DNA of 45,599 bases from a virus. Lineage: Duplodnaviria; Heunggongvirae; Uroviricota; Caudoviricetes. Both the position numbers and the translations under genes were made by a program. The notes under the pieces were generated by a model. It saw only the letters and a program-made list of their open reading frames with translations, did not search any database and was not told the origin of the DNA. Where the stretch lies: IMG/VR virus record IMGVR_UViG_3300020594_000001, positions 1-45,599 of that record. The stretch is one strand, 5' to 3'. The number at the start of each line of letters is the position of its first letter. The stretch's first letter is position 1. Shown one piece after another: positions 1 through 45,599 of the stretch.

Positions 1-12
1 TATGACCCGCGC

Positions 13-429
13 ATGATCGCCGAATGGACCGACACCAACGTGGCCGACGGCGCCAGCTTTCAGGTCGACGTGCGCGTCCAGAAGGACGGCGTCCATACGG
101 GCAGCATCGCCATGACGCTTCAGAAGGAAGACATACTGCAATTGGGAGGCATGTTCGGCGCCGCCGGCAAGGAAGGCATCGTCGACTATTCGCTGGACAT
201 GAACCTGCGCGACGTCGTCACCCACGGCACCGACGCGGCCACGGTCAAGGTGACCTGGCGCGAACACATCGTGGTGCAGGCGCCGGCTCGCGAAGGCCAG
301 GAAACGCGCAGCCGCCTCACCGCCGAAGTCGAGGCCGACTGCGTCCATCTTCTGGTTCGCGACGAGGGCCGGCTTGCGCTGGGCATGACGCTTTGTTCGG
401 GCACCGCCCGCCTCGGCGTCTCGGGCTGA
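13..429 (+). CDS. Host chromosomal hypothetical protein, possibly NTF2/SnoaL-like; probably 5'-truncated by the window edge
   Basis: High-GC codon style unlike the prophage genes. The frame is open from base 1. The fold guess rests only on the helix/beta-strand pattern. Confidence 0.55.
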   Translation: MIAEWTDTNVADGASFQVDVRVQKDGVHTGSIAMTLQKEDILQLGGMFGAAGKEGIVDYSLDMNLRDVVTHGTDAATVKVTWREHIVVQAPAREGQETRSRLTAEVEADCVHLLVRDEGRLALGMTLCSGTARLGVSG

Positions 430-541
430 AGCCATTCGCAGCGGGCAGGCGCCCTTGTCGTTGCTGCGGGCCAGCCGCTCCCGGCGGGGCGCCGGCTCTG
501 TCGGGGAACCGCGTCAGGCGGCCGGGCACGGCTTACGAACG

Positions 542-588
542 CAAGAAAAAAGGGTTTATGAGATGAACTCATAAACCCTTGATTCTTG
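542..588 (-). terminator. Rho-independent terminator downstream of the tRNA 3' end (host side)
   Basis: Perfect 13-bp inverted repeat AAGGGTTTATGAG (550-562) / CTCATAAACCCTT (568-580), followed on the minus strand by TTTTTCTTG. Confidence 0.8.
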
Positions 589-595
589 AAGCTTG

Positions 596-643
596 TGGTG
601 GGTGCTACAGGGGTCGAACCTGTGACCTACGCCTTGTAAGGGC
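596..643 (-). tRNA. 3' half of tRNA-Val(TAC), from anticodon loop to CCA; displaced copy forming a prophage attachment site
   Basis: Minus strand reads GCC-CTTACAA-GGCGTAGGTCACAGGTTCGACCCCTGTAGCACCCACCA: TAC anticodon loop, T-arm GTTCGA, acceptor 3' strand and CCA. The D-arm and 5' acceptor strand are absent upstream. Confidence 0.9.
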
Positions 644-705
644 TCTTGAGAACCCGCGCTACGCTTAGCTCTTGGGGCATCCCCCTATGAAGGGAAGCGA
701 TTCCA

Positions 706-770
706 TGTCCCAAAATCTACCACAATTTACTGCGGTTTACCCACTCCAGTGTCCCAAAAGTGTCCCAAGA
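706..770 (+). repeat. Three direct repeats TGTCCCAA(A/G)A, candidate integrase arm-type binding sites
   Basis: Copies at 706-715, 750-759 and 761-770, 60-130 bp inside the att core. Confidence 0.6.
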
Positions 771-808
771 TTTGCAGGTTCTTGGCATCCCAGAACCTGC
801 ATTATGGC

Positions 809-833
809 AAAAAGAAAGCCCGCTTTCGCGGGC
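809..833 (-). terminator. Rho-independent terminator ending the replication operon
   Basis: GCCCGC-TTTC-GCGGGC hairpin (818-833) followed on the minus strand by TTTCTTTTT. Confidence 0.75.
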
Positions 834-877
834 ATCTTTGTTTACGGTCACGTTCCTAAGTTGTAACTTCTGGGTCG

Positions 878-1039
878 CTACTTATTAAGGGCTGCGGTCA
901 CAAGCTTGGCAAACTCCACCAAGGTCAGTAGACCTACAGAGGCGCCCTTGGCATCACAGACCGTGATAATCCCCTGGTCAGTCTTGCTAGACCAGGGGAA
1001 CGGGTGCTGCGTGCGGATGTCTTTAAGCGTCAAGATCAC
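878..1039 (-). CDS. Small hypothetical protein (53 aa, MILTLKDIRTQHPFPW...AALNK), absent from the ORF track
   Basis: GTG start overlaps the ligase TGA (GTGA coupling). The frame is open to TAG at 878-880, just before the terminator. Confidence 0.65.
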   Translation of the reverse strand: MILTLKDIRTQHPFPWSSKTDQGIITVCDAKGASVGLLTLVEFAKLVTAALNK

Positions 1040-2430
1040 CCCGCCGCGATAGCGCTATCGAACTGCTTGATGATTTGCTCCAGACTGTCAGCATCATCCT
1101 TGTCGGTGCGGTAGCCAGCTTCAGCCATTCGCGGCAAGAAGAGAGAGTGGGTCTTTCCATCTTTCGAGGGCTTCATCACCGAATTGCTGACGATCGGGTA
1201 GATTTTGCCGATATAGTCTTCGGGGTCAGCGTCGACCGCATCGCGCATGGCTTCATTTTTGATTGTGACGTCGACTTCGAGCAACCCGCATGAACTTCGC
1301 ATGGCAAGAGCCCCCGCCCTGCCCTCGTTCTTCGTGCCCTGCCGCCCGGGGTTAACCCCGACGCAAATCAGGTCGACCACTGCTTCGAGTTTCAGCTTTA
1401 CCTGCTCTTTCGAGGTGTAGTCGCCCCAGATGGCGGTCTTTTGCTTAATGACGGTTCCCTCTTTACCCTTCACCAGCAGCTCACGGTAGTGAGCGTATGC
1501 CTCTTCTAGCGAGTGAACCACCCGAGTATCAATGACTGAAAGGCGGGGCAATGCGGCGCTATTGGCCGCTGCCGTGGGGATGCGGCGAAGCAGTGTCATC
1601 AACCGCTCGATGTAGGGCTTTTTGTAACGCGCCTTGGGCTTGACCTCTTCCAGGGGAATGCAGTCCCAAATTTTGCAAATGACCACGTAGCCCTCTTCAA
1701 GCTTTCCGCCCTGGGCTACGCTATTGAGCATGCCGTTCCCGATTTCGCGCGCGCACTCTTTACCATCAGGGCTGCGCACCAGGAGCTCTCCATGGGTCTG
1801 GGTGTTGACCGGGATACTGAAACGAATAGCCTCGACCAGAGGGGAAAGCTCATCAAGCGGAATCGGCGTGCCCTGGCGCGATGTCAGAGCCACAACGCCG
1901 CCCCGCTCGCAATTGATATTTACGAACATGCCATCCGCTTTTTCCTGGCTGATCACCCCGCGCCCCCAGTTCCACTTAGACAGGTCGGTGTCTTTGGGCA
2001 GCGAACAACGCATGTAAGGGAATGTTGCAATGGTGCCCTTGAACACCTTGTTGACTGTCGACGCCCCGAACCCCGCCCTCAAGTCTTTCTTGATGATGCG
2101 GGTCAAGAGTTCTGCGCTCTTGGCGTCAAGCTGATTCAGCGCTTCCAGAACAGCATCGCGCGCCGCGTTGCCCGAAAGCTCGCGCGATGCAAGCTGGCGA
2201 AGCAAACCGAATCCGCTGATGCCATCCATACACAGCCCGCCCACCGCGTCGCTTGTGCGAACTGGAACGTTCTGGATGCCATAGGTGGTAAAGGGGTCCA
2301 GCGCCGCTTCGATGACATTCATAAAGTTAATGTCTTGCCCGTGCTTGGCGATTAGGGCTTCCTTGTCTTTTTTGCCGGACACGCCTGCAATTTCTTCGAT
2401 CGCGTCGAAAACCTCGCTCGATGTCATCAT
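1036..2430 (-). CDS. ATP-dependent DNA ligase (phage type)
   Basis: KxDG adenylation motif (QEKADG), EGTVIK motif IV, KLK motif V, and an OB-fold C-terminus. Confidence 0.93.
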   Translation of the reverse strand: MMTSSEVFDAIEEIAGVSGKKDKEALIAKHGQDINFMNVIEAALDPFTTYGIQNVPVRTSDAVGGLCMDGISGFGLLRQLASRELSGNAARDAVLEALNQLDAKSAELLTRIIKKDLRAGFGASTVNKVFKGTIATFPYMRCSLPKDTDLSKWNWGRGVISQEKADGMFVNINCERGGVVALTSRQGTPIPLDELSPLVEAIRFSIPVNTQTHGELLVRSPDGKECAREIGNGMLNSVAQGGKLEEGYVVICKIWDCIPLEEVKPKARYKKPYIERLMTLLRRIPTAAANSAALPRLSVIDTRVVHSLEEAYAHYRELLVKGKEGTVIKQKTAIWGDYTSKEQVKLKLEAVVDLICVGVNPGRQGTKNEGRAGALAMRSSCGLLEVDVTIKNEAMRDAVDADPEDYIGKIYPIVSNSVMKPSKDGKTHSLFLPRMAEAGYRTDKDDADSLEQIIKQFDSAIAAG

Positions 2431-2783
2431 TGCGCGTCACCCGTTTCAGCTTCCTGGCCCTGGCTTGCCAGCTTTGCCAGAACGACTTCCCGATTGCGAT
2501 TCAGGGTTGCCTCTGAAAGTTCCGTAGTCCGGATGCGCTCGATCAGACTCGACCAATATGCTCGAATGGCATCATTGTCTACGTTGCCCTCTTCCATCAT
2601 CGAGCACCACGTCAGCGTGCAGCTTTCGGTCGCCAGCAACGTCGCCATGATGACCGGGTGAACCTGTTCTGCCTGCATAATTTCTGCTACCGATTGGCAG
2701 AAGCGCTCGTGGATGCGTCGTAGCGTAGCGACAAAATTTTCTTTATCTTCTTCAGAAAGTTGCTCAAACGCTTGGTCTTGCAT
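2427..2783 (-). CDS. Hypothetical protein (118 aa)
   Basis: AAGGA Shine-Dalgarno; stop overlaps the ligase start (ATGA). Confidence 0.7.
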   Translation of the reverse strand: MQDQAFEQLSEEDKENFVATLRRIHERFCQSVAEIMQAEQVHPVIMATLLATESCTLTWCSMMEEGNVDNDAIRAYWSSLIERIRTTELSEATLNRNREVVLAKLASQGQEAETGDAQ

Positions 2784-2840
2784 TCTTAAATTCCTTTTTG
2801 GGAGATTGACCGCCCTGGCATGGGCTATGCAATGATTTAT

Positions 2841-2854
2841 AGTGAGTATTTACT
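2841..2854. promoter_or_regulatory. Palindromic operator copy (AGTGAGTATTTACT)
   Basis: Degenerate match to the AGTRAGYRCTYACT consensus; intergenic. Confidence 0.6.
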
Positions 2855-2868
2855 TACGGTATCGGATA

Positions 2869-3936
2869 TCACCCGCGTGCTAATCCAGAACGAAGTGACA
2901 TACGCAAGGTGACTGCGCTCTGCTGGGTAAGCGGCGTTGCCCTGTAGAACGCCTGGCGAACGACTTCGGTAGGCACCTCGTTGGGGTCTTTACCTGGGGG
3001 CAAGATGGCGATTCGAACCGTCAACCCGACTGATCGGGCGTGGAGCCCTGCTTTGATGGCGTCTTCGATTGCTGCAAATTCGCCGTCCCACATGATCGTG
3101 AGCTCTTCCAGCCCGCGCTCTTTGAGCATTCTCAGCTTGTCTAGCTGGCCCAGGGCTAGGTGCTTGCCAAAGCTGCCTATGGGCACCACGTCGCGCAGGT
3201 CTGGGTCTTCATCCAGGGCGATCTTTGCCGCGATCACGTCAAACACCCCCTCGCACAGCAGCGCGCGTCGTGTGCGAGCGACGTTGTGTGCGTTGAATAG
3301 GTGTTCGCCCGTGGATGCGAAGCCAATGGGGAAGAGGTATTTCTTCTCAGCGGTGCCAGTGGTGTCGCGCCCCTGAAAAGAGACCAACTCACCATTGATG
3401 TCGTAAATCGGGATGATGACCCGGTTCGTGTAGTCGACCACAAAGTCGCCCGCGTCCCAGAACGCATCTTTGCTGTAACGAAGGTGAAAATAGCGGGTGG
3501 CGTCCTTCGTTATGCCACGACGGGTGAGGTAGGCAAGGTTGCGGTCGCCCACGGGTAACTCAAACGACTCGGGCAGCACCAGACGCTTCGATTCGTTGCT
3601 TACAGCGAGCGCCTTACGGGCGGGACGCCAGCCGATCTCGCGCCCGACCTGCAGAATGTGTTCATCGAGTCCCTTGCCGCCAAGCCCAGAACTGGCCCGT
3701 ATGAAGCTGAAGCGGTTGAACTTCGCCTCGCAGGAACCCGAGAAGCAATTCCCGAGTCCCGTGTCTTGATTAAGAAATACCTTCCATTTGGAAGTGCCGC
3801 AGACCGGACAGGTTCTGATGTTGTATTGAGCGCCAGAACTACCATGGGTTTCGCGATACTCGACGCCCTCGCGGTCGAGGTATGCCCCGATGGGCAGTGC
3901 GTCAAGAACCTCGGCAACTTCAGGGTTTAAGGCCAT
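2869..3936 (-). CDS. DNA primase (zinc-binding domain plus TOPRIM)
   Basis: N-terminal CPVC...C..C, TOPRIM motifs LCEGVFD and WDGE, and a PGKDPNE tail motif. Confidence 0.9.
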   Translation of the reverse strand: MALNPEVAEVLDALPIGAYLDREGVEYRETHGSSGAQYNIRTCPVCGTSKWKVFLNQDTGLGNCFSGSCEAKFNRFSFIRASSGLGGKGLDEHILQVGREIGWRPARKALAVSNESKRLVLPESFELPVGDRNLAYLTRRGITKDATRYFHLRYSKDAFWDAGDFVVDYTNRVIIPIYDINGELVSFQGRDTTGTAEKKYLFPIGFASTGEHLFNAHNVARTRRALLCEGVFDVIAAKIALDEDPDLRDVVPIGSFGKHLALGQLDKLRMLKERGLEELTIMWDGEFAAIEDAIKAGLHARSVGLTVRIAILPPGKDPNEVPTEVVRQAFYRATPLTQQSAVTLRMSLRSGLARG

Positions 3937-4159
3937 TGCGGATCTTTTCTGCTATGTCGTGCTCGAACTGCGCCCGAACGCGTCTATTGCGCGCCCGCAA
4001 GTGTTCAAGCTCTTTACGGTCGACCGACATGCGCCACCCGGCAAACCCGATCACAGAAGCGGCCACCGCAATTGACCCAATCAGGATGGCGAACGTCCAT
4101 AGTAGAAATTGCGCGTAGCCTGCGATAAGCCACTTCAGAAATTCAATTACCGCGTCCAT
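3920..4159 (-). CDS. Small membrane protein (79 aa; start revised to MDAVIEF)
   Basis: Long hydrophobic N-terminal segment followed by a charged helix; overlaps both neighbouring genes. Confidence 0.6.
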   Translation of the reverse strand: MDAVIEFLKWLIAGYAQFLLWTFAILIGSIAVAASVIGFAGWRMSVDRKELEHLRARNRRVRAQFEHDIAEKIRNGLKP

Positions 4160-4343
4160 CCGACTTGCTCTCCAATTTGTGCGCTTCAAGCGCGGCATCC
4201 AACAGGTCTTTAAGCATGCGCTCCCGCTCGGTAGGCTTATCGTCCCTGCGACATACGAGAATCAGCACCGTGAAGATGCCGATTACCGTAAGCGCCATGG
4301 GAACCATGATGAATGCCAAGTTCCAATCGATTCCGCCGCCCAT
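4143..4343 (-). CDS. Small single-pass membrane protein (66 aa)
   Basis: Hydrophobic stretch LAFIMVPMALTVIGIFTVLILV; the start overlaps the helicase stop (TAATG). Confidence 0.65.
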   Translation of the reverse strand: MGGGIDWNLAFIMVPMALTVIGIFTVLILVCRRDDKPTERERMLKDLLDAALEAHKLESKSDGRGN

Positions 4344-5725
4344 TACTCTTCCCCAATCACTTCTGAAATGAAGATCATTTTTTCTAAGTCCTGGGCAATG
4401 CGAAGAGAAAAGCCATCTTGCTGGTTACGGCACGCAGCAAAGAACAGGCGCGCTTGATTCAGCGACTTCTCTTCATCGGTCTTGTTGATCGAAATGACGA
4501 TGTCAGCGATACGAATCTTGTTGAAGTCTTCAGCGACATCAGTAGCGGTAGCGACCGCTTTCTTCGCGCCTTCCCGGTTCGTCTGGGTCGCGGTCAGAAT
4601 TGCCAAGTCTTCCTGCATCGCCAAGCCACGCAGGGCGACATAGACCGACTTGGAGTTCTCGATACCACTGTCGGTCACGCGCTCAGGCTGCATAAGGTCT
4701 GCGTAGTCGACAATGACGAGGTCGAAAACGATACCCTTGGCTTTGTATCGCTCCAGCAATCGACGCAGGTCAGAGACGCGCATGGAGCCCGTCGGGAACT
4801 CCTGAATGATGAATTTGCCCGCCTTGCTCATGTAGTCTTTGACAGCAGCCTTGACCGTATGAGTGTTCGTCCCTAGCTGGCTCATTGCGACTTCAGCGAT
4901 ATTCGCATCGACCCGCTCAGCCATGATCTTGGCGGCGACTTCCAACGTCACATAAAGCACGTTGTAGCGCTGCGCCGACCCCGCAGCGGCAATGCCAAAG
5001 TCCATCAAGGCGGTGGATTTCCCGCCCTTGGCGGGGGCCATCAGCACCGATAACTCGCGCTTCCCCCAGCCTCGGTGATACAGAAGCTTGTCGAGCTCCG
5101 GGTAGCCCGTCGTCACACCCGTGGGCGGCAACTTGCCCGCCGCGCGCAGTAAACGCTCTTCTGTGCGGGCATCGATCATTTCGCCATAGTCATATGCCCC
5201 GCCATCTTCGTTGCGCCCGACGTTTGCAGCTTTGGTGATCGCTTGCTCGATTCGGTCGAAATCACGCTTATCGAGATAGCCCACCGAATCGAGGATTGCA
5301 GCGCTGATCGCCTGGTGCTTTGCGAACTGGGCCACCTGCTCCACGACATATTCACGGTCTGAAATGTCGACCTGGAACAGCCCCTTCTCGCTCTTGTCAG
5401 CGACATAGCGCGCGCAACCCACCCCAAGTTCTTTCGTGAGGACTTTGTTGATGATGTCGTGCTTGATCAGGTCGCCGATGACAGCCTTGTCGCCCGGGCA
5501 CTTGCGATACTTGTCGAAATACCGCATAGCGATATTGACCAGTCCCGCGTTAGACTCAGATTCGAAATAGTCGGGGCGAATCAACCCCTCGGTTTGCTGC
5601 ATAAACGTCACGTCACGCAGACAAAGTGCCGCGATCTTGGTCTGAAATGCTTCGTCAAACTCGTAAAGCGGTGCTGGGGCGCTTGCCCCAGCGGCAACAC
5701 TAGCAGCTGGAAGTGCAGCACTCAT
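4343..5725 (-). CDS. dnaB: Replicative DNA helicase, DnaB-like (SF4)
   Basis: Walker A APAKGGKST, VTLE motif, VIVDYADL Walker B, ATQTNR, and AEDFNKIRIAD. Confidence 0.92.
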   Translation of the reverse strand: MSAALPAASVAAGASAPAPLYEFDEAFQTKIAALCLRDVTFMQQTEGLIRPDYFESESNAGLVNIAMRYFDKYRKCPGDKAVIGDLIKHDIINKVLTKELGVGCARYVADKSEKGLFQVDISDREYVVEQVAQFAKHQAISAAILDSVGYLDKRDFDRIEQAITKAANVGRNEDGGAYDYGEMIDARTEERLLRAAGKLPPTGVTTGYPELDKLLYHRGWGKRELSVLMAPAKGGKSTALMDFGIAAAGSAQRYNVLYVTLEVAAKIMAERVDANIAEVAMSQLGTNTHTVKAAVKDYMSKAGKFIIQEFPTGSMRVSDLRRLLERYKAKGIVFDLVIVDYADLMQPERVTDSGIENSKSVYVALRGLAMQEDLAILTATQTNREGAKKAVATATDVAEDFNKIRIADIVISINKTDEEKSLNQARLFFAACRNQQDGFSLRIAQDLEKMIFISEVIGEE

Positions 5726-5728
5726 TTG

Positions 5729-6076
5729 TTAGCCCTCCTTGGCGGCTACTTCAACCCCCTGGAAGAGCTCGATTGCATGCTTGAAGATTGTTACGGGTCG
5801 CTGCGATGACTCAGAAATAACGGTCACCGTGAACTTGTCGCGCGCCTTGATCGAACCACGAATCGTGTCGCCAGACACCAGCACAATTGCCACCATGGAC
5901 CCTTCTTTCTGGTGACGCTCCAGAATGGCGTCATGCCCCTTTGCCACAAAGGGCTTCTTCCCGCCGCCTTGCAGTTTGCCCGTAACGGGTGCTGGGCGAT
6001 TCACTGTTAACGTCCTGCGACGGTGCTCGGCAATCTGGTCTTGGCGAACCACTTCCACGGGGTCAGCTTTGTGCAT
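5729..6076 (-). CDS. hfq: Hfq-like (Sm-fold) RNA-binding protein with an N-terminal extension
   Basis: Sm1-like VAIVLVSGDTIRGSIKARDKF and Sm2 FKHAI (E. coli Hfq: [21 protein letters not shown] ... YKHAI). Confidence 0.8.
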   Translation of the reverse strand: MHKADPVEVVRQDQIAEHRRRTLTVNRPAPVTGKLQGGGKKPFVAKGHDAILERHQKEGSMVAIVLVSGDTIRGSIKARDKFTVTVISESSQRPVTIFKHAIELFQGVEVAAKEG

Positions 6077-6092
6077 GAAATATCCTGATTAA

Positions 6093-6106
6093 AGTAAGTG
6101 CTTACT
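6093..6106. promoter_or_regulatory. Palindromic operator copy (AGTAAGTGCTTACT) upstream of the hfq-like gene
   Basis: Matches the consensus. Confidence 0.7.
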
Positions 6107-6782
6107 ACAAATTATGGTGAAAAAAAGCCTGTTGAATTAAGTCAGCGCCAAAGTGTTCGATGGCAACTGACTCGGGGAGCATCTTGTCTTTATAGACAAG
6201 GCGGGCCAGAACCCGTGCGGGCGCAGGTCTGGCTTGGACCTGCTGAACCAAGTATAGGTAGTAGGCATCTTGCTCTGGCAGACCGCAATAATTCGCTGCC
6301 AGAAAGATCGGGCTCTTCGCCAGTTGAAGCGTTTGGCGCTTCGCTTCGAGCCATGCCACTTCGACGTCGAGCGATATGTCGTCGTCGAACAGCTGATTGG
6401 GTCTGGGCAGATAACGCCAGCCCCTTTGAAACATGCGGTCAAAAACGAACCGCAGATAGAATGGGTAGCGACAACCGATTCGATCTGCCTCTTGGCGGGC
6501 GCGCCAGAATTGAAGCAGTGCGCCCGACTTGAAAATATCGTCAGCCACACCCGCAACTTTCAGGGTCAGTGCAGCGCCCGCATCTTGCGTCTTGGCATAC
6601 TGTGCGCGGTATTGGCTGTCATAGGTCTTCACAAACAGCTGTGTCGCCCGCGATGGCAGCATGCGTCGGTAATCGAACCAGCGCAGCGAATAAAGCTCGG
6701 GCTCAAGCTCTCGAAACTGTGGCGGGACAAGCTTTAGTTCTTTCTCGACCAACTGGGCAAGATCGTCCAATTCAAACTCCAA
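6105..6782 (-). CDS. Hypothetical protein (225 aa), first gene of the replication operon
   Basis: Long ORF collinear with the operon; no recognised motif; TTG start. Confidence 0.75.
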   Translation of the reverse strand: MEFELDDLAQLVEKELKLVPPQFRELEPELYSLRWFDYRRMLPSRATQLFVKTYDSQYRAQYAKTQDAGAALTLKVAGVADDIFKSGALLQFWRARQEADRIGCRYPFYLRFVFDRMFQRGWRYLPRPNQLFDDDISLDVEVAWLEAKRQTLQLAKSPIFLAANYCGLPEQDAYYLYLVQQVQARPAPARVLARLVYKDKMLPESVAIEHFGADLIQQAFFHHNL

Positions 6783-6853
6783 ATAAAACTGTCACTGACT
6801 TTGTAGTCTTCTGGGTGCGGAACCCGCCCTTCCAGACCTAACAGCGAAACGGT

Positions 6854-6937
6854 TAGCCGCTGTCGTATAGAAAGATTTAAGGTTTTAGAAGTTCTTATTT
6901 AAGAGGGGATGCCAAAATCGTGCTAAGTAAAGTCCGG
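6854..6937 (-). repeat. Copy A of an ~85-bp element (ACTTAG-NN-CGATTTTGGCATCCCCTCT box, AT-rich tract, GCGGCTA)
   Basis: The 19-bp core at 6902-6920 is identical, in inverted orientation, to 36549-36567. Confidence 0.8.
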
Positions 6938-7012
6938 TGTCCGCTCACAGGAAGCAAGAATGGGCGCGGCTACAGCGAAGCGTCCACTCTTACTTTCTTT
7001 TAAATCAATGAC

Positions 7013-7750
7013 TTAATCTTCAGAGTATGCAGCGATAACTTCCGCAACGAACCCCGACCTCACAATGTCCTGACGGTCGAAGGTAATCACCTTTACGCTG
7101 GGGATGTGCTGGATGCGGTGCGCGGCGTCCAACAAGCCCGAATTGGGGATGTCTGTCTGGGCGGCATCGCCGTCAACCACGACTTTGCAGCCCTCCCCGA
7201 TACGGGTAAGAAAGAGCTTCATCTGGCCCGGGGTAGCGTTCTGCGCTTCGTCAAAGAGCACGAATGCGTTTCTGAACGTGCGGCCACGCATGAACGCCAG
7301 GGGAACCGCCTCGATCTTGCCCGCTTTCAGGAAATATTCTGTCGGTCCCTTGCCCAGGCGCTCGTAGAGGATTTCTTTTACGGGTGCCAAGTAGGGCTCA
7401 AACTTTTCCGCAAGCTCCCCTGGGAGAAAGCCAAACTCTTCTTCACTCTCGACTGCGGGACGCGTCACGATGATCTTGTCGACGCGGTGGCTTTCAAGCA
7501 TTTCTGCTGCAATGGAAGTTGCGATGTAGCTTTTGCCAGTGCCCGCTGGCCCCAGGCCAAAGGTGACATCAAAGTTCTTGATCGCGTTGATGTAGCGTTG
7601 CTGCTTGTCGTTCTGAGCAACCAGGGGCTCGACCGCGCGCTTGTGGGTCGCGGGGCGTTGCAGTTGCTCATGAAGGTCTTCATCGTTCGCTGCGACGCGC
7701 TTGCGATTCTGGGCCAGGGTAGGGACTTTACGTTTAATGCTGCGGGCCAT
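7013..7750 (-). CDS. phoH: PhoH family ATPase
   Basis: GPAGTGKS, RPAVE, FGFLPG, RGRTF, DEAQN, TRIGEG and GDAAQ motifs. Confidence 0.95.
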   Translation of the reverse strand: MARSIKRKVPTLAQNRKRVAANDEDLHEQLQRPATHKRAVEPLVAQNDKQQRYINAIKNFDVTFGLGPAGTGKSYIATSIAAEMLESHRVDKIIVTRPAVESEEEFGFLPGELAEKFEPYLAPVKEILYERLGKGPTEYFLKAGKIEAVPLAFMRGRTFRNAFVLFDEAQNATPGQMKLFLTRIGEGCKVVVDGDAAQTDIPNSGLLDAAHRIQHIPSVKVITFDRQDIVRSGFVAEVIAAYSED

Positions 7751-7776
7751 ATGTGCTACCTATGGGAGTGGGGAAC

Positions 7777-8094
7777 TCAGGGCTGGACGCCAAACCTCTT
7801 CATTTGGTCTGCGATGGCTTGGTTAATCCAGTCGATTTTCTCGTTGTCGCGAATCTGAAGGTCGCGGTATTGCTTCTTTAGCGCTGTGTATGCGCGTGAT
7901 AGCGTTGATAGGCGCACTTTCCCGTCCTGGCCCGGGACGATGGTGGGCGCGTCAGCGCTACGCTCCATAGCGCTGACGGGCGCTACGAGGATCGACTCTT
8001 TAGGGGGTTGCGTTGAGCAGCCGCACAAGATCGCTACTAAGCACAGGGTCACCAGGACAAGCCATGGCGGGACCGTTACCGGAGGGCGGTTCAT
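7777..8094 (-). CDS. Outer-membrane spanin (Rz1-like lipoprotein); start revised to MNRPP
   Basis: Hydrophobic signal ending in lipobox LCG-C; overlaps the Rz-like gene in another frame. Confidence 0.7.
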   Translation of the reverse strand: MNRPPVTVPPWLVLVTLCLVAILCGCSTQPPKESILVAPVSAMERSADAPTIVPGQDGKVRLSTLSRAYTALKKQYRDLQIRDNEKIDWINQAIADQMKRFGVQP

Positions 8095-8392
8095 CTTCTG
8101 TGGTCTCAACTAAGGAAGAAAGTGAATCGAACTGCGCTTGGTTGAACGCGAAGAACTCTGCGTTCTGACGCAATGCATCGTTTACTCGGGCTTCGCGCTG
8201 CGCAGCGTTGGCGACGACCCGAATGTCTGTCTGGCGTGCTTCTTGCAGCGCACGGGTGTTCGCCGCGTCGACGAACCGCCCCTTTGTATAGAATCCAGAG
8301 CCAAACCCAATGGCGAGCGCTACAGCGCCCACGATCAAGGCAGTCTTCAGTGCCGGGAGTTTTAGGGTGCTAAGAATCATCTTTTTTTCCAC
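8000..8392 (-). CDS. Inner-membrane spanin (Rz-like)
   Basis: N-terminal TM helix, helical periplasmic domain and a C-terminal Cys; last genes of the lysis cassette. Confidence 0.7.
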   Translation of the reverse strand: MEKKMILSTLKLPALKTALIVGAVALAIGFGSGFYTKGRFVDAANTRALQEARQTDIRVVANAAQREARVNDALRQNAEFFAFNQAQFDSLSSLVETTEDEPPSGNGPAMACPGDPVLSSDLVRLLNATP

Positions 8393-8693
8393 CCAAGCGA
8401 TCAGACCAGCCCAGCGCTACACGTCGAATGAACTCGGGAATGCTGGCTTGGATCGCGTCAAGTGCGTAGCCACCTACCGCTCCACCGCCCAGGCCGATCA
8501 CAGCTGCCATGGCAAGATGCGCGTCATGGGCAAAGCGGGCAGCAGCTGCAGCTGCGAATATCTCACCCACCAGCAGATTCACAACACCTTCGGAGAGACG
8601 GGGCTTTGCGCCCTCGCGGGTGAAGTTGCGCGCAGAACCCACCGCCCCGCCGACGAGCGCGACCAGAATCTGGGGGGTGAGCAATTCATTCAT
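8370..8693 (-). CDS. Holin/antiholin-like membrane protein (107 aa; start MNELLTP)
   Basis: Two to three hydrophobic helices and a charged C-tail (RLGGKKDDS); lies in the lysis cassette. Confidence 0.65.
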   Translation of the reverse strand: MNELLTPQILVALVGGAVGSARNFTREGAKPRLSEGVVNLLVGEIFAAAAAARFAHDAHLAMAAVIGLGGGAVGGYALDAIQASIPEFIRRVALGWSDRLGGKKDDS

Positions 8694-9133
8694 TAGGTGC
8701 CCTTCTTGGCGCACTCATTGATGATCTTGCGACCGACAACGAAGCAAAGCAGCGATAACTGGGGATACAGCACCATGGCGGTGGTCAAGGGCGGGTATGC
8801 AGCGACAAAGCCCACGCTCACAAGCGCCCAAACCAGTGAAGAGAGAAATAGCGAGTAACCGCCCAGGAAGCGGGCATTTATCTTGTGACTAAAGATGCCC
8901 ACTATGGACATGAGCGACATTGCAAAGAACGCAGCTGCAGTCAAGCTCAAGGGCAATATGCCGAAAGCCCAGTAGGTCGATGTTTCGAACATGCGGGGGT
9001 CGACTATGGCAGCGATCCCCCACGACATAAATAAGGTTGCGTTGAAGACTTCGAACACACGGGTTTTGGTAGCAAAAAGCCACTCGATACCCGATTCGAA
9101 GAGGTTGTCAAAGAAGGTGAGAATTCCGTTCAT
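8693..9133 (-). CDS. Holin-like multi-pass membrane protein (146 aa; start MNGILTF)
   Basis: About four predicted TM segments; directly after the endolysin; TAATG coupling to the next gene. Confidence 0.65.
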   Translation of the reverse strand: MNGILTFFDNLFESGIEWLFATKTRVFEVFNATLFMSWGIAAIVDPRMFETSTYWAFGILPLSLTAAAFFAMSLMSIVGIFSHKINARFLGGYSLFLSSLVWALVSVGFVAAYPPLTTAMVLYPQLSLLCFVVGRKIINECAKKGT

Positions 9134-9143
9134 GCTTTGCCCC

Positions 9144-9683
9144 TTAAGCCTGGTTATCAAAGAGTTTTGCGACCTCAATTGCGGCAATCCACTTCTTTTC
9201 CTGCCACTTGCGAAGGTCTTCCCGGTTAGAAAGAAAGAAGGTTTCAACGATGATCCCGCCCGCGTTGACGTAGCCCAGTGAGCCCCGGGCAGACTGGCTT
9301 TGGTCGATCCACCCCATATCGCCTCGCACACGCAATTCAAGCGTGCGTGCTATGGCGTTGGTCAGCTGGCGGGAAATGCCCTTGTCTTTGGGCAAAGAAA
9401 TCGTTTCCACACCCGTGGCAGCGGGGTTCGTCGCTGCGTTGGTGTGGAACTCGATTGCATAGTCGGGCTTGTGCTTACGAATAAGCCCGATCGCTGTATT
9501 GAGGGTTTGGTTCTCGCCGCCCTCGCCATCGGTAAAGACGGTGTGCCCACGTTCGCGAAGTTTCAGGGCGACGATGCTGCGAAACTCAGCCATGAGTTCG
9601 CTTTCTTTGATGCCGAAGTAGGTAGCGCCACTGTCGGGCTTATCGACCGTTGCGTGCCCCGCAGTGATTACAAACTTAGCCAT
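9144..9683 (-). CDS. Endolysin, N-acetylmuramoyl-L-alanine amidase (Amidase_3); start MAKFVITAGH
   Basis: Zn ligands in ITAGH, ESE and EFHTNA, plus catalytic VETFF. Confidence 0.9.
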   Translation of the reverse strand: MAKFVITAGHATVDKPDSGATYFGIKESELMAEFRSIVALKLRERGHTVFTDGEGGENQTLNTAIGLIRKHKPDYAIEFHTNAATNPAATGVETISLPKDKGISRQLTNAIARTLELRVRGDMGWIDQSQSARGSLGYVNAGGIIVETFFLSNREDLRKWQEKKWIAAIEVAKLFDNQA

Positions 9684-9712
9684 TGAAAAGTGTCCGTTTT
9701 CATATTGGCTCG

Positions 9713-9742
9713 ATTTTAAGTAAGCACTCACTTACACTTCAA
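9713..9742 (-). promoter_or_regulatory. Sigma70-like lysis promoter (TTGAAG-18-TAAAAT) with an operator (9719-9732) in the spacer
   Basis: -35 at 9737-9742, -10 at 9713-9718; operator AGTAAGCACTCACT. Confidence 0.65.
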
Positions 9743-9749
9743 GCGAAGC

Positions 9750-10160
9750 TTAGAACACCGGGCGCTCGGGCCAAGAGACGTTGCGCGGGAAACCCTCTTG
9801 TTGAGGCACGCCCAGCAAATTCCGCCGATATGTTGCAATTGCTTCTCGCTGGGCTTCGCTTAGTTCGCTCCACCGAAGCGGGTGTGTGACAACTGAATCC
9901 AGTTCGCGCAGCAGCATATTTCGCTGTGAACGCACTTGTTCAGCCAGAGTCTCGTCCTCGCTGGGGCCATCGTAGGGACGAATCTTCCCAAACTTGCCCG
10001 CCATTGCTTTCTCGAACAGTTCCCTGCTGTGCGCCTCACTGTCATGTGGCGAAGCGGTATATGGCACCGCTTCGTTTAGCTCGACGAAGAAGACGTCCAT
10101 GTCGATAGACGATTCATCGGGTGACGAAAACCGAAGATTGCTAACGGTGTTGTATTTCAT
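9750..10160 (-). CDS. Tail fibre assembly chaperone (Tfa-like)
   Basis: TASPHD, RNMLL and VPQQEGFP..V.WP motifs; directly after a fibre gene. Confidence 0.8.
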   Translation of the reverse strand: MKYNTVSNLRFSSPDESSIDMDVFFVELNEAVPYTASPHDSEAHSRELFEKAMAGKFGKIRPYDGPSEDETLAEQVRSQRNMLLRELDSVVTHPLRWSELSEAQREAIATYRRNLLGVPQQEGFPRNVSWPERPVF

Positions 10161-10169
10161 GTGCGTCCT

Positions 10170-11432
10170 TTATGCGTAACGAAGCATGAGATTGACGTGA
10201 TATCGGTAGGTGACGCCGTCACTTTGCGAAATGCTAGTCTCTACCCCGCCAACGCACCGCCACGAGCCCGTGAATCCATACGCGGTCTGCATCCACGAAG
10301 ACCTTCTAAGCGCGCTACCTGCGAGGGTTGCGCCAATCGCCATTTGACCTGTGTTGATCGAGCCAGACCCATTCGTAGCATGCAGGGTATAAGAGCCAAT
10401 TGCGCCCCCAGTCTTGCCCGCCAGTTTCGCGTCGATATCGGCAGCGGTCATAGGCGTCCCTACGTTCGCACTCGTCCAGACGCGGCCTCCATTGACATAA
10501 AGCTCAGCGCCGGGCATTTGGTATGTGCTGCCGTTGAAGTCCAGATAGCGACTGTTTGCCGCGTTCAGGAAAACGATGCCCCGGTTAGTGTTTCCGCCAT
10601 AACCGCGCAGGTAGACTGCTCCACTGCTGATGGTCAAGTTGCCAGTCATCGTGTCGCCCGTTTTTGCGACGCGAGAGCCCAGATTGACAGTTGCAAGCGC
10701 TTGTTGAACGAATGCGGTGGTGGCGATCTGAGTTGTATTACGCCCAACAGCGGCAGTCGGCGCGGTGGGCGTGCCGCTCAGCGCAGGGCTTTCTAGCAGC
10801 GCAAATGCGTCTGCCTGCTTGCCATCTAGGAGGTCGGCGTTTAGGTTTGTGTTGAGCGTGCCATTGTTGATCGGGATACTGCCGTTAGCGTTGCCCGCAT
10901 GCCGCCCGTCCAAAAGGTCAGCGTCTAGCCCCGATTCAGCACCGTCGTTGCCGGAGTGCCAGATTCGCGAGCCGACCTCTTCTGCTGCCTGTGTGATGTC
11001 AAGAAAGAACCCGCGCGTTTGGCCCCCTGTGTCGTAGATTTCTACGCGATTGCCCTTCAGCCGCAACGACATGTTGCCCGCCATCGTCGTGCCCGACTCG
11101 GGCTTTTCGAGAAGAATCGCAGCGCCGTTGTCGCCAGAGAGCGCCCTGCTCAGGGCTTGGTAAGCAATCTGTGCGGCTTGGGCGACTGGCGCTTCGCCTG
11201 CTTCTGTAGGGGCGGATAGGTCGAGCACCATCGCCCATGTGACAGGACTCGTGCTAAGCAGAATAAACAGCTGACGTAGGTCCGACCTGTAGCAAAGCAT
11301 CCCGAGTTCAATATTGACGGTGGGGAACGCGCTGCCAGAACTGTTCGACAGTGAGGTTCGGTCGTTGTTTAGTAGCATCGCCAACGAACTCTGAAGCGAT
11401 GCTGTGGACTGTATATGGGTATAGCTTTGCAT
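10170..11432 (-). CDS. Tail fibre protein 2
   Basis: N-terminal domain paralogous to fibre 1, LDADLLDG repeats, GTPTAPTA...TTQIATTAFV, KTGDTMTG, and a G.WRC.G tip. Confidence 0.88.
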   Translation of the reverse strand: MQSYTHIQSTASLQSSLAMLLNNDRTSLSNSSGSAFPTVNIELGMLCYRSDLRQLFILLSTSPVTWAMVLDLSAPTEAGEAPVAQAAQIAYQALSRALSGDNGAAILLEKPESGTTMAGNMSLRLKGNRVEIYDTGGQTRGFFLDITQAAEEVGSRIWHSGNDGAESGLDADLLDGRHAGNANGSIPINNGTLNTNLNADLLDGKQADAFALLESPALSGTPTAPTAAVGRNTTQIATTAFVQQALATVNLGSRVAKTGDTMTGNLTISSGAVYLRGYGGNTNRGIVFLNAANSRYLDFNGSTYQMPGAELYVNGGRVWTSANVGTPMTAADIDAKLAGKTGGAIGSYTLHATNGSGSINTGQMAIGATLAGSALRRSSWMQTAYGFTGSWRCVGGVETSISQSDGVTYRYHVNLMLRYA

Positions 11433-11482
11433 TATTGCGCCCTGTGATTACTCATTACCGCAAGCTCAACGCATCTGCCCAT

Positions 11483-11950
11483 CTACTTACTGCCAGCAAG
11501 TATGAACAGGGCGTCAAGATCGGGCTTGGGCTCAGACACCAACGCCCACGTTGCTTGAAGGAACGGATTGGCGCGTTCCCACGTATCAGCGTCATACTCA
11601 ATCTTCGCTTTCATTTGCTGCACCGAGTCTTCAATAGCAGCGATCATCCCTTCAACCTCGATGAGCTTGCCCACTTCCAGAAGCGCCAGACGTCCTTGGC
11701 GGCGCGTGACGGAGGGAGGGACGGCGGTGGGTAGTCCCCCTGCCGCCCGGAGGTTTGCAACTAAATCAGCAACTTGATGCGCAGTCGGCTGAGGCACCCC
11801 ATCTATTTCCCAAGCGACAATCTCTGAATCAACCTCTTGGATGCCTTGGTTGTTTGTAGTTCTGTAGCCCACCCAGAAGTTTTCCCACCACTTCGCCTCT
11901 GGATACTCAGCTTCAATGACGTATGCAATCTCTCGATCTGTAATCAGCAT
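11483..11950 (-). CDS. Tail fibre chaperone (XkdW-like); start MLITDREI
   Basis: ENFWV...EIVAW...PQPT plus VTRRQGRLAL segments; follows fibre 1. Confidence 0.7.
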   Translation of the reverse strand: MLITDREIAYVIEAEYPEAKWWENFWVGYRTTNNQGIQEVDSEIVAWEIDGVPQPTAHQVADLVANLRAAGGLPTAVPPSVTRRQGRLALLEVGKLIEVEGMIAAIEDSVQQMKAKIEYDADTWERANPFLQATWALVSEPKPDLDALFILAGSK

Positions 11951-11972
11951 TCTCAATACCCTCAAGTTCTAC

Positions 11973-13889
11973 TTAGTAAGCCTCGACCTGCCTTCCCAGC
12001 ATGGACCCGAACGTTTCGCCGTATGTTCCTGCCATGACGACGCCAACGCATACATAGTTCGAAGGGAGACGCTTTGTCCCGGCGCTGCCATTCACAGCCA
12101 GCGTGTATTCCGAACCAGTCCAGCGTATTGACTGTGTGTGAGCCGCTGGTGTGAACGTGCTGGGCTTGCTGCTGACCTCAGACCAAGTGGGCCAGCGCGT
12201 AGCTGTCGCAGGCACACCGGACGTAATATTGCCCCACGAGTGGTTGTGAGCCGCTGGCGCGAACGTAGTTGGCTTGCCCCCGACGTCGCCCCATGCAATT
12301 GCCAATGCAGCCTTAACCTGTGCCGGAGTGGACGGGCGAATGTAGTCGCTACCGATCGTCCCGGTTCCCGTGTAGATATGAGTGATTGACCCATTCGTGG
12401 TGGCATACGTCGATCGGAATAACCGAGCCCATACGTCCCCCGACGAATTTCGCATCATCGGTGTGCTTGGGGTAGCAGCGTCTGTGAACTCACCAGAGTG
12501 GTAGACGCGATTCGTGCCTACGTAGTAATGTCTGTTCGATTCGACGCGGTCAGATTTCAGCGTAAAGCTGGTGTTGTGCGTATAGGAGTGAAACGATATG
12601 TCGTCACTCTCTTCGCCGCCCTTGCCAACATACCAAGTGTTCGCGCTTCCATCAGAATTCTGCCCCTGCAGGTAAGAAGCGCCATCGTTTCTAATCTGCA
12701 CATACCTGTCGATAACCGGCGCTGCACGGTCGACTGGCGTGTAACCTAGCGCGTCTTGCTTTTCAGCAATAGTGATACCTAACGCGACGATCTGCGCTTG
12801 CAGCTTCCCGAAGGCGTCGATTACGCTATCCGTTGCAGCTATGGCTGCATTAGCGGTTGCGCTCAAGCCGTCGAGCACCACTTCGCGCACGCGTGCAGCT
12901 GTGAAGTATTTGTTCGTTGCTCCTTCGGGAACCGCGTCAGTGCTTCCAGGCGACGGCGATATCTCGACGTAACCAGTCCCGCTCCACCGATACTGCGCGT
13001 TTGCCGACTTGTCGACGTAAATCTTCCCGCTCTCTCCCGATGCAGGAAATTCAGGAACCGTGTCGAACTCCAGCACGTCGTCGACGTAGCTGGGCAGATG
13101 AATCGCTGGAATTTTGGCATCTGCATCCAAGGGCGCGACGCCGTTAGCAGCACCTTTCTGGCTCGCCTCGATCTTCTCGCTAAGCGCGGCAGTCAGACCC
13201 GGAATTTCTGCAATGGTGGGCGGCTTAACCGTCGAGAACGTGCGCTCCCAAGCGGTCCAGACGCCCGAATAGCGGCCCCGGAAAGCGAAGCACCCGCCGT
13301 TGATGCTGCCCTGGTTGTTATACGGCACGGCGATCTGGGTGATGTTTCCATCGCCATTTCGCCCGCTACCGTATTCAAGATTCCAGACAAAGAAGTATTG
13401 CCCGAAGCCGGGACCGTTGGTGTGACTCCCCAATAGCAGCACCGGGCCAATCCCGGGCTTCGTGTTGGTTGAGTCGTTCCAATCGAGAACGCCCGCTGTG
13501 GTCGTTGCGCCACCAAAGCGAAGCAGCGCTGGCGTCGAGACAGGTTTGTTAGCGTCTGACGTATTGTTGACGCTGCCCAACCCCAGATTCGCACGCGCGG
13601 TTGCGGCATTGGCAAGGTCGCTCAGGTTGCTTTCTTTCGCAAGCTTGGTCTCTATCTCCGCGACAACGTCGCTCAGGTCAGTTACAAGCTCCCATTGCGC
13701 AGGCTCGACCGCGACCAGCTGATACAGCTTGCTTTCGTCTTCCCTGAAGCACTGCATGCCCACTATGAGGTTAGTGGTGGGGAACGCACTGCCCGCGTTG
13801 TTGGATATCGCGGTTTTGTCGTTGTCCAGTATCGCCCCCAGCGACGCGCTGATCTTCATGCTGGGGCTGATTTCGGTATAGTTCTGCAT
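11973..13889 (-). CDS. Tail fibre protein 1 (638 aa; start MQNYTEI)
   Basis: Mosaic fibre modules (GVAPLDADAKIP, YRWSGTGY) and HxH repeats (AAHNH, AAHTQ). Confidence 0.88.
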   Translation of the reverse strand: MQNYTEISPSMKISASLGAILDNDKTAISNNAGSAFPTTNLIVGMQCFREDESKLYQLVAVEPAQWELVTDLSDVVAEIETKLAKESNLSDLANAATARANLGLGSVNNTSDANKPVSTPALLRFGGATTTAGVLDWNDSTNTKPGIGPVLLLGSHTNGPGFGQYFFVWNLEYGSGRNGDGNITQIAVPYNNQGSINGGCFAFRGRYSGVWTAWERTFSTVKPPTIAEIPGLTAALSEKIEASQKGAANGVAPLDADAKIPAIHLPSYVDDVLEFDTVPEFPASGESGKIYVDKSANAQYRWSGTGYVEISPSPGSTDAVPEGATNKYFTAARVREVVLDGLSATANAAIAATDSVIDAFGKLQAQIVALGITIAEKQDALGYTPVDRAAPVIDRYVQIRNDGASYLQGQNSDGSANTWYVGKGGEESDDISFHSYTHNTSFTLKSDRVESNRHYYVGTNRVYHSGEFTDAATPSTPMMRNSSGDVWARLFRSTYATTNGSITHIYTGTGTIGSDYIRPSTPAQVKAALAIAWGDVGGKPTTFAPAAHNHSWGNITSGVPATATRWPTWSEVSSKPSTFTPAAHTQSIRWTGSEYTLAVNGSAGTKRLPSNYVCVGVVMAGTYGETFGSMLGRQVEAY

Positions 13890-13891
13890 CG

Positions 13892-15262
13892 TTAGTATCC
13901 GTGCGCTGCCCATGCAAAAACCCCTGACGACAACGCGCCGTCAGGGGTTCGCATAATTGCGGTGAAACCTAATAGATCAATGTCGACAACGTCAGGGGTG
14001 GCGGGCACGCCAACGCCGCCCTTGGTGGTCAGGACAACTTCTGGGATGATGTGAAATTCACGGTTGAAATTGACCCGCACGCCGTTAGCGGCAACCTCAA
14101 TCGTTGCGCTACCACGGTCAATGATGTCTGGCACGTCAACGACTGCTTGAATGTTCGTGAGCATGCCCCGGTCAGAGTTCTTCGAGCTCAACACCGCCCT
14201 GAACATGGCCTTCTGGTATTCGTAGTCGCCCGGCATGAAGTCGCGCCAGTTCGAATAGCCAGCGGGACGCCCGTATTCGATCATCTGCTTGAACGCGTCA
14301 AGCGAAAGATCGCCATTGCTTAGAATCATGTCGCTTACTGCGAGGTCGCCCGCCCGTTCCAAACCTGCGTATATGCGGGCGAACTCGTATATGCGATGCT
14401 CCACCGCGAAACTTATGGGGTCTGCTATTCCAAGTCCTTCTATGAGGTCTCTGTTGTATTTCGCAGTGCGACCCCACGCTTCGGAGATTAAAAGCGGCGT
14501 AATGCTGTTGCGAGTAATCTCGCGCCAGTCACTCTCGTGCGTAATGTCGAAATACTCGAAAGTGGACACCGTCGCTTGACGGCTATCAACGGACTCAAGC
14601 GCCAACTGCGTTTCGAATGCAAGGTAGGCGTCCCAAACGTGGGCCTTGAAGTCGCTAATAACAAAAGGCTGAATAGAATGCTTGGTGACATTCTTGATTG
14701 GCGCTTGATCGATAACCGACAGCGCCTGGCTGATACTCTTAGCGCCCTGCTTGCGGTGAGTCGGCTCGACAACCAGGTATTCTGTCCGGCTCAGACCAAA
14801 CGCATTGGCGAGTGCGTCGCTTAGGCCGAACGCGCTGGAGAATTCACGGTAGAACTGCGCAGTCTTGGCATGGGACGAAGCCACCGAGAATTCGTCTACG
14901 AGCTCCAGGGAAGTTGCGAACCTCGTGCGATCTGCGATCGCCAGCGACTCCACAAAGCGCAGGTTGAAGTCGATTAGGTCTGTGTAGGACTCGCACAGGT
15001 GAAGGTTGCGCGCGAAAGGCAGATGAACCGATTTCTTACTGGAGTCGATGAGTCCCAGCGATTCAGCAAAATTCTTGAAGAACAGCTTGCCCTTAAAAAC
15101 ACTATCGAGCACAGACAGGGGTGTTGAGCAGGTCAGCTGCCAAAGGTTGATGGCGAAGCTTCCAAACTCAGACCCCTCGTGTTCGGGCGAATCCCAGGCT
15201 ACATTGGTCGCAGTAGCCCAGGTATATTCTTCGCCCGCGATACGCTCGACAGCGGTAGTCAC
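13892..15262 (-). CDS. Tail-associated structural protein with a repetitive shaft
   Basis: Roughly 18-20 aa periodic F.E.L.I.D pattern and a beta-rich C-terminal domain; between J and the fibres. Confidence 0.7.
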   Translation of the reverse strand: MTTAVERIAGEEYTWATATNVAWDSPEHEGSEFGSFAINLWQLTCSTPLSVLDSVFKGKLFFKNFAESLGLIDSSKKSVHLPFARNLHLCESYTDLIDFNLRFVESLAIADRTRFATSLELVDEFSVASSHAKTAQFYREFSSAFGLSDALANAFGLSRTEYLVVEPTHRKQGAKSISQALSVIDQAPIKNVTKHSIQPFVISDFKAHVWDAYLAFETQLALESVDSRQATVSTFEYFDITHESDWREITRNSITPLLISEAWGRTAKYNRDLIEGLGIADPISFAVEHRIYEFARIYAGLERAGDLAVSDMILSNGDLSLDAFKQMIEYGRPAGYSNWRDFMPGDYEYQKAMFRAVLSSKNSDRGMLTNIQAVVDVPDIIDRGSATIEVAANGVRVNFNREFHIIPEVVLTTKGGVGVPATPDVVDIDLLGFTAIMRTPDGALSSGVFAWAAHGY

Positions 15263-15282
15263 GTTGCGTCGCTATCCACCGA

Positions 15283-15735
15283 TTAACTCATCGTGAACGT
15301 GAAGACAACCGAAAGCGTGTCGTCAGCGCCCTTGTTGATGACGTTGAACACCACGCGGTCAAGCATGGTTCCGCCAGTCGCGGCATTGAACACAGCTGAT
15401 TCGGTGATTGCACCCGTTGCCACACCCGGCGCGAACGTGGCACTGAAGGTGAACGTCTTGGTGCCCGTGACGTGTTCGTAGACTGCGGCTTGTCGGGGCG
15501 TCAGTTCGTCCACCAGGGCGGTCTGGCCCGCTGCAGCAGCGGTTGTTCCCTCGCCCACCCCAATGTGGGTCATGACACCGGGGCGGCCCGTGCCTTTGCC
15601 AATCGCGTCAGCGATGAAGTCGAACCCCACGTCGACGATCATGTTGTCTTTGTGAAGCACTTGGGTGCTGCCATCCGCGCGCTGCAAAATCGCCTTCATC
15701 GCGCCGTGCAACTTGAACTTATCGTTACTCTTCAA
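15283..15735 (-). CDS. Tail collar/fibre-attachment protein (150 aa; TTG start after GGGAG)
   Basis: DNMIVDVG, HIGVGEGT, GAITESAVFN and MLDR motifs, typical of tail-collar fibre domains. Confidence 0.75.
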   Translation of the reverse strand: MKSNDKFKLHGAMKAILQRADGSTQVLHKDNMIVDVGFDFIADAIGKGTGRPGVMTHIGVGEGTTAAAAGQTALVDELTPRQAAVYEHVTGTKTFTFSATFAPGVATGAITESAVFNAATGGTMLDRVVFNVINKGADDTLSVVFTFTMS

Positions 15736-15769
15736 AGTGTTCTCCCAGCCATATGCTGATTGCTTGAAT

Positions 15770-15783
15770 AGTGAGTGCTCACA
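15770..15783. promoter_or_regulatory. Palindromic operator copy (AGTGAGTGCTCACA)
   Basis: 13 of 14 positions match the consensus. Confidence 0.6.
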
Positions 15784-15830
15784 CACATTTGGACTCGTGA
15801 GCGGCGACAAACTAAGTCGCATTGCTCACG

Positions 15831-15860
15831 AGTGTAAGTGAGCTCTTACTTACATTTCAA
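15831..15860 (-). promoter_or_regulatory. Sigma70-like promoter (TTGAAA-18-TACACT) with an operator (15837-15850) in the spacer
   Basis: -35 at 15855-15860, -10 at 15831-15836. Confidence 0.6.
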
Positions 15861-18800
15861 GGCAAGTCATTCCAGTTCAGAAGGACTTCAGCAAATGTTG
15901 CACGGGGGGCGAACTCGCTTACCATCATCTTCGCGCCCACCTCTTCGCCAGCCCCCAAGCGTCCGACGAAAAGCTTGCGTTGGGTCGCGGTCTGCACGAC
16001 GGTAACCAAGATGGGGTCATCTTTCGCTGCGTCGACCCCGACCTGCATTGCTTCGCCAGCATCGCTAAGCAGCTTCACAGCGCCCGCGACTTCGCTGTAG
16101 TAGATGCGTAAGAACTTGCTGCCATCAGCGGTCTGTAACGACGCTATTTTTCTCTCGAACACACCCTCAAGATCGATCTGTGGGCTAACCCAAAGCGAGT
16201 AGACAAAGTGCGCAGGAAAGCCCACCGAGCCCCACTTGACGGTGCCACTGCCGCTTGTGGGGATAAGCCCCTGCGCATAGCGTCCGTCGCCCCACACGAG
16301 CTCGCCGCCCGCGCCAAGCTGCCCGTTCTTACCCGTGACGCTGGTGATATCCCCGTTGAGCGCCCAAGCGTCAACATCTGCGGGGCTGATTCCAGCACCA
16401 ACCGCGATCTGATACCGCCCGACCACCGAATCGATGTCGCCACCAGGAGCCCAGTGACGCAGCGCTTCGTCGCTCTCCCAGTTGAACAGAGACGTTTCCC
16501 AGTTCATTTCGTCGGTGTCTTCGACAATAGACGCCAGCTGGGCATATAGGGAGTTGGCAGCGCGGTAGTTCGCCAGCAGGTCGACGTGGAAGATATATTC
16601 GCTTCGGGCAACGCCGTTGACCATCATGATGTCGTTACCGAGACGACGCATGTTCAGCATTCGCCCAGCCCAGTCGGTATTAGCTTCGTCTGCGGTGAAA
16701 ACGATGTTCCGATCGGGCAAGATGGCAACTTGGTTGCCAATGAACGCGGCCAGGTCAGAATAGATCCCCGGGCTGGCGACTGCCTTAATCCAGAAGGTGC
16801 GAACGCCAATAGAGCCAGACGGTATGGTGAACGTCGTAGCTTTCACCTGCGAAACCAGGGTTCCTGTTACCCAGCTGTCGCCCTCGCGAATTTCGTAATA
16901 GACGACATCGGGTTCAGGATTTGCTTTCCAGTGCAGTTCAAGACGCTTCTCAGACTGGATGATGTCGAACCCAGCAACAGCCTCGGGGGCTTCAAGCACG
17001 AGCTTGAACGTGCTGACGTTGTCAGAGTATGCGCCCTGCGAGTTGACCGACCTGATGTGGTAATAGTAAGTGCCCGCTTTTTCCTGGTCATGGGTAATCA
17101 TCGTGCCCTGGAAGTTCTTGATGATTACCGTGGCGTTTTCCCAGTCTGGGCCGACACGGACCTCATATCCAGAAAGACGGATATCGGTCACCTCGTTCCA
17201 GGTCAGAACCAGGTCATTGGTTCGCTTCTGCACCCGGAAATTCGCAACGTCGCCGGGCGCAGCAGTTCTGCCCTTCGTGCTGTAGTTCGCAGAGAACACC
17301 TTGGAGCGCACACCAAAGCCATTGACCGCTATGATCTTGAATTGGTGCTGACCCGCACGCACGTTCCCAAGGGAAATATTCGGGTTTGTCGTGTGCTCGG
17401 TGACCCAGTTGGTTGCGTAAGTGCCGGTGCGTCGCCATGTCACTTCGTAGCGCGCTGCGTTCTGGGCAAACCACGATACGTCCAGGGACAGACCCACAAC
17501 CCCCGGCGCAACTTCTATAGAGAGCTCAGCAACCTTAAAGTCGCCCACGTCGCCAACCTTGCGGGGGTCGACGATAGAGATATCAGGCTCAACAATGTCC
17601 AGGCCCTTTTCGATCGCTTCGTATTTGCTCGCGTTGTGCTCTAGCGCTTCAATCTGGAACTCGCCCGCGTTCTCGCCCTGCTTGATGTTGATGACGCGGG
17701 CAACCTGGGGCTCTAGCGATTCTTCAGAAATGACGAACATCGCCCCAGGCAAGGGCTGTGCGGGCAAGTTTGACGCCCAAGTGATGACGTCGGTGGTTCC
17801 CGGCTTATTGTTGATAAAGCGAGTCGCAAACGTGCCGTCCGGCATGCGAATTGCGATCTTGGTTCCGCCAAATTCGTCAATCTTGACTGGCGCGTCAAGC
17901 GTCGCGATGTTAAGGGTGCAGTCTTTAAGACGCCCACCCATGCGCTTGCCAGCCAGAATCGGGTCATGAATCTCGATCAGGTCACCAGGAAGCACGTTCG
18001 CGCTATCAAGCCCGACCTTGAAGCTGATGACATTGGACTCATACTTTTCGGTATATAGAATCCACTTGCCCACACGATGCGCTTGCCCCCGGCTGGTGCA
18101 CCCAAACGCAATAGTGTCCAGCTGGCGAATGCCATACATCTGGATGAGCTCGCGGTCCTCGACATACTCGACGGCGCGCTCGTAGTCGCGCGTTGGGTCG
18201 TTCCAGCTGACACAGATGACCGTATGGCGATCAGAAGCGCCAGGACCAGAGCGCTCGAACATGCCATTCACCACGTTCGCAGGGCTGTAACGCATCACAG
18301 GTTCGCCCGGGCGGTCTTGCGTGAACCGCGCGGTGCCGCCAGCCCAGTAAACCATACCGCGCAGCGCAGCAGAGATATCCGCGATCAGTCTGAACGCTTC
18401 GACCCGGGTTTGAATCTGAGTGTTGATCTCGAATCGGGGCTCTGTGCCGCCCCTGCCATTGGGCACGCGCTCGTCGCAATAGCGGCCAATGCGATAAAGC
18501 TCTTCGACGTCCACCATGGCTTGGGAGATAAACTGGCCCAGCCCATAGCGCTTGTTGGTCAGAACATCGTTAAGAATCCAAGCGGGGTTCGACGAAATGG
18601 CGAGCTTGAAAGTGCCATTCCACACACCACTGTATGTTTTAGTGACCGGGTCGTAGTTGGACGGCACCTTGATGTAAAGCCCGTCAACCAGGTAAGACCG
18701 AACCGGGATGCTGTCGAAATACGAAGAATCGACCTTCAACCCCACCAATGCAGTGTTGGGGTATCGCAGCTTGCTATCGATAATCTCGACGATGGAGCTC

Positions 18801-19939
18801 AGGTAGGTCTCGTTGCTCAGCGCCTCGCTGGTCGAATCCTCGGTATCGCGCACCACTCGAATACGCCATTCCAGATTCTGTGAAGCAGGATCGTCGTTCT
18901 CAATACTTGGCTTAGGCAGCGTCAGCACATATTCTTTCTGCCACCGCGAAGACGTTTTGTGGTCTACCTTGACGTTCGACGCGGTCTGAAACGCGCCATT
19001 GTTCTGCGCGATGTCGAAGTGAAAATTGACCGAAGTTCCGAAAATGTCGCCAGTTTCCTTGTCCTGCCGTCGCAGCGCAGGAAACGTCATGATGATGCGA
19101 ACCCGGTCTACGTCGGGGTTGCTGATTGTCACGGTCGCGGGCTGGCTCTTTCGCACCCGAACATTAATGTCGCGCGGCGTCTCGACGGTCGAAAAGCCGG
19201 GAATTACAGACTGAGACTGGGTGCCAGTGCGCTGCTCCCACTTGACGCCCTCGATGTTTCTGGAGCCGTCAGCGTTCTGAATCGGCGTGCCGTCGAAGAA
19301 AATGGATTTCTCGCCATTGACCAAACCCCCAATTGCGCCCTCGCCCAGTGCGTCGAGAATCGACACCATGACTTTGGAGCGCACGTTGTCGGGGGTTTCG
19401 ACAGGAACCCGAACCGATCCACCATCGCCCTTACCTCCCCCGCCGCCCGCACCCTGAATGTCTTCAGCAATTAGCGGATGACGTTGGCGGTGCCCGCCAT
19501 TGTGAACCCGAATGCCATCGCAGATGAACGTGTGGTGCGGCTCAACCGTCAGGTTGTAGACAGGCTCTGTAGCGACGTGCTCGGCTTCGATAATCGGGCG
19601 CAAGTGCCCCAGCTGGTCGACAAGCGCGTCTTCGATCGACATCGTGCCAATCTCGACAAACGCGCCATACTGATTCAATACCCAGTGGTTCGGGGTGATG
19701 TGCGACGTCCCGCCCCAGTAGCGCACGCGCAAGATGGGCTGGGGGTCTGCGTGGTAGTGCGTCTTCGTGACTTTGGCCCGATGCACCCTACCCTGTTCGT
19801 CGAACGAAAGAACGGTGTCGCCCTCTTTGAGCGTTTCGATGGCGACGGTCTTCCCGCCTTCGACCAGGACTTGCGAGCCCGCACGAAAGCAACCCCCGCC
19901 AGAACCTACAATCTCATTTTCAAGCGCTACGTGTTCCAT
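15857..19939 (-). CDS. Tail tip / central tail fibre (lambda J-like) with an N-terminal Hint domain
   Basis: J motifs (YPNTAL, VPSNYDP, WNGTFK, NPAWIL, EPRF, GQAHRVGKW), FN3-like repeats, and a Hint domain at residues 17-147. Confidence 0.92.
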   Translation of the reverse strand: MEHVALENEIVGSGGGCFRAGSQVLVEGGKTVAIETLKEGDTVLSFDEQGRVHRAKVTKTHYHADPQPILRVRYWGGTSHITPNHWVLNQYGAFVEIGTMSIEDALVDQLGHLRPIIEAEHVATEPVYNLTVEPHHTFICDGIRVHNGGHRQRHPLIAEDIQGAGGGGGKGDGGSVRVPVETPDNVRSKVMVSILDALGEGAIGGLVNGEKSIFFDGTPIQNADGSRNIEGVKWEQRTGTQSQSVIPGFSTVETPRDINVRVRKSQPATVTISNPDVDRVRIIMTFPALRRQDKETGDIFGTSVNFHFDIAQNNGAFQTASNVKVDHKTSSRWQKEYVLTLPKPSIENDDPASQNLEWRIRVVRDTEDSTSEALSNETYLSSIVEIIDSKLRYPNTALVGLKVDSSYFDSIPVRSYLVDGLYIKVPSNYDPVTKTYSGVWNGTFKLAISSNPAWILNDVLTNKRYGLGQFISQAMVDVEELYRIGRYCDERVPNGRGGTEPRFEINTQIQTRVEAFRLIADISAALRGMVYWAGGTARFTQDRPGEPVMRYSPANVVNGMFERSGPGASDRHTVICVSWNDPTRDYERAVEYVEDRELIQMYGIRQLDTIAFGCTSRGQAHRVGKWILYTEKYESNVISFKVGLDSANVLPGDLIEIHDPILAGKRMGGRLKDCTLNIATLDAPVKIDEFGGTKIAIRMPDGTFATRFINNKPGTTDVITWASNLPAQPLPGAMFVISEESLEPQVARVINIKQGENAGEFQIEALEHNASKYEAIEKGLDIVEPDISIVDPRKVGDVGDFKVAELSIEVAPGVVGLSLDVSWFAQNAARYEVTWRRTGTYATNWVTEHTTNPNISLGNVRAGQHQFKIIAVNGFGVRSKVFSANYSTKGRTAAPGDVANFRVQKRTNDLVLTWNEVTDIRLSGYEVRVGPDWENATVIIKNFQGTMITHDQEKAGTYYYHIRSVNSQGAYSDNVSTFKLVLEAPEAVAGFDIIQSEKRLELHWKANPEPDVVYYEIREGDSWVTGTLVSQVKATTFTIPSGSIGVRTFWIKAVASPGIYSDLAAFIGNQVAILPDRNIVFTADEANTDWAGRMLNMRRLGNDIMMVNGVARSEYIFHVDLLANYRAANSLYAQLASIVEDTDEMNWETSLFNWESDEALRHWAPGGDIDSVVGRYQIAVGAGISPADVDAWALNGDITSVTGKNGQLGAGGELVWGDGRYAQGLIPTSGSGTVKWGSVGFPAHFVYSLWVSPQIDLEGVFERKIASLQTADGSKFLRIYYSEVAGAVKLLSDAGEAMQVGVDAAKDDPILVTVVQTATQRKLFVGRLGAGEEVGAKMMVSEFAPRATFAEVLLNWNDLP
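19499..19891 (-). other. Hint (mini-intein/BIL-like) domain, 131 aa, Cys17 to Asn147
   Basis: Block A CFRAGSQV, block B TPNH, block F VYNLTVEPHHTF, terminal VHN; the +1 residue is Gly. Confidence 0.9.
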
Positions 19940-19945
19940 GTTGCC

Positions 19946-20581
19946 TTAGACGCCAATTTGTTCGACCGATACTGATGCGTGGAGGTTGTTCGAGCCCACG
20001 AGAACACGCCCGTAGATGAGCGATATGGGGTATCCCTCGCCAGATGTGCCCGTTGGCCCGTTGAAGTAATACGAGGGCTTGTTTTCTTCGCTCTGCATGT
20101 CCATGCCGCTCGTGTTGGGCGTTTTCGTCAGCAAGCCCACCACGCCACCGACAACCGAGCTCACGCCCATACCAAAAGCGACGCTGCCTAGCGCGTTCAT
20201 GCCTGTCAGCGTCCACCCGCCAGACCACAGCGCGCCCACAATGAGCACTGCACCAATGAGAATTCGCCCAAAATCGCCCGCGCCTTCGATGACAGGAACG
20301 AAGCGAATCGATTTCACGCTCAGGGAAATATCGAGCTCTTCGCCCGATAGCTCTGACATACCCCCGTCTTCGCGCTCATAAACGACGTGGTAATGGGTGT
20401 AGAGGTCCGCGTTATCGCGAATCCAGTTCGTCAAACCAGGGCTGTTCGCATTGATGAGGCGCAGCGCTTGCGCAGCGTTGCGCACGCACAGTTCCCATTC
20501 GCGCCCGAACTTCTCGCCCATGACGCCCTCAAGCACCACGCGCGTCAGCTTCTGCTCATCAGCCAATGCCATTTCGCTCAT
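19946..20581 (-). CDS. Tail assembly protein (lambda I-like)
   Basis: FG.EW.L.V.NAAQALR, IRFVPVIEGAG, YYFNGP and G.PI.LIYGRVLVGS motifs. Confidence 0.88.
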   Translation of the reverse strand: MSEMALADEQKLTRVVLEGVMGEKFGREWELCVRNAAQALRLINANSPGLTNWIRDNADLYTHYHVVYEREDGGMSELSGEELDISLSVKSIRFVPVIEGAGDFGRILIGAVLIVGALWSGGWTLTGMNALGSVAFGMGVSSVVGGVVGLLTKTPNTSGMDMQSEENKPSYYFNGPTGTSGEGYPISLIYGRVLVGSNNLHASVSVEQIGV

Positions 20582-21333
20582 CGCATCAACTCCCGATGGC
20601 GCGCATGAATGACGGTGTGCTTCTGGTAGTAGCCCCCGTAGATATCGTGCTTGCTCAGACGGTTCAGCGAGTGGTGCAGCATTCGGTCATCGCCCACATA
20701 GATCGCCACATGATTGGGCTCGTCCGAACCCGCGTCTTGAATGAAGAAGAGGTCGCTCGGTTTGGGTTCTTCGTTGATCAGTTGAACGAAGCCCTCGTCT
20801 TGGTAGTGCTTGGCAAAGAGCGTCGCGCCCGGGGTGCCATCGGGGAGCGTGTAGGGGTAGTTGCGTAACGCGATGCTGTGCTCGCGGGCGAAATAGTCGA
20901 TTGCCAGCGTCCAGCAGTCGAAGATTCCCGGCACATACGGACGCCCCGTATACGCCATCTTGAAACCAGAAGGCTGCATAGACTGCACCTCGCCATAGAC
21001 GAAGTTCTCGCCCTCTTTCGTGATCTGCATCACATACCAGGGCACGCCACCAACCTCACAGCCCGCTTTATCAGCGTCAGTGAAGGTGTGATGCCCTTCG
21101 GGGTGGGTGTGCCATATGCCAATCACCTGCGCGCGGTCAGCGTGCTGCGTATGCTCAATGCGCCCGATGCGAAACATCTTCGTGGGGAATTCATGGGTGT
21201 TCGTGCAACGGACAATCTCAGTCTTGCCCGTGCGATGCGCCAACACCAGACCACACGCCTCTTTTGGGTATTCTTTTGCTCCGTAAACCTGCATGGCATA
21301 GGTCAGGTCACGAATGGGAAGATCAGCCTTCAT
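20578..21333 (-). CDS. Tail assembly protein K-like (JAB/MPN plus NlpC/P60); start MKADLP
   Basis: YPKEACG, WHTHP (JAB), FDCWTL and NHVAIY (NlpC/P60); GGAG Shine-Dalgarno before the revised start. Confidence 0.88.
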   Translation of the reverse strand: MKADLPIRDLTYAMQVYGAKEYPKEACGLVLAHRTGKTEIVRCTNTHEFPTKMFRIGRIEHTQHADRAQVIGIWHTHPEGHHTFTDADKAGCEVGGVPWYVMQITKEGENFVYGEVQSMQPSGFKMAYTGRPYVPGIFDCWTLAIDYFAREHSIALRNYPYTLPDGTPGATLFAKHYQDEGFVQLINEEPKPSDLFFIQDAGSDEPNHVAIYVGDDRMLHHSLNRLSKHDIYGGYYQKHTVIHARHRELMR

Positions 21334-22039
21334 AGCGGCGCGCTCCTGGGAAGCCGCCATAGGGCAGCGCGTTGTTTGTTCCAAATCGACGCTCGCACGA
21401 TCGAAGGCGCTTACCGCAGACGTCTTCAGCAATAGTCCAGACGCGTTGGTCTTCGTTGTTGAAGTAGACTGCCTTGGTGTAGCCACACTCTGCGCTGCGA
21501 TACACCCACGGGCACGAGTTCTGGATGATCTGCCTGAAGGGCAGCATCACACCCTCCAGGTCAAATGCAGACGCCAGTTCCCACTCGATGATGTAGGAGT
21601 TTTCGAGCACCTTTCGCTCGATCTGGAACATGTCGTCTTCAAAGTGATGGTTCGGATTCGCGTTCGGGTTCACACCACCAGGGAAGTTGACGGCGTCCAA
21701 GAACCGAGCGAACGTGCGCTTGCGGATGACCTTGGCGGTAACCAGGTCACGCATTTCGCGCACCCCCGCTGAGAAGAGTCCGTCGATATTGGCAACGCGC
21801 AGCTTCGGGCGGGGCAGCGTGCCCTGCGTGGTCACGTCGAACCCCTCGACCTCGACGGGCAGTGGTGAATAGGTTTGGCCTTGCCACACGACGGGCTGCT
21901 GAAGACCGTTTGTGCCAGCGTGGAAGCGAATTAGCTGCCCGCCAAGCTTGGTCATGTCGAGCACGAAAAGCTCGACAATTGCAGATGGAGAAAGCGATTG
22001 AGCTTCTGCCGCTACTGCTGCAGGTAAATTCGAGCTCAT
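21323..22039 (-). CDS. Minor tail protein L-like
   Basis: RFHAGTN, TLPRPKL, KRTFARFLDAVNF, and four Cys (CPW.Y...C, CGK...SC). Confidence 0.92.
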   Translation of the reverse strand: MSSNLPAAVAAEAQSLSPSAIVELFVLDMTKLGGQLIRFHAGTNGLQQPVVWQGQTYSPLPVEVEGFDVTTQGTLPRPKLRVANIDGLFSAGVREMRDLVTAKVIRKRTFARFLDAVNFPGGVNPNANPNHHFEDDMFQIERKVLENSYIIEWELASAFDLEGVMLPFRQIIQNSCPWVYRSAECGYTKAVYFNNEDQRVWTIAEDVCGKRLRSCERRFGTNNALPYGGFPGARRYEG

Positions 22040-22377
22040 AGGTCGAACACCTCTTCAAAGTCACAGGTAAGCTCGTAGACGCCCAACCCGACTTGCTCAG
22101 ATGCCCATTCGCGACAAACGAACTTGCGGGTATCACCGCGAGGGTCAGTCCATTCGAATGCAGTAGCGCCCGCTTGGGCTTCGATGAAGTCAAGCTGCGC
22201 TTTGTGTTCTGCGTAATGCGCGGTGAACACCAAGTTGGCCCAGATGACGGGCGAAACGTTGATGCCATCTTTGATGCGAAGTTCGTAGCCGTCGCCAAAG
22301 CGGGTGCTTTGAATGCGGGGTTTTGTTTTTCGCTGCGCGCCCAGATTGGGGCGAGCCCAGAATTGCCCTATCGCCAT
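22036..22377 (-). CDS. Minor tail protein M-like (distal tail)
   Basis: RFGDGYE...DGIN, AFEWTDP and FEEVF motifs. Confidence 0.88.
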   Translation of the reverse strand: MAIGQFWARPNLGAQRKTKPRIQSTRFGDGYELRIKDGINVSPVIWANLVFTAHYAEHKAQLDFIEAQAGATAFEWTDPRGDTRKFVCREWASEQVGLGVYELTCDFEEVFDL

Positions 22378-22379
22378 GC

Positions 22380-25300
22380 TTACCTCACCAACCCGCCATA
22401 GCGGCGCTGGTTACGCACTTCGTCGATGACGATTGCGCGCACCCTCTCTGCCATGATTCGCCACGAACTGCTTTGGTCGCTCGCAGATGTCGACGTAGAA
22501 CTGCTGCCATCGCTGTTCTGCGTAACGTTGATTTCGATGCTCACGGGCGTCACGCCACCACCGCCCGTCATCGTCACGGGTATCGACCTGCCATCGGGCA
22601 AGGGAACGTAAGCTTCGTTGTGGCTACCCTCGCCATAGAGCGCCAGTTGGGGCGACGACGCGATACCACCCTTGGCATACCTGCGCAGGGCAACCGGGCC
22701 AAAGGAAGTCATGACCCCACCCTTTGCGAACGCGAAAGAAGGGCCAGTGGGGATAAAGTTGCTCATGCTGCCAAGCGAGTCGCCCAGCGACGCACCGCCT
22801 GCAGAACCCAGGCCCGCCAAGCCGCCCCCACCGCTCAACAATGAGCCAAGCAGTCCAGAAGACGACGAACCCCCACTCTGGGCAGCAAGCTGTGTCAGCG
22901 CAGCAGTGGCTGCGTTGGTGGCAGACGTAAGACTGCCCAGGGCGAAGGTCTGCGCTTGGGAAGCGGTGCGCTCCGTCATCGCGTTGGTTTCAGACTGAAG
23001 TGCGGCCTTGAAGGTCGTCTTCGTCATTTCAGCGATGCCCTGCTTGCTCAGGTCACCTACTGCCATGTTCAGCGTTTGGAGCGAAGGTGCGAGCGAATTG
23101 AAGTGCGTCAGCAGTTGCCCGCCAGCGCTCAGAAGCCCCGAATTGGGGTTGATCGCGGTAACGCCCTGCATGCTCGCAGCGCCCAGAGCGCTGGAACCAG
23201 AGCCGATCGAATTCAGAAACTCTTTGATCTTGGTGCCCGCAGTGCCAAACCACTCATCCATGGAGTTGGCCAGGGTCTTCTGCAGCACAATACGGTTGAA
23301 GTCTTTCAGCCAGGACGCAATCATGTTGCGCCACTCAAGCTTTCCGGTTTCGGTGAAATTTGCGATTTCATCGATCGACTCGCTGGCCCAGTCAGCGACC
23401 ATGTTGTCGACGCCCGTGCCGAAGTTGTCTCGCCATTCCCGGGTCATGGACTGCAGCGGCGTTTCAAGCTCCCTGGCAAGCTGGTGGGTGCGCGCCACGA
23501 TGTAGCGGGCTTTCTCGTCCTCGATCGCCTTGATCTTCTCCGCTGCGTCTTCACGATCACCGACTTCTTTCATGAGGGCGTCGAACTTTGCGTTCATCAC
23601 CTTCATTTCGTTGTCGTATTGAGCTTGCGAACGTTCAGCGTCGGTGCCCATGAGCGACAAGTCGATTTCACGGGTCGCTTCGCGCAAGCCGATAGCCATT
23701 TCAGCCAAGTCACGCAGGGCTGCAGAAGAGACCATGTCTTTGGTCTGCTCTTTGACCTTGCCAGCAGTGCCGCCCGCTTTGACCATGGCTTGGTCGAGCG
23801 TAAGAATGCGCTTGCGCAGCTGCTCAAACTCAGTGCCCGCCAGCGATGCAGCTGCAGGATCAAGAAGCGTGTCGAATACGCCAGACCCAACCTCATCGAT
23901 CTGCTCGCGCAGGTTCTTAACACGCTCCAGAACAGCTTCGATCCTGTCCGCCTGTTTCTCAGCGTCGGTTTTGGGCGTCTTCTTCGGTGCTTTGCCACCA
24001 GTGAGGTCTTGAAACGTCGTCATCGCTTCTTGCGCAGCGCGATAGTTCTCGGCCCTTTCACGCTCACTAGCTCGCGCAGCTTTAAGCACCGCATTAGCCT
24101 GGTTCAAGTCCTCGTCGTTCGCACCAGCCACGATAAGCTTGTTGCGCTCCGCCTCCGCTTCTGCTGTCGCATTTTTGGCGCTCTCATAAAGCTCTTGGTC
24201 GCGATCAAGAATGAGCTTGCGTCGCTCTGCAATGGCCTCTGCCTGAACCTGTGTAATCTTCTCTTGCGTGCCTTTCTCATTCTTCAGACGGAGCTCAGCA
24301 AGTCGCTCTTGCTCTTTACGCTCAACCTCGTTGTAACTTGCGCTGTATCGACCAGATATCTCGTCGACTCTCTCTTGATTCAGTGTTTGCCAGCGCGCCT
24401 CGGCCTTAGCACCGTCATTGACGCGTGCTTGGGAGATTGAGTCGCTCAGTGCCTTCTTCAGTTCAGCAATATCCGCTTCTGCTTGCGCGATTGTGGCGTT
24501 AGCGTCATCGTCGGATGCGGAATAGCCCTGCTTGCGCGCCGCCTTGTTTACTTCGAGCTGTATCCTGGCACGCTTTATCTCGTCGTTCTTTTCATCAATA
24601 AGTGTTCGGGTTTGCTCGACGGTTTCGCTGGTCGCTATGCCCGACTTGGCAGCGCTCAGAACGTCTTTGATCGCTTGTTTGCCAGAGTTGCCCCACTTCA
24701 TCCACGCCATGGCACCCAGCGACAGCGCTAATGTGATCGCGCCCACCCAGCCACCCACTAGGGCGAGTGCAGCGCCGCCTACCCTCATTGCAGCGGTCTG
24801 GGCGGCAATACGGGCGGTAGTCAGGGCGGTGACACCGGCCAGCTTCTGCTGAGCGGCAGCATGTTGGGTGGTAGTCTTGACAAGGTCAGCTTGCGTTGCG
24901 GCAAGGCGCTTTGCGCGCGCGATCTGACTATCCATCGCGCGCAACTGCATGTTCAGGTTCTCAGCGCTTCGACGCGCTACGAACGCAGGGTCAGAGTGGT
25001 CGTTTGCGCGCGCGCCCGCACCCCCATACCGTGGGGTATTGGATAGAAACTGGTAGCGAGCTTCAGCTTCTGCTGCTCTGCGCGCCATGGCGGTGCGTTC
25101 AGCCAGCTTGGCACGCAGATGTGCTTTGGTCCTGACGAGCTCTTCCTGGTTCTGGCGCGCCGTCTCTTGGCTACGTCGGACATCGAAGTTGCGCAGCTGT
25201 TGCTCTTCTTGAACCTTCAGACTGATAAGGTTGCGTAAAGAGTTCTTCCTGATTTGCTGCAGCTGTTCAGCGCTCTTTTGCTCCCCAGACAGGTTGACGC

Positions 25301-26372
25301 CGAAGAGACCGCCCGCTATGCTGTTGCCCAGCCCGCCAAGCGCTTTACCAGCGCGTAGTGCGCCGAATGCGACCACTAGACCCTTGATAAGGTCGATATG
25401 GTTCGCGATCGCTTTGGCAGACGCCGTCAGCCCGCGAGTCAGGCTTGCGAGTGCTTCGCCAAAGTCATTTGCCATCTTCTTGCCAGCGTTGCTGTCCAAA
25501 AAGATGGTCAGTTCTTTCATCTGGCTCTTGACCTCCTGGGCGAAGCCAGACTTTGCTGCATCATTGACCAGCAAGTCCCAGGTCGTCTTCAATCGCGCCT
25601 GCACCCCGCTCCAAGTCTGCATCATGGTCTTGGCTGCGCCTTCGTTCTCGAAGCGCATTACCACCGCCATACGCGAAATGGCTTCGCGGGACTCTACGAC
25701 GCCATCGGCAATCTTCTTTTGAAGCACCGCCATGGAGACGCCCACGCCCAGGGCCATGTTGCGCATCGCGGTGGGCACAGCTTCACCCAACTGCTGGCGA
25801 AGCTCTTCCATGGATATCACGCCCTTACCGCCCATCTGCTGGATAGCAACCGCAGCACGCTTGAGCGTTTCGGACGTGCCTCCAAAACGCGCGTTTGCGT
25901 CGACCAGAGCTTGAAGCGAGCCATTCAACGGGTCGATGCCACCCGTCTTGAATTTCACAAACGCGTCAGACAGAGACTCGATCGTGAACGGCGCATTCTT
26001 GGACATATTGACCAAGTAAGCGACGTTGTCGCCTGCTTCTTTGATACGATCAGCTGCGCCGGTCTGAGTGCTCAAGCCCTGCATGAGCACCTGCAGACGC
26101 TCGAACTTCCCGTAGGTGTTCATGACTGCGCCGGGCAGTCGTATGAAGAGGTCGGTAAGGTCGCCTACCGTGTAGCGCAGGGCGGCGACCGTAGTGGATA
26201 CATGGCGGAACGAACGGGCGGCGCGCGACAGCCCCGATTCGACATGGCGGGTCTGGGCAACCGTAGACACCAGCGACTTGTTCAGTTCGCGAAGTGTTTC
26301 GCCGCCACGCTTGAGGTTGACGGTAAAATTCTTGTCGTCACAGACTAGCTCAATGCCTAAAACTTCTTTCAT
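22380..26372 (-). CDS. Tape measure protein (1330 aa)
   Basis: Long Ala-rich helical ORF, tape-measure N-terminal domain (ISMEELRQQLGE), and C-terminal FAKGG...GE...EAYVPL. Confidence 0.93.
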   Translation of the reverse strand: MKEVLGIELVCDDKNFTVNLKRGGETLRELNKSLVSTVAQTRHVESGLSRAARSFRHVSTTVAALRYTVGDLTDLFIRLPGAVMNTYGKFERLQVLMQGLSTQTGAADRIKEAGDNVAYLVNMSKNAPFTIESLSDAFVKFKTGGIDPLNGSLQALVDANARFGGTSETLKRAAVAIQQMGGKGVISMEELRQQLGEAVPTAMRNMALGVGVSMAVLQKKIADGVVESREAISRMAVVMRFENEGAAKTMMQTWSGVQARLKTTWDLLVNDAAKSGFAQEVKSQMKELTIFLDSNAGKKMANDFGEALASLTRGLTASAKAIANHIDLIKGLVVAFGALRAGKALGGLGNSIAGGLFGVNLSGEQKSAEQLQQIRKNSLRNLISLKVQEEQQLRNFDVRRSQETARQNQEELVRTKAHLRAKLAERTAMARRAAEAEARYQFLSNTPRYGGAGARANDHSDPAFVARRSAENLNMQLRAMDSQIARAKRLAATQADLVKTTTQHAAAQQKLAGVTALTTARIAAQTAAMRVGGAALALVGGWVGAITLALSLGAMAWMKWGNSGKQAIKDVLSAAKSGIATSETVEQTRTLIDEKNDEIKRARIQLEVNKAARKQGYSASDDDANATIAQAEADIAELKKALSDSISQARVNDGAKAEARWQTLNQERVDEISGRYSASYNEVERKEQERLAELRLKNEKGTQEKITQVQAEAIAERRKLILDRDQELYESAKNATAEAEAERNKLIVAGANDEDLNQANAVLKAARASERERAENYRAAQEAMTTFQDLTGGKAPKKTPKTDAEKQADRIEAVLERVKNLREQIDEVGSGVFDTLLDPAAASLAGTEFEQLRKRILTLDQAMVKAGGTAGKVKEQTKDMVSSAALRDLAEMAIGLREATREIDLSLMGTDAERSQAQYDNEMKVMNAKFDALMKEVGDREDAAEKIKAIEDEKARYIVARTHQLARELETPLQSMTREWRDNFGTGVDNMVADWASESIDEIANFTETGKLEWRNMIASWLKDFNRIVLQKTLANSMDEWFGTAGTKIKEFLNSIGSGSSALGAASMQGVTAINPNSGLLSAGGQLLTHFNSLAPSLQTLNMAVGDLSKQGIAEMTKTTFKAALQSETNAMTERTASQAQTFALGSLTSATNAATAALTQLAAQSGGSSSSGLLGSLLSGGGGLAGLGSAGGASLGDSLGSMSNFIPTGPSFAFAKGGVMTSFGPVALRRYAKGGIASSPQLALYGEGSHNEAYVPLPDGRSIPVTMTGGGGVTPVSIEINVTQNSDGSSSTSTSASDQSSSWRIMAERVRAIVIDEVRNQRRYGGLVR

Positions 26373-26701
26373 TCTTTCCGCTTATGAACGTTGGCGATGT
26401 CCTTGAGTGCCGCGACTTTTGCGATACCTTCGTGATCCCGGTAAGCGCTTGCTATCGGGTCGACTTCGGTTGTTTTGCCAAGCTCAACAACCAGGTGGTC
26501 TCGATACTTCGCGACGCCCTCGCTCTGCGACGCAACTGCGACTTGCAGGGTGCGAAGGTTGTCTTCTGCGCGAATTCGGTTGATGTTTGAGTGCATGCGC
26601 CAGAACGTTCTGATGGGCAGGCTGAGCAGTTCGCGATAACTCAGCCCGCCGTAGAAGTGCAGAACCCGGTCAAAGAAGAAACCGAAGTCCATGGCGCTCA
26701 T
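26369..26701 (-). CDS. Tail assembly chaperone, second (T/GT) segment
   Basis: Precedes the tape measure gene; in the -1 frame relative to the upstream chaperone. Confidence 0.75.
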   Translation of the reverse strand: MSAMDFGFFFDRVLHFYGGLSYRELLSLPIRTFWRMHSNINRIRAEDNLRTLQVAVASQSEGVAKYRDHLVVELGKTTEVDPIASAYRDHEGIAKVAALKDIANVHKRKE

Positions 26702-26703
26702 GA

Positions 26704-27048
26704 CTACTTTTTTTCGCCCTTACCCCCGTCACCCTGTTCGGTGACCGCGTCGGGCATGTCGGAAAATTCGTCTTCACCGCTGATGAAGCGATAGATCACG
26801 CCAAGCTGCTTGAGCGTCATCGCGTATAGGGTTCCGCGATCCAGGGTCGGGACCGAACGCATGATTGCTGCAGCGGTCGCGGCGACTTGCTCAGCCACGT
26901 TCGCTTCTTCGCGTTCCAAACGATCTGCTTCGTTGGTTGCATCGATGAAGCTCTCCACGCTCAGTTCAAGAACCGGGTGGTCAACGCCTTTCATCTTGAT
27001 GGTGCGAGTAACCGAAGGGGTGATCGCATCGATGTTCAGAATCTTCAT
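26704..27048 (-). CDS. Tail assembly chaperone (G-like); start MKILNID
   Basis: AAGGA Shine-Dalgarno; position between the major tail and tape measure genes. Confidence 0.78.
   Translation of the reverse strand: MKILNIDAITPSVTRTIKMKGVDHPVLELSVESFIDATNEADRLEREEANVAEQVAATAAAIMRSVPTLDRGTLYAMTLKQLGVIYRFISGEDEFSDMPDAVTEQGDGGKGEKK
26707..26713 (-). other. Programmed -1 ribosomal frameshift site A AAA AAG
   Basis: GAA AAA AAG TAG at the end of the G-like ORF; a -1 slip reads AAA GTA GTC ATG in frame with 26701. Confidence 0.75.
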
Positions 27049-27065
27049 GTTGTTCCTTCTGGGCT

Positions 27066-27087
27066 GGGGCTCGACCAAGCGAGCCCC
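27066..27087. other. GC-rich hairpin between major tail and chaperone genes
   Basis: GGGGCTCG-ACCAAG-CGAGCCCC; no U-tract on the coding strand. Confidence 0.5.
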
Positions 27088-27096
27088 ATGTTTTAG

Positions 27097-27110
27097 AGTA
27101 AGCGCTTACT
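27097..27110. promoter_or_regulatory. Palindromic operator copy, perfect palindrome (AGTAAGCGCTTACT)
   Basis: Extends to a 16-bp palindrome at 27096-27111. Confidence 0.75.
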
Positions 27111-27120
27111 CCAACTTTGA

Positions 27121-27648
27121 TTACAAAGCTGCGGGGTCGCCGTAGCCAAACAGCGCGTCTTGGTTTGCGGGGTCGGGGTATGCTTTGAACTCGACGTTGA
27201 ACACACGCTCTTCGTCGACTCGATACGCAAAGCTCATTTGGCCTGCGGTCGCAGCGAGATAGATGGTGATGTCTTCGTCTTTGTTGGCAGTCGGCAGACC
27301 GATCGGGTGAAGAATCAGCTCTTTGGCAACGTCCAGCAGACTGGTGCCAACAGCGGTCTTGACATCAACGCGCTTGGGGTCTTCGTCAGTAGCGCCGCCA
27401 ATCAACGTAGCGCCGGGCATGATCGCGACGAGGTTTTCCAGGGTCGTTTCAGCCAGGGGCACAGTGACGGTTACCCGACGCCCCATGATGTATTCGTTGA
27501 TGGGAGTTTCGCCCGTCTGGTCGACGGTGACTTCGTGCGTGGTCGTTTCCACGGTCATTTCGACGCCACCTTTGGTAGCGCCCAGGTCTACGCCACCAAA
27601 GGAGACATTGCAGACCCCCAGCTTGACGTTTTCGGCGTTTACAGCCAT
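27121..27648 (-). CDS. Major tail (tube) protein; start MAVNAENV
   Basis: VKLGVC.VSFGG.DLGATKGGV, VDQTGETPI and ERVF.VEFKAY motifs; GGAG Shine-Dalgarno. Confidence 0.85.
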   Translation of the reverse strand: MAVNAENVKLGVCNVSFGGVDLGATKGGVEMTVETTTHEVTVDQTGETPINEYIMGRRVTVTVPLAETTLENLVAIMPGATLIGGATDEDPKRVDVKTAVGTSLLDVAKELILHPIGLPTANKDEDITIYLAATAGQMSFAYRVDEERVFNVEFKAYPDPANQDALFGYGDPAAL

Positions 27649-27673
27649 TTCAACTTCTCCTTGCAAGAATGTA

Positions 27674-27687
27674 AGTGAGTGCTCACT
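27674..27687. promoter_or_regulatory. Palindromic operator copy (AGTGAGTGCTCACT), followed on the minus strand by TACATT
   Basis: Consensus match upstream of the major tail gene. Confidence 0.7.
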
Positions 27688-27780
27688 GACACAGGTTATC
27701 AAGGGAAGCTCTTACATTTCAACGAATGCCAAGCCTATAATGTCGACCCAATATCGCGATGACACTATCCGGGGGAGAGA

Positions 27781-28143
27781 ATGAAAAGAATGCTAATCGC
27801 GGCTATTACCGCAACATATATGGCGGCGGGCCATGCGGAGATTTCCGCTGAAGAGATAAGACGATCTGAAAATTGCAGACTTGCTGCAGATTTAGCGGTG
27901 ACGATCGCTCAACAACGCGACCTCATGACGCAAGAGCAGGTTGTGGAATATTTAGCGACTTCGCCCAGCGTGATGATGCATGACGGAGGCAGCGGCGAAG
28001 CCAGAGTAGTAATTACTAAGCTGGTTCAAGCCGCATACCGCTATTCTCAAGACGGCTTCTTCAAGGGCTGGATAAAAGACATGACGAGCTTTAACTGTCA
28101 TAAGGAAAACTGGGACTTAACCCCTGTCTTTGGCCCGACTTAA
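27781..28143 (+). CDS. Moron: exported/periplasmic hypothetical protein on the opposite strand inside the tail operon
   Basis: Signal-peptide-like MKRMLIAAITATYMAAGHA, two Cys, TATAAT at 27736-27741 and a GGGGAGAG Shine-Dalgarno. Confidence 0.75.
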   Translation: MKRMLIAAITATYMAAGHAEISAEEIRRSENCRLAADLAVTIAQQRDLMTQEQVVEYLATSPSVMMHDGGSGEARVVITKLVQAAYRYSQDGFFKGWIKDMTSFNCHKENWDLTPVFGPT

Positions 28144-28532
28144 ACCACGTATACGATGTGAAAGTTCAGACTGAATTCAATGTTCGCGCCATCGCTGATG
28201 GGGTATGAAATTGGTTCAGTCAGCGCCCTGCACGACTTGATGAGTATCCCGCCCGCAACTCGGTGCTCGCCCGGAATATCCAGCGCTTGGATAATCGCAT
28301 TGGAAAGGTCTTTTGCTTTTTTGTAGTTGGACCGAATATCGCGCACCGCGATCTGAAAGCGGGAACGTCGCAGCCCCCTGATTTCGGGGTCGATTGTTGC
28401 GCCAGCGTAGCCCTCTTTAAACAACACCCCCGACTTCACATCGGCGGGCAGATCGTTGACAAACACCTTTCCCGCAAGCTCTGGCATGCGCTGCATCAGC
28501 AATTCGGTCAGTGACTCTTCACGGTCTTTCAC
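28140..28532 (-). CDS. Tail terminator/completion protein
   Basis: Position; IDPEI.GLRR.RFQIAVR and EFSLNF pattern. Confidence 0.7.
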   Translation of the reverse strand: MKDREESLTELLMQRMPELAGKVFVNDLPADVKSGVLFKEGYAGATIDPEIRGLRRSRFQIAVRDIRSNYKKAKDLSNAIIQALDIPGEHRVAGGILIKSCRALTEPISYPISDGANIEFSLNFHIVYVV

Positions 28533-29002
28533 AGCTTCCCACTCCTGATAGCGTTCTGAATCATTCGATGCACGCGCGACGCAATCTTGGGCTCGCGCTC
28601 CAGGTAAGCTCGTTCGAAGAACTTGCCGCCCACGTCCATTCCCGCAGAAGCTTTCGCGCGCGACTTAATGCCCAACTGATACGCGCCCGACCCATAAGGG
28701 GCCAGGCCCTCGTGCATCAGCATCATGTAGTCGCCCACCCTGCTGTCGTCACGGTCACCATCAGGATGGTCTGGGTCGACATATACAAGCAGGCGCACGC
28801 GACGGTTGATACCACCACGGTCTTCGTCTATCTTGATTGCGCCCTCAAGATCGCCCTTGTCCACGGGCGCGTTGTTTCGGGCCAGTTCTTGGATGATTCC
28901 TGACTCGTCCCGCATTACGTCAACAACGTGCTTGACGACCTTTGGGCCAAATTGGCTTAAACGAATACCCAGCCCAACGGGATTGCCAATGATTCGACTC
29001 AT
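28529..29002 (-). CDS. HK97 gp10-like neck/tail component
   Basis: ARNNAPVDKGDLE.AI and GGKFFERA motifs. Confidence 0.78.
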   Translation of the reverse strand: MSRIIGNPVGLGIRLSQFGPKVVKHVVDVMRDESGIIQELARNNAPVDKGDLEGAIKIDEDRGGINRRVRLLVYVDPDHPDGDRDDSRVGDYMMLMHEGLAPYGSGAYQLGIKSRAKASAGMDVGGKFFERAYLEREPKIASRVHRMIQNAIRSGKL

Positions 29003-29364
29003 TCAGCGTTCTCGATATCCGCTTCAATCTCGTTGTGATCGTGCGTCCCGAACGTGCTAAACCGGGGTCTGATCGCCACAACCTTCAGAGTGAACCCCGC
29101 TACACGCAGTCGATCAGACATGTTTATCTTTTCGTCCGGCGCAACCAGCAGCCATGCATCTGACAATACTTCTTGGGCATGGCCCCGAGTTGCGGAGCTA
29201 TCAGCGCGCACCGACGTGTCTTTCACCGACTGTCGCAGCTTCAGCACCGCGCAGCGTGTTCTGCGCTCCCGCGAATACATCGGTGTGCCGTAGATGTCAT
29301 TGCCCATTCGCTTTGACACATACAGCTTGATTGGCATGGGGAGAATCGATCGAACGCCGCGCAT
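28999..29364 (-). CDS. Head-tail adaptor/closure protein
   Basis: D.YG.P N-terminus and beta-rich 121-aa size; position. Confidence 0.68.
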   Translation of the reverse strand: MRGVRSILPMPIKLYVSKRMGNDIYGTPMYSRERRTRCAVLKLRQSVKDTSVRADSSATRGHAQEVLSDAWLLVAPDEKINMSDRLRVAGFTLKVVAIRPRFSTFGTHDHNEIEADIENAE

Positions 29365-30125
29365 TACACTCTCCGAATGCGAATCTTCTGGGGTGCTAGG
29401 TAGGGTTTGAGCTCGCTCGCAGCAGCTGGGCTGATGCCCATCGCTGCAATCGTGCGTTCGTCAGCAGCTTTCCAACTTTGGAAGAAATTCTTGGATTCGC
29501 CCACCGTGATCGACTGGATACCGCGTCTGCGGTAATCAAGCACTGGGTCGCCCCCACACACTTCGTTCGCTTCGACCACCTGGGCGCGTGCTAGAGCGTC
29601 CTTTACCTCTGCAGGCACAGAGGCCCAGTCAGCAAGGTCTAAGATAAGCCGCGTTTGCGGGTCGATGAAGCACAGACGCCCAATCATGCGTTTAGCAAAG
29701 AGCATTGCGCTGATGCGGGTGCTTTTGTCGACATCATTCCAGCCATTAAGTGCAGGAATGTCATACCCGATCATCACCGCGTCGCCATAGCTGGCAAAGC
29801 TATTGACTCCCGGCACAAGCACTGCATCAGCTTCGATAATGTATTCGACCGAACGGTAAAATACACCCGCGTCGGCCGCCAGCGTCAGGTCGATTAACCT
29901 GGCGGCGCGCACCACGCCCTCGTCAAGCAAGTTCAGCGAAGCAGGGATTTCTAGCACAAACCCATCATCGCCAAGACTGCCCTCGCTAACAGCGGTGAAT
30001 GCCAGAAGTTCATCACCAGACTGGGCGACGACGCGGTAATGAGCGCCCACTACGGGCTCGAACACGTTCAAGTCGTTGTAATTAACCGACAGCGTGACGG
30101 GTTGGCCCGCAGTGTAAGCGTTCAT
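29364..30125 (-). CDS. Head-tail connector protein
   Basis: VNSFASY segment, AQVVEA and IQSITVGE motifs; position after the capsid genes. Confidence 0.68.
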   Translation of the reverse strand: MNAYTAGQPVTLSVNYNDLNVFEPVVGAHYRVVAQSGDELLAFTAVSEGSLGDDGFVLEIPASLNLLDEGVVRAARLIDLTLAADAGVFYRSVEYIIEADAVLVPGVNSFASYGDAVMIGYDIPALNGWNDVDKSTRISAMLFAKRMIGRLCFIDPQTRLILDLADWASVPAEVKDALARAQVVEANEVCGGDPVLDYRRRGIQSITVGESKNFFQSWKAADERTIAAMGISPAAASELKPYLAPQKIRIRRV

Positions 30126-30126
30126 A

Positions 30127-30594
30127 CTATTCGCCCTGCTGTGCTTGAAGGATTTCGTCGATCAGCTTGGCGATGGAAGTGCCTTTGGCACCTATGGGGT
30201 CTCCGATCTTGCGCAGCCCTGCTATGCCATCTTTGTCAGCGACGGCCTCAAGGTCTTCACGCGTATATGTGGGCTTCGGTTCGCCACCGCCATTCCCACC
30301 TTGCGTGCCCTGGTCGCCTTCTTCACCATCACCACCCTGATTGTCGCCCTGCAACTCGGCCAGCGACTTGAGCTTTTCGGGCTGCAGCACGTTTGCGCAA
30401 TCCCAAACCGCGCGCTCCTGGGCGATGGCACCTATGTCTTCGCCAGTCTCTGCATCCACCACAGTCAGCAATGCAGATAGTGCGAAGGCTTCTTTGGCAG
30501 ACACGTCGCCCACGCTAACCGCATTCTCAAAGAACGTGACGCCCATCAGTCCCGTGAACGTCTCATAGCCCTTTTGGGTGATCTTGATCTTCAT
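30127..30594 (-). CDS. Virion-associated hypothetical protein with a small C-terminal helical domain
   Basis: Gly/acidic linker followed by YTREDLEAVADKDGIAGLR; AAGGGA Shine-Dalgarno. Confidence 0.7.
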   Translation of the reverse strand: MKIKITQKGYETFTGLMGVTFFENAVSVGDVSAKEAFALSALLTVVDAETGEDIGAIAQERAVWDCANVLQPEKLKSLAELQGDNQGGDGEEGDQGTQGGNGGGEPKPTYTREDLEAVADKDGIAGLRKIGDPIGAKGTSIAKLIDEILQAQQGE

Positions 30595-30611
30595 TTGTTT
30601 CTATCCCTTGA

Positions 30612-30644
30612 ATAAAAAGGGGTATGGCGCGAACCATACCCCTT
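30612..30644 (-). terminator. Rho-independent terminator after the major capsid gene
   Basis: 11-bp stem AAGGGGTATGG/CCATACCCCTT, then TTTATT on the minus strand. Confidence 0.8.
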
Positions 30645-30656
30645 GTCACACCGTAT

Positions 30657-30670
30657 AGTGAGTGCTTACT
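30657..30670. promoter_or_regulatory. Palindromic operator copy (AGTGAGTGCTTACT) between the capsid stop and the terminator
   Basis: Consensus match. Confidence 0.7.
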
Positions 30671-30676
30671 TACGTT

Positions 30677-31603
30677 TTAGACGTTAGTAATACCCTTCAG
30701 GCGAGCGACCGAGCGCGTGGACTTCAGCGCAAGACCGGCATACCACTTCACGCGGATGCGGGTAGCATCCTTGTTCTGGACGGTGCCGATGTTCTCGACA
30801 CGCAGACCAGCAGTATCGCCGCCATACAGACCGTGCAGGCCGTCTGCTTCGTTACAGCGCAGGGCATAGACCGAGCAAGTGTCGGCGTTGGTGCCTTGCG
30901 TTTCAGCGCCAGACATGAAGTCGTTGATGATGATGGGCACGCCGTTGTGCGACAGCATCGGGCGACCGAACGCTTCAACCATCAGGTCAGAAGCAGTGTT
31001 ACCGCCAGCGGCGCGCATCAGGGTGCGGAACGCACGGGCGGTGCCCTTGCGCATCATGAGAACATCAGCGCCATGGGGCACGGTGTCAAGCAGTTCGTCC
31101 AGCATGGACAGCGTGAGCGAAGCGCCATTCTCGCCGGCAGAAATGGTCTGCGCAGCGTTGGAGTCGGCGTTTTCGGTCAGGCGGGTCAGGCCGTCGAACT
31201 CTTTGGGGTTGGTGGTAGCGTTACCGTTCATCAGCGCGCGGTGATACTGGCGGGCCAGACGCTTGGCTTTCTGCGAAACCTGCACGGCCAGCTGGCTGGT
31301 CGTGTCGGACTCGGTCTCGTTCAGGAACTTGTCGACGTCCACGTCGCCAGCCAGAATCTTCAGTCGAGTCGTGACTTCTTTGAACTTCGCAGCACCTTCA
31401 ACGATTTCTTCGTTGGGGTCGATGAATTTGGGATCGTTGCCCTGCACGTCGTCAACCTCACGGTTGTAGACATACGCCTTCGAGTTCACGCGGGCGAAGG
31501 GCAGAATCGCGAACAGGTCGTCGCGGTCGATAACTTCTTCGATAAGGCCCGACAACAGGGTGTTGTTCGAGAGCTTATCAGCTTCTACTTTGAGCAAAGG
31601 CAT
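30677..31603 (-). CDS. Major capsid protein (HK97 fold)
   Basis: LAGDVDVDKFL, NPKEFDGL, LTLSMLDELLD and RVKWYAGLA motifs; follows scaffold and portal. Confidence 0.92.
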   Translation of the reverse strand: MPLLKVEADKLSNNTLLSGLIEEVIDRDDLFAILPFARVNSKAYVYNREVDDVQGNDPKFIDPNEEIVEGAAKFKEVTTRLKILAGDVDVDKFLNETESDTTSQLAVQVSQKAKRLARQYHRALMNGNATTNPKEFDGLTRLTENADSNAAQTISAGENGASLTLSMLDELLDTVPHGADVLMMRKGTARAFRTLMRAAGGNTASDLMVEAFGRPMLSHNGVPIIINDFMSGAETQGTNADTCSVYALRCNEADGLHGLYGGDTAGLRVENIGTVQNKDATRIRVKWYAGLALKSTRSVARLKGITNV

Positions 31604-31685
31604 AGATTACTCCTTGGAAATTGCTCGTTAATCGGTAAACCAATCAACTCACTCAATTCCCTTAGAGCAAGCTATACAGGACAAA

Positions 31686-31738
31686 ACTATACAACAAAAG
31701 TGCCGAAATTGCAAGTGAGCGCTCACTTGCAATCTCGG
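31686..31738 (-). promoter_or_regulatory. Capsid promoter (TTGCAA-17-TATAGT) with a 26-bp perfect palindrome (31708-31733) containing the operator
   Basis: -10 at 31686-31691, -35 at 31709-31714; palindrome ATTGCAAGTGAGCGCTCACTTGCAAT. Confidence 0.72.
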
Positions 31739-31758
31739 TCAATTTTTACTGCCGGAGG

Positions 31759-32628
31759 TTATGCTTTGAGCAAGTCGCCAAGACCCTTGGCAACCTTCTC
31801 AGAAGCGCTCAGTTCGACCTGGTGCTTGATGGGCTTGCTCGCGTTCTTGGCAGTGCTGCTGGATGCGCCCGTCTTCATTTTGGAGCGAAGAATCTCGTCG
31901 CGATCGGGGTCAGCCTCGACGATGGACTTCAGCGCTGCATCGAAGTCCAGCGGCTCGCCCGCGCTGTTGACTAGCATTGTGCGGTTAGCTTGCCCTGCGG
32001 GCTTGTCGTAGCCAACCACTGCGCCGTCAACAAACTCGAAGTGAGGACCATATACGACGCGTGCCTTGCGGGGCGTCATAGCGACCTCTTCGGGCAAATA
32101 CTTCGATTGCGAGAATGCAGCGCCCACGGTAAGCTCAGCAATCTGCGACTTGAGCTCAGACTTTTCTTTGCGCTCGTTTTCCAGCTGCTCGGTCAGCGTG
32201 CCCCGCTCTTTGTTAAAGCCCTCGACCATCTGGGATTTCAAGCGGTCCCACTCACCCTTTTCTTCGAGCTTGCGGGTTTCCGCGTCAGAGCGGTCTTGCA
32301 GGAGTTTGCGAACCTCTTCAGGATCGATGCCCTCGAAACGCTTTTCGAGCGCTTCCTTCTCTTCTTTCAGGCGGGCGTTTTCCTTCTTCTTCGCCATGAT
32401 GTCTTTCAGAAGCCTGGCTTCCTCGTCGGTGGGCGCTTTCTTTCCTTCGCCGCCACCATTGCCGTCGTCACCTTCGCCGCCCTTTTTTGCTTTAGCAGCG
32501 GCAGCAGCGGCTTCGTCAGCTGCAATTTGTTCCGGGGTGCGCCCTTCGCCACCGCCAGAGCCACCCTCGCCACCCCCTTCGGGAGCGCTCAAGCGGTGCA
32601 GTGCCATCAGTCGTTGGAATCGCGTCAT
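31759..32628 (-). CDS. Capsid scaffold protein
   Basis: Gly-rich N-terminus, long charged coiled coil, position between portal and capsid. Confidence 0.8.
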   Translation of the reverse strand: MTRFQRLMALHRLSAPEGGGEGGSGGGEGRTPEQIAADEAAAAAAKAKKGGEGDDGNGGGEGKKAPTDEEARLLKDIMAKKKENARLKEEKEALEKRFEGIDPEEVRKLLQDRSDAETRKLEEKGEWDRLKSQMVEGFNKERGTLTEQLENERKEKSELKSQIAELTVGAAFSQSKYLPEEVAMTPRKARVVYGPHFEFVDGAVVGYDKPAGQANRTMLVNSAGEPLDFDAALKSIVEADPDRDEILRSKMKTGASSSTAKNASKPIKHQVELSASEKVAKGLGDLLKA

Positions 32629-32674
32629 GTTATTTACCTTCCCCTTTCTCTTGGGTGGTTAAAGTTGATAATGA

Positions 32675-34357
32675 TCAGGTCGCTTGTTTGACCGTTTTGT
32701 TCGCCAAGCTGTTGGTAGCAGCTTTCTCGAACTCTTTCTGCTGGCCCGTAGCTTTGGCGGATGTGCCACCATCTGCCACCTCAACCTTCGGGGGCCAAGT
32801 TGCAATCTCTTTCTTCATCTTTTCCAGCAAGTCTGCTTTAAGCTGCGGGAAAAGCTTGTTGATTAGCGCCATCATCTGCTCGCGCCGCACCGAATCTGGC
32901 GCAGCTATCAGAGACAGGTTGCTCGCGATGCTGAATTCGTCACGCAAGCCCCTGACGTCAAAGTTGTCTGGGTAAGAGACGAACCGCTTGCTTTCGTCGA
33001 TGGTTTCGTTGTTCCAGCGCGCGACAAACCGCACCAGCTTGGCTTCAATAAGCTCAAGCGAGTCAGCTTTGGCGGCGAGCATCGAATTGACGCGCTCAAA
33101 GTCGTAAGCCTTGGCGACACCGGAAGAGTTATCGATCCCTGCGCCGTTGTCGTCTTTGGTGCGCTCGCCAGACAAGCCCGTCGTGTGGTAAATCTCAGCA
33201 ATGATCTTGTTGATCACCTGCAAGATGACCTCAGCTTGCTTAACGTCTGGGCTAATGAACTGAGGCGGACTGCCCGCTTCGGGGTTGTAAGTGAAGATGC
33301 GGCTAGTGCCAAGCTCGACCATCTTTTCTTGAACCGTCTTTTCTTGCACCAAGACGCTGTCGTCGTGGCTGACACCGCCAGCAGGTATTACCAGTTGAGA
33401 GAACGTCTGGTCTTGAATGATCGCGTCCAGGTTTGACAGGTAGTTGGCAACCGCCCGGTCGAGGTATGCGACATCATCGATCATCGAGCGAGACCAGTAG
33501 AGCTCGTCTGAAATGATGTTGTCGCCACTGAAGACGGGAACTTGCCCGAACCCGTGCGGGACCGGGTCATTAATCTCGATACGGAGACCTGTTGCAGAAA
33601 CGCCACTGGGGTCGATTGTGCCGACATGGCCCGTGCGCCCTGCATTGATTTCCGCAACCGCAGCACGGGTGCCTGGGTTCGACTGCATACCCGCGTCTAC
33701 CGTGAAGATGGTCGACTGATGTCGCTCCCACAACCGATACCTGCTGATCATGAGGCCGGTCGAGTTCAGCGGGTCTTCGTCGTCACGAACCTGCTCATGA
33801 ATCAGAATCCAGTTGAGCTCGTTCGATTCGTCGTAGCTCATGTCTAGCACGTTGATAGGGTCAACGATATAGGCATACGTGCGAACGCCCGCCTTGCGCT
33901 CATCAGCAAGCGTTGCAACCGCTTCGCTCTTGTTCGTGTCGACCACAACCCAGATACGCCCCTGGCGCGACGTGCGGTTTGACACCTGCTTCATGAAGTC
34001 TCGAATATCCAGCCCGTTCAGCGTCGCGTTCTTCCAGAACTTTTTGACCGATTCGGGCACATCTTCGCTACGCTCGATGGGCATTTTGAAGAGGTATTTG
34101 TCAACCAAATCAACCACTTCACGAGTGTGATTGAAGCGATACGCGCGCTTGACTCGGTCTTTGTATTCGGTATCGCCCTCTTTGAGGTATTTGAAGATGT
34201 TGTCGCCAGTGAACCACTCGCGCCCACCCTTATAGGTGGCATCGAGAAATTCCCAGTGAGAAGACAAGCGTTCATACTCAGGGTGACGCCTGCTGATGAA
34301 GGAGACGACCTTTTTGGTCTGTGCGTTACGCGATTCGCGTCGAGAAGTTTTCTTCAT
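32675..34357 (-). CDS. Portal protein
   Basis: 560 aa directly after TerL; Y.GG.E...Y..R.KRAYRFNHT...VD and SGVAKAYDF motifs. Confidence 0.88.
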   Translation of the reverse strand: MKKTSRRESRNAQTKKVVSFISRRHPEYERLSSHWEFLDATYKGGREWFTGDNIFKYLKEGDTEYKDRVKRAYRFNHTREVVDLVDKYLFKMPIERSEDVPESVKKFWKNATLNGLDIRDFMKQVSNRTSRQGRIWVVVDTNKSEAVATLADERKAGVRTYAYIVDPINVLDMSYDESNELNWILIHEQVRDDEDPLNSTGLMISRYRLWERHQSTIFTVDAGMQSNPGTRAAVAEINAGRTGHVGTIDPSGVSATGLRIEINDPVPHGFGQVPVFSGDNIISDELYWSRSMIDDVAYLDRAVANYLSNLDAIIQDQTFSQLVIPAGGVSHDDSVLVQEKTVQEKMVELGTSRIFTYNPEAGSPPQFISPDVKQAEVILQVINKIIAEIYHTTGLSGERTKDDNGAGIDNSSGVAKAYDFERVNSMLAAKADSLELIEAKLVRFVARWNNETIDESKRFVSYPDNFDVRGLRDEFSIASNLSLIAAPDSVRREQMMALINKLFPQLKADLLEKMKKEIATWPPKVEVADGGTSAKATGQQKEFEKAATNSLANKTVKQAT

Positions 34358-34365
34358 GATCGCCT

Positions 34366-34394
34366 ATTGTAAGTGAGTGCTTACTTACATTCAA
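34366..34394 (-). promoter_or_regulatory. Sigma70-like portal promoter (TTGAAT-17-TACAAT) with an operator (34372-34385) in the spacer
   Basis: -35 at 34389-34394, -10 at 34366-34371. Confidence 0.72.
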
Positions 34395-34395
34395 G

Positions 34396-35640
34396 TTAAA
34401 TTGAAACGCCCGCAATTTCGATCTTCTTAACGGGGAACTGATATTCGATGCAGTAGCCCAGTGCGTCAGCACTGTGCTCTACACCCGCGTCTTTATCGAT
34501 GTCACGACTGCCGCGCTTGTAGATCGTCTGTTCCAGCGAGTTGATCAAATGCTTGCATTTGGGGTCGACGTAGAGTCTGACGCGCCCATCAGCAGCTTTG
34601 AGCATGCGATTTACTGAGTTCACCCGGTCAGAGATCGGGGGGTGCTTGCGTCGGTAGCGCTGGCGCTTGAACCCCTTTTCTCTGAAGATGTCCAGGTCAG
34701 ACTCGCCACGCGCGTGCTGGCGGTATTGCCCCGCTGGGTCGGGAAACAGAATGCACTGGCGTATGTAGCGCCAATAGCGCTTTTCAAGCTCTTCGCTGGT
34801 CTCTTCGGTGTTCGACCCAAATTGCACGATTTCATCGATTGCCCAGACGCTGCCATCTTCTTGAGGCTGCAGAATCACCGAGCTCATGGGGTCGATGTTG
34901 AAGTCTTGCCCTATCCAGATGGGTTTGGCCGGGTCAAAGGCGCACTCACGAACATGGATTCCACGCTGGAACGGGTGATAGACACGCCCGCTCATGGACT
35001 CGAAACTGGCTTCGAACTCTTGGCGATATGACTTTTCGTCCATATCGCGCTTGGCAGCTTCTATTTCTTCTGGGGGGATGAAAGGCGAACAGGATGTTGG
35101 AAATTGCCAGCTAATCCATTTTCCCTGGGTGTAGTTCTCTTCTTTCTGCCCAAGCACATACAGTTCATAGAGGAAGTTATATGCTTTGGGAGTGCCAATG
35201 AAGAGCGCATGCCCGCCCGTAGACGCAAGCGTTGGGCGCAGAACCTTGGTCCATGCGTCGGGGTCGATGTCCTGGACCTCGTCCATGACCAGGTAGTGCA
35301 CACCCACGCCGCGCAGGGAGTCGGGGTTGTCAGCGCCCTTGAGCTCGATGCGGGTTCCATTAATCAGCTTGACCGACATCGCGGTCTCGTTGATCTTGGC
35401 AACCCACTTTCTGGGCAGCGAGGCGATCAGCACGGGCCACATGATCTGCTTTGCCATGCGATAAGAGGGCGCGACATACCAAACCAGTCGGTTACGCACC
35501 CGGGCATAGCGAATCATCATCACCATGGCGAGCATAGATTTACCAAACCGCCGCCCCGCCACCACCACCTTGAAGCGGGACTTCGCGTTGTAAACCTCCA
35601 TCTGCTTTTCGTGCAGAAAGAGCTCGTTGATCGCTGCCAT
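34396..35640 (-). CDS. terL: Terminase large subunit
   Basis: Walker A AGRRFGKS, LRG, Walker B VMDEVQ, IGTP coupling motif, and nuclease residues GQDFN and HSADALGY. Confidence 0.95.
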   Translation of the reverse strand: MAAINELFLHEKQMEVYNAKSRFKVVVAGRRFGKSMLAMVMMIRYARVRNRLVWYVAPSYRMAKQIMWPVLIASLPRKWVAKINETAMSVKLINGTRIELKGADNPDSLRGVGVHYLVMDEVQDIDPDAWTKVLRPTLASTGGHALFIGTPKAYNFLYELYVLGQKEENYTQGKWISWQFPTSCSPFIPPEEIEAAKRDMDEKSYRQEFEASFESMSGRVYHPFQRGIHVRECAFDPAKPIWIGQDFNIDPMSSVILQPQEDGSVWAIDEIVQFGSNTEETSEELEKRYWRYIRQCILFPDPAGQYRQHARGESDLDIFREKGFKRQRYRRKHPPISDRVNSVNRMLKAADGRVRLYVDPKCKHLINSLEQTIYKRGSRDIDKDAGVEHSADALGYCIEYQFPVKKIEIAGVSI

Positions 35641-36329
35641 TACTCGTCCTCGCCCTCGACGACACGATCGTCGACTTCGGGCAGCGATCCATCAGTATCC
35701 ACAAGCTCAGCGTCGCCCATATCGATATCTGGCACGCCAAGCTCGTCTGCAGCTTCCAGGGCAGCTTTGCGCTGTATTTCTTGAATGTCTGCAGCGGAAA
35801 GCTCTTTAATGACGAGCTCGGGCGGCGTCTGGTCACCATCGTTCTCGTCGTCTCGAATGCCAAGCAGCTTGTAGCGCTCATCGCGCAAGGTCTTAAGACC
35901 TTCAGCAGCCATCTTCAGAGTCTTGACAGAGTGATACGCGGTGGCAATGGGCAGATTCTTCTGCTTCGCTTGGGCAATCTCATTCCAAATGAGCTTGGCT
36001 AACCCCGCAGCCATCTTGTAGTGCTCTTCTTTGGTCTCGTTGGTGCGTTCAGCGATCTTTTCAGCTTCAGTCACCGCTTGGCGCTGGATCGCCTCTTTTA
36101 CGAGTTCTTCGCGTTGCGCCCGAGCTTCACCCTTCTTGACCCCTTCGCGGGCCATTAGCGTTTTGAGGGTGCTTTCTGACTTGCCATACTTCTTTGCAAG
36201 CTCAGCGAGCGTTGCTTCGCCCGCAGCCCATAGGGCTTTGGCTTCGGCGCGCTCAGTGGCGGTCATATGTCGACCCGCCACGCGAGGCTTCCTTCCAGGC
36301 GTCTTTCGCTTGGCGGGGCTAGTAGCCAT
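35640..36329 (-). CDS. terS: Terminase small subunit-like protein; start MATSPAK
   Basis: N-terminal HTH (ATLAELAKKYGKSESTL), helical core, acidic tail; TAATG coupling to terL. Confidence 0.72.
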   Translation of the reverse strand: MATSPAKRKTPGRKPRVAGRHMTATERAEAKALWAAGEATLAELAKKYGKSESTLKTLMAREGVKKGEARAQREELVKEAIQRQAVTEAEKIAERTNETKEEHYKMAAGLAKLIWNEIAQAKQKNLPIATAYHSVKTLKMAAEGLKTLRDERYKLLGIRDDENDGDQTPPELVIKELSAADIQEIQRKAALEAADELGVPDIDMGDAELVDTDGSLPEVDDRVVEGEDE

Positions 36330-36457
36330 GGCCGCCCCCAGCAGACGAAAAAATAGGGTCGGCATTGGAGGATTGCCGACCCTTTACACCGGAGCCTTCA
36401 TGCGTGACAGCGGAGGTCACCGCTGACAGAACACACTCTACCCGCTTCCCGAGAAAA

Positions 36458-36471
36458 AGTAAACACTTACT
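36458..36471. promoter_or_regulatory. Degenerate operator copy (AGTAAACACTTACT)
   Basis: 13 of 14 positions match the consensus; upstream of terS. Confidence 0.55.
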
Positions 36472-36531
36472 AACACTGTCAGCAAAAAAAAGACGCACAG
36501 GCTTAGCCGCGCCCACCCCTTCACCGGCTAA

Positions 36532-36617
36532 CAGGATTTCACTTAGGTCGATTTTGGCATCCCCTCTATATCTACAACCTTTCATTCTTTAAACCTTCTT
36601 TATTACGATCGCGGCTA
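36532..36617 (+). repeat. Copy B of the ~85-bp element
   Basis: ACTTAG-GT-CGATTTTGGCATCCCCTCT (36541-36567), AT-rich tract, TACGATCGCGGCTA; inverted relative to copy A. Confidence 0.8.
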
Positions 36618-36953
36618 CGCAGCTAGTCGCGGCGGCTCGAACTGATTCTGCATAGCCCTAAGTCCCAGCTTTGTAGGGATAATCAGGGCGTGGCGTCGAT
36701 CCCTTCGCTTTTCATATTCACGAACGATGAGTCTGCGAGACTCCAGTGCGCGCAGCGAGAACTGGATGCTGGCCTTGGTAGTGCGGTAGGTCAGAATTTC
36801 AAGCAGCTGGTCGATATCGAGTGGGCAGGGATTACCCTCGCTGTCGGTAGTCCCTGTAATAACCGCTGACAGGATCTGGTATTGCTTGTTGGTCAAGCGG
36901 TGGGGGTCGCCCGCAGCCAGCGTGCGCGTGGTTCGATACATGGAAATCGTCAA
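36615..36953 (-). CDS. Winged-helix DNA-binding protein (LexA-N/MarR-like)
   Basis: LTNKQYQIL...DIDQLLEIL...ASIQFSLRALESRRLIVR follows the LexA DNA-binding-domain pattern; no peptidase domain. Confidence 0.72.
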   Translation of the reverse strand: MTISMYRTTRTLAAGDPHRLTNKQYQILSAVITGTTDSEGNPCPLDIDQLLEILTYRTTKASIQFSLRALESRRLIVREYEKRRDRRHALIIPTKLGLRAMQNQFEPPRLAA

Positions 36954-37894
36954 GACGAAAACTCCCGATCAGTCAGTGCCAGGGGCTCATCGAGCCCTTG
37001 GCGATCAAACGCCAATAGCGGAATGCGGTCGGGTAGCGTTCTTCCCCGGTCGGGGTTTGGCCCCCAAATCCAATAGATGGTCGCGCCAAAGACAAGCTGC
37101 ACCGCTTGCTTGAGCACATATTCGATATCCAGCTGATTGACCCGGGACATGCCGTTATGCATCTTGTCGCCCGTCTTCTCCATCGCGCTGATGGTGCGGT
37201 AGAACTTGCGCAGTCGCTCTTCCACGCGCTCACGAGTCTCAGGGGTCATGGCGCGTAGCTCTTCGAGCATCGCGGTCGTGTCAGACGGGTGGCTTTTGAA
37301 GTGGTGTCGAAAGAAGTCAACACCCTTCTCTTGCGCGCCCGGGGCCTCGGGGCGAATGAATTTCATCCCCGCTTTGATCGAGAACGGGTTGAACCGCCCC
37401 ATGGATGAGTTTGATTCGACGTGCGTGCAGCCACTCTTGGCGCAATACATGCGGTAAGCGAGGTTTTTGAACCGATACGCGATGCCCGCAGACCGATACA
37501 TCGTGTCAATGACGGTGCGGTTGTTCCAAGTCAAAAAGCGGTTCACGATCTGCATACGCCGCTTATTCATCAGCTTGGTGTCTTTGCCCCCGCTCTGGTT
37601 CTGTTTCAAGTGGGGGAACACCCGCGAGCGACCCTTGTTCAGCACCATGGGGTTGCCATAGACCAGCACGCCAATAAGCTCTGTAGGGCCATCTTTTGGC
37701 GCATAGACGCACCGCATAAAGCGCGGTGCTGCGGCAAGCGTGTGCCCCTTGTAATGAAGCTCACACAGGGCGTCCCAGTCGCGTTTGTCGCCCCACTCGA
37801 CGTAGACGTCTTTCAGAATGGACAGCGTGTGCTGGCCCGCGCCTTGAACGCGCGTTATTCGAATGTCGTCGGTTTGCAGAATCACCTCAGTCAT
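36950..37894 (-). CDS. GNAT-fold acetyltransferase (ABC-ATPase-associated type); start MTEVILQ
   Basis: LHYKG, RTVIDTMYRSAGIA (acetyl-CoA motif A-like) and SSMGRFNPFSIKAGM. Confidence 0.7.
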   Translation of the reverse strand: MTEVILQTDDIRITRVQGAGQHTLSILKDVYVEWGDKRDWDALCELHYKGHTLAAAPRFMRCVYAPKDGPTELIGVLVYGNPMVLNKGRSRVFPHLKQNQSGGKDTKLMNKRRMQIVNRFLTWNNRTVIDTMYRSAGIAYRFKNLAYRMYCAKSGCTHVESNSSMGRFNPFSIKAGMKFIRPEAPGAQEKGVDFFRHHFKSHPSDTTAMLEELRAMTPETRERVEERLRKFYRTISAMEKTGDKMHNGMSRVNQLDIEYVLKQAVQLVFGATIYWIWGPNPDRGRTLPDRIPLLAFDRQGLDEPLALTDREFSS

Positions 37895-38141
37895 CCCAGC
37901 TTTCCCTAGACCTCTTAGGAATCGAATGACCCCGCGCGCGAGCCCAGTCCAGCACATGCTGGCGCATGATCTTGGTTTCTTGCTTGGGGCCATAGCCCAT
38001 TTCGCTGATCACGTCGAGCGCTTGGTCAAAAAGCTCGTAATGTTCAGCGCACAGGGCGACCTTGCGCTCCTGCCCGTAGAAAACAACAGGCGGATGCGCG
38101 CAGTGGCTGTAACGACAGTAGGGCTTACCCAAGCTGCTCAT
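37887..38141 (-). CDS. Small Cys/His zinc-finger-like protein (84 aa; start MSSLGK)
   Basis: Cx4C-x16-Cx2H pattern; overlaps both neighbours. Confidence 0.62.
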   Translation of the reverse strand: MSSLGKPYCRYSHCAHPPVVFYGQERKVALCAEHYELFDQALDVISEMGYGPKQETKIMRQHVLDWARARGHSIPKRSRESWDD

Positions 38142-38358
38142 GGAGCCCCGGGAGTGTGCGCGCCAAAGCTGCTGCTGCCCCGCCCTGTGCACGAACCCAC
38201 TCGCCCACAAGACGCTTAGCCCCGTCAGGCTCGCCCTTAAGGAGAGCGGCTTTTGCTGCGCTCATACGTTCAAAGTGCTCGTCGCACAGGTTGATCGCGC
38301 CATCCTCGCTGACCTGGTGGACGGCATCGTGTTCGCACTTCATGTAAGTGCATTTCAT
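38125..38358 (-). CDS. Small Cys/His zinc-finger-like protein (77 aa; start MKCTYMKC)
   Basis: Cx4C-x16-Cx2H pattern; ATGA coupling to the thioredoxin gene. Confidence 0.62.
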   Translation of the reverse strand: MKCTYMKCEHDAVHQVSEDGAINLCDEHFERMSAAKAALLKGEPDGAKRLVGEWVRAQGGAAAALARTLPGLHEQLG

Positions 38359-38642
38359 ACAATCACCCCCCACTTGCGAAGGTGGTTCTCAAGAATGGGC
38401 AGCGCCTGCGCGCCCACGAATATGCCCAGACGCTCGCCGTGTTCGTTGACCCCAATACAAGTTGGGGCAACCCTGATCGCGTTGGCGTCGAATTCGCCCT
38501 TGGTTTGCTCTGAATACTCGATTACGCGAAGCTTGAACTGGTGCTGCGCTTGCAGCTTGACCATGTTGGGCTTGAGTTGCTTGCACGGCCCGCATGTGGG
38601 CGATGTAAACAGAATCACTTCGATGTTGGGGTTAGCAGCCAT
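38355..38642 (-). CDS. Thioredoxin-family protein
   Basis: Active site TCGPC and cis-Pro loop VAPT. Confidence 0.88.
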   Translation of the reverse strand: MAANPNIEVILFTSPTCGPCKQLKPNMVKLQAQHQFKLRVIEYSEQTKGEFDANAIRVAPTCIGVNEHGERLGIFVGAQALPILENHLRKWGVIV

Positions 38643-38645
38643 GTC

Positions 38646-39368
38646 TTACATCACCTTCAGCAGGAGTTCATTGATATATGCGGGCGTTACCGCTTGCTGT
38701 TCAGCCAGCTTGGCCGCGTTCTCGATCGCTTCTACGCGCAACTTTTCGCGGTAGCGCTTTTCAATCACCAAATCGGGCGACAGGTCAGCCACGAGGTCGG
38801 TATGGGTGGTTGCTACCAGCAGCGTGACCCCGAGACGTCGAGCCAGCTTCTGAAGCGAATACGAAATAACCTTGGCTGCGGTGCGATCAAGCACCGCCAT
38901 GAATTCGTCAGCGACCCAAACCTTGGCGTTCTGCTCAATCGCCAGGGCCAAGCGAAAGCGATAGCGCTGCCCGTCTGAAAGCTCAGAGGGGCGGCGGGCA
39001 TAGAGGTATGCGTCGTTGATTCCCACCGCTGACAACAGCTTGATGGCTTCGTTAGTGTCTTTGCCCAGCGAGTCGATGATGGGTTTGTCTTGCAGTTGGG
39101 TCGAGTTGATGTTGGACACAACCAAGCCGCGTTCATGCATCTGGCGCTCAAGAGCGAACAGCAGCTGCGATTTGCCCGAGCCAGACTGCCCTGTGATGTA
39201 GACGATGTCGCCCTGCTTTACCTGTAGCTCCAGGTTGTCGAAAACAACGAACTCTTTGTCGTCAAGTCCGATACCGAACGCTTCGGCAATCTCAAGCACA
39301 CGGGCGGTGCGCTCCACACGCGTGTCAAAGCGCACATCAATAAGGTAATTTTCACTTACGCCACCCAT
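38646..39368 (-). CDS. Soluble ABC-type ATPase
   Basis: Walker A GQSGSGKS, signature LSDGQ, Walker B VADEF, H-loop TTH; no partner permease. Confidence 0.9.
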   Translation of the reverse strand: MGGVSENYLIDVRFDTRVERTARVLEIAEAFGIGLDDKEFVVFDNLELQVKQGDIVYITGQSGSGKSQLLFALERQMHERGLVVSNINSTQLQDKPIIDSLGKDTNEAIKLLSAVGINDAYLYARRPSELSDGQRYRFRLALAIEQNAKVWVADEFMAVLDRTAAKVISYSLQKLARRLGVTLLVATTHTDLVADLSPDLVIEKRYREKLRVEAIENAAKLAEQQAVTPAYINELLLKVM

Positions 39369-40060
39369 TACGCCACCTTTGCGTGCTCGCGGGCGAACTG
39401 TAGGAATGCGTCTTCGCCCACCAACCCCGTCTGGGCTTCAATCTGAGCCATGAATCGCGTCACAATAATGGCTTCGTTACCCGAAACGCTCTTGAATCCC
39501 AGCAGCTTTGCGATGGTGATGCGCTTTTCGCCCGCCCCCTCGATGCGTTCGTCCAGTTGCTCCATCTGCTCGCGCACCGCACCCGCCAAATCGTTCTCAA
39601 AGACGTCGTCGTTGGTGCTCATCAGGTCGGCGATCGCAAAGTCGAGCTCTTTCTTCTCGAAAATGCCCTCCAGGTCCAGCGCAAGCTCGGGAAACTCCAG
39701 CAACTGTTGCTCTAAGATGTCGCTATCGAGGTCGGTTTGGGCGACGCGATTGTCAGCCCAGCGAAACGCACGCGCTTGCTCAGCGGTCAGGTCTTGCTCG
39801 ACCGAAACGGGCACATGCTTAAGCCCCAGTAGCTGCGCTGCAAGACGACGCCCGTGACCCGCAATAATGACCCCGTCGCGGTCGACCAGAATGGGGTTAC
39901 CGCGCCAGCCAAACTTGCGTATGGACTCAGCCAGCTTCTGGGTGCTCTTGTCGTCGTGCTTTTTCCCATTATCTGGATAGGGAGTCAGCGAATCGACGTC
40001 CCGAAGCTCGGGGGGATTCAGATTCAGTTTGACCTGGGATTTCTGCGTCTTCTTTGTCAT
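39368..40060 (-). CDS. ParB/Srx N-terminal domain protein
   Basis: LTPYPDN.K.H, SIRKFGW..PILVDRDGVIIAGHGRRLAA and ADNR motifs. Confidence 0.88.
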   Translation of the reverse strand: MTKKTQKSQVKLNLNPPELRDVDSLTPYPDNGKKHDDKSTQKLAESIRKFGWRGNPILVDRDGVIIAGHGRRLAAQLLGLKHVPVSVEQDLTAEQARAFRWADNRVAQTDLDSDILEQQLLEFPELALDLEGIFEKKELDFAIADLMSTNDDVFENDLAGAVREQMEQLDERIEGAGEKRITIAKLLGFKSVSGNEAIIVTRFMAQIEAQTGLVGEDAFLQFAREHAKVA

Positions 40061-40284
40061 GCAGCCCTCTTGATGGGAAACAGGACGCTGGCATTAGGAA
40101 AATCTGCAAAGGCTGGGGCTGACGAGTCTCCGAAGCGCGCCCTGGCCCGCTCCAGCGGGCTTTTGACGGCCTGGCTAGACATGACGTCTTCGGGCTCCCA
40201 CATGTCTGCGTCCTCGCACTCTTCGCAGATGGCGGGCTCGACCTTGTAGAAGGCGCAGCTTTCGCAATCGTCATACTTAGGCAT
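40057..40284 (-). CDS. Small Cys4 metal-binding protein (75 aa; start MPKYDDC)
   Basis: CESC...CEEC; GGGG Shine-Dalgarno; overlaps both ParB genes. Confidence 0.62.
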   Translation of the reverse strand: MPKYDDCESCAFYKVEPAICEECEDADMWEPEDVMSSQAVKSPLERARARFGDSSAPAFADFPNASVLFPIKRAA

Positions 40285-40942
40285 TTCGCCCCCGAAGTAG
40301 GTGCACCAGGGCGTCGCCCGCGTTGGCAAGGGAATCGCCCCCTGTGAAGCCCTGTGACTTCATGGTCGCTTCGATCAGCTTTTCGATGGCGGGCGCATCG
40401 CCCAGGGGCACTTTGAATCGCATGATCTGCGAGGTGGGCGCAGCGGGCACTAAGTCTTCCAGCGACCCTTCGTTCTTGGCGTCAGGCATGCCAAGCTCGT
40501 CCAGGTCGATGTCGGTGGCCGAGAATATCTCGTCAAACTCAGCCCCTGTGTAGGGTAAGAACGTGGAAAGCTCGTCAACATTGCCAAGGCCCTTGAGTAG
40601 CGATGCGAGCTCCAGGGTGTCGTCTTCGCCATAGCGCCCATTGTCAACCAGGCCAATCTCTTTGGCGGTTTTGTCGTCGATGCTGCCCAGATTGATGACC
40701 GGCACCGTCGCAAATCCCATGCGGGCGGCAACTTGCCAGCGGTGCTGACCACCGAGTATTTCAAGAAAGTCGCTGTCGTCCTGGTCTCGGACGATCAGCG
40801 GTCTGACAAAACCGAAGCGGGACAAGCTCGCCTCGATCTTGGCTTCATTCTCAGGGCTGACGTGGTTCGTGTTCCACGGGTTCGGTCGAAGAATCTCGAC
40901 CGGCACATGGCTCATCACCAGTTGCTTGCTTTTTCTGCTCAT
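40277..40942 (-). CDS. ParB/Srx N-terminal domain protein (second)
   Basis: LRPNPWNTN, SLSRFGFVRPLIVR, ILGGQHRW and DN.RYGEDD motifs. Confidence 0.88.
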   Translation of the reverse strand: MSRKSKQLVMSHVPVEILRPNPWNTNHVSPENEAKIEASLSRFGFVRPLIVRDQDDSDFLEILGGQHRWQVAARMGFATVPVINLGSIDDKTAKEIGLVDNGRYGEDDTLELASLLKGLGNVDELSTFLPYTGAEFDEIFSATDIDLDELGMPDAKNEGSLEDLVPAAPTSQIMRFKVPLGDAPAIEKLIEATMKSQGFTGGDSLANAGDALVHLLRGRNA

Positions 40943-40955
40943 GCGGTAAACTGTT

Positions 40956-40975
40956 AGTGAGTGCTTACTTACAAT
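40956..40975. promoter_or_regulatory. Operator (40956-40969) at the strand switch, followed by a TACAAT -10 element facing the helicase
   Basis: AGTGAGTGCTTACT-TACAAT in the 64-bp divergent intergenic region. Confidence 0.7.
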
Positions 40976-41006
40976 CTTATCTGAAACAGGCTCTTAGAGC
41001 AAGCAT

Positions 41007-42542
41007 ATGGCCCAAACAGTCACGATCGCCCACAACGCCGTTACCGCAAAACTGGTCAATGCGCCCCAGAAAGCGCAACTTCTTGTGCAAGAGGCGCTTA
41101 GCTACATGAGCGCCGGCGCAGAACACACCCCCGCATTCAAATCGCACCGCTGGGACGGCAGATCAACCTTCTTTGACCACGGCACGCAGACTTTCCCGCG
41201 CGGTTTTGTCCAGTATGTGCACGTTGCGCTGACCAAAGCGGGCTTTCAGACGCGAATCGTCAAAAAACCGCTGCCCGAACCGCTTGGCCCGGTCAATCCC
41301 ATAGTCGACGAGTTTGGCAACGACGACCCACGCTACGACTATCAGATGAAAACGGTCGAGTTGCTGCTTCGCCACGGGCAAATGATCGCCCAGGTAGCAA
41401 CGGGCGGGGGTAAGAGCAAGATCGCCAAGCTGGCGACCGCACGCATCAACCGCCCTACCCTCTTTCTGACCACGCGAAGCGTGCTGCTGCACCAGATGGC
41501 AAAGCAGTTCAAGAAAATGGGCAAGAAAGTGGCGATTTTGGGCGATGGCACGCTCCAAGTCTCAAAGGAAGTCACCTGCGCGATGACCCAAAGCGTCGCA
41601 GCATGGCTCAAAGACCCTGATTTGAAGAAGACGCCCCCGGGCTCAGAGAGCTATGAGCGCCAAATTGCCAAGCAAAAAAAGATGTCTGAAATTCTGTCGC
41701 GCTTTGAGCTTGTAATTCTCGAAGAGGCGCACGAAGTCAGTGGCGAGAGCTTCTTTGAAATCATGAAGTGCTGCCACAACGCGCATTACCGCTTGGCACT
41801 CACCGCAACCCCCTTCATGAAAGAAGATGAAGAGGCAAACATGCGCCTCATGGCGTCTGCGGGCCATGTGGGCATCCAAATCAGCGAAAAGCTGCTGATC
41901 GACCGGGGCATTCTTGCCAAGCCCTACTTCAAGTATGTGAAGCTGCCCGTGCCCGCTGCTAAGCTGTATCGTTCGTCACCCTATGCGCGCGCGGTCGAAC
42001 TGGGCATCGTTGGCTACGACTATCGAAACAAGTGCGCTACCGCTGAAGCAATGCGCGCAGCGCGCCATGGCTTAACCACGATGGTGCTGGTCAATCGAAA
42101 AGAGCATGGTGAAAGACTGGAAGACCTCATGACCCGCGCAGGTCTGCGGGTTCGGTTCATTCAGGGCAAGAACGAGCAAAGGGAGCGCGAAAACGCACTT
42201 TCTGCGCTCGGGCGGGGCGAAGTTGACGTTCTGATTGGCACCACTATTCTGGACGTGGGGGTCGACGTGCCCTCGGTGGGGGTTGTCATTCTCGCGGGTG
42301 GGGGCAAAGCTGAGGTTGCGCTACGCCAGCGCATTGGGCGTGGCTTGCGCGCCAAAAAGTATGGCCCTAACGTCTCGCTGATCGTCGACTTCGCTGACGA
42401 ACTGAACAATCACCTTCGCAACCACTACATTACGCGCAAGACCTTGGTCGAGACTACCCCGGGGTTTGGCGAGAACATTGTCGACGATTTCAACTACGCT
42501 GCACTGGGTTTTACTTTGCAGCGTGTGGCCGCAAGTGTATAG
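41007..42542 (+). CDS. Superfamily 2 helicase
   Basis: Motif I ATGGGKS, motif II variant LEEAH, III LTATP, V DVGVDVP, VI QRIGRGLR. Confidence 0.92.
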   Translation: MAQTVTIAHNAVTAKLVNAPQKAQLLVQEALSYMSAGAEHTPAFKSHRWDGRSTFFDHGTQTFPRGFVQYVHVALTKAGFQTRIVKKPLPEPLGPVNPIVDEFGNDDPRYDYQMKTVELLLRHGQMIAQVATGGGKSKIAKLATARINRPTLFLTTRSVLLHQMAKQFKKMGKKVAILGDGTLQVSKEVTCAMTQSVAAWLKDPDLKKTPPGSESYERQIAKQKKMSEILSRFELVILEEAHEVSGESFFEIMKCCHNAHYRLALTATPFMKEDEEANMRLMASAGHVGIQISEKLLIDRGILAKPYFKYVKLPVPAAKLYRSSPYARAVELGIVGYDYRNKCATAEAMRAARHGLTTMVLVNRKEHGERLEDLMTRAGLRVRFIQGKNEQRERENALSALGRGEVDVLIGTTILDVGVDVPSVGVVILAGGGKAEVALRQRIGRGLRAKKYGPNVSLIVDFADELNNHLRNHYITRKTLVETTPGFGENIVDDFNYAALGFTLQRVAASV

Positions 42543-42554
42543 TGAGCACTTACT
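42541..42554. promoter_or_regulatory. Palindromic operator copy (AGTGAGCACTTACT)
   Basis: Consensus match at the helicase stop codon. Confidence 0.7.
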
Positions 42555-42573
42555 TCAACAAAGGACACGCGCC

Positions 42574-42831
42574 ATGCTCCACCGCTCCACGCACCCCACT
42601 CCACTGACGCTGCTATCGAATCTGGGCGTCATCGCCCTGATCGGTTTTGCGCTCTACGTTACCAGCAACCCCTTGGTGCTGCTTGCACTGATGGTGTTGC
42701 CCGCGCTGCCCTACGTGCCCGACGAGCTCAACGTGAGGGTTGCAGAGATACAGGCAAACGCAATTAGTGCTTTGGACGACGAAGAAAGCGACTACAAAGA
42801 AAGTCGAATAGGGTTCGTGCCGAAAGACTAA
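42574..42831 (+). CDS. Small membrane protein (85 aa; start MLHRSTH)
   Basis: AAGGA Shine-Dalgarno; two hydrophobic segments and an acidic tail. Confidence 0.68.
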   Translation: MLHRSTHPTPLTLLSNLGVIALIGFALYVTSNPLVLLALMVLPALPYVPDELNVRVAEIQANAISALDDEESDYKESRIGFVPKD

Positions 42832-42853
42832 GGGTTTAATCACTCGCGTGCAT

Positions 42854-42878
42854 GCCCTGCCCGGTCGCAGGGCTTTTT
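42854..42878 (+). terminator. Rho-independent terminator
   Basis: GCCCTGC-CCGGTC-GCAGGGC-TTTTT. Confidence 0.78.
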
Positions 42879-42891
42879 GATTTGGAGCTAC

Positions 42892-43641
42892 ATGGAACGA
42901 GACGACTTTGAGCTTACAGGGCAAGCGATCGGTGCGAAGATTTTGACCGCCTACCCCGCTACTGCGGCTTTTCAACCGCGTCGGGGTGATTGGCGTTACC
43001 TCGTCGCGCATTTTCTTGCTGCCAGCCTGGACGATCGCCAGTTTCTTGCGCTCTGCACAGTGGGAGGCGTGCCAGAAAGCGCTGTCAAGTCGACCTATCG
43101 GGAAGGGATAATACTTGGCTGGATGCTGTCAACTGACGCCCGCGCATCGACGATGGCATTGCCATACATCGATCAGCTTGTGGAGCACCTGGTTAAGAGG
43201 CCCACGTCCGCGCAGTTCACGGCACTGCAGAAAGCAGTCGACCAGGCACAAGAAAAAGACATGAGGGTTCGCGCACTACTCGACGCTGATCGTAAGACAG
43301 ATGGCTGGGTGCGCTGCAGTATCGAACTACCCCAAGGGCACCGAATAAACGACTCGCTCGCAGCGCCCTACTACTTTCTTCCCCCTCAAGCAACATTCTC
43401 GCCCGGTGACTTCGTTCATTCGAGCGCAATACGCGTGCACGACGACTACGGGCGCGAGCTCAACCTAGAGACTGACGTCGTGCCCCCGATCAACCCTGAC
43501 GATAAGGTTTTCTGGCACAAGGGGGTCGGTCCTAACTCGGTTGCGTTGCTGGCGGTGGTGAATGCGCCGACCTTCGGGGCTGATACTGGCGAAACTACAT
43601 CAGAAGACATGCAGCGAAATCCCCTCTTTGGAACTTGGTAA
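42892..43641 (+). CDS. Hypothetical protein (249 aa), C-terminus NPLFGTW
   Basis: GGAG Shine-Dalgarno before MERDDF. Confidence 0.8.
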   Translation: MERDDFELTGQAIGAKILTAYPATAAFQPRRGDWRYLVAHFLAASLDDRQFLALCTVGGVPESAVKSTYREGIILGWMLSTDARASTMALPYIDQLVEHLVKRPTSAQFTALQKAVDQAQEKDMRVRALLDADRKTDGWVRCSIELPQGHRINDSLAAPYYFLPPQATFSPGDFVHSSAIRVHDDYGRELNLETDVVPPINPDDKVFWHKGVGPNSVALLAVVNAPTFGADTGETTSEDMQRNPLFGTW

Positions 43642-43880
43642 TGGCACTGAATTCATACGCATTCGATGGCACCCCGATCCCGCGCAGCACCAGCAAGAAG
43701 CTCGCTGCGGGCTTGGAAAAGTTCTTGAGTAGCGGTGCATCTTCAACTGATGATCCACGCTATGGCGATACGCTGCAGGGCAAAACGGGAGTAATGATCG
43801 AGCAAGTCGAGCGCGAAGCTGCACAAGCGCGCGAGAAAGTAGCAAGCGCTGAAGCGAACCCTCTTTGGGGAACTTGGTGA
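43641..43880 (+). CDS. Hypothetical protein (79 aa), C-terminus NPLWGTW
   Basis: TAATG coupling. Confidence 0.75.
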   Translation: MALNSYAFDGTPIPRSTSKKLAAGLEKFLSSGASSTDDPRYGDTLQGKTGVMIEQVEREAAQAREKVASAEANPLWGTW

Positions 43881-44323
43881 GTGGTCCTATCCCGTCGTAT
43901 GGCGTGCGCTTTAAATCGCCCTTTGACCTGATAGAGTTTTACGAGGGCTCTATCGACGCCCCGGGCGCGGTTATCCACAAGATCGCTGGCGAGAATTGCA
44001 TTGACGTTCGTCTGCTTCGTGATGAAGCTAAATTCTCTACCTACGCGACATTGTTTCTCTCTGAAAGGAGCACCCCCTTACAAATCGCTCCCAACCCGAT
44101 ACTCAGCTTTTCTTTGCTCGACGAAGACGACTTCGATTCGGTCGCGAACGAGACGATAACTGCCATCGAGGTGCACAATCTGCCCGCAGTTGTTCACGAC
44201 AGCATTGACGGGTGGGTGCTTAAAATTTTCACCGGGTCGAGCGCACCATCGTCAACACACGTTGCGAAAAAGAAGTCTGTGCGCTTTGAGAGCGAAGCTG
44301 ACAAGCGCTGGGGAACGTGGTGA
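43877..44323 (+). CDS. Hypothetical protein (148 aa), C-terminus DKRWGTW
   Basis: GTGA coupling. Confidence 0.75.
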   Translation: MSGPIPSYGVRFKSPFDLIEFYEGSIDAPGAVIHKIAGENCIDVRLLRDEAKFSTYATLFLSERSTPLQIAPNPILSFSLLDEDDFDSVANETITAIEVHNLPAVVHDSIDGWVLKIFTGSSAPSSTHVAKKKSVRFESEADKRWGTW

Positions 44324-44724
44324 CCAAGCTCAACTCGTTCTTTCACGGGCGCTTCGATTCAGTGCACATCTACAAGGCTGACGGCATCATCTCCAAGAAA
44401 ATCGCTGGCTACGCGCTACCCCAAAATGTCAGCGTCAGCACTGGTAATTTGCTATCGGGAGAAGGCATATACGAATGCTCTGTATTTGTTCGTGATGACA
44501 AAGCGCTCGAACCCTTAACCGTGTTATTACCTAGCGATGATGATATCTGGGTCGAATTCGCCCTGGTCGAAGTCGCTGCATTTTTGCCCGAAAATGGGGG
44601 AACTCTTGAAATCTACGTCACCGAAGCGCAAATTCAAGAGTTCATTCCTCCAGAAAAACGATCATTGCGCGGTATGAACGACACCCCAATAAGCGAGGGT
44701 CGCCCGCTGTATGGAACTTGGTGA
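44320..44724 (+). CDS. Hypothetical protein (134 aa), C-terminus RPLYGTW
   Basis: GTGA coupling. Confidence 0.75.
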   Translation: MTKLNSFFHGRFDSVHIYKADGIISKKIAGYALPQNVSVSTGNLLSGEGIYECSVFVRDDKALEPLTVLLPSDDDIWVEFALVEVAAFLPENGGTLEIYVTEAQIQEFIPPEKRSLRGMNDTPISEGRPLYGTW

Positions 44725-44758
44725 TTGAAAACGCTTTTATTTTGTTTTAATCTATAAT
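44725..44758 (+). promoter_or_regulatory. Sigma70-like promoter for the RHH gene
   Basis: TTGAAA (44725-44730), 17-bp spacer, TAATCT (44748-44753); an additional TATAAT at 44753-44758. Confidence 0.55.
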
Positions 44759-44789
44759 CACCAAACCCCATTTTCCAGGCACCTCCCCC

Positions 44790-45065
44790 ATGAAAGTCAT
44801 TCGGTCTAACGTTGCACTGCTCGAAGAGTCGATTGAGCGACTCGATTCACTCGCTCAAAGCTCAGGAGTCTCGCGCAACAAGTTCTTCGAGTGCGTATCG
44901 CTCATGACTGAAGCGCAAGCAAAAGCGATCGTCAAAGCGCATCTGAGCGCGGTCGACGCTGCTTATAAAGAGAAGAACCAGAAAGCGACTGCTGAACGTC
45001 GTGCGGGTCGCGAACTGCTTAGCAAGCTCAGTGAAAAAGAAATCAAAGCAATCATGAAGCGCTGA
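44790..45065 (+). CDS. Ribbon-helix-helix (CopG/Arc-like) DNA-binding protein with a helical C-terminal extension
   Basis: Beta strand IRSNVAL, helix EESIERLDSLAQSSG, helix VSRNKFFECV. Confidence 0.68.
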   Translation: MKVIRSNVALLEESIERLDSLAQSSGVSRNKFFECVSLMTEAQAKAIVKAHLSAVDAAYKEKNQKATAERRAGRELLSKLSEKEIKAIMKR

Positions 45066-45103
45066 GCGACGCCCGACAGGGCGGCGCGCGGGGCGCGCGA
45101 CTG

Positions 45104-45338
45104 AGATATAAGGATAGGCGCATCTTTCTGGGTGCGCTTTTTTCTTGGGCGCTGGGTCTTTGGCCAAATATAAGGATCGAATTGCTCGGGGTCTGGGGAT
45201 TTTGGCGATGGGTGCTTGGCTAAATATAAGGATCAATTCTGAAGCGCCCCCTATGCCTATACACCTGTGTGAAATATAAGGATGAATTCAAATCGGACAA
45301 TGATCTATATGGGAATGGGAAAATATAAGGATGAATTC
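45104..45338 (+). repeat. Five direct repeats with core ATATAAGGAT (consensus AAATATAAGGATSAATTC)
   Basis: Cores at 45106, 45168, 45224, 45274 and 45323 (spacing 62, 56, 50, 49 bp). Confidence 0.88.
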
Positions 45339-45599
45339 AAAAATCGGAAAAACGGCGTGAGGCCCATCCCGCAGACAGCGCGCCGCATCTAAGGGGTATC
45401 ACCCTCCGGGCAAACACGTCCGGGGCGGGACCGGGGGCAAGCGCCCGGGGGTCAGCGCCCCGGGCGCGTGTGCTGCCCTATAGTTCCATGCTCAGCTGCC
45501 CTATGCTTGCGTCATGAACATCGTTACACCATGATTCCATTTCGAGTGCAAAGTCAGTATTCGGGTTAGTTGCTTTACGTGCTGGCGCTTGCGTAGCGG

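Follow-up and report, generated by a model that had tools for sequence, protein, structure and literature searches.

A recurrent 14-bp palindrome at promoters of an SSU5-like phage genome is a candidate operator for a phage-encoded repressor

The window analysed here, a stretch of 45,599 nucleotides, is part of the 109.6-kb IMG/VR genome of a temperate phage (G000), which belongs to the SSU5/Nickievirus-like family of ~110-kb siphophages and phage-plasmids. Along the window lie genes for primase, lysis, tail, capsid, portal and helicase functions together with an operon that includes a winged-helix gene, and a 14-base palindrome, AGTRAGYRCTYACT, recurs among them (Table 1). All 13 copies listed in the initial annotation are present, nine of them exact and four with one mismatch, against 0.06 expected at one mismatch or fewer; for exact copies, 100 shuffles give an expectation of 0. 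Three additional two-mismatch matches (17065, 26440 and 30038), where 1.18 are expected, are all intragenic and are probably chance.

Table 1. Palindrome copies in the window and genes encoding proteins considered as binders (window coordinates unless marked as genome coordinates)
Feature	Position	Strand	Match	Context
Site	2841..2854		1 mismatch	Between primase gene and next minus-strand gene (ATG at 2783); ATAAAT follows on gene strand, no recognisable -35
Site	6093..6106		exact	16 nt upstream of ATG at 6076; directly after gene 6105-6782
Site	9719..9732		exact	In 18-bp spacer, TTGAAG (9737-9742) / TAAAAT (9713-9718), minus strand (lysis promoter)
Site	15770..15783		1 mismatch	67 bp downstream of 15837, second site of shared leader region
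Site	15837..15850		1 mismatch	In 18-bp spacer, TTGAAA (15855-15860) / TACACT (15831-15836), minus strand (tail-collar promoter)
Site	27097..27110		exact	Between stop of major-tail gene and GC hairpin (27066-27087)
Site	27674..27687		exact	Followed by TACATT; 26 nt upstream of major-tail ATG (27648)
Site	30657..30670		exact	Between capsid stop (30677) and terminator-like hairpin (30619-30642) plus T-run
Site	31714..31727		exact	At -48..-35 of capsid promoter TTGCAA (31709-31714)-17-TATAGT (31686-31691)
Site	34372..34385		exact	In 17-bp spacer, TTGAAT (34389-34394) / TACAAT (34366-34371); portal ATG 8 nt past the -10
Site	36458..36471		1 mismatch	Behind T-run that trails winged-helix gene; final 6 bases (TTTACT) are the -35 of TTTACT-17-TAGAGT (36435-36440)
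Site	40956..40969		exact	In 64-bp divergent region; spacer of plus-strand helicase promoter TAAACT-17-TACAAT; also at about +1 of minus-strand promoter TTGCTC (40997-41002)-17-TAAGAT (40974-40979)
Site	42541..42554		exact	Overlaps helicase stop codon; on plus strand TTTGCA-17-TATAGT, core at -9..+4, overlapping the TATAGT -10
MarR/PadR-like winged-helix protein, 112 aa	36615..36953	-		Family core gene
Operon headed by site 40956	36615..40942	-		Two ParB_N-domain proteins, two ABC/AAA-type ATPases, winged-helix gene
Cro/CI-type HTH candidate repressor, 109 aa	genome 106690-107019	+		61 kb past window end

When the scan is extended to the full genome, as the initial annotation had proposed, it finds 27 palindromes at one mismatch or fewer, roughly one per 4 kb, and one in the reversed control. 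The placement at gene boundaries holds for nearly all copies: 17 of the 27 are intergenic (binomial p about 1e-12) even on a deliberately crude ORF map that counts 92% as "coding", and most of the others lie where the map has spurious antisense ORFs or starts extended too far. The palindrome is a real, non-random element on or beside gene-start promoters. Its positions 1 and 14 are nearly invariant in G000, and positions 4 (R) and 11 (Y) vary independently (9/9/4/4). Since these two positions lack pairing covariation, the element is a protein site, and a reading as an RNA or DNA hairpin was rejected. No published description of this motif was found in the literature searched.

The overlap of G000 palindromes with sigma70-type promoters takes at least three forms: within the 17-18-bp spacer, at the edge of the -35, or over the -10/+1 region. 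A recognisable -35 is absent at about half of the sites. The spacer placement that had been described at 9719, 15837 and 34372 agrees base by base at these sites, but it is not a general rule, being found on the gene strand at 3 of the 13 window sites and on the plus strand at 40956. Similarly, a TANNNT hexamer had been noted behind two further sites: the one at 27674 stands as described, whereas the TACAAT at 40956 is present but lies on the plus strand, facing the helicase gene. The minus-strand promoter at this site serves the operon of the ParB-like, ATPase and winged-helix genes, and SSU5 carries an orthologous site. Site 31714 is part of a 26-bp perfect palindrome, and its architecture recurs 5' of the capsid gene in relatives. 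Three window sites stand between a stop codon and a hairpin; this order 3' of the capsid gene is also found in most relatives. Among 143 sites in the relatives, a strong promoter is present on the sense strand at 76 and on the antisense strand at 8, and the core starts at -48/-50 at 33 sites, in the spacer (-29 to -25) at 19 and at -5 to +10 at 20, a mixture that G000 shares.

The occurrence of several registers at promoters fits a repressor and does not fit a single activation geometry; the +1-overlapping positions and the 17-18-bp spacers likewise do not fit activation. The initial annotation had allowed operators in the spacer either to repress or to activate in MerR style. We retain the former, while the latter is unsupported because the over-long 19-bp spacer with a dyad, typical of a MerR-type operator, is absent and the spacers measure 17-18 bp.

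Megablast of the window found nothing in phage records beyond a 41-bp chance match. Nevertheless, relatives without DNA similarity carry the same or a cognate palindrome, mostly TAAGTCAC-NN-GTGACTTA, at orthologous positions. In particular, searching viral contigs for a single exact 14-mer returned largely chance matches but also the relative G001, which has 30-55% amino-acid identity to G000 and no nucleotide similarity, yet contains 35 copies. AGTCA-N4-TGACT is found in most relatives, at orthologous places 5' and 3' of the capsid gene; in SSU5 (17 copies), Cyrano and the carriers of a Klebsiella homologue the motif is GGTAAG-YR-CTTACC, not AGTCAC. For relatives without the canonical motif, k-mer counts returned coding k-mers only. 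In three host genomes, 11 of 11, 23 of 23 and 7 of 8 copies are on phage contigs, the host chromosomes being almost entirely without the palindrome; a host regulon was rejected because the copies are almost confined to phage contigs.

On balance, we favour the reading, drawn from sequence comparison, that a phage-encoded dimeric repressor, most likely the Cro/CI-type HTH protein listed in Table 1, uses the palindrome as its operator. The gene of this protein lies in the lysogeny module, adjoins the integrase (108008-109105) and CobT genes and is transcribed divergently from almost all other G000 genes, and sites 106608 and 106628 overlap divergent TATAGT promoters there. This ORF is the best G000 match to CYRAN_45 of phage Cyrano, a weak one (25% identity, E 0.008), while G001, G005 and G007 contain clear CYRAN_45-family homologues (E 1e-11 to 1e-14). 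The family is present in 12 of 13 further relatives, and in the four host genomes in which the phage contig was identified (G009-G012) the best match is on that contig. Cognate sites lie no more than a few hundred bp from the repressor gene in most further relatives and within the repressor's intergenic region in Cyrano; the 3-kb repressor loci of G014 and G016 contain none. Pfam HTH_3 is recovered in three of four family members (best E 6.6e-9); the G000 member is below the Pfam threshold and is placed in the family by alignment alone. The family profile weakly matches the 434 repressor and C.BclI and resembles 434-repressor-like chains.

The initial annotation had named both the winged-helix protein and any repressor outside the window as possible regulators. 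Covariation favours the latter: the recognition region KPN-x-x-(S/T)-M is found in 10 of 10 genomes with (A/G)(G/A)TCA half-sites and in 0 of 7 with other half-sites, a table of 17 genomes that carries no formal phylogenetic correction and in which the row L139 is a weak match. The seven non-TCA genomes represent six or seven lineages, which are non-sister on a quick capsid tree where visible. In the transcriptome of Cyrano lysogens, CYRAN_45 reaches 95.8 against a background of 9.8, with the capsid gene and other lytic genes at the background level (PMC9928086, S1 table); note that this expression concerns the homologue in an E. coli phage-plasmid, not G000 itself. G013 and phage nickie have neither the motif nor a CYRAN_45-type repressor, although both keep the winged-helix gene. 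SSU5, despite its motif copies, has no detectable CYRAN_45-type homologue, which could reflect recent loss in a plaque-forming isolate.

The winged-helix protein itself is probably a lytic-cycle regulator. Its AF2 model (pLDDT 83) has MepR, MarR and PadR as top structural matches, with MepR, AbsC, MexR and MarR matching at TM about 0.6 and rmsd about 2 A, and PF13463 is present in its homologues, which bear the names MarR or winged-helix. If it were the binder, it would act as a global temporal regulator of the lytic cycle, repressing, or at some registers activating, its targets. Of the core genes in the vicinity of the packaging module, only its gene encodes a classical transcription-factor fold, and its operon begins 14 nt after site 40956. 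Moreover, AGTCA-type genomes have L at its residue 47 while all five AGTRA lineages have I or M, and no other column of the ~2,670 in nine proteins tested tracks the motif in this way (L47 against AGTCA count: 21/3 versus 3/15). Among environmental relatives, identity in its helix correlates with site count (rho 0.74; 0.52 for the rest of the protein), and in nickie, where the motif is absent, this helix has diverged. Prediction of a homodimer scored 0.09 against a mark of 0.42, which is evidence neither way. However, the homologues of SSU5, Cyrano and Klebsiella retain L47 and the canonical helix TTKQSxQFSIRAL despite their GGTAAG-YR-CTTACC motif, and G013 and nickie keep the gene with no motif at all. 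In Cyrano lysogens, the homologue CYRAN_123 stands at 7.8 against a background of 9.8 and its operon is at or below background (PMC9928086), so that the winged-helix protein cannot maintain silencing there. We therefore consider it an unlikely binder.

The palindrome and an adjacent -10 might instead form an activator-dependent box, similar to the P1 late promoter with its activator Lpa, that replaces the -35 and switches genes on lytically. In P1 late promoters this box is centred at -22; the core centre of the spacer-type sites in G000 is near -20, many cores are followed directly by TATAAA, TATACT or TACAAT without a -35, and there the core-to--10 register is constant within 1 bp. Against this, the recognisable promoters have good -35 hexamers (TTGAAT and TTGCAA; TTGACA in relatives) with optimal spacers. 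A Lpa box is a palindrome at one fixed position in place of the -35, whereas the G000 palindromes occupy three or more registers; cores also lie at -48..-35, at -9..+4 and downstream of +1, which leaves no one activation geometry, and palindromes are found in the repressor/lytic switch region as well. An activator box is accordingly improbable.

A very unlikely binder is the host nucleoid-occlusion factor SlmA, which the phage would recruit, titrate or use as a co-regulator. The E. coli SlmA site is a 12-bp palindrome in which G1, T2, A4 and G5 are fixed, with R at position 3 and Y at position 6 (PMC3020112). The core GTRAGYRCTYAC is identical to this site, GTGAGTACTCAC, with the same degeneracy allowed at positions 3 and 6 (PMC3020112), and the SSU5 core is also identical to that of the SlmA site; SlmA occurs in 7 of 26 sampled genomes from the family of the nearest host, Castellaniella. 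On the other hand, the AGTCAC of most relatives breaks two SlmA-critical positions, and its carriers include phages whose hosts, Massilia, Paraburkholderia and Piscirickettsiaceae, are SlmA-positive. The Castellaniella and L139 host assemblies yielded no SlmA, and alpha-proteobacterial hosts are without it. Among the hosts of the relatives, the motif variant does not follow SlmA presence: SlmA-positive hosts have the non-SBS variant, and in two hosts of SBS-like or related variants no SlmA is seen. The near-invariant positions 1 and 14 fall outside the 12-bp site, and the phage copies, about one per 4 kb, differ from SlmA sites in being placed at promoters. It is conceivable, though quite doubtful, that the operator was independently shaped into a perfect SlmA site in several lineages (G000, G001, Acinetobacter-type relatives and the enterobacterial SSU5 group), its ~27 copies docking the repressor and, where the host has SlmA, also loading this division inhibitor onto the phage DNA. 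If true, this double duty would tie a block of cell division to plasmid-prophage copy number or to lytic replication; as it stands, the near-identity between one operator variant and the SlmA site is a further, unexplained feature.

Least probable of all is a role of the sites in KorB/Noc-like loading of the two ParB_N-domain proteins (39368-40060 and 40277-40942). The N-domain of these proteins matches ParB, Noc and KorB by sequence and by model, the KorB structures PDB 8qa8 and 8qa9 being among the matches. KorB class I operators lie just upstream of the -35, and the phage sites, as palindromes dispersed over a plasmid-like replicon and often in that position, may be likened to OB on RK2. 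However, the proteins here lack the basic HTH segment: the stretch that pairs with the ParB helix-turn-helix in the alignment is acidic family-wide and nearly devoid of Lys and Arg. None of their alignment columns tracks the motif variant, and in Cyrano lysogens the ParB-like operon is silent (PMC9928086). Two phage-encoded transcription systems were also rejected. A T7-like promoter was considered as the motif contains CACTCACTATA, but PF00940 was not found in the 109.6-kb genome and no unassigned G000 ORF is of sufficient size for a T7-type RNA polymerase; as to a promoter for a phage sigma factor (sigma70_r2 protein, genome 102364-103047), G001 is without this gene yet has more motif copies.

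Returning to the Cro/CI-type repressor, the core of the initial proposal, one dimeric phage regulator acting on many internal promoters with P1 C1-like logic, is the best-supported reading, with comparative support from conserved sites, registers and covariation; from these we infer binding, repression and the identity of the binder. As in P1, one immunity repressor would act through many operators scattered over a ~100-kb plasmid-prophage, each on a separate promoter, and in G000 the palindromes are indeed dispersed on promoters genome-wide. P1 C1 operators are asymmetric 17-mers bound by a monomer, and the late genes of P1 use the activator Lpa, not C1. In contrast, the G000 palindrome is symmetric and 14 bp long, the candidate protein is of the Cro/CI HTH type, to which the C1 fold is unrelated, and the operators extend to structural genes.

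Mycobacteriophage repressors of the L5/Bxb1 gp71 type act on operators and about 30 "stoperators", which are asymmetric, orientation-dependent 13-mers. Here, too, dozens of copies lie in short intergenic regions genome-wide, some without a promoter, and a single small HTH repressor is proposed, specificity evolving together with the repressor; the G000 sites are, however, symmetric, and about half overlap recognisable promoters. Classical 434/lambda repressors use two or three operator clusters together with antitermination cascades. The candidate resembles them in its probable HTH_3 (XRE) class, its 14-bp palindromic operator, its putative dimer binding and the tandem operators 20 bp apart in the divergent switch region (106608/106628), but differs in having ~27 operators over all modules and in being a 109-aa protein without a cleavable C-terminal domain.

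In the prophage state, the candidate repressor would occupy about 27 operators that coincide with RNA-polymerase footprints at many individual sigma70-type promoters (in the spacer, at the -35 edge or over -10/+1), and would directly shut off each of the blocks for replication, packaging, head, tail and lysis. The promoter of the repressor gene is itself overlapped, which would allow autoregulation. Where no promoter adjoins an operator, as at the copies flanked by a stop codon and a hairpin, the site may instead be a roadblock or a partner in cooperative binding.

Phage-plasmids of the SSU5 type occur commonly in Enterobacteria and in many other Proteobacteria, and resistance genes are found on some of them; no description of how they are kept silent as plasmids was found in the literature searched. 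The circuit proposed here consists of one small Cro/CI-type repressor and one palindromic operator family with lineage-specific variants, in which dozens of directly repressed sigma70 promoters would take the place of a lambda-style cascade. The covariation table predicts the residues that determine operator specificity and hence the elements expected to be hetero-immune.

The window covers the first 45.6 kb of an IMG/VR record (109,599 bp, 55% G+C, CheckV 100%) that encodes almost every gene on the minus strand and has the gene content of a large temperate siphophage: DNA ligase, primase, DnaB-type helicase, PhoH, tail, capsid, portal and terminase genes, an integrase, and Pol III alpha, RNR, SbcCD, a UvsX-like recombinase, a gp32-like SSB, CobS/CobT and RtcB. 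The capsid protein groups it with Stenotrophomonas phages ANB28 and BUCTxx99, Pseudomonas phage nickie, Rhizobium phages, SSU5, Cyrano and Klebsiella phage-plasmids; the closest prophage is in a Castellaniella MAG (capsid identity 80%).

The 14-base palindrome AGTRAGYRCTYACT occurs as nine exact copies in the window, where none is expected, and with up to one mismatch as 13 copies versus 0.06 expected, at exactly the 13 coordinates listed in the initial annotation. Three further matches with two mismatches are intragenic, and their number is consistent with chance. Over the whole genome, 27 copies with at most one mismatch are found, versus one for the reversed control; on a crude ORF map, in which 92% of the sequence counts as coding, 17 of the 27 are intergenic (p about 1e-12), and the remainder lie mostly inside spurious antisense ORFs or over-extended starts. 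Since the base at position 4 (R) changes independently of that at position 11 (Y) (A/C 9, A/T 9, G/T 4, G/C 4), the symmetry is that of two half-sites, each read separately by a protein, and not that of a hairpin.

When the sites are read on the gene strand, four registers relative to promoters can be distinguished (see the table), and roughly half of them lack a recognisable -35. The spacer placement proposed initially thus holds for its three examples, but not as a description of the whole set, and MerR-style action is excluded because the spacers are 17-18 bp. At the portal gene the start codon lies just 8 nt past the TACAAT -10; RNA initiated here would have little or no leader. At four spacer-type sites an outer palindrome, GTAAG-N6-CTTAC (TGTAAGTRAGYRCTYACTTACA), is nested, giving two half-sites per side with a 4 bp offset; this could provide room for two dimers or merely reflect the -10 flank.

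Palindrome sites, promoters and associated features (genome coordinates; 1-45,599 is the window)
Feature	Position	Strand	Elements and placement
Spacer type, portal	34372		TTGAAT-17-TACAAT; palindrome fills spacer
Spacer type	9719		TTGAAG-18-TAAAAT; palindrome fills spacer
Spacer type	15837		TTGAAA-18-TACACT; palindrome fills spacer
Spacer type (outside window)	87541		palindrome fills 17-18-bp spacer
Spacer type, helicase promoter (palindrome fills 17-18-bp spacer)	40956	+
-35-edge type, capsid promoter	31714		core at -48..-35 of TTGCAA-17-TATAGT
-35-edge type	36458		palindrome itself supplies -35
-10/+1 type	42541	+	TATAGT -10 covers first three core bases; core at -9..+4
-10/+1 type	106608, 106628		TATAGT -10 covers first three core bases; core at -9..+4
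Downstream-of-+1 type	40956	-	about +1 of TTGCTC-17-TAAGAT
Nested outer palindrome	9720, 15834, 34369, 87542
Portal ATG region	34355-34371
Sites between stop codon and GC hairpin	30657, 27097, 85194
Hairpins next to these sites	30619-30642, 27066-27087, about 85160-85190
12-mer GCTTGCTCTAAG with following GG or AG	31659-31672, 40991-41004	-
Winged-helix protein (112 aa)	36615-36953
ParB_N-domain proteins	39368-40060, 40277-40942
Sigma-70 region 2 domain protein (227 aa)	102364-103047 (L008:7364-8047)	-	outside window
Candidate repressor (109 aa)	106690-107019	+	outside window
215-aa protein	107025-107672	+	outside window
Palindrome copy	107674		between 215-aa and 97-aa protein genes
97-aa protein	107718-108011	+

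The palindrome network is real and conserved. No published description of it was found in the literature searched. G001, a 104-kb provirus reached by scanning for one exact 14-mer, shows no similarity to this genome at the nucleotide level and is syntenic with it at 30-55% protein identity; it carries 35 copies, 13 of which lie 25-30 nt upstream of small-gene start codons and have a TATAGT overlapping the core. Capsid loci of 20 kb from about 90 relatives have AGTCA-N4-TGACT (TAAGTCAC-NN-GTGACTTA) as their commonest repeated palindrome, with lineage-dependent forms such as AATCA, AGTAA, AGTTAC and, in L190, TGTAT (forming TATGTATGTACATACATA). Family-wide, sites are positioned before the -35 of the capsid promoter and between the capsid stop and the terminator. 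In one relative (ENA contig k141_155995; 48% G+C; winged-helix protein 68% identical), TAATTAAC-CA-GTTAATTA replaces the AGTAAG form in the orthologous divergent region, altering the otherwise invariant G2.

Among 143 AGTCA-type sites, a strong sigma70 promoter is found on the sense strand at 76 and on the antisense strand at 8. These promoters are near consensus (TTGACA-17-TAnnnT), and the core starts at -48/-50 in 33 cases, within the spacer (-29 to -25) in 19 and from -5 to +10 in 20, all three registers being covered by the polymerase footprint. Because one activator geometry cannot fit all registers, repression by occlusion offers a unified reading.

At three places, behind the genes for capsid, major tail and RNR, the palindrome separates a stop codon from a GC hairpin, and the next gene comes after the hairpin. 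In relatives, a full promoter flanks the post-capsid site (e.g. TTGTGA-17-TAGAAT), with its predicted start at the foot of the terminator hairpin; a promoter or operator here comes before the terminator, not after it. Another repeat, GCTTGCTCTAAG, is found once in the capsid leader and once at the -35 hexamer of the promoter for the ParB-like operon; capsid leaders of relatives contain a related 'ctctaag', and the 12-mer may be a second control element.

The best explanation for the palindrome network is a dispersed set of operators for the phage's candidate Cro/CI-type immunity repressor. Homologues of Cyrano CYRAN_45, a 'putative repressor', are clear in three relatives (G001, G005 and G007; E 1e-11 to 1e-14), and its best match in this genome is a 109-aa ORF with an obvious helix-turn-helix (E 0.008). 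The gene has CobT on one side and the integrase on the other and is transcribed divergently from the lytic genes, and two operators, 20 bp apart, cover its divergent promoters. The family, probably of the HTH_3 class, is detected in 12 of 13 further relatives, most of which have cognate palindromes near the gene, and in the four host genomes with an identified phage contig (G009-G012) the best match is on that contig. The recognition region follows K-P-N-(I/M/V)-x-(S/T)-M in all ten genomes with an (A/G)(G/A)TCA half-site, whose hosts are alpha-, beta- and gamma-proteobacteria, and in none of the seven with other half-sites. It reads SHSAIWQY in this phage, GHVTISHF in its Castellaniella sister, NSNFLTLL in G001, NANNLSLI in Cyrano, Q-NMVSFI in G007 and QANAFVLL in L190, and differs, on a weak match, in L139; G001 and Cyrano have in common both a GTAAG half-site and K-N-x-N-x-L-(T/S)-L. 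G013 and nickie lack both the family and the palindrome. An exception to the pattern is SSU5, which has the palindrome though no repressor homologue was found in it.

Between the candidate repressor and the integrase lie a 215-aa protein, for which no family match was found, and a 97-aa protein with a weak, excisionase-like HTH_17 match. A sigma-70 region 2 domain protein is encoded between CobS and Pol III alpha; it is missing at that position in G001 and is thus dispensable for the palindrome system.

The initial annotation had named the window's winged-helix protein as a possible binder. It is a genuine MarR/PadR-like winged helix (AF2 model pLDDT 83; best structural matches MepR, MexR and MarR), its gene is a universal core gene of the family, and its operon starts directly after site 40956. 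The protein covaries to some degree with the palindrome: AGTCA-type genomes encode L at residue 47, five independent AGTRA lineages I or M (L47 against AGTCA count, 21/3 versus 3/15), and helix identity correlates with site count (rho 0.74). However, this assignment breaks down on the best data: in SSU5, Cyrano and Klebsiella the homologues retain L47 and the canonical helix despite a GGTAAG-YR-CTTACC motif, and G013 and nickie have the gene without the palindrome. In the transcriptome of Cyrano-lysogenic E. coli LF82 (PMC9928086, S1 table), the homologue CYRAN_123 and the rest of its operon do not rise above background (CYRAN_123 7.8, capsid 7.4, median 9.8), whereas CYRAN_45 reaches 95.8.

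The two ParB_N-domain proteins are further candidate binders, with an N-domain resembling ParB, Noc and KorB; where the ParB HTH aligns, their sequence is acidic. Their conserved motifs are GGEHR and DNGRYG, the middle segment is acidic and the C-terminal domain has two helices. Both genes belong to the family core and lie, together with those of two ABC/AAA ATPases, immediately upstream of the packaging genes. The core GTRAGYRCTYAC matches the E. coli SlmA site exactly, tolerated degeneracy included (PMC3020112). Against SlmA as the primary binder, the SlmA-positive hosts Massilia, Paraburkholderia and Piscirickettsiaceae have an AGTCAC variant that is not an SlmA-binding site, alpha-proteobacterial hosts lack SlmA, a search of the host assemblies of Castellaniella and L139 did not find it, and it is patchy in the nearest host's family (7/26). 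SlmA binding has a low probability, as a second function and not the primary one. In three bacterial genomes holding such elements almost all copies are on the phage contig (11/11, 23/23 and 7/8), so the predicted binder is phage-encoded and not a host regulon factor.

Bound at its dispersed operators, the candidate Cro/CI-type immunity repressor would silence many sigma70 promoters directly, a logic like that of P1 C1 or L5, although here the protein is different and the site symmetric.

Follow-up and report, generated by a model that had tools for sequence, protein, structure and literature searches.

Why should a phage carry a gene for an Hfq-like protein immediately ahead of its replicative helicase gene, and what might such a protein do there? 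Few bacterial RNA chaperones have been studied as thoroughly as Hfq. Mutagenesis has defined three faces on it that bind RNA, and Q8, R16 and Y25 substitutions serve as the standard mutants for them. The gene that raises the question lies in the stretch of DNA analysed here (the window), which comprises the first 45.6 kb (45,599 nucleotides) of a 109,599-bp IMG/VR virus record with a CheckV completeness of 100%. The open reading frame encodes 115 amino acids and begins with an ATG, 7 nt downstream of an AGGA Shine-Dalgarno sequence. The rest of the originally noted range, 6077-6106, consists of a 16-nt leader and a 14-bp palindrome (Table 1). In the window this leader contains neither a hairpin nor a U tract, judged by reading the sequence and its aligned flanks; an Rfam search of the whole window returned 0 matches, and a repeat search of positions 5600-7100 found nothing notable. 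The protein matched no family in PHROGs, and both a megablast of positions 2800-7800 and a tblastn search with the protein against 50,697 phage records came back empty. Among PLSDB plasmids, tblastn recovered only canonical Bacillales hfq genes, at <=45% identity over residues 48-105.

Table 1. Features of the helicase-primase region in the window, followed by features located in the loci of relatives (coordinates prefixed by locus).
Feature	Coordinates	Strand	Evidence
Next palindromic box, just past the primase stop; start of the next unit	2841..2854	.	Motif count
DnaG-type primase, last gene of the unit	2869..3936	-	Pfam DNAG_N + Toprim_2, PHROG 47
92-aa ORF between dnaB and primase	3920-4198	-	
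66-aa ORF between dnaB and primase	4143-4343	-	
DnaB-like replicative helicase; start 3 nt past the Hfq-like stop	4343..5725	-	Pfam DnaB_C, PHROG 19
Hfq-like ORF, 115 aa	5729..6076	-	ORF list; Pfam Hfq 41.8 bits; start backed by homologues' aligned N-termini
Hfq/Sm domain, residues 46-107	5756..5941	-	Pfam, AlphaFold2 model, Foldseek, family alignment, alignment to E. coli Hfq
N-terminal extension, residues 1-45: low-confidence helix 6-21, then basic disordered linker	5942..6076	-	AlphaFold2, pLDDT 53-70
16-nt leader with Shine-Dalgarno AGGA (6083-6086)	6077..6092	-	Sequence reading
Palindromic box AGTAAGTGCTTACT, overlapping the upstream gene's stop codon; then -10-like hexamer TTTAAT	6093..6106	.	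Motif count, flank alignment
225-aa all-alpha protein (PHROG 2500), upstream of the Hfq-like gene	6105..6782	-	PHROG, relatives' loci, AlphaFold
PhoH-like ATPase, conserved upstream neighbour	7013..7750	-	Pfam PhoH 246.7 bits
68-69-aa ORFs just before dnaB	L037:2281-2490 (Stenotrophomonas phage BUCTxx99), L038:2277-2483 (Xanthomonas phage JGB6)		
Leaders with hairpin and U run, relatives	L012:5771-5880, L013:5679-5788, L015:4965-5074, L017:1213-1322, L030:1257-1366, L035:2466-2575		

That the protein is Hfq-like, as had been proposed from a manual alignment, is borne out by both profile and structure. The Pfam Hfq profile PF17209 matches residues 49-105 with 41.8 bits (E 8.3e-11, cut-off 27) and recognizes 116 of 120 family members at E<=0.001, and the best solved relative by sequence is the B. 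subtilis Hfq of entry 3AHU (E 8.8e-7). An AlphaFold2 model built from eight homologues places a helix at residues 48-58, followed by strands at 61-66, 71-79, 83-88, 94-98 and 102-107, with a pLDDT of ~87-92 over residues 50-100; this is the N-terminal helix and five-stranded bent sheet that characterize the Sm fold. When the model was compared with the PDB by Foldseek, Hfq entries accounted for all 50 of the top 50 matches, and the best core alignments, to B. subtilis, S. aureus and L. monocytogenes Hfq chains, superimposed ~60 residues with an rmsd of 1.0-1.3 Å. The Hfq-type Sm2 motif, [YF]KHAI, is present as F98-K99-H100-A101-I102. Against the NCBIfam Hfq equivalog TIGR02383 the protein scores 37.7 bits, below the cut-off of 61.7. 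Residues 46-107 are a genuine, divergent Hfq/Sm domain.

Which of the three working surfaces does this domain retain? Alignment to E. coli K-12 Hfq (from NC_000913.3) by BLASTP and hhalign gives ~34% identity over 62 residues and reproduces the residue assignments of the original prediction: D9, L12, V22, I24, L26, V27, G29, G34, I36, D40, F42 and K56-H57-A58-I59 are retained, and the substitutions are Y25>V, I30>D, K31>T, R16>Q, R17>K, R19>G, Q8>H and F39>R. The conclusion drawn from them, that the proximal face is kept and the rim and distal faces are lost, stands for the rim and distal faces across the whole family; the proximal face is better described as remodelled. The rim arginine patch R16, R17 and R19 is absent, its positions being occupied by Q56, K57 and G59, as is the distal A-rich (ARN) site of Y25, I30 and K31, which has become V65, D70 and T71. 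Rim arginines are needed for, and catalyse, annealing (PMC3753642). In the proximal uridine pocket, F82 (F42 in E. coli), K99 (K56) and H100 (H57) are kept, Q8 has been exchanged for an invariant histidine, and F39>R and Q41>K accompany it; all three exchanges are fixed across the family. K46 possibly corresponds to E. coli K3, as BLASTP pairs the phage AKG with the M-AKG of E. coli Hfq. The β3-β4 loop is 2-3 residues longer than in E. coli Hfq, and the charge of the domain core, ~+4, is the same.

The same pattern extends well beyond the window. A family profile search of 1.84 billion cluster representatives recovered 250 clusters at E<=1e-10, rising to 1487 when the threshold was relaxed to E<=1e-3, and an alignment of 156 members defines the signature KGHD..L...Q, RDK[YF]TxT and [YF]KHAIE, represented in the window copy by K46, G47, H48, D49, L52, Q56, G69, G74, R79, D80, K81, F82, T83, T85, F98, K99, H100, A101, I102 and E103. 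Within this alignment G47, H48, D49 and K99 are invariant, and K46, L52, Q56, G74, R79, D80, T83 and I102 each exceed 94%; position 81 is K or R and position 82 Y or F in all or nearly all members, position 98 is Y or F in all, and H100, A101 and E103 occur in 83-88% (H100 in 138 of 156). At the rim, Q occupies the R16 position in 149 of the 156 proteins, the R17 position is mostly D or E, and the R19 position is G, K or R. At the distal face, the Y25 position (65) is T, V or I and never aromatic, and the I30 position (70) is E or D in 91 of the 156. Because residues of the rim and distal faces are variable or acidic and the proximal-type residues are invariant, the whole family, and not the window copy alone, is by its residue pattern a one-face Hfq, with a proximal-type pocket only. 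Ahead of the domain, the basic N-terminal extension of ~40 residues that had been noted from the sequence is indeed there, spanning residues 1-45 with a net charge of +3 over residues 1-39. Across the family the segment before the conserved core measures 6-67 residues and is R/P/S-rich and mildly basic, its sequence not conserved.

The gene's place directly before dnaB, which had been observed in the window, holds across ~25 distinct contigs with sufficient flank. A word-indexed search returned 8 close homologues, and an 8-member alignment was used for the locus search; the loci covered were a Castellaniella MAG contig together with JGI contigs, 11 from IMG/VR, 2 from a genome collection, 10 from metagenomes and 8 random family representatives. 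The recurrent order is PhoH, the ~225-aa PHROG 2500 protein, the Hfq-like protein, DnaB, 0-2 small ORFs and the DnaG-type primase, with an ATP-dependent ligase further on; seven of the eight random representatives were informative, and all seven keep it. A single locus (L040) departs from direct adjacency, with a 77-aa ORF between the Hfq-like gene and dnaB. In all the others dnaB starts at -4 to +18 nt relative to the stop of the Hfq-like gene. Identity to the window copies across these loci is 27-52% for the Hfq-like protein, 29-56% for the 225-aa protein and 53-77% for DnaB. The interval between dnaB and primase is less regular: in the window it holds two overlapping small ORFs with hydrophobic, membrane-like segments, in relatives other small ORFs or none, and in phage nickie six small ORFs as against 0-2 elsewhere.

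A constant companion of the Hfq-like gene is that of the 225-aa protein, which lies on its upstream side, or directly before dnaB where the Hfq-like gene is absent, in every locus with enough flank, including those of SSU5, B1VFA and nickie. AlphaFold predicts an all-alpha structure for it with a pLDDT of 94. Foldseek found no PDB match for this fold, and the best VIA match, at Z 5.2, is below noise for helical proteins; matches in AFDB are unnamed relatives only, and those in the Atlas are hypothetical proteins only. It is a candidate initiator or loader. A direct partnership between the Hfq-like protein and the helicase was also considered. The complex prediction for DnaB with the Hfq-like protein gave a score of 0.00, which counts neither way on binding, and a weak search for fused Hfq-like forms of 250-2000 aa, including Hfq-DnaB fusions, found none. 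Neither the complete 109.6-kb genome nor any of five relatives (W01-W03, G001 and G002), with or without an Hfq-like gene, contains a member of the Pfam SSB family PF00436, and SSB distribution therefore does not discriminate; with no SSB gene found, this phage group depends either on the SSB of its host or on an ssDNA-binding protein that has escaped recognition.

The family belongs to phages. In a genome set representing 185,579 prokaryote species by one genome apiece, the pattern PFV[AP]KGHD occurs at only 2 loci, both of them MAG contigs with the same phage module, a distribution that marks the gene as one of a phage lineage and not a cellular one. A related phage lies inside a 704-kb contig of a Castellaniella sp. 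MAG (L002, JAUCCV010000002.1, 98476-118811), with a DnaB 77% and an Hfq-like protein 52% identical to those of the window, and its location in a Castellaniella-binned contig is a host clue, pointing to Alcaligenaceae. The same locus also contains an Acb2/Tad1-like anti-defence gene, a gene with a PNKP-type HAD domain, and SelU and SelD-like genes.

How deep does the arrangement reach among cultured phages? By DnaB (39-45% identity), the nearest comprise Pseudomonas phage nickie with its kin, Rhizobium phages such as B1VFA, phages of Stenotrophomonas and Xanthomonas, and SSU5-type phage-plasmids. In nickie, whose host is P. syringae, the slot between the PHROG 2500 protein and DnaB is occupied by gp117 (YP_009620715.1), an 89-aa protein annotated as hypothetical whose gene overlaps the dnaB start. 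It aligns with the family by hhalign at 96% probability (E 1.6e-9) and was the second-best match in a Foldseek search of viral models. It differs in having FDNY and KSSI in place of the RDK and KHAI signatures, in its short N-terminus and in a Pfam Hfq score of 23.4 bits, below the cut-off. Judged by these comparisons, gp117 is a divergent homologue of the Hfq-like family in the same slot; it is the only cultured relative found, and as such offers a direct experimental handle. In SSU5 and Rhizobium phage B1VFA the 225-aa gene stands directly before dnaB with nothing between. Short ORFs of 68-69 aa stand just before dnaB in Stenotrophomonas phage BUCTxx99 and in Xanthomonas phage JGB6. As members of the family these are rejected, with hhalign probabilities of 2% and 1% and no Pfam match. 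By eye they show an Sm1-like pattern (VVVFIDGQDIAGEFAGYD), and they may be another Sm-like occupant of the slot. Since the pre-dnaB slot is variable at this depth, the Hfq-like gene is accessory to the helicase unit, not indispensable.

The transcriptional context amends one part of the original prediction, which had placed the gene behind its own operator: the palindrome is one of 13 copies of a genome-wide promoter-like box. The consensus AGTRAGYRCTYACT has 13 matches in the window against 0.06 expected. The copies sit at gene boundaries, and most extend to TGTA-box-TACA followed by a -10-like TANNNT; at the box before the Hfq-like gene, the hexamer TTTAAT overlaps the last base of the box. 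A sigma-70 and terminator consensus scan of positions 2700-7100 found nothing above shuffled expectation. Between the box at 6093 and the next one along the direction of transcription, at 2841, the Hfq-like gene, dnaB, the pair of small ORFs and the gene for primase are enclosed as a single unit. Most relatives have a related palindrome (of AGTCAG-NN-CTGACT type) and TATAAT upstream of the Hfq-like gene. Rhizobium phage B1VFA, which has no Hfq-like gene, carries the exact window-type box between its 225-aa gene and dnaB (L021:4450-4463); as B1VFA is a phage of a different host class, the box is common to distant members of the phage group. Its placement in the window and in relatives makes the Hfq-like gene the promoter-proximal head of the helicase-primase unit.

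Two features of the leaders deserve description in their own right. At several boxes the start codon follows 8-11 nt past the -10-like hexamer (at 9719-9732, TAAAAT, 9 nt and ATG; at 34372-34385, TACAAT, 8 nt and ATG; also at 6093-6106), a spacing whose shortness suggests leaderless or nearly leaderless transcripts. In one subclade the Hfq-like leader is 45-54 nt long and contains a ~4-bp GC hairpin followed by a run of ~U5, for example GGGGCACCGACCCCUGUUUUU. This arrangement resembles the hairpin and U-tail module that is bound by the proximal face of Hfq. In the 110-kb relative G001, hairpin and U run occur in the Hfq-like leader only, among ~five box promoters.

What, then, might the protein do? 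Beyond the fold, the family, the residue pattern, the fixed slot, the coupling and the promoter box, we infer ring formation, nucleic-acid binding and a role in replication. The reading that we tentatively favour is that the protein acts within the phage replication module as a nucleic-acid-binding ring with one working surface. The suggestion that an Sm ring has been repurposed for replication fares well on genomic context, with slot, coupling and promoter box all pointing to it. The protein, a divergent Hfq paralogue of one lineage of ~100-120 kb phages, would assemble into an Hfq-type ring with a single nucleic-acid surface, the remodelled and more basic proximal pocket of K46, H48, R79, K81, F82, K99 and H100. 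Such a pocket may bind single-stranded, probably U-rich, RNA or ssDNA. Having lost both the A-rich site of the distal face and the arginine patch of the rim, the protein would not act as an sRNA-mRNA matchmaker. With dnaB translationally coupled to the Hfq-like gene, it would be made in step with DnaB and primase, and its substrate could be RNA or ssDNA at the replication origin or the fork, for instance the 3' ends of transcripts or primers; or it could serve as an adaptor for DnaB.

Three considerations favour this replication role. Position and coupling stay constant while the Hfq-like protein diverges to ~30% identity; Hfq-like genes of archaeal plasmids adjoin helicase genes, an independent parallel; and the gene order is like that of initiator-loader-helicase cassettes such as SPP1 38-39-40. 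Against it, the support is all genomic context, and gene order within one lineage may reflect descent, not function. SSU5 and Rhizobium B1VFA replicate without the gene, which is hence dispensable or replaceable, and the lack of fused Hfq-DnaB forms is weak evidence in the same direction. To our knowledge, moreover, the Sm fold occurs in no known helicase loader or replisome protein. Finally, the retained surface is the one that binds sRNA 3' tails, and an RNA-regulatory role would fit it equally well. It is possible, if rather doubtful, that the Hfq/Sm ring is a dedicated replisome component, whether helicase adaptor or loader or a factor for primer, transcript or ssDNA ends, throughout a large clade of ~100-120 kb phages and phage-plasmids. 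If true, no bacterial-type Sm protein would have been given a role in DNA replication before, and the archaeal-plasmid Hfq-like genes beside helicase genes would be a parallel.

The retained surface invites a different proposal, in which the protein is a sponge for host sRNAs: its proximal pocket would sequester their U-rich 3' ends with no mRNA presentation or annealing, and host stress responses would be blunted early in infection. The invariance or near-invariance of K46 (possibly K3), F/Y82, K99 and H100 fits such a sponge, as does the family-wide loss of the rim and distal faces, given that the rim arginines are required for annealing (PMC3753642). However, strict position and translational coupling to dnaB in ~25 lineages would be unexpected for an anti-host accessory gene, and to work as a sponge the protein would have to exceed host Hfq, itself abundant, in number, yet its gene shares a unit with low-copy replisome genes. 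The fixed changes Q8>H, F39>R and Q41>K also mean that specificity may differ from that of Hfq. Such a role is, on balance, unlikely.

T4 RegA is an RNA-binding repressor encoded within the T4 replication gene cluster, and by analogy the Hfq-like protein could regulate phage mRNAs, repressing translation of the helicase-primase unit or autoregulating it. The gene comes first in that unit, with translation of dnaB coupled to its own, and in one subclade its leader carries the GC hairpin and U5, in G001 as the sole such leader among the box promoters. Yet neither element is present in the 16-nt leader of the window copy, the hairpins of the relatives amount to only ~4 bp, and no target has been identified, which leaves regulation of this kind quite unlikely. 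It is very improbable that the protein acts as a poison subunit, forming mixed, defective hexamers with host Hfq: it has the same fold and retains the [YF]KHAI strand of the subunit interface, but identity to E. coli Hfq is as low as stated above, the β3-β4 loop is longer by 2-3 residues, and the protein has an N-terminal arm in addition. That the gene is simply a captured, ordinary host hfq with canonical function is scarcely credible, despite automatic annotation labelling relatives 'RNA chaperone Hfq', since the protein misses the TIGR02383 equivalog cut-off (37.7 vs 61.7 bits), has family-specific invariant residues, has lost the rim and distal sites and is almost never found in cellular genomes.

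We return to the favoured reading, of a one-surface ring working in the replication module, and set the protein beside known systems. It is most like bacterial Hfq (PF17209) of the Bacillales type (B. subtilis YmaH 3AHU/3HSB, S. aureus 1KQ2, L. monocytogenes 4NL2), with which it shares the Sm fold, the glycines and aspartate of Sm1, [YF]KHAI, and three residues of the proximal pocket for uridine, an aromatic, a Lys and a His. Unlike bacterial Hfq, it has Q-(D/E/K)-x-(G/K) in place of the rim RRER, has lost distal Tyr25 and has an acidic residue at the Ile30 position. Its disordered extension is N-terminal, whereas that of bacterial Hfq is C-terminal, and its gene belongs to a phage replication operon, unlike the hfq gene of E. 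coli, which has miaA and hflX as neighbours. Other phages also encode Sm/Hfq-like proteins: those of mycobacteriophages Tonenili and Phabba, annotated as 'Hfq-like domain-containing protein', Adephagia gp39, proteins of Gordonia phages and the cyanophage-type pentameric Sm-like protein; these are small, functionally uncharacterised Sm folds with 10-25% identity to the present family and without the KGHD, RDK[YF]T and KHAIE signature. The literature search found no functional study of phage or plasmid Sm/Hfq-like proteins and no paper on the Hfq-like family of the helicase unit. The gene is a real, phage-lineage one-face Hfq at the head of a helicase-primase unit, and its family is uncharacterised. 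What it represents is a natural family of at least 250 sequence clusters in which one Hfq face has been kept, in altered form, and two discarded, fixed at that position; were it an sRNA sponge, it would constitute a new route of phage host takeover. Its most likely job, however, is probably in the replication module, not as a classical small-RNA matchmaker.

Helicase loader genes can stand directly before the helicase gene, as in the G38P-G39P-G40P series of SPP1. The phage unit is like the SPP1 cassette in presenting a ~225-aa protein, a ~115-aa protein and a DnaB-type helicase in order and tightly coupled, and the Hfq-like gene has the placement of a loader gene, directly upstream of the helicase gene and behind a shared promoter box. 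The resemblance is one of arrangement: neither fold nor sequence relates the protein to the known loaders DnaC/DnaI, lambda P, SPP1 G39P, T4 gp59 or DciA, and only Hfq/Sm families match. Another counterpart is found on archaeal mobile elements. The zinc-finger-Hfq-like proteins encoded by plasmids of Thermococcus and Methanococcales (Krupovic et al. 2013, PMC3543421) likewise join an Hfq-like domain to an N-terminal nucleic-acid-directed module and have their genes beside one for a replicative helicase, the Thermococcus plasmid Hfq-like genes adjoining helicase genes in the same transcription unit (PMC3543421). Unlike the phage gene, the archaeal gene lies downstream of the helicase gene and its product carries a C2H2 zinc finger instead of a disordered basic arm. 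Should the phage protein prove to work with the replisome, Sm-protein biology would be extended to DNA replication, and the association of Hfq-like and helicase genes on archaeal plasmids would be explained.

Follow-up and report, generated by a model that had tools for sequence, protein, structure and literature searches.

A non-coding element of about 85 bp, present in inverted copies on both sides of the terS-to-phoH block of a ~110-kb SSU5-like temperate phage, is a conserved, functional-looking unit. There is an even chance, judged from the sequence, that it is a phage-specific promoter/operator cassette, one copy of which would fire antisense into a winged-helix gene. A regulatory detail of this kind is most likely, rather than a replication origin or a switch inverting the virion genes. 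The analysis established directly how well the element is conserved in sequence, how often it occurs, where and in which orientation its copies lie, and which geometry the family shares.

Identification and anatomy of the element

The window, that is, the whole stretch of 45,599 nt analysed here, belongs to a virus record of 109,599 bp. A repeat search returned, as the longest inverted repeat in the window, a pair of 67-nt segments that are 73% complementary and 29,592 nt apart, and both copies were found within 2 nt of the positions given in an earlier sequence-only reading, which had described an ~85-bp element occurring twice in inverted orientation. In copy A (6854-6990, minus strand), GGA stands at 6935 and GCGGCTA has its last base at 6854; in copy B (36490-36617, plus strand), the same two landmarks are at 36534 and 36617. 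The 19-bp core CGATTTTGGCATCCCCTCT, reported as identical in that reading, indeed matched at 19/19 positions between A and B, and two core matches with up to three mismatches occurred in 0/100 dinucleotide shuffles. The element had been taken for a pair; A and B are real, but a third copy, C, lies outside the window on the minus strand (core at 47,555-47,573 of the virus record, 18/19 positions). The likeness also exceeds the ~85 bp described, continuing upstream for another ~45 nt into a terminator-type hairpin, GACGC...TAGCCGCGCCCA. The sequence TAGCCGC...GCGGCTA flanks only copies A and B of this phage.

The conserved block spans ~44 bp from ACTTAG to ACAAC, consisting of TTAGCA/TTATCA, an 18-bp invariant spacer, TATATC/TATATA and ACAAC, and conservation drops on either side of it. 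On its 3′ side it is followed by a tract of 30-49 nt with 71-86% A+T, and then by a hairpin. The tract, originally described as 34-36 bp and AT-rich, is so, but it is strand-asymmetric too (43 C versus 2 G in six close copies), and the C-over-G bias tracks the orientation of the element, not the genome strand. In copy A, the conserved block (6895..6926, minus) comprises the −35-like TTAGCA (6926-6921), the core (6920-6902) and the −10-like TTAAAT/TAAATA (6901-6895); the G-poor tract region (6854..6901, minus; 1 G in 34 nt) carries TACGA (6867-6863) and GCGGCTA (6860-6854), which form the 5′ arm region of the hairpin (ACAGCG/CGCUGU). In copy B, the block (36543..36578, plus) comprises the −35-like TTAGGT (36543-36548), the core (36549-36567), the −10-like TATATC (36567-36572) and ACAAC; the G-free tract region (36568..36617, plus; 0 G in 36 nt) carries TACGA (36604-36608) and GCGGCTA (36611-36617), the latter overlapping, on the opposite strand, the winged-helix stop codon. 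The core is without dyad symmetry, and RNA folding left the first 25-40 nt unpaired in every predicted leader.

Genes and terminators around the copies

The arrangement proposed in the sequence-only reading was borne out: the copies bracket the terS-to-phoH block, here as well as in relatives and across the family, A faces the replication operon, and B runs antisense into the winged-helix gene. Upstream of A lies the phoH-like gene (7013..7750, minus; PF02562, E = 2e-73), the last of the lysis/virion block. Its stop codon is followed by a hairpin (6958..6989, minus; GAGTGGACGC, a 12-nt loop and GCGCCCATTC) that falls within the A/B similarity and, being rich in A on its 5′ side and in T on its 3′ side, resembles a bidirectional terminator. 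The equivalent hairpins on the metagenome contig L094 (14-bp stem) and in a Castellaniella prophage copy show compensatory arm changes. The first gene downstream of A (6105..6782, minus) encodes a 225-aa protein of phrog_2500, function unknown, whose predicted model (pLDDT 94) gave no informative match in a fold search; it is followed by the genes for an Hfq-like protein, a DnaB-like helicase and a primase.

Next to copy B, a terminator (36484..36512, minus; hairpin 36512-36495 and T8, seen as A8 on the plus strand at 36484-36491) is homologous to the hairpin at copy A and ends the ParB-like/winged-helix operon. The winged-helix gene (36615..36953, minus; 112 aa, phrog_900, weak MarR-like signal) adjoins the B-locus cassette in every relative examined, and its product is a candidate cassette binder. 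Separate from the element is the late-operon leader (36348..36478, minus), with a palindromic promoter box at ~36455-36478 and, just ahead of terS, the hairpin GGGTCGGC...GCCGACCC with a T6 run (36348-36382); the probable terS start is the ATG at 36329, or that at 36281. Copy A of this phage, of the Castellaniella prophage and of L094, as well as copy C, have a terminator-type hairpin 25-200 nt before them and a co-oriented gene 95-235 nt downstream. Copy C sits in a gene-poor stretch of 3 kb where CTTAG-type boxes recur, several of which lie in direct orientation within ~250 bp upstream of it.

Conservation in close relatives and in the SSU5-like family

A search of related genomes for the core and its position, as the sequence-only reading had suggested, revealed both copies, A and B, at the corresponding loci and with unchanged orientation in the Castellaniella prophage, which is syntenic with the phage at ~70% nucleotide identity and collinear with it across the virion module; these two are the genomes known to hold inverted copies. 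Copy A is also present on L094. Across three phage lineages that share only ~70% identity in coding DNA, the six copies of the core are invariant (18-19/19), and a 30-nt block of B is identical in two phages with ~70% coding identity. Copies A and B of the Castellaniella prophage are near-identical over ~80 nt, from 11 nt before the core to ~50 nt after it, which suggests recent gene conversion. In the phage under study, B retains the ancestral TCTATATCTACAAC that A has lost, so conversion from A alone does not explain the conservation of B.

Distant SSU5-like phages carry a homologous cassette and AT tract at the same two module boundaries. The 22 cassettes aligned without gaps as ACTTGGG-N12-TCCC(G/C)T followed by a TA-rich hexamer, which reads TTGGGN, 16-18 bp and TATAAA/TATAGA/TATATA and thus has sigma-70 spacing. 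The cassette occurs 2-3 times per genome in these relatives, and a reversed-pattern control gave 0 matches. Both loci point the same way in the distant relatives and are 34-39 kb apart. At one, the cassette is located 60-95 nt before the phrog_2500 gene; at the B locus, it is co-oriented with terS in six distant relatives, ~40 nt before the ATG of a gene upstream of terS, here called gene X, which was lost at this locus in the lineage of this phage. The antisense orientation of B, previously held against a promoter function, loses its weight with these six relatives, since they indicate that antisense B is the derived state. Sequence comparison suggests that, in this lineage, A and the phoH terminator were duplicated in inverted orientation to give B, which appears to have replaced the ancestral cassette together with the now-lost gene.

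In the relatives, the AT tract is preceded by one to three helically phased CTTGGG boxes and followed by one to three inverted CCCAAG boxes (21 and 21 observed versus 1.7 and 0.9 expected, respectively); it includes a ribosome-binding site and stops at the start codon. The CCCAAG boxes within the first codons of the downstream gene represent a clear DNA-level constraint on a protein N-terminus. In the relative G005, two convergent boxes surround one AT tract, and a reverse-facing box is independently present at the B locus.

The cassette as a putative promoter/operator

We infer a transcription start at the element, a regulator on the spacer and a role for the antisense transcript of B. A weak −35-like hexamer (TTAGCA/TTAGGT; TTATCA in the Castellaniella relative) would be followed by the invariant 18-bp spacer CGATTTTGGCWTCCCCTC, which probably docks a phage or host regulator, and by the −10-like TATATC/TATATA, with ACAAC at the expected start point; the transcript would open with a G-free, unstructured leader of 30-49 nt with a hairpin after it. 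Just past the phoH terminator, copy A would initiate transcription of the replication operon (genes for the 225-aa protein, the Hfq-like protein, helicase and primase), and copy C would drive a transcript towards a 39-codon ORF. The antisense transcript of B would converge on the winged-helix/ParB-like operon from its 3′ end, and the co-duplicated hairpin and T8 of B would end that operon ahead of the late (terS) promoter.

The conserved block of ~44 bp has the size of a promoter footprint. The −35-like hexamers TTAGCA, TTAGGT and TTATCA match TTGACA at 3-4 of 6 positions, with TTGGGN in the relatives, and the −10-like hexamers (TATATC, TATATA, TATAAA, TATAGA and others) have A2 and usually lack the final T; a scan with the sigma-70 consensus called no promoter at A or B. 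The cassette lies upstream of a co-oriented gene at A (three lineages and more than ten distant relatives), at C and at the B locus of six relatives; no such co-orientation exists at B of this phage and of the Castellaniella prophage. Against a plain promoter, the invariant spacer is atypical, B opposes all neighbouring genes, and in 5/5 close A and B copies the T-run of the neighbouring hairpin is better on the other strand, so that a transcript reading the element backwards would fit too.

Other promoter classes were compared with the element and rejected. Where a sigma-54 promoter has TGGCAC-N5-TTGC, with GG and GC 10 bp apart, the element has TGGCAT-CCCCT-CT without GC at −12, and the alternative register GG-N10-GC at GGACTTTACTTAGC exists only in A of this phage and of L094, not in B, C or the Castellaniella copies. 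The likeness to a sigma-32 promoter (CTTGAAA-N13-15-CCCCATNT) lies in the overall architecture only: CTTAGCA/GTTATCA and CCCCTCTAT stand in the element, where the A/T step is shifted and the −35 TTGAA is not preserved. The host-type sigma-32 consensus itself is real in Castellaniella (9 matches versus 0 in the control). The phage encodes a sigma factor (102,364-103,047), but the presence of a sigma gene does not track the cassette: the complete genomes G010 and G007 have CTTGGG cassettes and no sigma match, and G003 and G011 have a sigma gene and no cassette at the locus.

Alternative explanations

The backward transcript leads to an unlikely explanation, in which the opposite strand is the functional one and the reverse complement forms the 3′ part of a transcript ending at the hairpin and a U-run. 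It would be a small RNA, either antisense or derived from a 3′UTR, that contains purine-rich SD-like stretches and might base-pair with the sense copy within the replication-operon leader. It might also be a client of the phage Hfq-like protein, which is encoded two genes past A both in this phage and in relatives. The strong reverse-strand T-runs (T8 at B of this phage, T9 at Castellaniella B and TCTTTTGTTTATTT at Castellaniella A) are in line with it, and reverse B falls in the 3′UTR of the winged-helix operon. The duplex of the Castellaniella A leader with reverse B reached −104.6 kcal/mol, versus −50.3 ± 5.2 for shuffles, but the duplex of the phage itself was at background (−52.6 versus −52.7 ± 5.1). 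Moreover, a reverse transcript at A lacks an apparent promoter, Rfam gave no matches in the window (only a permuted tmRNA and tRNA at 45-65 kb), the leaders of the forward strand, the only one folded, had z-scores between 0.7 and −1.5, and the cassette of the wider family is co-oriented with, and near, the downstream start codon. It is highly improbable that both strands act together, A giving a sense leader and B a complementary antisense 3′UTR RNA with a hairpin and U8 like an Hfq-class sRNA, whereby the tail of one operon would influence the start of the replication operon in trans, aided by the Hfq-like protein. Very unlikely, too, is that only A, and perhaps C, is functional, with B a by-product of duplication that gave the winged-helix operon a terminator and was kept similar by conversion. 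The duplicated hairpin does now serve as the T8 terminator and conversion is evident in Castellaniella, but this would not account for the identical 30-nt block of B, for the ancestral bases that B holds and A lacks, or for the independent reverse-facing box of G005.

Decidedly unlikely is a DNA docking site without a promoter role, for instance for a nucleoid-type, partition or packaging protein (ParB-like or winged-helix), which would mark the boundaries of the virion module. Docking sites may differ in orientation, the ParB-like and winged-helix genes and terS adjoin B, the terS-phoH bracketing is kept in the family and the 19-bp core is the best-conserved part; yet the core, unlike parS-type sites, is not palindromic, conservation is polar through the TA-rich hexamer and ACAAC, and the position right before start codons in relatives fits a promoter/operator. 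The sequence-only reading had seen in the box and AT unwinding tract a replication origin or helicase-loading site, which would exist at two or three places and which we regard as distinctly improbable. The layout, including the adjacent AT-rich tract of an iteron-type origin, is there; A lies directly upstream of the helicase/primase operon, C lies among repeated boxes, phased and inverted boxes surround the tract in relatives, and convergent boxes flank that of G005. However, A, B and the copies of two close relatives hold a single box and no iteron array (several boxes near C, one to three in distant relatives), the three copies are dispersed in both orientations, in relatives a start codon closes the tract, which includes a ribosome-binding site, the C-over-G bias is tied to the orientation of the element, and there is no turn in the cumulative GC skew at A or at B. 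Neither Rep nor DnaA-box features were found: no DnaA boxes were seen on reading the copies, and a RepA_C profile had no match in the genome, which is uninformative as it had none in any control genome either. Inversion or exchange between phages of the 29.6-kb virion module, also raised earlier, is extremely unlikely. Inverted copies stand at the module boundaries, the near-identity of the Castellaniella copies suggests conversion, B itself seems the product of an inverted duplication, and the phage encodes RecA and SbcCD-like proteins. Nevertheless, the core lacks dyad symmetry, only 19 bp are identical in this phage, gene order is collinear between the two genomes carrying inverted copies and unchanged in other relatives, whose copies are direct, and no serine invertase (PF00239) was matched in the 109.6-kb record, whereas 13 of 14 control genomes gave a match. 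A MITE was rejected as well: terminal inverted repeats are confined to this phage's A and B, the only copies in the Castellaniella genome are the two of the prophage, and searches of 596 Gb of genomes and of the metagenome collection yielded no true copies.

Significance and comparison with known systems

If the cassette is a promoter class, it would represent a third regulon of the 110-kb SSU5-like temperate phage, beside the palindromic and AAACGTTTGCAT classes, from both of which its motif differs, and would offer a handle on the switching of replication versus packaging genes. It points to a factor reading an invariant 19-bp box, and the antisense copy, placed at the packaging boundary, would act as a timing device. 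No major concept is changed; the result is a useful annotation for an uncharacterised phage group.

As in lambda ori and plasmid oriV, a protein-box region abuts an AT-rich tract by replication genes, with boxes phased in relatives; unlike there, the close copies have a single box, the tract of relatives carries a ribosome-binding site, three copies are dispersed and no initiator gene was recognised. Like the face-to-face pR-pL promoters of coliphages 186 and P2 and the sar promoter of P22, B and the G005 pair would transcribe convergently over a regulator gene boundary, although the B locus gives no evidence of a lysis-lysogeny switch, and distances and partners differ. The PeSL cassettes of T4-like phages and the two other motif classes of this genome, all of them repeated promoter-leader cassettes of large phages, are likewise multi-copy, promoter-like boxes with a leader that head gene groups and are placed where genes were gained or lost (here, gene X at the B locus); the present cassette differs in having just three copies, in its G-free leader and in its one inverted copy. 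The CII-activated promoters of lambda, pRE, pI and paQ, have poor −35 regions and share a conserved activator site, and paQ fires antisense into a regulator of late genes. The cassette is unrelated in sequence to their TTGC-N6-TTGC, its whole 18-bp spacer is conserved and its promoter activity is predicted, but like them it forms a small set of three in one phage, with a poor −35 region and one antisense member.

Conserved copies of the element in the phage and its relatives

In the repeat search, no inverted repeat of the window was longer than the pair made by copies A and B of the element (67 nt, 73% complementary, 29,592 nt apart), and the places given to them in the sequence-only reading were confirmed with an offset of at most 2 nt. 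The 19-bp core (CGATTTTGGCATCCCCTCT) is identical between the two copies, and none of 100 dinucleotide shuffles held two matches to it when up to three mismatches were allowed. The alignment of A and B reaches about 45 nt further upstream than the element first reported, to GACGC...TAGCCGCGCCCA, and this extension folds into a terminator-type hairpin. According to the gene calls, copy A (minus strand, ~6854-6990) lies between phoH (7013-7750) and the gene of a 225-aa protein (6105-6782), with genes for an Hfq-like protein, a DnaB-like helicase and a primase next in line, and copy B (plus strand, ~36490-36617) is flanked by the gene of a 112-aa winged-helix protein (36615-36953) and by terS/terL. 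Since the genes around both copies are nearly all on the minus strand, A is co-oriented with transcription and B points against it, in agreement with the earlier view of A as facing into the replication operon and of B as antisense.

The window covers the initial 45.6 kb of an IMG/VR virus record of 109,599 bp, and a third copy, C, was found beyond it in the same record (core 18/19, 47,555-47,573, minus), similar to B up to about 30 nt past the core. Scanning 596 Gb of genomes with the core gave two real sites, which share a single Castellaniella sp. contig, and six other matches attributable to chance. Both real sites are inside a prophage syntenic with our phage at about 70% nucleotide identity, one behind phoH, as A is, and the other placed like B, with the winged-helix gene on one side and terS on the other. 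The two sites are separated by 35 kb and have the same relative orientations as A and B. Among the contigs reached through homologues of the 225-aa protein, an A orthologue with the same core was present in L094/L095 (66% protein identity), and three diverged versions of the element were present in L096, L097 and L099. The sequence-only reading had named conservation of the core and its position in related genomes as a point to check, and the prophage, for both sites, and L094/L095, for A, bear it out. An HMM built from the close copies matched the six close copies and one degenerate C-like Castellaniella site, and no others. The exact core had no match in IMG/VR beyond the phage's own record, its 14 matches in the metagenome collection were all due to chance, and blastn against GenBank phages returned no match. 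No further B orthologue was seen in terS relatives at 65-67% identity (L103-L106), where the intergenic space is absent or the flank too short. The element is real and conserved.

Anatomy of the element

Comparison of the six close copies revealed a conserved block of about 44 bp, running from ACTTAG/AGTTAT to ACAAC, in which TTA(G/T)(C/G)(A/T), the spacer CGATTTTGGC(A/T)TCCCCTC, TATATC/TATATA (TTAAAT in A) and ACAAC follow one another. Next comes a 30-49-nt A+T-rich tract that is almost G-free (43 C versus 2 G in total over the six copies), and then the 5′ arm of a hairpin, TACGA-NN-GCGGCTA in our phage or CTAAGTTAAGGGCTGG in Castellaniella, the 3′ arm of which varies from copy to copy. At both A and C, a terminator-type hairpin lies shortly before the element and an ORF of the same orientation lies downstream.

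Several other features were considered and rejected. A reverse-strand mini-ORF (AGAGGGG-ATG-CCA-AAA-TCG-TGC-TAA) has its ATG changed to AAG in C and Castellaniella, and its SD-like run abuts the ATG; an 88-codon ORF starting inside B (36319-36585, minus) has no counterpart at A; and a second −35-like box downstream, seen in Castellaniella (+70/71) and at A (+77), is missing from B, C and L094 and hence inconsistent.

The surroundings of C are rich in repeats. Upstream of it (47,600-47,800 of the whole record) are several direct CTTAG(T/G)GC-type boxes, with CTTTAAAAGCACTAAG occurring twice, and the Castellaniella counterpart (contig 59,560-59,700) carries arrays of GTAAGGTA and ACCCTTAAGTAAG next to a degenerate core (AAAATTTTGGCTTCCCTCC). 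About 235 nt downstream of C is a 39-codon ORF (MTTIERFEIMQEH...; record 47,190-47,306, minus) with a good ribosome-binding site, past which lies a GC-rich, repeat-bearing non-coding stretch of 600 bp.

Genes and leaders around the copies

The record encodes DNA polymerase III alpha, ribonucleotide reductase, RecA, SbcCD-like proteins, RtcB and a tyrosine integrase. The 225-aa protein (phrog_2500; window 6105-6782, minus) heads the replication operon, and its AlphaFold model is all-helical and of very high confidence (pLDDT 94, pTM 0.88). It had no Pfam or NCBIfam match, its model hit nothing in the PDB at E <= 0.001 with Foldseek (top VIA-align Z 5.2, uninformative), and its AlphaFold DB relatives are all uncharacterised; distant relatives of it occur in Salmonella phage SSU5, Klebsiella and Escherichia phage-plasmids, Pseudomonas phage nickie and Rhizobium phages. 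In a phage sigma-like factor (record 102,364-103,047, minus), Pfam recognises region 2 only, with an ECF-superfamily match below threshold; its orthologue in the Castellaniella prophage is 51% identical.

A palindromic promoter box opens the late (terS) operon (window 36348-36478, minus); within about 100 nt of it comes a strong hairpin with a T6-T9 run, and the terS start follows directly. This layout of box, hairpin and T-run, noted also at loci L019, L027, L039, L044 and L060 (at ~2900-3000), is common to our phage, Castellaniella and distant relatives, and it suggests antitermination-type control of the late genes. For terS itself (35640-36365, minus), the longest ORF starts at 36365, a conserved ATG lies at 36329, past the terminator of the leader, and the form in the database, of 213 aa, begins at 36281; the start at 36365 is probably wrong.

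A wider family of cassettes

In 18 IMG/VR relatives, the gap between phoH and phrog_2500 usually contains, in order, a hairpin, between one and three CTTGGG boxes at intervals of 10-11 or 21 bp, TCCCGT, an AT-rich stretch of 50-90 nt with the ribosome-binding site and ATG, and, in the opening codons of the phrog_2500 gene, one to three inverted CCCAAG boxes in varying reading frames. Both boxes are strongly enriched at these loci (upstream CTTGGG, 21 observed versus 1.7 expected; downstream CCCAAG, 21 versus 0.9). Within the first ~15 codons of the phrog_2500 homologues at loci L116-L133 the CCCAAG boxes encode TQ, AQ, SQ and PK in different frames, and L121 and L122 show the matched change from CTTGGG/CCCAAG to CCTGGG/CCCAGA. 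From these sequences, we read the CCCAAG boxes as a constraint at the DNA or RNA level that is imprinted on the protein N-terminus.

The cassettes of the relatives align with our element without gaps, as ACTTGGG-N12-TCCC(G/C)T plus a TA-rich hexamer, the aligned family form being TTGGGN, 16-18 bp, and TATAAA/TATAGA/TATATA. Six relatives carry a second cassette between the winged-helix orthologue and a gene X (126-133 aa), in terS orientation; its TCCCGT precedes the start codon of X by about 40 nt. Five genomes contain two or three occurrences each of CTTGGG-N11-13-YCCCNT, and the reversed control gave none. The two loci are separated by 34-39 kb in these genomes and point in the same direction; of the inverted pair bracketing the virion module that had been noticed at the outset, the bracketing is therefore a family trait and the inversion is not. 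One relative (G005) has a reverse-facing box at the B locus, convergent with the forward one and independent of our lineage.

At the phoH boundaries of SSU5 and nickie there is no CTTGGG cassette. Nickie has a long hairpin only, and SSU5 (JQ965645, 33,436-33,630) has boxes of the ACTTCC type (CAACTTCC, CCACTTCC) together with a palindromic box, GTAAGTAAGTGAC; with these in place of CTTGGG, the box sequence thus varies between lineages around a common ACTT. A literature search on SSU5 promoters found nothing relevant.

Possible function of the element

The best fit, with about an even chance of being right, is that the element is a promoter/operator cassette: the block matches a promoter footprint in size, the spacing of its two boxes is fixed, many genomes have it behind terminators and ahead of genes of the same orientation, and it lies near start codons in relatives. 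The invariant spacer combined with weak hexamers suggests a dedicated factor that reads the cassette. The pattern fits neither sigma-54 nor sigma-32, though the host clearly uses the sigma-32 consensus, and the phage's own sigma factor was rejected as reader, as its gene and the cassette do not co-occur. The winged-helix protein beside B, which is weakly MarR-like, is a candidate.

An RNA from the opposite strand, reading the element backwards, is a less likely alternative, kept alive by the adjacent hairpins, whose T-runs are better on that strand, and by a nearby Hfq-like gene; however, no structural signal was found in the forward-strand leaders, and a trans duplex between the A leader and reverse-B (3′UTR) was significant in Castellaniella only. 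On the forward strand, leader folding z-scores of 0.68, −1.40, 0.18, −1.51 and 0.00 lend no support to a structured RNA, and tRNA and Rfam scans had no match at the element copies. The sequence-only reading had favoured a replication origin, a box beside an AT-rich unwinding tract, and this has lost ground: close copies have a single box, the three copies are dispersed, the AT tract contains a ribosome-binding site in relatives, and there is no skew turn at A or B. A RepA_C search has no bearing here, with zero matches in this genome and in every control genome. Another proposal of the sequence-only reading, a site for inversion or exchange of the structural module, is likewise weakened by collinear genomes, the lack of dyad symmetry in the element and the failure to find an invertase.

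Under the promoter/operator reading, B would act as a promoter at the late-operon boundary, antisense and convergent. Gene X has no homologue in our phage or the Castellaniella prophage, and the hairpin after phoH is common to A and B; B is thus best accounted for by an inverted duplication of the terminator and A, the copy having probably taken the place of the former cassette and gene X. Together with a T8 run, that hairpin gives the winged-helix operon a good terminator at B. That 30 nt of B are identical between the two phages, and that B retains ancestral bases now missing from A, argues against a mere relic. Judged by sequence comparison, the element most likely belongs to a known kind, the repeated phage promoter/operator cassette, here with an inverted copy that is unusual.

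What the first reader, a model, noticed from the sequence alone, without database searches (positions are those of the whole stretch)
19400..19939. Self-cleaving Hint domain with Gly at +1 at the very N-terminus of tail-tip protein J
Seen: a 16-aa leader ending IVGSGGG, then a 131-aa Hint domain (Cys1, TPNH, terminal His-Asn, no endonuclease), then GGHRQRHPLIAEDIQGAGGGGGKG. The I-x-G-[SA]-GGG motif typical of J N-termini occurs on both sides. Established: canonical splicing needs Cys/Ser/Thr at +1; type A bacterial intein-like domains lacking it mainly perform N- and C-terminal cleavage. The neighbouring genes I and K encode ubiquitin-like and JAB domains. Inference: the Hint may be a domesticated maturation switch that releases J with a new Gly N-terminus, or leaves a GG-thioester leader able to ligate to another tail protein or to act as a decoy against Ubl-conjugating defences.
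Basis: partly seen in the sequence, partly recalled or inferred. Interest (0 to 1): 0.7.

Follow-up and report, generated by a model that had tools for sequence, protein, structure and literature searches.

The report
Optional self-cutting Hint cassette on tail-tip J
The tail-tip protein J of this roughly 110-kb phage begins with a small intein-like (Hint/BIL) domain that almost certainly cuts itself off, but very close relatives lack it at the same spot, so it looks like an optional add-on rather than a necessary maturation switch.

Summary
J (window 15857-19939, minus strand, 1360 aa) has four parts:
- a 16-aa leader ending IVGSGGG;
- a 131-aa Hint domain with Cys17, T-P-N-H and His146-Asn147, and no endonuclease;
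- a 21-aa linker starting with Gly148;
- the ordinary lambda-type J, which begins at residue 169.

The best match by fold and by sequence is the Clostridium thermocellum bacterial intein-like (BIL) domain, PDB 2LWY. Across 220 copies of this Hint subfamily, +1 is Lys, Gly or Ala in 207, Ser once, and never Cys or Thr.

The cassette sits inside the poly-Gly N-terminus that Hint-less J proteins also have. Hundreds of uncultured phages carry it, but its distribution is patchy:
- the J-body tree needs at least 18 gains or losses;
- monophyly of Hint-bearing J is rejected (AU p = 4e-8);
- sister phages differ by exactly the cassette and keep the same M-L-K-I-J genes.

Most likely the domain removes itself by N- and C-terminal cleavage, leaving J with a Gly N-terminus. 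The ligation and decoy ideas have no support, and I-J read-through is rejected.

I found no paper describing a Hint on J. This scan has reported the same cassette on other DNA before (e1-3264484, e1-3484968).

The parts
15857..19939 (-). Gene for tail-tip protein J (1360 aa precursor)
   Evidence: ORF and translation. Pfam FNIII-A_GpJ at residues 252-388 and Phage-tail_3 at 514-671. NCBIfam lambda_TipJ aligns from residue 169.
19892..19939 (-). Leader (N-extein), residues 1-16, ending I-V-G-S-G-G-G; Gly16 is the -1 residue
   Evidence: Leaders of 8-37 aa ending in G-G-G occur in 103 of the 120 best homologues. Hint-less J proteins start with the same kind of leader.
19499..19891 (-). Hint (type-A BIL-like) autoprocessing domain, residues 17-147: Cys17, Thr82-Pro-Asn-His85, His146-Asn147
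   Evidence: Translation. Pfam and NCBIfam hits. Model pLDDT above 90. Best fold match is 2LWY BIL, TM 0.87. phmmer against PDB gives 2lwy at E = 1.8e-7. C17, T82, N84, H85, H146 and N147 are invariant in a 47-sequence alignment, and Cys1 and the terminal His-Asn are found in all 120 best homologues.
19436..19498 (-). Post-Hint linker, residues 148-168 (G-G-H-R ... I-Q-G-A-G-G-G-G): Gly148 is +1, and the linker carries a second copy of the leader-type motif
   Evidence: Translation. +1 to +4 is GGHR in 103, GGYR in 12 and GGFR in 4 of 120 homologues. The linker comes and goes together with the Hint in natural indels. It is absent from the 'simple' relatives, where H-N is followed directly by G-G-G-G-K-G.
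15857..19435 (-). Ordinary lambda-type J from residue 169 (G-K-G-D-G-G ... P-D-N-V-R-S-K ...) to the stop codon
   Evidence: The lambda_TipJ model begins at residue 169. This stretch aligns with the N-termini of Hint-less J proteins.
19946..20581 (-). Tail assembly protein I homologue (211 aa), a separate ORF ending in TAA
   Evidence: phrog_32 at E = 3e-49. The model has a confident N-terminal domain with weak ubiquitin-like beta-grasp matches. Hint-less sisters have the same gene.
20578..21486 (-). Tail assembly protein K homologue (JAB + NlpC/P60). The true start is probably later, since relatives are 243-248 aa.
   Evidence: Pfam Prok-JAB and NLPC_P60. The gene is present with or without the Hint in relatives.
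21323..22377 (-). Minor tail proteins L (21323-22039) and M (22036-22377)
   Evidence: Pfam Phage_tail_L and Phage_min_tail.
22380..26372 (-). Tape measure protein
   Evidence: Pfam TMP_3 and Tape_meas_lam_C.

Best explanation
This is a type-A bacterial intein-like (BIL) Hint domain carried as an optional cassette inside the glycine-rich N-terminal leader of a lambda-type tail-tip protein J.

Proposed mechanism (inferred from the conserved residues and from published BIL chemistry):
1. J is translated as leader-Hint-linker-J.
2. The Hint folds. Cys17 attacks the Gly16 carbonyl (N-S acyl shift) and forms a thioester.
3. Asn147 cyclises and cuts the Asn147-Gly148 bond.
4. With no Cys/Ser/Thr at +1 there is no trans-esterification, so the thioester is mostly hydrolysed.

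The 16-aa leader and the free 131-aa Hint are discarded. Mature J (residues 148-1360) starts with Gly-Gly. Its linker already holds a second copy of the leader-type I-x-G-A-G-G-G motif, so its N-terminus resembles that of Hint-less J proteins. A minor fraction may be religated if the freed Gly148 amine attacks the thioester.

In evolutionary terms the cassette behaves like a mini-intein without an endonuclease. It is gained, lost or exchanged among related phages. It is kept catalytically intact because an uncut 15-kDa cap on J would probably spoil tail-tip assembly. J function does not require it.
For: Shown here:
- Hint fold and catalytic residues.
- The nearest solved relative by both sequence and fold is the C. 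thermocellum BIL domain 2LWY.
- In 120 of 120 close homologues Cys1 and His-Asn are kept and +1/+2 are Gly-Gly.
- In 220 Hint copies from the 150 best representative clusters, residue 1 is Cys in 219, -1 is Gly in 180, and +1 is Lys 116, Gly 81, Ala 10, Ser 1, never Cys or Thr.
- Relatives of this Hint on plasmids sit in RTX-type calcium-binding proteins, a context I recall as typical of BIL domains.
- The cassette lies inside the poly-Gly N-terminus that Hint-less J proteins also have.
- The J-body tree needs at least 18 presence/absence changes, against 34-40 in the 10 label shuffles printed of 200, and has well-supported mixed sister clades, including this J's own clade.
- The AU test rejects a single Hint-bearing clade, p = 4e-8.
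- Two sister pairs share TMP-M-L-K-I-J synteny. In L090/L091, L, K and I are 75-80% identical; in L092/L093, M, L, K and I are 51-66% identical. The pairs differ by exactly Hint plus linker.
- Some J proteins lack the leader altogether, so religating the leader is not needed.
- There is no compositional anomaly and no other intein in the genome.

From the literature: BIL domains lack the +1 nucleophile and give predominantly N- and C-cleaved products (PMC7664689; PMC7765530).
Against: - No biochemical or proteomic data exist for any member, so cleavage is inferred from conserved residues only.
- The Hint is more conserved than J itself (mean pairwise identity 0.69 against 0.54), it has no homing endonuclease, and it is widespread. 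These facts could equally mean that it confers an advantage.
- Invariance of Cys1 and TxxH is not explained if C-terminal cleavage alone were enough to free J. The thioester may have a use.
- The tree-based patchiness could partly reflect recombination of whole N-terminal segments rather than gain or loss of the cassette alone.
- The Hint-bearing rows for the AU test were chosen after a first tree had been seen.
Confidence: 0.65

Rival explanations
1. The Hint is an adaptive pro-domain, for example a timing or quality-control device. It keeps the J N-terminus, which lies next to gpI and gpL in the tail-tip hub, blocked until the Hint has folded and cut. Phages that carry it gain in assembly fidelity or under some host condition.
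For: - The whole domain is highly conserved, more so than the J body.
- Hundreds of lineages carry it, from 30% to 70% identity.
- Tandem double copies are kept intact.
- There is no endonuclease to drive selfish spread.
- The linker G-G-[HYF]-R-x-R-[YF]-P is itself conserved.
Against: - Closely related phages do without it while keeping the same K, I, L and M genes.
- At least 18 gains or losses are needed.
- No partner gene co-varies with it.
- Purifying selection on an insertion in an essential protein would produce the same conservation.
Confidence: 0.17
2. The Hint really splices. After Asn147 cyclisation the free alpha-amine of Gly148 attacks the Gly16 thioester. This is ligation without a side-chain nucleophile, which I recall having been reported for the C. 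thermocellum BIL. It would restore a continuous leader-poly-Gly-J chain like that of Hint-less J.
For: - The cassette interrupts an otherwise continuous ancestral leader and poly-Gly sequence.
- Gly at -1 (180 of 220 copies) and Gly at +1 are the least hindered pair for aminolysis of a thioester (chemical inference).
- Cys1 and TxxH are invariant.
- The closest structure is the BIL domain 2LWY. From memory, that entry was published under a title about ligation without nucleophilic side chains.
Against: - The papers read here state that BIL domains give predominantly cleaved products and that A-type BILs cut but do not ligate.
- In this subfamily the C-extein already carries its own leader-like motif, which makes ligation unnecessary.
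- Some J proteins have no leader at all.
Confidence: 0.12
3. The Gly thioester is used for transfer, as in the Tetrahymena BUBL BIL2 domain. The leader (or J) is ligated to a lysine or N-terminus of another protein, or the cap acts as a shield or decoy against Ubl-conjugating (Bil) defence systems that target the central tail fibre.
For: - BUBL BIL2 structures are the second-best fold matches, and BIL2 forms lysine isopeptide bonds without E1 or E2 (PMC8616854).
- Bil systems conjugate a Ubl to the central tail fibre (bioRxiv 10.1101/2023.09.04.556158).
- A conserved Lys sits in the G-G-G-G-K-G-G stretch just after the Hint.
Against: - The N-extein is only a poorly conserved 8-37-aa leader, not a Ubl.
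- Gene I is a separate ORF whose frame relative to J is not conserved, so there is no I-J fusion by read-through.
- I and K are identical in kind in Hint-less sisters.
- The Lys is also present in Hint-less J proteins.
- The Bil target site on J is unknown.
Confidence: 0.05

Closest known systems
Type-A bacterial intein-like (BIL) domains (Amitai 2003; Dassa 2004; C. thermocellum BIL, PDB 2LWY; covered by Pfam PT-HINT PF07591)
   Same: - Hint fold, Cys1, block-B TxxH and C-terminal His-Asn, with no Cys/Ser/Thr at +1.
- Found in variable, non-catalytic regions.
- Often in several tandem copies.
- Expected to give N- and C-terminal cleavage.
- Best hit by both sequence and structure.
   Different: - The host protein is a phage virion protein (TipJ), and the domain sits at its extreme N-terminus, so the 'N-extein' is only a 16-aa leader.
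- Both junctions are poly-Gly.
- It forms a present/absent polymorphism at one fixed site among orthologues, as inteins do.
- No paper in the searched library describes this context.
Canonical class-1 mini-inteins (for example Ssp DnaB, Mtu RecA, gp41-1)
   Same: - Same fold and the same catalytic blocks A, B, F and G.
- Sporadic presence at an identical insertion point among homologues.
- Size of about 130-150 aa without an endonuclease.
   Different: - +1 is Gly, never a nucleophile, in all J copies.
- The insertion site is a flexible poly-Gly leader, not a conserved catalytic site.
- Ligation of the flanks is probably unnecessary.
Hedgehog C-terminal autoprocessing (Hog) domain
   Same: The G-G|C-F cleavage motif and the first 45 or so residues align with Sonic hedgehog (Pfam Hint PF01079). 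The chemistry starts with the same N-S acyl shift.
   Different: There is no sterol- or adduct-recognition region. The domain ends in His-Asn and is followed by the host protein.
BIL2 of the Tetrahymena BUBL (BIL-ubiquitin-like) locus (PDB 6Y75/6TMM)
   Same: A BIL-type Hint next to a C-terminal Gly-Gly. It is the second-best structural match. It shows that a BIL thioester can be resolved by a lysine amine.
   Different: Here no ubiquitin-like domain precedes the Hint. The Ubl-like protein I is a separate gene product.
Lambda gpJ / TipJ central tail fibre with the M-L-K-I-J tail-tip module
   Same: From residue 169 onward the protein is an ordinary TipJ, and the gene order TMP-M-L-K-I-J is the lambda one.
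   Different: Lambda J and all J proteins in the 50,697 GenBank phage records searched lack the Hint.

Membership tests
HINT superfamily (Hedgehog/intein fold) | Horseshoe-like all-beta Hint fold | tested here: met
   AlphaFold model with pLDDT above 90 over residues 17-147. Foldseek gives 64 PDB matches at E <= 1e-3; the 50 best listed are all BILs, inteins or Hedgehog, with a top TM of 0.87.
HINT superfamily (Hedgehog/intein fold) | N-terminal nucleophile (Cys/Ser) and block-B T-x-x-H | tested here: met
   Cys17 and Thr82-Pro-Asn-His85. C17, T82, N84 and H85 are invariant in the 47-sequence alignment, and Cys1 is found in all 120 best homologues.
Type-A BIL domain | C-terminal His-Asn retained but no Cys/Ser/Thr at +1 | tested here: met
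   His146-Asn147, then Gly148. +1/+2 are Gly-Gly in 120 of 120. Across 220 copies of the subfamily, +1 is K, G or A in 207, S once, and never C or T.
Type-A BIL domain | Located in variable, non-conserved regions of proteins, often in multiple copies, not in conserved sites of essential enzymes | tested here: met
   It is inserted in the variable poly-Gly leader of J. Tandem double copies occur on J. Arrays of 2 to 10 copies occur in non-phage proteins.
Type-A BIL domain | Sequence similarity to established BIL members or profile | tested here: met
   Pfam PT-HINT scores 29.7 bits against a 27.7 cut-off. The best PDB sequence hit is 2lwy BIL at E = 1.8e-7. The original A-type block motifs of Amitai 2003 were not available to test.
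Type-A BIL domain | Autocatalytic N- and/or C-terminal cleavage | not testable with these tools
   This needs expression and mass spectrometry. It is only inferred from conserved catalytic residues.
Canonical (class 1) intein | Cys/Ser/Thr at +1 for trans-esterification and extein ligation | tested here: not met
   Gly148. No J copy has a nucleophile at +1.
Canonical (class 1) intein | Sporadic presence at one fixed insertion point among orthologues | tested here: met
Hedgehog/Hog autoprocessing domain | Hint followed by a sterol- or adduct-recognition region; no terminal Asn | tested here: not met
   The domain ends in His-Asn and runs straight into the linker and J.
BUBL-type BIL (Ubl-dispensing) | Ubiquitin-like domain ending in Gly-Gly directly fused upstream of the Hint | tested here: not met
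   Only a 16-aa leader lies upstream. Gene I ends in TAA, and its frame relative to J is in register in only about one third of related loci.
Lambda-type TipJ | FNIII-A_GpJ and Phage-tail_3 domains, and M-L-K-I-J synteny | tested here: met

The most novel reading that the evidence does not exclude
The Gly-thioester that the Hint makes at the tip of J is used productively rather than simply hydrolysed. One possibility is BUBL-like, E1/E2-free transfer onto a lysine or N-terminus of a tail-tip partner, or onto J's own conserved Lys in the G-G-G-G-K-G-G stretch. Another is that the cap is a transient shield or decoy that protects J, the known target of bacterial Bil ubiquitin-like conjugation defence, during assembly. 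Either would make it an optional counter-defence or cross-linking module of phage tails.
Probability: 0.06. Interest if true: 0.85.

Novelty: new member of a known kind. Interest (0 to 1): 0.42.

Why it matters
- It extends BIL/Hint autoprocessing domains to a phage structural protein: the N-terminus of the tail-tip protein that starts tail assembly and binds the receptor.
- The cassette forms a large family that appears undescribed: hundreds of uncultured phages, none of the 50,697 GenBank phage records searched, and no paper found.
- Natural cassette-plus and cassette-minus sister phages offer a clean way to ask whether endonuclease-free Hint domains persist as harmless passengers or because they do something useful.
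- The domain is small (131 aa) with Gly at both junctions, so it may also interest protein engineers looking for traceless self-cleaving tags.
- For genome annotation, these J genes are intact and not fusions or errors. The mature protein probably begins at Gly148.

Tried and rejected
1. **Read-through fusion of I to J.** In the window the I stop codon (TAA) is in frame with the J start, two codons upstream. Across about 50 distinct related loci, the I stop is in frame with J in only about one third. Most are in another frame, often overlapping the start. Rejected.

2. **Coupling of the Hint to special I or K genes.** Hint-less sisters have the same K (JAB + NlpC/P60) and I genes. In L090/L091 these are 75-79% identical; in L092/L093, 51-60%. 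Rejected.

3. **A recent foreign insertion.** The GC content of the Hint (0.58-0.60) matches its surroundings. No DNA-level direct repeats flank the cassette; the duplicated motif exists at the protein level only.

4. **A source intein elsewhere in the genome.** None was found.

5. **Isolated phages or plasmids with a Hint on J, as an experimental handle.**
   - None among 50,697 phage records; the only hits were weak helicase inteins in Vibrio phages.
   - None among 72,556 plasmids; the only hits were BILs in RTX-type proteins.
   - Only 8 loci among GTDB species genomes, 5 of them with 53-71% identity to this J N-terminus.

6. **Literature.** Searches combining 'bacterial intein-like', 'Hint domain' or 'intein' with tail tip, gpJ or host specificity protein J found no description.

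7. **Fold of protein I.** Only weak ubiquitin-like matches were found. None reached E = 1e-3.
Full report
**What is there**

The minus-strand ORF at 15857-19939 encodes a 1360-aa protein. An in-frame TAA lies three codons before its ATG, and no other start codon precedes Cys17, so the 16-aa leader (ending I-V-G-S-G-G-G) is real.

- Residues 17-147 (window 19499-19891) run from C-F-R-A-G to R-V-H-N.
- Residues 148-168 (19436-19498) are G-G-H-R-Q-R-H-P-L-I-A-E-D-I-Q-G-A-G-G-G-G.
- From residue 169 the protein aligns with position 2 of the NCBIfam lambda_TipJ model. It carries FNIII-A_GpJ and Phage-tail_3 domains.

Upstream on the same strand lie I (phrog_32), K (JAB + NlpC/P60), L, M and the tape measure protein. 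The window belongs to a 109.6-kb virus record that also encodes a ligase, primase, DnaB-type helicase, portal, terminase and capsid genes.

**Is it a Hint domain?**

Yes.

- Pfam PT-HINT passes its gathering threshold (29.7 against 27.7 bits). Hint, Hint_2, Vint and Intein_splicing hit the same stretch below threshold.
- NCBIfam intein N- and C-terminal models also hit it.
- A model built on a 47-sequence alignment has pLDDT above 90 through residues 17-147, with disordered flanks.
- Foldseek places it closest to the C. thermocellum bacterial intein-like domain 2LWY (TM 0.87, rmsd 1.6 A). Next come BIL2 of the Tetrahymena BUBL locus, then mini-inteins and Hedgehog.
- By sequence alone, 2LWY is again the best solved relative (E = 1.8e-7). 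The leader plus the first 35 Hint residues align with the G-G|C-F cleavage site of Sonic hedgehog.

**Catalytic residues and flanks**

In the 120 best homologues:

- the Hint is 130-132 aa;
- Cys1 and the terminal His-Asn are always present, and block-B T-P-N-H is conserved (T82, N84 and H85 are invariant in the 47-sequence alignment);
- the three residues before Cys1 are G-G-G in 103;
- the four residues after Asn are G-G-H-R (103), G-G-Y-R (12), G-G-F-R (4) or G-G-Y-A (1).

An exhaustive profile-free search with residues 1-170 found 383 representative clusters at E <= 1e-10. Of the best 150, 73 are J-like. Another 46 are other proteins with two or more tandem Hints. In 220 full-length copies:

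| Position | Residue counts |
|---|---|
| Residue 1 | Cys in 219 |
| -1 | Gly in 180 |
| +1 | Lys 116, Gly 81, Ala 10, Ser 1; never Cys or Thr |

. As far as I recall, His-Asn without a +1 nucleophile is the signature of type-A BIL domains. Plasmid-borne relatives sit in RTX-type calcium-binding proteins, which I recall as a typical BIL context.

**Where it sits in J**

Hint-less J proteins that are just as similar to this J body (49-55% identity, the same range as most Hint-bearing ones) begin with a short variable leader. Next comes (hydrophobic)-x-G-A-G-G-G-G, often K-G-G-G, and then the conserved A-V-E-D-P-D-S-L-Q-S-R stretch. The Hint is therefore an insertion inside the ancestral poly-Gly N-terminus of J.

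More distant Hint-bearing J proteins show the simple form, where H-N is followed directly by G-G-G-G-K-G-G and the lambda-like N-terminus.

The window's subfamily has an extra conserved segment, G-G-[HYF]-R-x-R-[YF]-P-V, followed by a second copy of the I-A-G-A-G-G-G-G motif. After C-terminal cleavage, mature J would therefore still start with a leader-like peptide. I read this as adaptation to cleavage without ligation (inference).

Six of the 42 Hint-less relatives start directly at M-N-E-A-K-D-S-L-R-S, with no leader or poly-Gly at all. The leader is therefore not universally needed.

**Is it conserved or sporadic?**

Both, at different scales. The cassette is common:

- 828 database proteins hit residues 1-260, and the top 120 all have the full architecture.
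- 92 IMG/VR contigs carry it.

It is also patchy:

- On a FastTree of 161 J bodies (119 with the Hint, 42 without), presence or absence needs at least 18 changes, against 34-40 in the 10 label shuffles printed of 200.
- Several well-supported small clades are mixed. One is the window's own four-member clade, which includes the Hint-less 'host specificity protein J' of an Achromobacter assembly.
- On an IQ-TREE of 74 sequences, the AU test rejects a single Hint-bearing clade (delta lnL 992, p = 4e-8). The caveat is that I picked the Hint-bearing rows after seeing the first tree.
- Two sister pairs fetched with their context have the same TMP-M-L-K-I-J order. In L090/L091, L, K and I are 75-80% identical and the J body 73%; in L092/L093, M, L, K and I are 51-66% identical and the J body 63%. 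The J genes differ by exactly the Hint plus its linker. In the Hint-less members, gene I ends directly before the J start, so this is not a gene-calling artefact.

The Hint is better conserved than J (mean pairwise identity 0.69 against 0.54, r = 0.62). Some pairs have 88%-identical Hints on 44%-identical J bodies, which points to exchange by recombination.

That result is what I find.

**Mechanism**

- Shown: every residue needed for thioester formation and Asn cyclisation is present and under strong purifying selection, and there is no +1 nucleophile.
- Established in the literature read here: BIL domains lack the +1 nucleophile and give predominantly N- and C-cleaved products. A single mutation can turn them into efficient splicers (PMC7664689). 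A-type BILs cleave at Asn (PMC7765530).
- Inferred: the precursor cuts itself at Gly16|Cys17 and Asn147|Gly148. The leader and Hint are discarded, and J matures with a Gly-Gly N-terminus.

[quoted passage not shown] An uncut 15-kDa cap on each of three J chains would probably be incompatible with assembly. That would explain why no decayed copies are seen.

The invariance of Cys1 is not fully explained by a need for C-terminal cleavage alone. That leaves room for aminolytic splicing (Gly at -1 and +1 is the most favourable pair) or for some use of the thioester.

**The I/K, ubiquitin and decoy ideas**

K does carry JAB and NlpC/P60 domains. The N-terminal domain of I gives only weak fold matches, all to ubiquitin-like beta-grasp domains. 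However:

- these genes belong to every lambda-type tail-tip module and are unchanged in Hint-less sisters;
- the in-frame arrangement of the I stop and the J start in this window is not conserved;
- what the Hint would activate is a short variable leader, not a Ubl.

The BUBL precedent (BIL2 makes lysine isopeptides; PMC8616854) and the fact that Bil defence conjugates a Ubl to the central tail fibre make the idea worth a bench test. Nothing found here supports it.

**Novelty**

I found no paper that mentions a Hint or BIL domain on a tail-tip or J protein. No isolated phage or plasmid record carries one. Among species-representative genomes, five loci match this J N-terminus closely. Three are in Betaproteobacteria (Castellaniella, Oxalobacter and an unclassified MAG). 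The other two are on contigs binned as Chloroflexi and Micrococcales, probably mis-binned. NCBI also holds a copy in Herbaspirillum huttiense.

The domain type and its expected chemistry are known. The host protein and the cassette behaviour are new. This scan has already reported the same cassette on other DNA (e1-3264484 and e1-3484968). My independent tests agree with those notes.

Noticed in passing
L076:2377-3800, L077, L078 and protein P0122 (related J proteins): Some J proteins carry two Hint domains in tandem at the N-terminus, joined by G-G-G-G-K-G-G. Both have intact Cys1 and His-Asn. In P0122 the two copies are 54% identical.
   Followed up: partly
Proteins P0129, P0131, P0138: Non-phage proteins with this layout: signal peptide, 4-5 tandem Hints of the same subfamily (junctions H-N|K-G-G|C), a Gly-rich stretch, a membrane helix and a C-terminal Tim44-like domain. 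Other proteins have up to 10 tandem Hints (P0166). I know of no described function for such arrays.
   Followed up: partly
L079-L081 and L075 (IMG/VR contigs): The same Hint subfamily, again followed by poly-Gly, sits inside glycine-rich phage proteins of roughly 420-600 aa that are not J. The junction is S-T-S-S-T|C in L079-L081 and S-G-A-G|C in L075.
   Followed up: no
L074:3467-4520: [quoted passage not shown]
   Followed up: no
window 19937-19948: The stop codon of gene I (TAA) is in frame with the J start codon two codons downstream (TAA GGC AAC ATG). This is not conserved in relatives, so it is probably coincidence.
   Followed up: yes
window 19946-20581 (-): The I homologue gets no Pfam hit at E <= 0.01, although it matches phrog_32 strongly. 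Its model has a confident N-terminal alpha/beta domain (residues 13-98), two long helices, and a low-confidence C-terminal part that holds the family's most conserved motifs.
   Followed up: partly
L092:13565-13579 onward (Achromobacter sp. AGC39 contig): The Hint-less sister phage has, a few genes downstream of J, a 570-aa gene with a weak Hom_end_hint hit. This is possibly a canonical intein in another gene.
   Followed up: no
window 11973-13913 (-) and 13892-15262 (-): Two large genes lie downstream of J. One has a gp37-type tail-fibre trimerisation region and many tail-fibre PHROG hits. The other (456 aa) has no family hit at all.
   Followed up: no

Follow-up and report, generated by a model that had tools for sequence, protein, structure and literature searches.

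The window, that is the whole stretch of 45,599 nucleotides that was analysed, belongs to a phage genome of 109,599 bp (~110 kb) encoding 178 proteins (34,127 residues). It contains an array of four consecutive genes, t1 to t4, the products of which all end in an aromatic residue followed by Gly-Thr-Trp (Table 1). This was the principal observation of the preliminary description, and it holds; the open reading frames agree with the calls of an independent gene caller, which finds the same genes, for 249, 79, 148 and 134 aa, on three 100%-identical public contigs. A terminator-like hairpin lies directly 5′ of the array, between t1 and the gene for an 85-aa membrane protein. Beyond the array the next open reading frame, for an RHH protein, starts 65 nt further on, and so the fourth gene does keep the motif in an uncoupled position, as had been noted. 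The t3 tail differs from the others in having DKR instead of Pro-x before the aromatic residue. The tails follow a charged stretch rich in Pro, Gly and Ser, which reads as the flexible linker envisaged earlier. The carriers are small and acidic, some with a mildly acidic linker, and a hydropathy scan finds no membrane-like segment in any of them (maximum 19-residue Kyte–Doolittle mean ≤1.47). A weak similarity proposed between t3 and t4 does not reach significance, at 37% over 27 aa and E = 0.24 in a database of nine sequences.

Table 1. Features of the array (window coordinates) and the three further tail carriers (genome coordinates)
Feature	Position	Strand	Description	C-terminus or junction
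Terminator-like GC hairpin, then T run	42854–42873	+	consensus scan only	
GGAG ribosome-binding site for t1	42882–42885	+	3′ of the terminator-like hairpin	
t1	42892–43641	+	249-aa acidic orphan protein	RNPLFGTW, ending ...EDMQRNPLFGTW
t1 tail, N-P-L-F-G-T-W + TAA	43618–43641	+		stop overlaps t2 ATG (TAATG)
t2	43641–43880	+	79-aa protein	ANPLWGTW, ending ...ASAEANPLWGTW
t2 tail, N-P-L-W-G-T-W + TGA	43857–43880	+		t3 GTG start overlaps stop (GTGA)
t3	43877–44323	+	148-aa acidic orphan protein	...ESEADKRWGTW
t3 tail, W-G-T-W + TGA	44309–44323	+		t4 GTG start overlaps (GTGGTGA)
t4	44317/44320–44724	+	134–135-aa acidic orphan; final array gene	...SEGRPLYGTW
t4 tail, P-L-Y-G-T-W + TGA	44704–44724	+		no coupled gene downstream
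t5	genome 75132–75473			DPNWGAW
t6	genome 88687–89130		gene after sbcC	NPNWGSW
t7	genome 93636–94007		ExoX-C-like	HPAWGSW

The motif is confined to the ends of proteins. The phage proteome has seven instances of [FWY]G[TSA]W, all of them at a C-terminus and none internal, where 0.003 C-terminal occurrences are expected (Poisson P about 4e-22). More generally, Trp is the last residue of 13 of the 178 proteins, where 2.3 would be expected. The seven carriers are the four array proteins and three from beyond the window, encoded in the DNA-metabolism module, compared with usually about two carriers in relatives, and the consensus of the tail is [ND]-P-x-[FWY]-G-[STA]-[WF]-COOH.

The bodies to which the tail is attached are for the most part orphans. 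A search of 5.8 billion clusters returned only the queries themselves for t1 and t5, and t1, t4, t6 and t7 have no tblastn match in 50,697 phage records; a scan for related loci with t1 found no match, and the ESM Atlas returned nothing usable for t1 and t3. Searches of Pfam, PHROGs and NCBIfam with all the carriers gave no match, with the sole exception of the ExoX C-terminal region on t7. By blastp the bodies of t1–t5 and t7 are singletons, and only t6 clusters with the family of proteins encoded downstream of sbcC. Thus t1–t4 have the tail of this family and not its membership. Since t1–t4 are without homologues, the conservation of the tail was judged on the other carriers.

The t6 family is where the tail is at home. 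It comprises 771 matches at E ≤ 1e-3 among 1.84 billion representatives, and is absent from Pfam and the PDB. The tail, as hydrophobic/aromatic-[GA]-x-[WFY], is the exact C-terminus in 139 of the best 150 of the 771 members, with one extra residue in 9 more. In these 150 the counts are F109, Y19 and W11 at position −3, G129 and A12 at −2, S102 and T18 at −1, and W102 and F37 at the terminal position 0. The bodies are only about 20% identical while the tail Gly is nearly invariant, and the aromatic residue at −3, Pro at −5 and the terminal Trp or Phe are kept across the same 150 diverged sequences. All four array tails fit these positions, with F, W, W and Y at −3 followed by G-T-W. The upstream context in the family is [DN]-P-x or [LI]-G; NPL in t1 and t2 and RPL in t4 match the D/N-P-x subtype, as do the ends ENPVWGTW, IHPLWGTW and SNPLWGIF of relatives, but the DKR of t3 does not. 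The core protein is a small beta-barrel and a long helix, followed by the tail (AF2 model, pLDDT 90.5). Its fold has no convincing match in the PDB by Foldseek or by VIA-align (best Z 5.5), nor in BFVD, where a single uncharacterised protein was returned, and the AFDB clusters contain uncharacterised relatives only. The family profile matches neither PDB sequences nor the N4-like SSB adjoining the RuvC-like gene of phage G7C. An apparent fusion to the SbcC family (P0114), one of the candidates weighed for the receptor, was dismissed as the remnant of a deletion in a decayed prophage.

How faithfully is the tail kept in related phages? In 80 relatives the tail is present almost without exception on the protein encoded between sbcC and the RuvC-like gene, INPAFGSW being a further variant, and one sbcC-downstream protein bears it twice in tandem. 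In the cultured Pseudomonas phage nickie, gp091 ends FGGWA and gp090 ends IGGWA. The tail is portable, and is found on other proteins too: the ExoX-C-like protein of a distant relative (L140) ends QWGAW, a WGR-domain protein in G001 ends ESWGTW, and the proteins between primase and ligase end AWGTW in G006 and GWATW in G009. It is retained on positional orthologues with diverged bodies, and the conserved carriers all lie in replication/recombination operons, either after sbcC, near recA or between primase and ligase. Within a genome the tails on unrelated proteins agree at 3.53 of 4 positions compared with 2.45 after shuffling (10 genomes, p about 1e-5), an agreement that could stem from gene conversion and not receptor co-evolution.

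The way in which the tails are encoded bears on what is being conserved. The Pro and Leu codons differ between the array genes (CCC CTC in t1, CCT CTT in t2 and CCG CTG in t4), the tail Ser codons of relatives come from both families (TCN in 13 and AGY in 9), and the three carriers outside the window encode the tail with other codons, t5 and t6 using GGC for Gly. Together with the within-genome agreement, the differing Pro/Leu codons and the use of both Ser families argue that selection acts on the tail peptide and that the tails have a common receptor.

By analogy with other short C-terminal motifs, we infer that the tail is most likely a common docking tag for one partner. The earlier suggestion of a C-terminal address tag is supported in this respect by the three additional unrelated carriers, the family terminus, the diverged orthologues and the agreement within genomes. 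On balance we favour the reading that the array of this ~110-kb SSU5/nickie-like phage encodes lineage-specific orphan proteins of accessory function, each with a portable docking peptide on a flexible linker. The conserved home of the peptide is a core protein of the phage group encoded directly after sbcC, with smaller carriers in DNA metabolism such as the ExoX-C-like protein and a WGR-domain protein encoded between primase and ligase. The free C-terminus of Trp (or Phe) and the aromatic residue three positions upstream would plug into a single receptor pocket, on a protein of the phage recombination/replication machinery or on a host hub, and any tailed body would be brought to the receptor site or would compete for it. 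In this phage the tail would have been copied onto seven proteins, and the rare GGA Gly codon in the array tails would also give the overlapping start that follows a weak ribosome-binding site.

Both cells and the phages T7 and T4 rely on short C-terminal docking peptides to organise their DNA replication and repair; few such motifs are known from phages. In T7 both gp2.5 (the SSB) and gp4 (the helicase-primase) have acidic C-terminal tails ending in Phe that dock on T7 DNA polymerase. Here too different DNA-machinery proteins of one phage have the same kind of short flexible tail; in T7 the terminal aromatic and its free carboxylate are both important, and the tails are rivals for a single receptor. 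The T7 tail is an acidic run ending in F, in contrast to [ND]-P-x-Ar-G-[ST]-W, and here there are up to seven carriers, orphans included. The preliminary description had likened the tail to that of SSB, which has the tip D-D-D-I-P-F and in which the tail belongs to a single hub and the pockets to its many clients. The comparison stands for the mode of action, in that both would be peptides at the very C-terminus, ending in an aromatic residue and borne by a disordered linker, that serve as hub motifs in DNA metabolism. It fails for the sequence, as the tails have neither the penultimate Pro nor the Asp run, sharing only the terminal aromatic and, in some carriers, the mildly acidic linker; moreover, it is here the many clients that carry the tail. 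The closest logic is that of the clamp-binding motifs, exemplified by the C-terminal tails of T4 gp43, gp33 and gp55, where many unrelated DNA-metabolism proteins present a short, often C-terminal hydrophobic motif to one hub pocket. The bacterial clamp-binding motif is Q-phi-x-[L/M]-[F/L] or Q-phi-x-[L/M]-x-[F/L], and Trp at its last position weakens clamp binding (PMC11139829). Our tails lack the Gln, carry Pro where the clamp motif calls for an aliphatic residue and contain an internal Gly, and t5–t7 (P-N-W-G) have no [LM]-[FL] pair.

The leading candidate for the receptor is the phage SbcCD (Mre11-Rad50-like) complex. It is the gene neighbourhood that points to it, and we regard the assignment as doubtful. 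Complex prediction for SbcD, two SbcC head lobes and the sbcC-downstream protein, with alignments, gave a score of 0.00, a result without bearing on binding in either direction. As a candidate hub, a clamp or SSB encoded by the phage was rejected because neither was detected: an SSB (PF00436) was not detectable, and the 208-aa gene before dnaE gives no clamp-like signal. The large subunit of RNR was also rejected: the phage NrdB likewise ends in Trp, but RNR is absent from two relatives (G001 and G002) that keep their tails, and the register differs.

The tailed proteins might alternatively be decoys or competitors. The receptor would then bind the sbcC-downstream protein, and t1–t4 would displace it or fill the receptor during a particular phase of infection, acting as regulators or inhibitors and not as cargo that is recruited. 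The four array proteins are orphans with the tail as the sole feature in common with the core protein, the number of carriers is well above that usual in relatives, and the array is a tightly coupled unit of its own after the terminator-like hairpin, all of which would suit such a role. The sequence data cannot tell recruitment from competition; bodies of 79 to 249 aa exceed what a mere competitor needs, and we consider this explanation rather unlikely.

Degradation is a further alternative. Bacterial degrons include C-terminal peptides, as in ssrA, MuA and SulA, and a protease or unfoldase of host or phage might recognise the aromatic-G-x-W end and make the carriers short-lived; the apparent exposure of the tails on flexible linkers would be consistent with this. 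To our knowledge, however, the tail resembles no known degron. No other feature of a core protein of the recombination operon is so well conserved across hundreds of phage lineages, which fits a working interaction better, and the tandem double tail in one relative suggests avidity for a partner. Degradation seems unlikely indeed.

Could the conserved unit instead be the DNA? In this explanation GGAAC(T/G)TGGT(A/G)A is a ribosome-binding site with stop/start overlap, or a 12-bp splice point, and the peptide is incidental. The sequence is present at 43630, 43869, 44312 and 44713 as first described, and a scan of both strands for GGAAC[ACGT]TGGT[AG]A finds these four sites only in the whole genome. 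GGA accounts for 9% of Gly codons in the genome but four out of four in the array tails, where it is followed by ACT or ACG, and for 19 of 35 in the tails of relatives, chiefly those whose stop overlaps the following start. The array tails therefore have GGAAC(T/G)TGG in common beyond what the peptide needs (P about 7e-5 for four GGA codons), an identity that is partly at the nucleotide level and due to ribosome binding, recent copying or both. In this way the proposal that GGA doubles as a Shine-Dalgarno sequence is supported as a second layer. Coupling alone can create common tails, as is seen at the same locus in G003, where an array of paralogues ends in REGE, encoded by GGGAGGGTGAGTAATG (a Shine-Dalgarno sequence and overlapping start). 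Yet the t4 tail is kept in its uncoupled position, t5, t6 and the Ser codons of relatives depart from the DNA sequence, and the motif is never internal. The conserved aromatic at −3, Pro at −5 and terminal Trp or Phe are not needed for a ribosome-binding site, which agrees with the earlier view that coupling leaves the upstream residues unexplained. As the sole explanation coupling is largely refuted, and we judge it very improbable. The idea of a 12-bp junction for swapping cassettes fares similarly: it does not serve as the main explanation, the peptide being kept where the DNA differs, but it is in keeping with the locus after the helicase being a variable hot spot in relatives.

Loading of the carriers into the head for co-injection, for which the C-terminal cargo-loading peptides in encapsulins and the targeting peptides of T4 internal proteins are precedents and the small, acidic carriers would be suitable, is the least credible of the explanations, as the conserved carriers all lie in replication/recombination operons and the structural module (window 7–36 kb) contributes none of the Trp-ended proteins listed. 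Neither for virion loading nor for the proteolytic or covalent processing that had also been suggested was any evidence found; every carrier is encoded in a replication/recombination module and none in the structural one.

Returning to docking, we may tentatively extend it to a whole group of phages, a proposal that we hold to be possible without thinking it probable. The ~100–130-kb phages with DnaE and SbcCD (SSU5-, nickie- and RHEph10-like) would run a private 'tail code', in which a Trp-ending peptide is recognised by a phage-encoded receptor belonging to recombination/replication machinery centred on SbcCD, peptide and receptor co-evolve by lineage, and orphan genes turn into effectors by gaining a seven-residue tail, as those of the present array would have done. 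If true, this would be a phage counterpart of the clamp or SSB interaction hubs, based on an undescribed motif and an undescribed family of 770 clusters. Our literature search, which covered the motif, phage C-terminal Trp motifs, Mre11-Rad50 accessory tails and the ExoX C-terminal domain, turned up no description.

The motif marks a large uncharacterised family adjoining sbcCD in widespread large temperate phages and phage-plasmids, a group that probably includes the enterobacterial SSU5-like elements, and it also tags orphan genes that are otherwise unclassifiable. It offers a regular expression by which a likely site of action can be assigned to orphan proteins, a seven-residue peptide as bait for the receptor, and a cultured system in gp090 and gp091 of nickie. 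Should the receptor be SbcCD, the tail would define a third, tethered partner of a bacterial-type Mre11-Rad50 complex.

The peptide is not the only Trp-ending tail in these phages. The protein downstream of the RuvC-like gene ends in R-D-x-P-x-T-x(3)-[DE]-A-W in about 27 relatives. It resembles the present tail in belonging to the same phage group, in its terminal Trp and in its attachment to small unrelated proteins, but its motif and its home protein are both different. The positional equivalents of its carriers in this genome end DNAGIW and EIAGSW.

Four consecutive genes in the window (t1 through t4) encode proteins that end in an aromatic-Gly-Thr-Trp tail. The gene models agree with those publicly called on three contigs of identical sequence, and homology searches leave all four as orphans. 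The 12-mer GGAAC(T/G)TGGT(A/G)A is found at 43630, 43869, 44312 and 44713, and at no other site in the genome. The stop codons of t1–t3 overlap the next start; that of t4 has no such overlap, yet the motif is retained. The preliminary description, which had identified the four tails, the conserved DNA and the three overlapping starts, is thus confirmed in these respects. The array is preceded by a helicase gene, a gene for an 85-aa membrane protein and a terminator-like hairpin with a T run, so that its transcription seems to depend on read-through of the terminator or on a promoter that we have not seen. On its other side there is a ribbon-helix-helix gene (PF01402, E 5e-5), followed by a further terminator-like hairpin and five copies of ATATAAGGAT with shrinking spacing.

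The virus record is 109,599 bp long (GC 55%), and the window covers its first 45.6 kb. Scanning all six frames of the full genome adds three proteins with this ending (t5 through t7). Among 34,127 residues there are seven matches to the pattern [FWY]G[TSA]W; every one is C-terminal, against 0.003 expected there. The bodies of the seven carriers are mutually unrelated by blastp, which bears out the earlier view of mostly unrelated proteins under a common tail. They are soluble and mostly acidic, and the charged or Pro/Gly/Ser-rich stretch before each tail reads as a flexible linker.

Coordinates of the tail carriers and other features of the genome
Feature	Coordinates	Strand	Location	Remarks
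ATP-dependent ligase	1036-2430		within window	
118-aa gene	2427-2783		within window	tail-less
DnaG-like primase	2869-3936		within window	
DnaB-like helicase	4343-5725		within window	
UvsW-like helicase	41007-42542		within window	
85-aa membrane-protein gene	42574-42831		within window	before hairpin
Terminator-like hairpin	42854-42873		within window	GC-rich, then T run
t1	42892-43641	+	within window	249 aa, ends RNPLFGTW
t2	43641-43880	+	within window	79 aa, ends ANPLWGTW
t3	43877-44323	+	within window	148 aa, ends DKRWGTW
t4	44317-44724	+	within window	134/135 aa, ends GRPLYGTW
Ribbon-helix-helix gene, hairpin, repeats	44790-45400		within window	
Equivalent of Cys-rich protein	65690-66145		beyond window	ends EIAGSW
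t5	75132-75473	-	beyond window	ends DPNWGAW
NrdB	83675-84670		beyond window	ends VGALQW
Equivalent of Cys-rich protein	87577-88092		beyond window	ends DNAGIW
t6	88687-89130	-	beyond window	ends NPNWGSW; directly after sbcC
t7	93636-94007	-	beyond window	ends HPAWGSW; exonuclease X C-terminal region
DnaE polymerase fused to UDG domain	98366-101734		beyond window	

SbcD, SbcC, a RuvC-like resolvase, RecA, a 5′–3′ exonuclease, RNR, ThyX and RtcB are also encoded beyond the window, as are a sigma factor, CobS/CobT and an integrase. No member of the DnaN or SSB families is detectable in the phage. Its closest named relatives are phages of ~105–120 kb, such as nickie, RHEph10 and SSU5. Where an OB/tau-binding end is usual, the DnaE-type polymerase has a C-terminal domain of the uracil-DNA-glycosylase superfamily (PF03167, residues 971–1101), a fusion that is kept in relatives.

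How widespread is the tail? Among 80 related loci taken from around the RuvC-like gene, almost all encode, between sbcC and this gene, a protein that ends [DN]-P-x-Ar-G-x-[WF] or [LI]-G-F-G-S-W, for example KDLGFGSW, INPAFGSW, ENPVWGTW, SNPLWGIF, NDPTFGAF or ECPTWATW. The corresponding protein here, t6, clusters with 24 of those in the relatives' loci. In one relative (L113:4501-4995) the motif is duplicated in tandem (ANPIFGAF-LIPNFGAF), a hint that the receptor may be an oligomer. A profile of this core family matched 771 of 1.84 billion representatives at E ≤ 1e-3. Among the best 150 of the 771, the motif is the exact C-terminus in 139 and has one extra residue in nine more; the final residue is Trp in 102 and Phe in 37, with Ser at –1 in 102, Gly at –2 in 129 and Phe at –3 in 109. 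The bodies share ~20% mean identity. All four sampled contexts have the order sbcD-sbcC-[family]-...-RuvC-like-RNR. Neither Pfam nor the PDB contains the family, and its AF2 model (pLDDT 90.5), with a helix, a small barrel of six strands, a second helix of 44 residues and a free tail, has no convincing structural neighbour. A bacterial contig (GCA_030155485.1, L143:6001-7152) carries a decayed prophage of the same phage group, where a deletion joins the SbcC N-terminus to the sbcC-downstream protein and the adjacent CobS gene is truncated.

Relatives carry the tail on other proteins too. An ExoX-C-like protein (L140) ends QWGAW, and between ligase and primase in G001 a 156-aa WGR-domain protein (L025:15972-16439; PF05406, E 3e-13) ends ESWGTW; WGR is a DNA-break-binding domain of PARP enzymes. 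In the same place the present genome has a 118-aa gene that lacks the tail. G006 and G009 have carriers in the primase–ligase interval, with the endings AWGTW and GWATW respectively; in G007 a carrier lies between recA and sbcD and ends IHPLWGTW. In nickie the endings are FGGWA for gp091 and IGGWA for gp090. There are ~2 carriers per relative (G001, G002, G006, G007 and G009 in full, and the sbcC region of nickie) compared with seven here. The relatives' gene sets come from a greedy ORF picker and some short ORFs may be spurious; C-termini are set by stop codons, and the tails are thus robust to start choice. In ten genomes picked for having at least two carriers, unrelated proteins agree at 3.53 of the four variable tail positions within a genome and at 2.45 across genomes (p ~1e-5). 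The agreement suggests either a single receptor or copying of the tail inside a genome. Under either reading the tail is portable and common to unrelated proteins, and the shared C-terminal tag proposed from the sequence is supported.

Could the tail be a by-product of translational coupling? A relative, G003, provides such a case at the same locus, with coiled-coil paralogues ending REGE encoded by GGGAGGGTGAGTAATG. Its array downstream of the same helicase (L015:11955-14445) has six paralogues with a repeated RAENERLR motif; five end (R)EGE (REGE or GEGE), encoded by GGGAGGGTGAGT(A/G)ATG, and one ends QEKK. Judged by its sequence, the shared tail of that array clearly arises from a Shine-Dalgarno and an overlapping start. 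The explanation fails for the present array: t4 lacks a coupled gene, and the conserved residues are those that a ribosome-binding site does not need. At each synonymous site the array codons for Asn, Pro and Leu vary (AAT CCC CTC; AAC CCT CTT; (CGC) CCG CTG). The tail Gly is always GGA, though this is only 9% of the genome's Gly codons, and the Thr codon is ACT or ACG. In the dispersed carriers Gly and the next codon are GGC GCT, GGC AGT and GGA AGC. In 44 tails of relatives Ser has a TCN codon in 13 cases and an AGY codon in nine, which only selection on the amino acid can explain. In the same tails GGA provides 19 of 35 Gly codons, mostly with the next gene starting at TAATG, and the proposal that GGA doubles as a ribosome-binding site fits. 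Thus the codon evidence indicates that protein and DNA both matter, at different layers, and that the tail peptide is under selection.

A single short terminal motif on many unrelated DNA-metabolism proteins is most likely a tethered peptide that plugs into one pocket, the same logic as in clamp-binding motifs and the tails of T7 gp2.5 and gp4. The orphans t1–t4 have acquired this peptide, which probably either brings them to the putative receptor of the sbcC-downstream protein or lets them compete for it. Gene neighbourhood favours SbcCD as the candidate receptor, because carriers lie on either side of the sbcD–sbcC pair as well as between the two genes. The tail fits neither the PMC11139829 definition of the beta-clamp motif nor the SSB tip. 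We found no description of the motif or the core family in the open literature, and the tail would belong among the C-terminal docking motifs of phage DNA machinery as a variant not previously described.

Other tails occur nearby. The RNR small subunits (NrdB) of this phage group, in L050-L087, end GGALxW or GTLxDWD; these and the Trp-containing NrdB end of this phage are presumably the protein's own R1-binding tail. Relatives G001 and G002 lack RNR. A second Trp-ending tail, R-D-x-P-x-T-x(3)-[DE]-A-W, is found in ~27 relatives at the end of a Cys-rich protein whose gene follows the RuvC-like one (L041-L120, starting ~5.6 kb into each locus); some relatives have two such genes side by side. 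The protein's two positional equivalents in this genome are tabulated. In the N4-like Escherichia phage G7C, the gp45 SSB (L039:1698-2501) and gp47 (3057-3506) flank the RuvC-like gene and both end ...SLF(A)G(L)KR(S), which may be another shared C-terminal motif beside the same resolvase gene.
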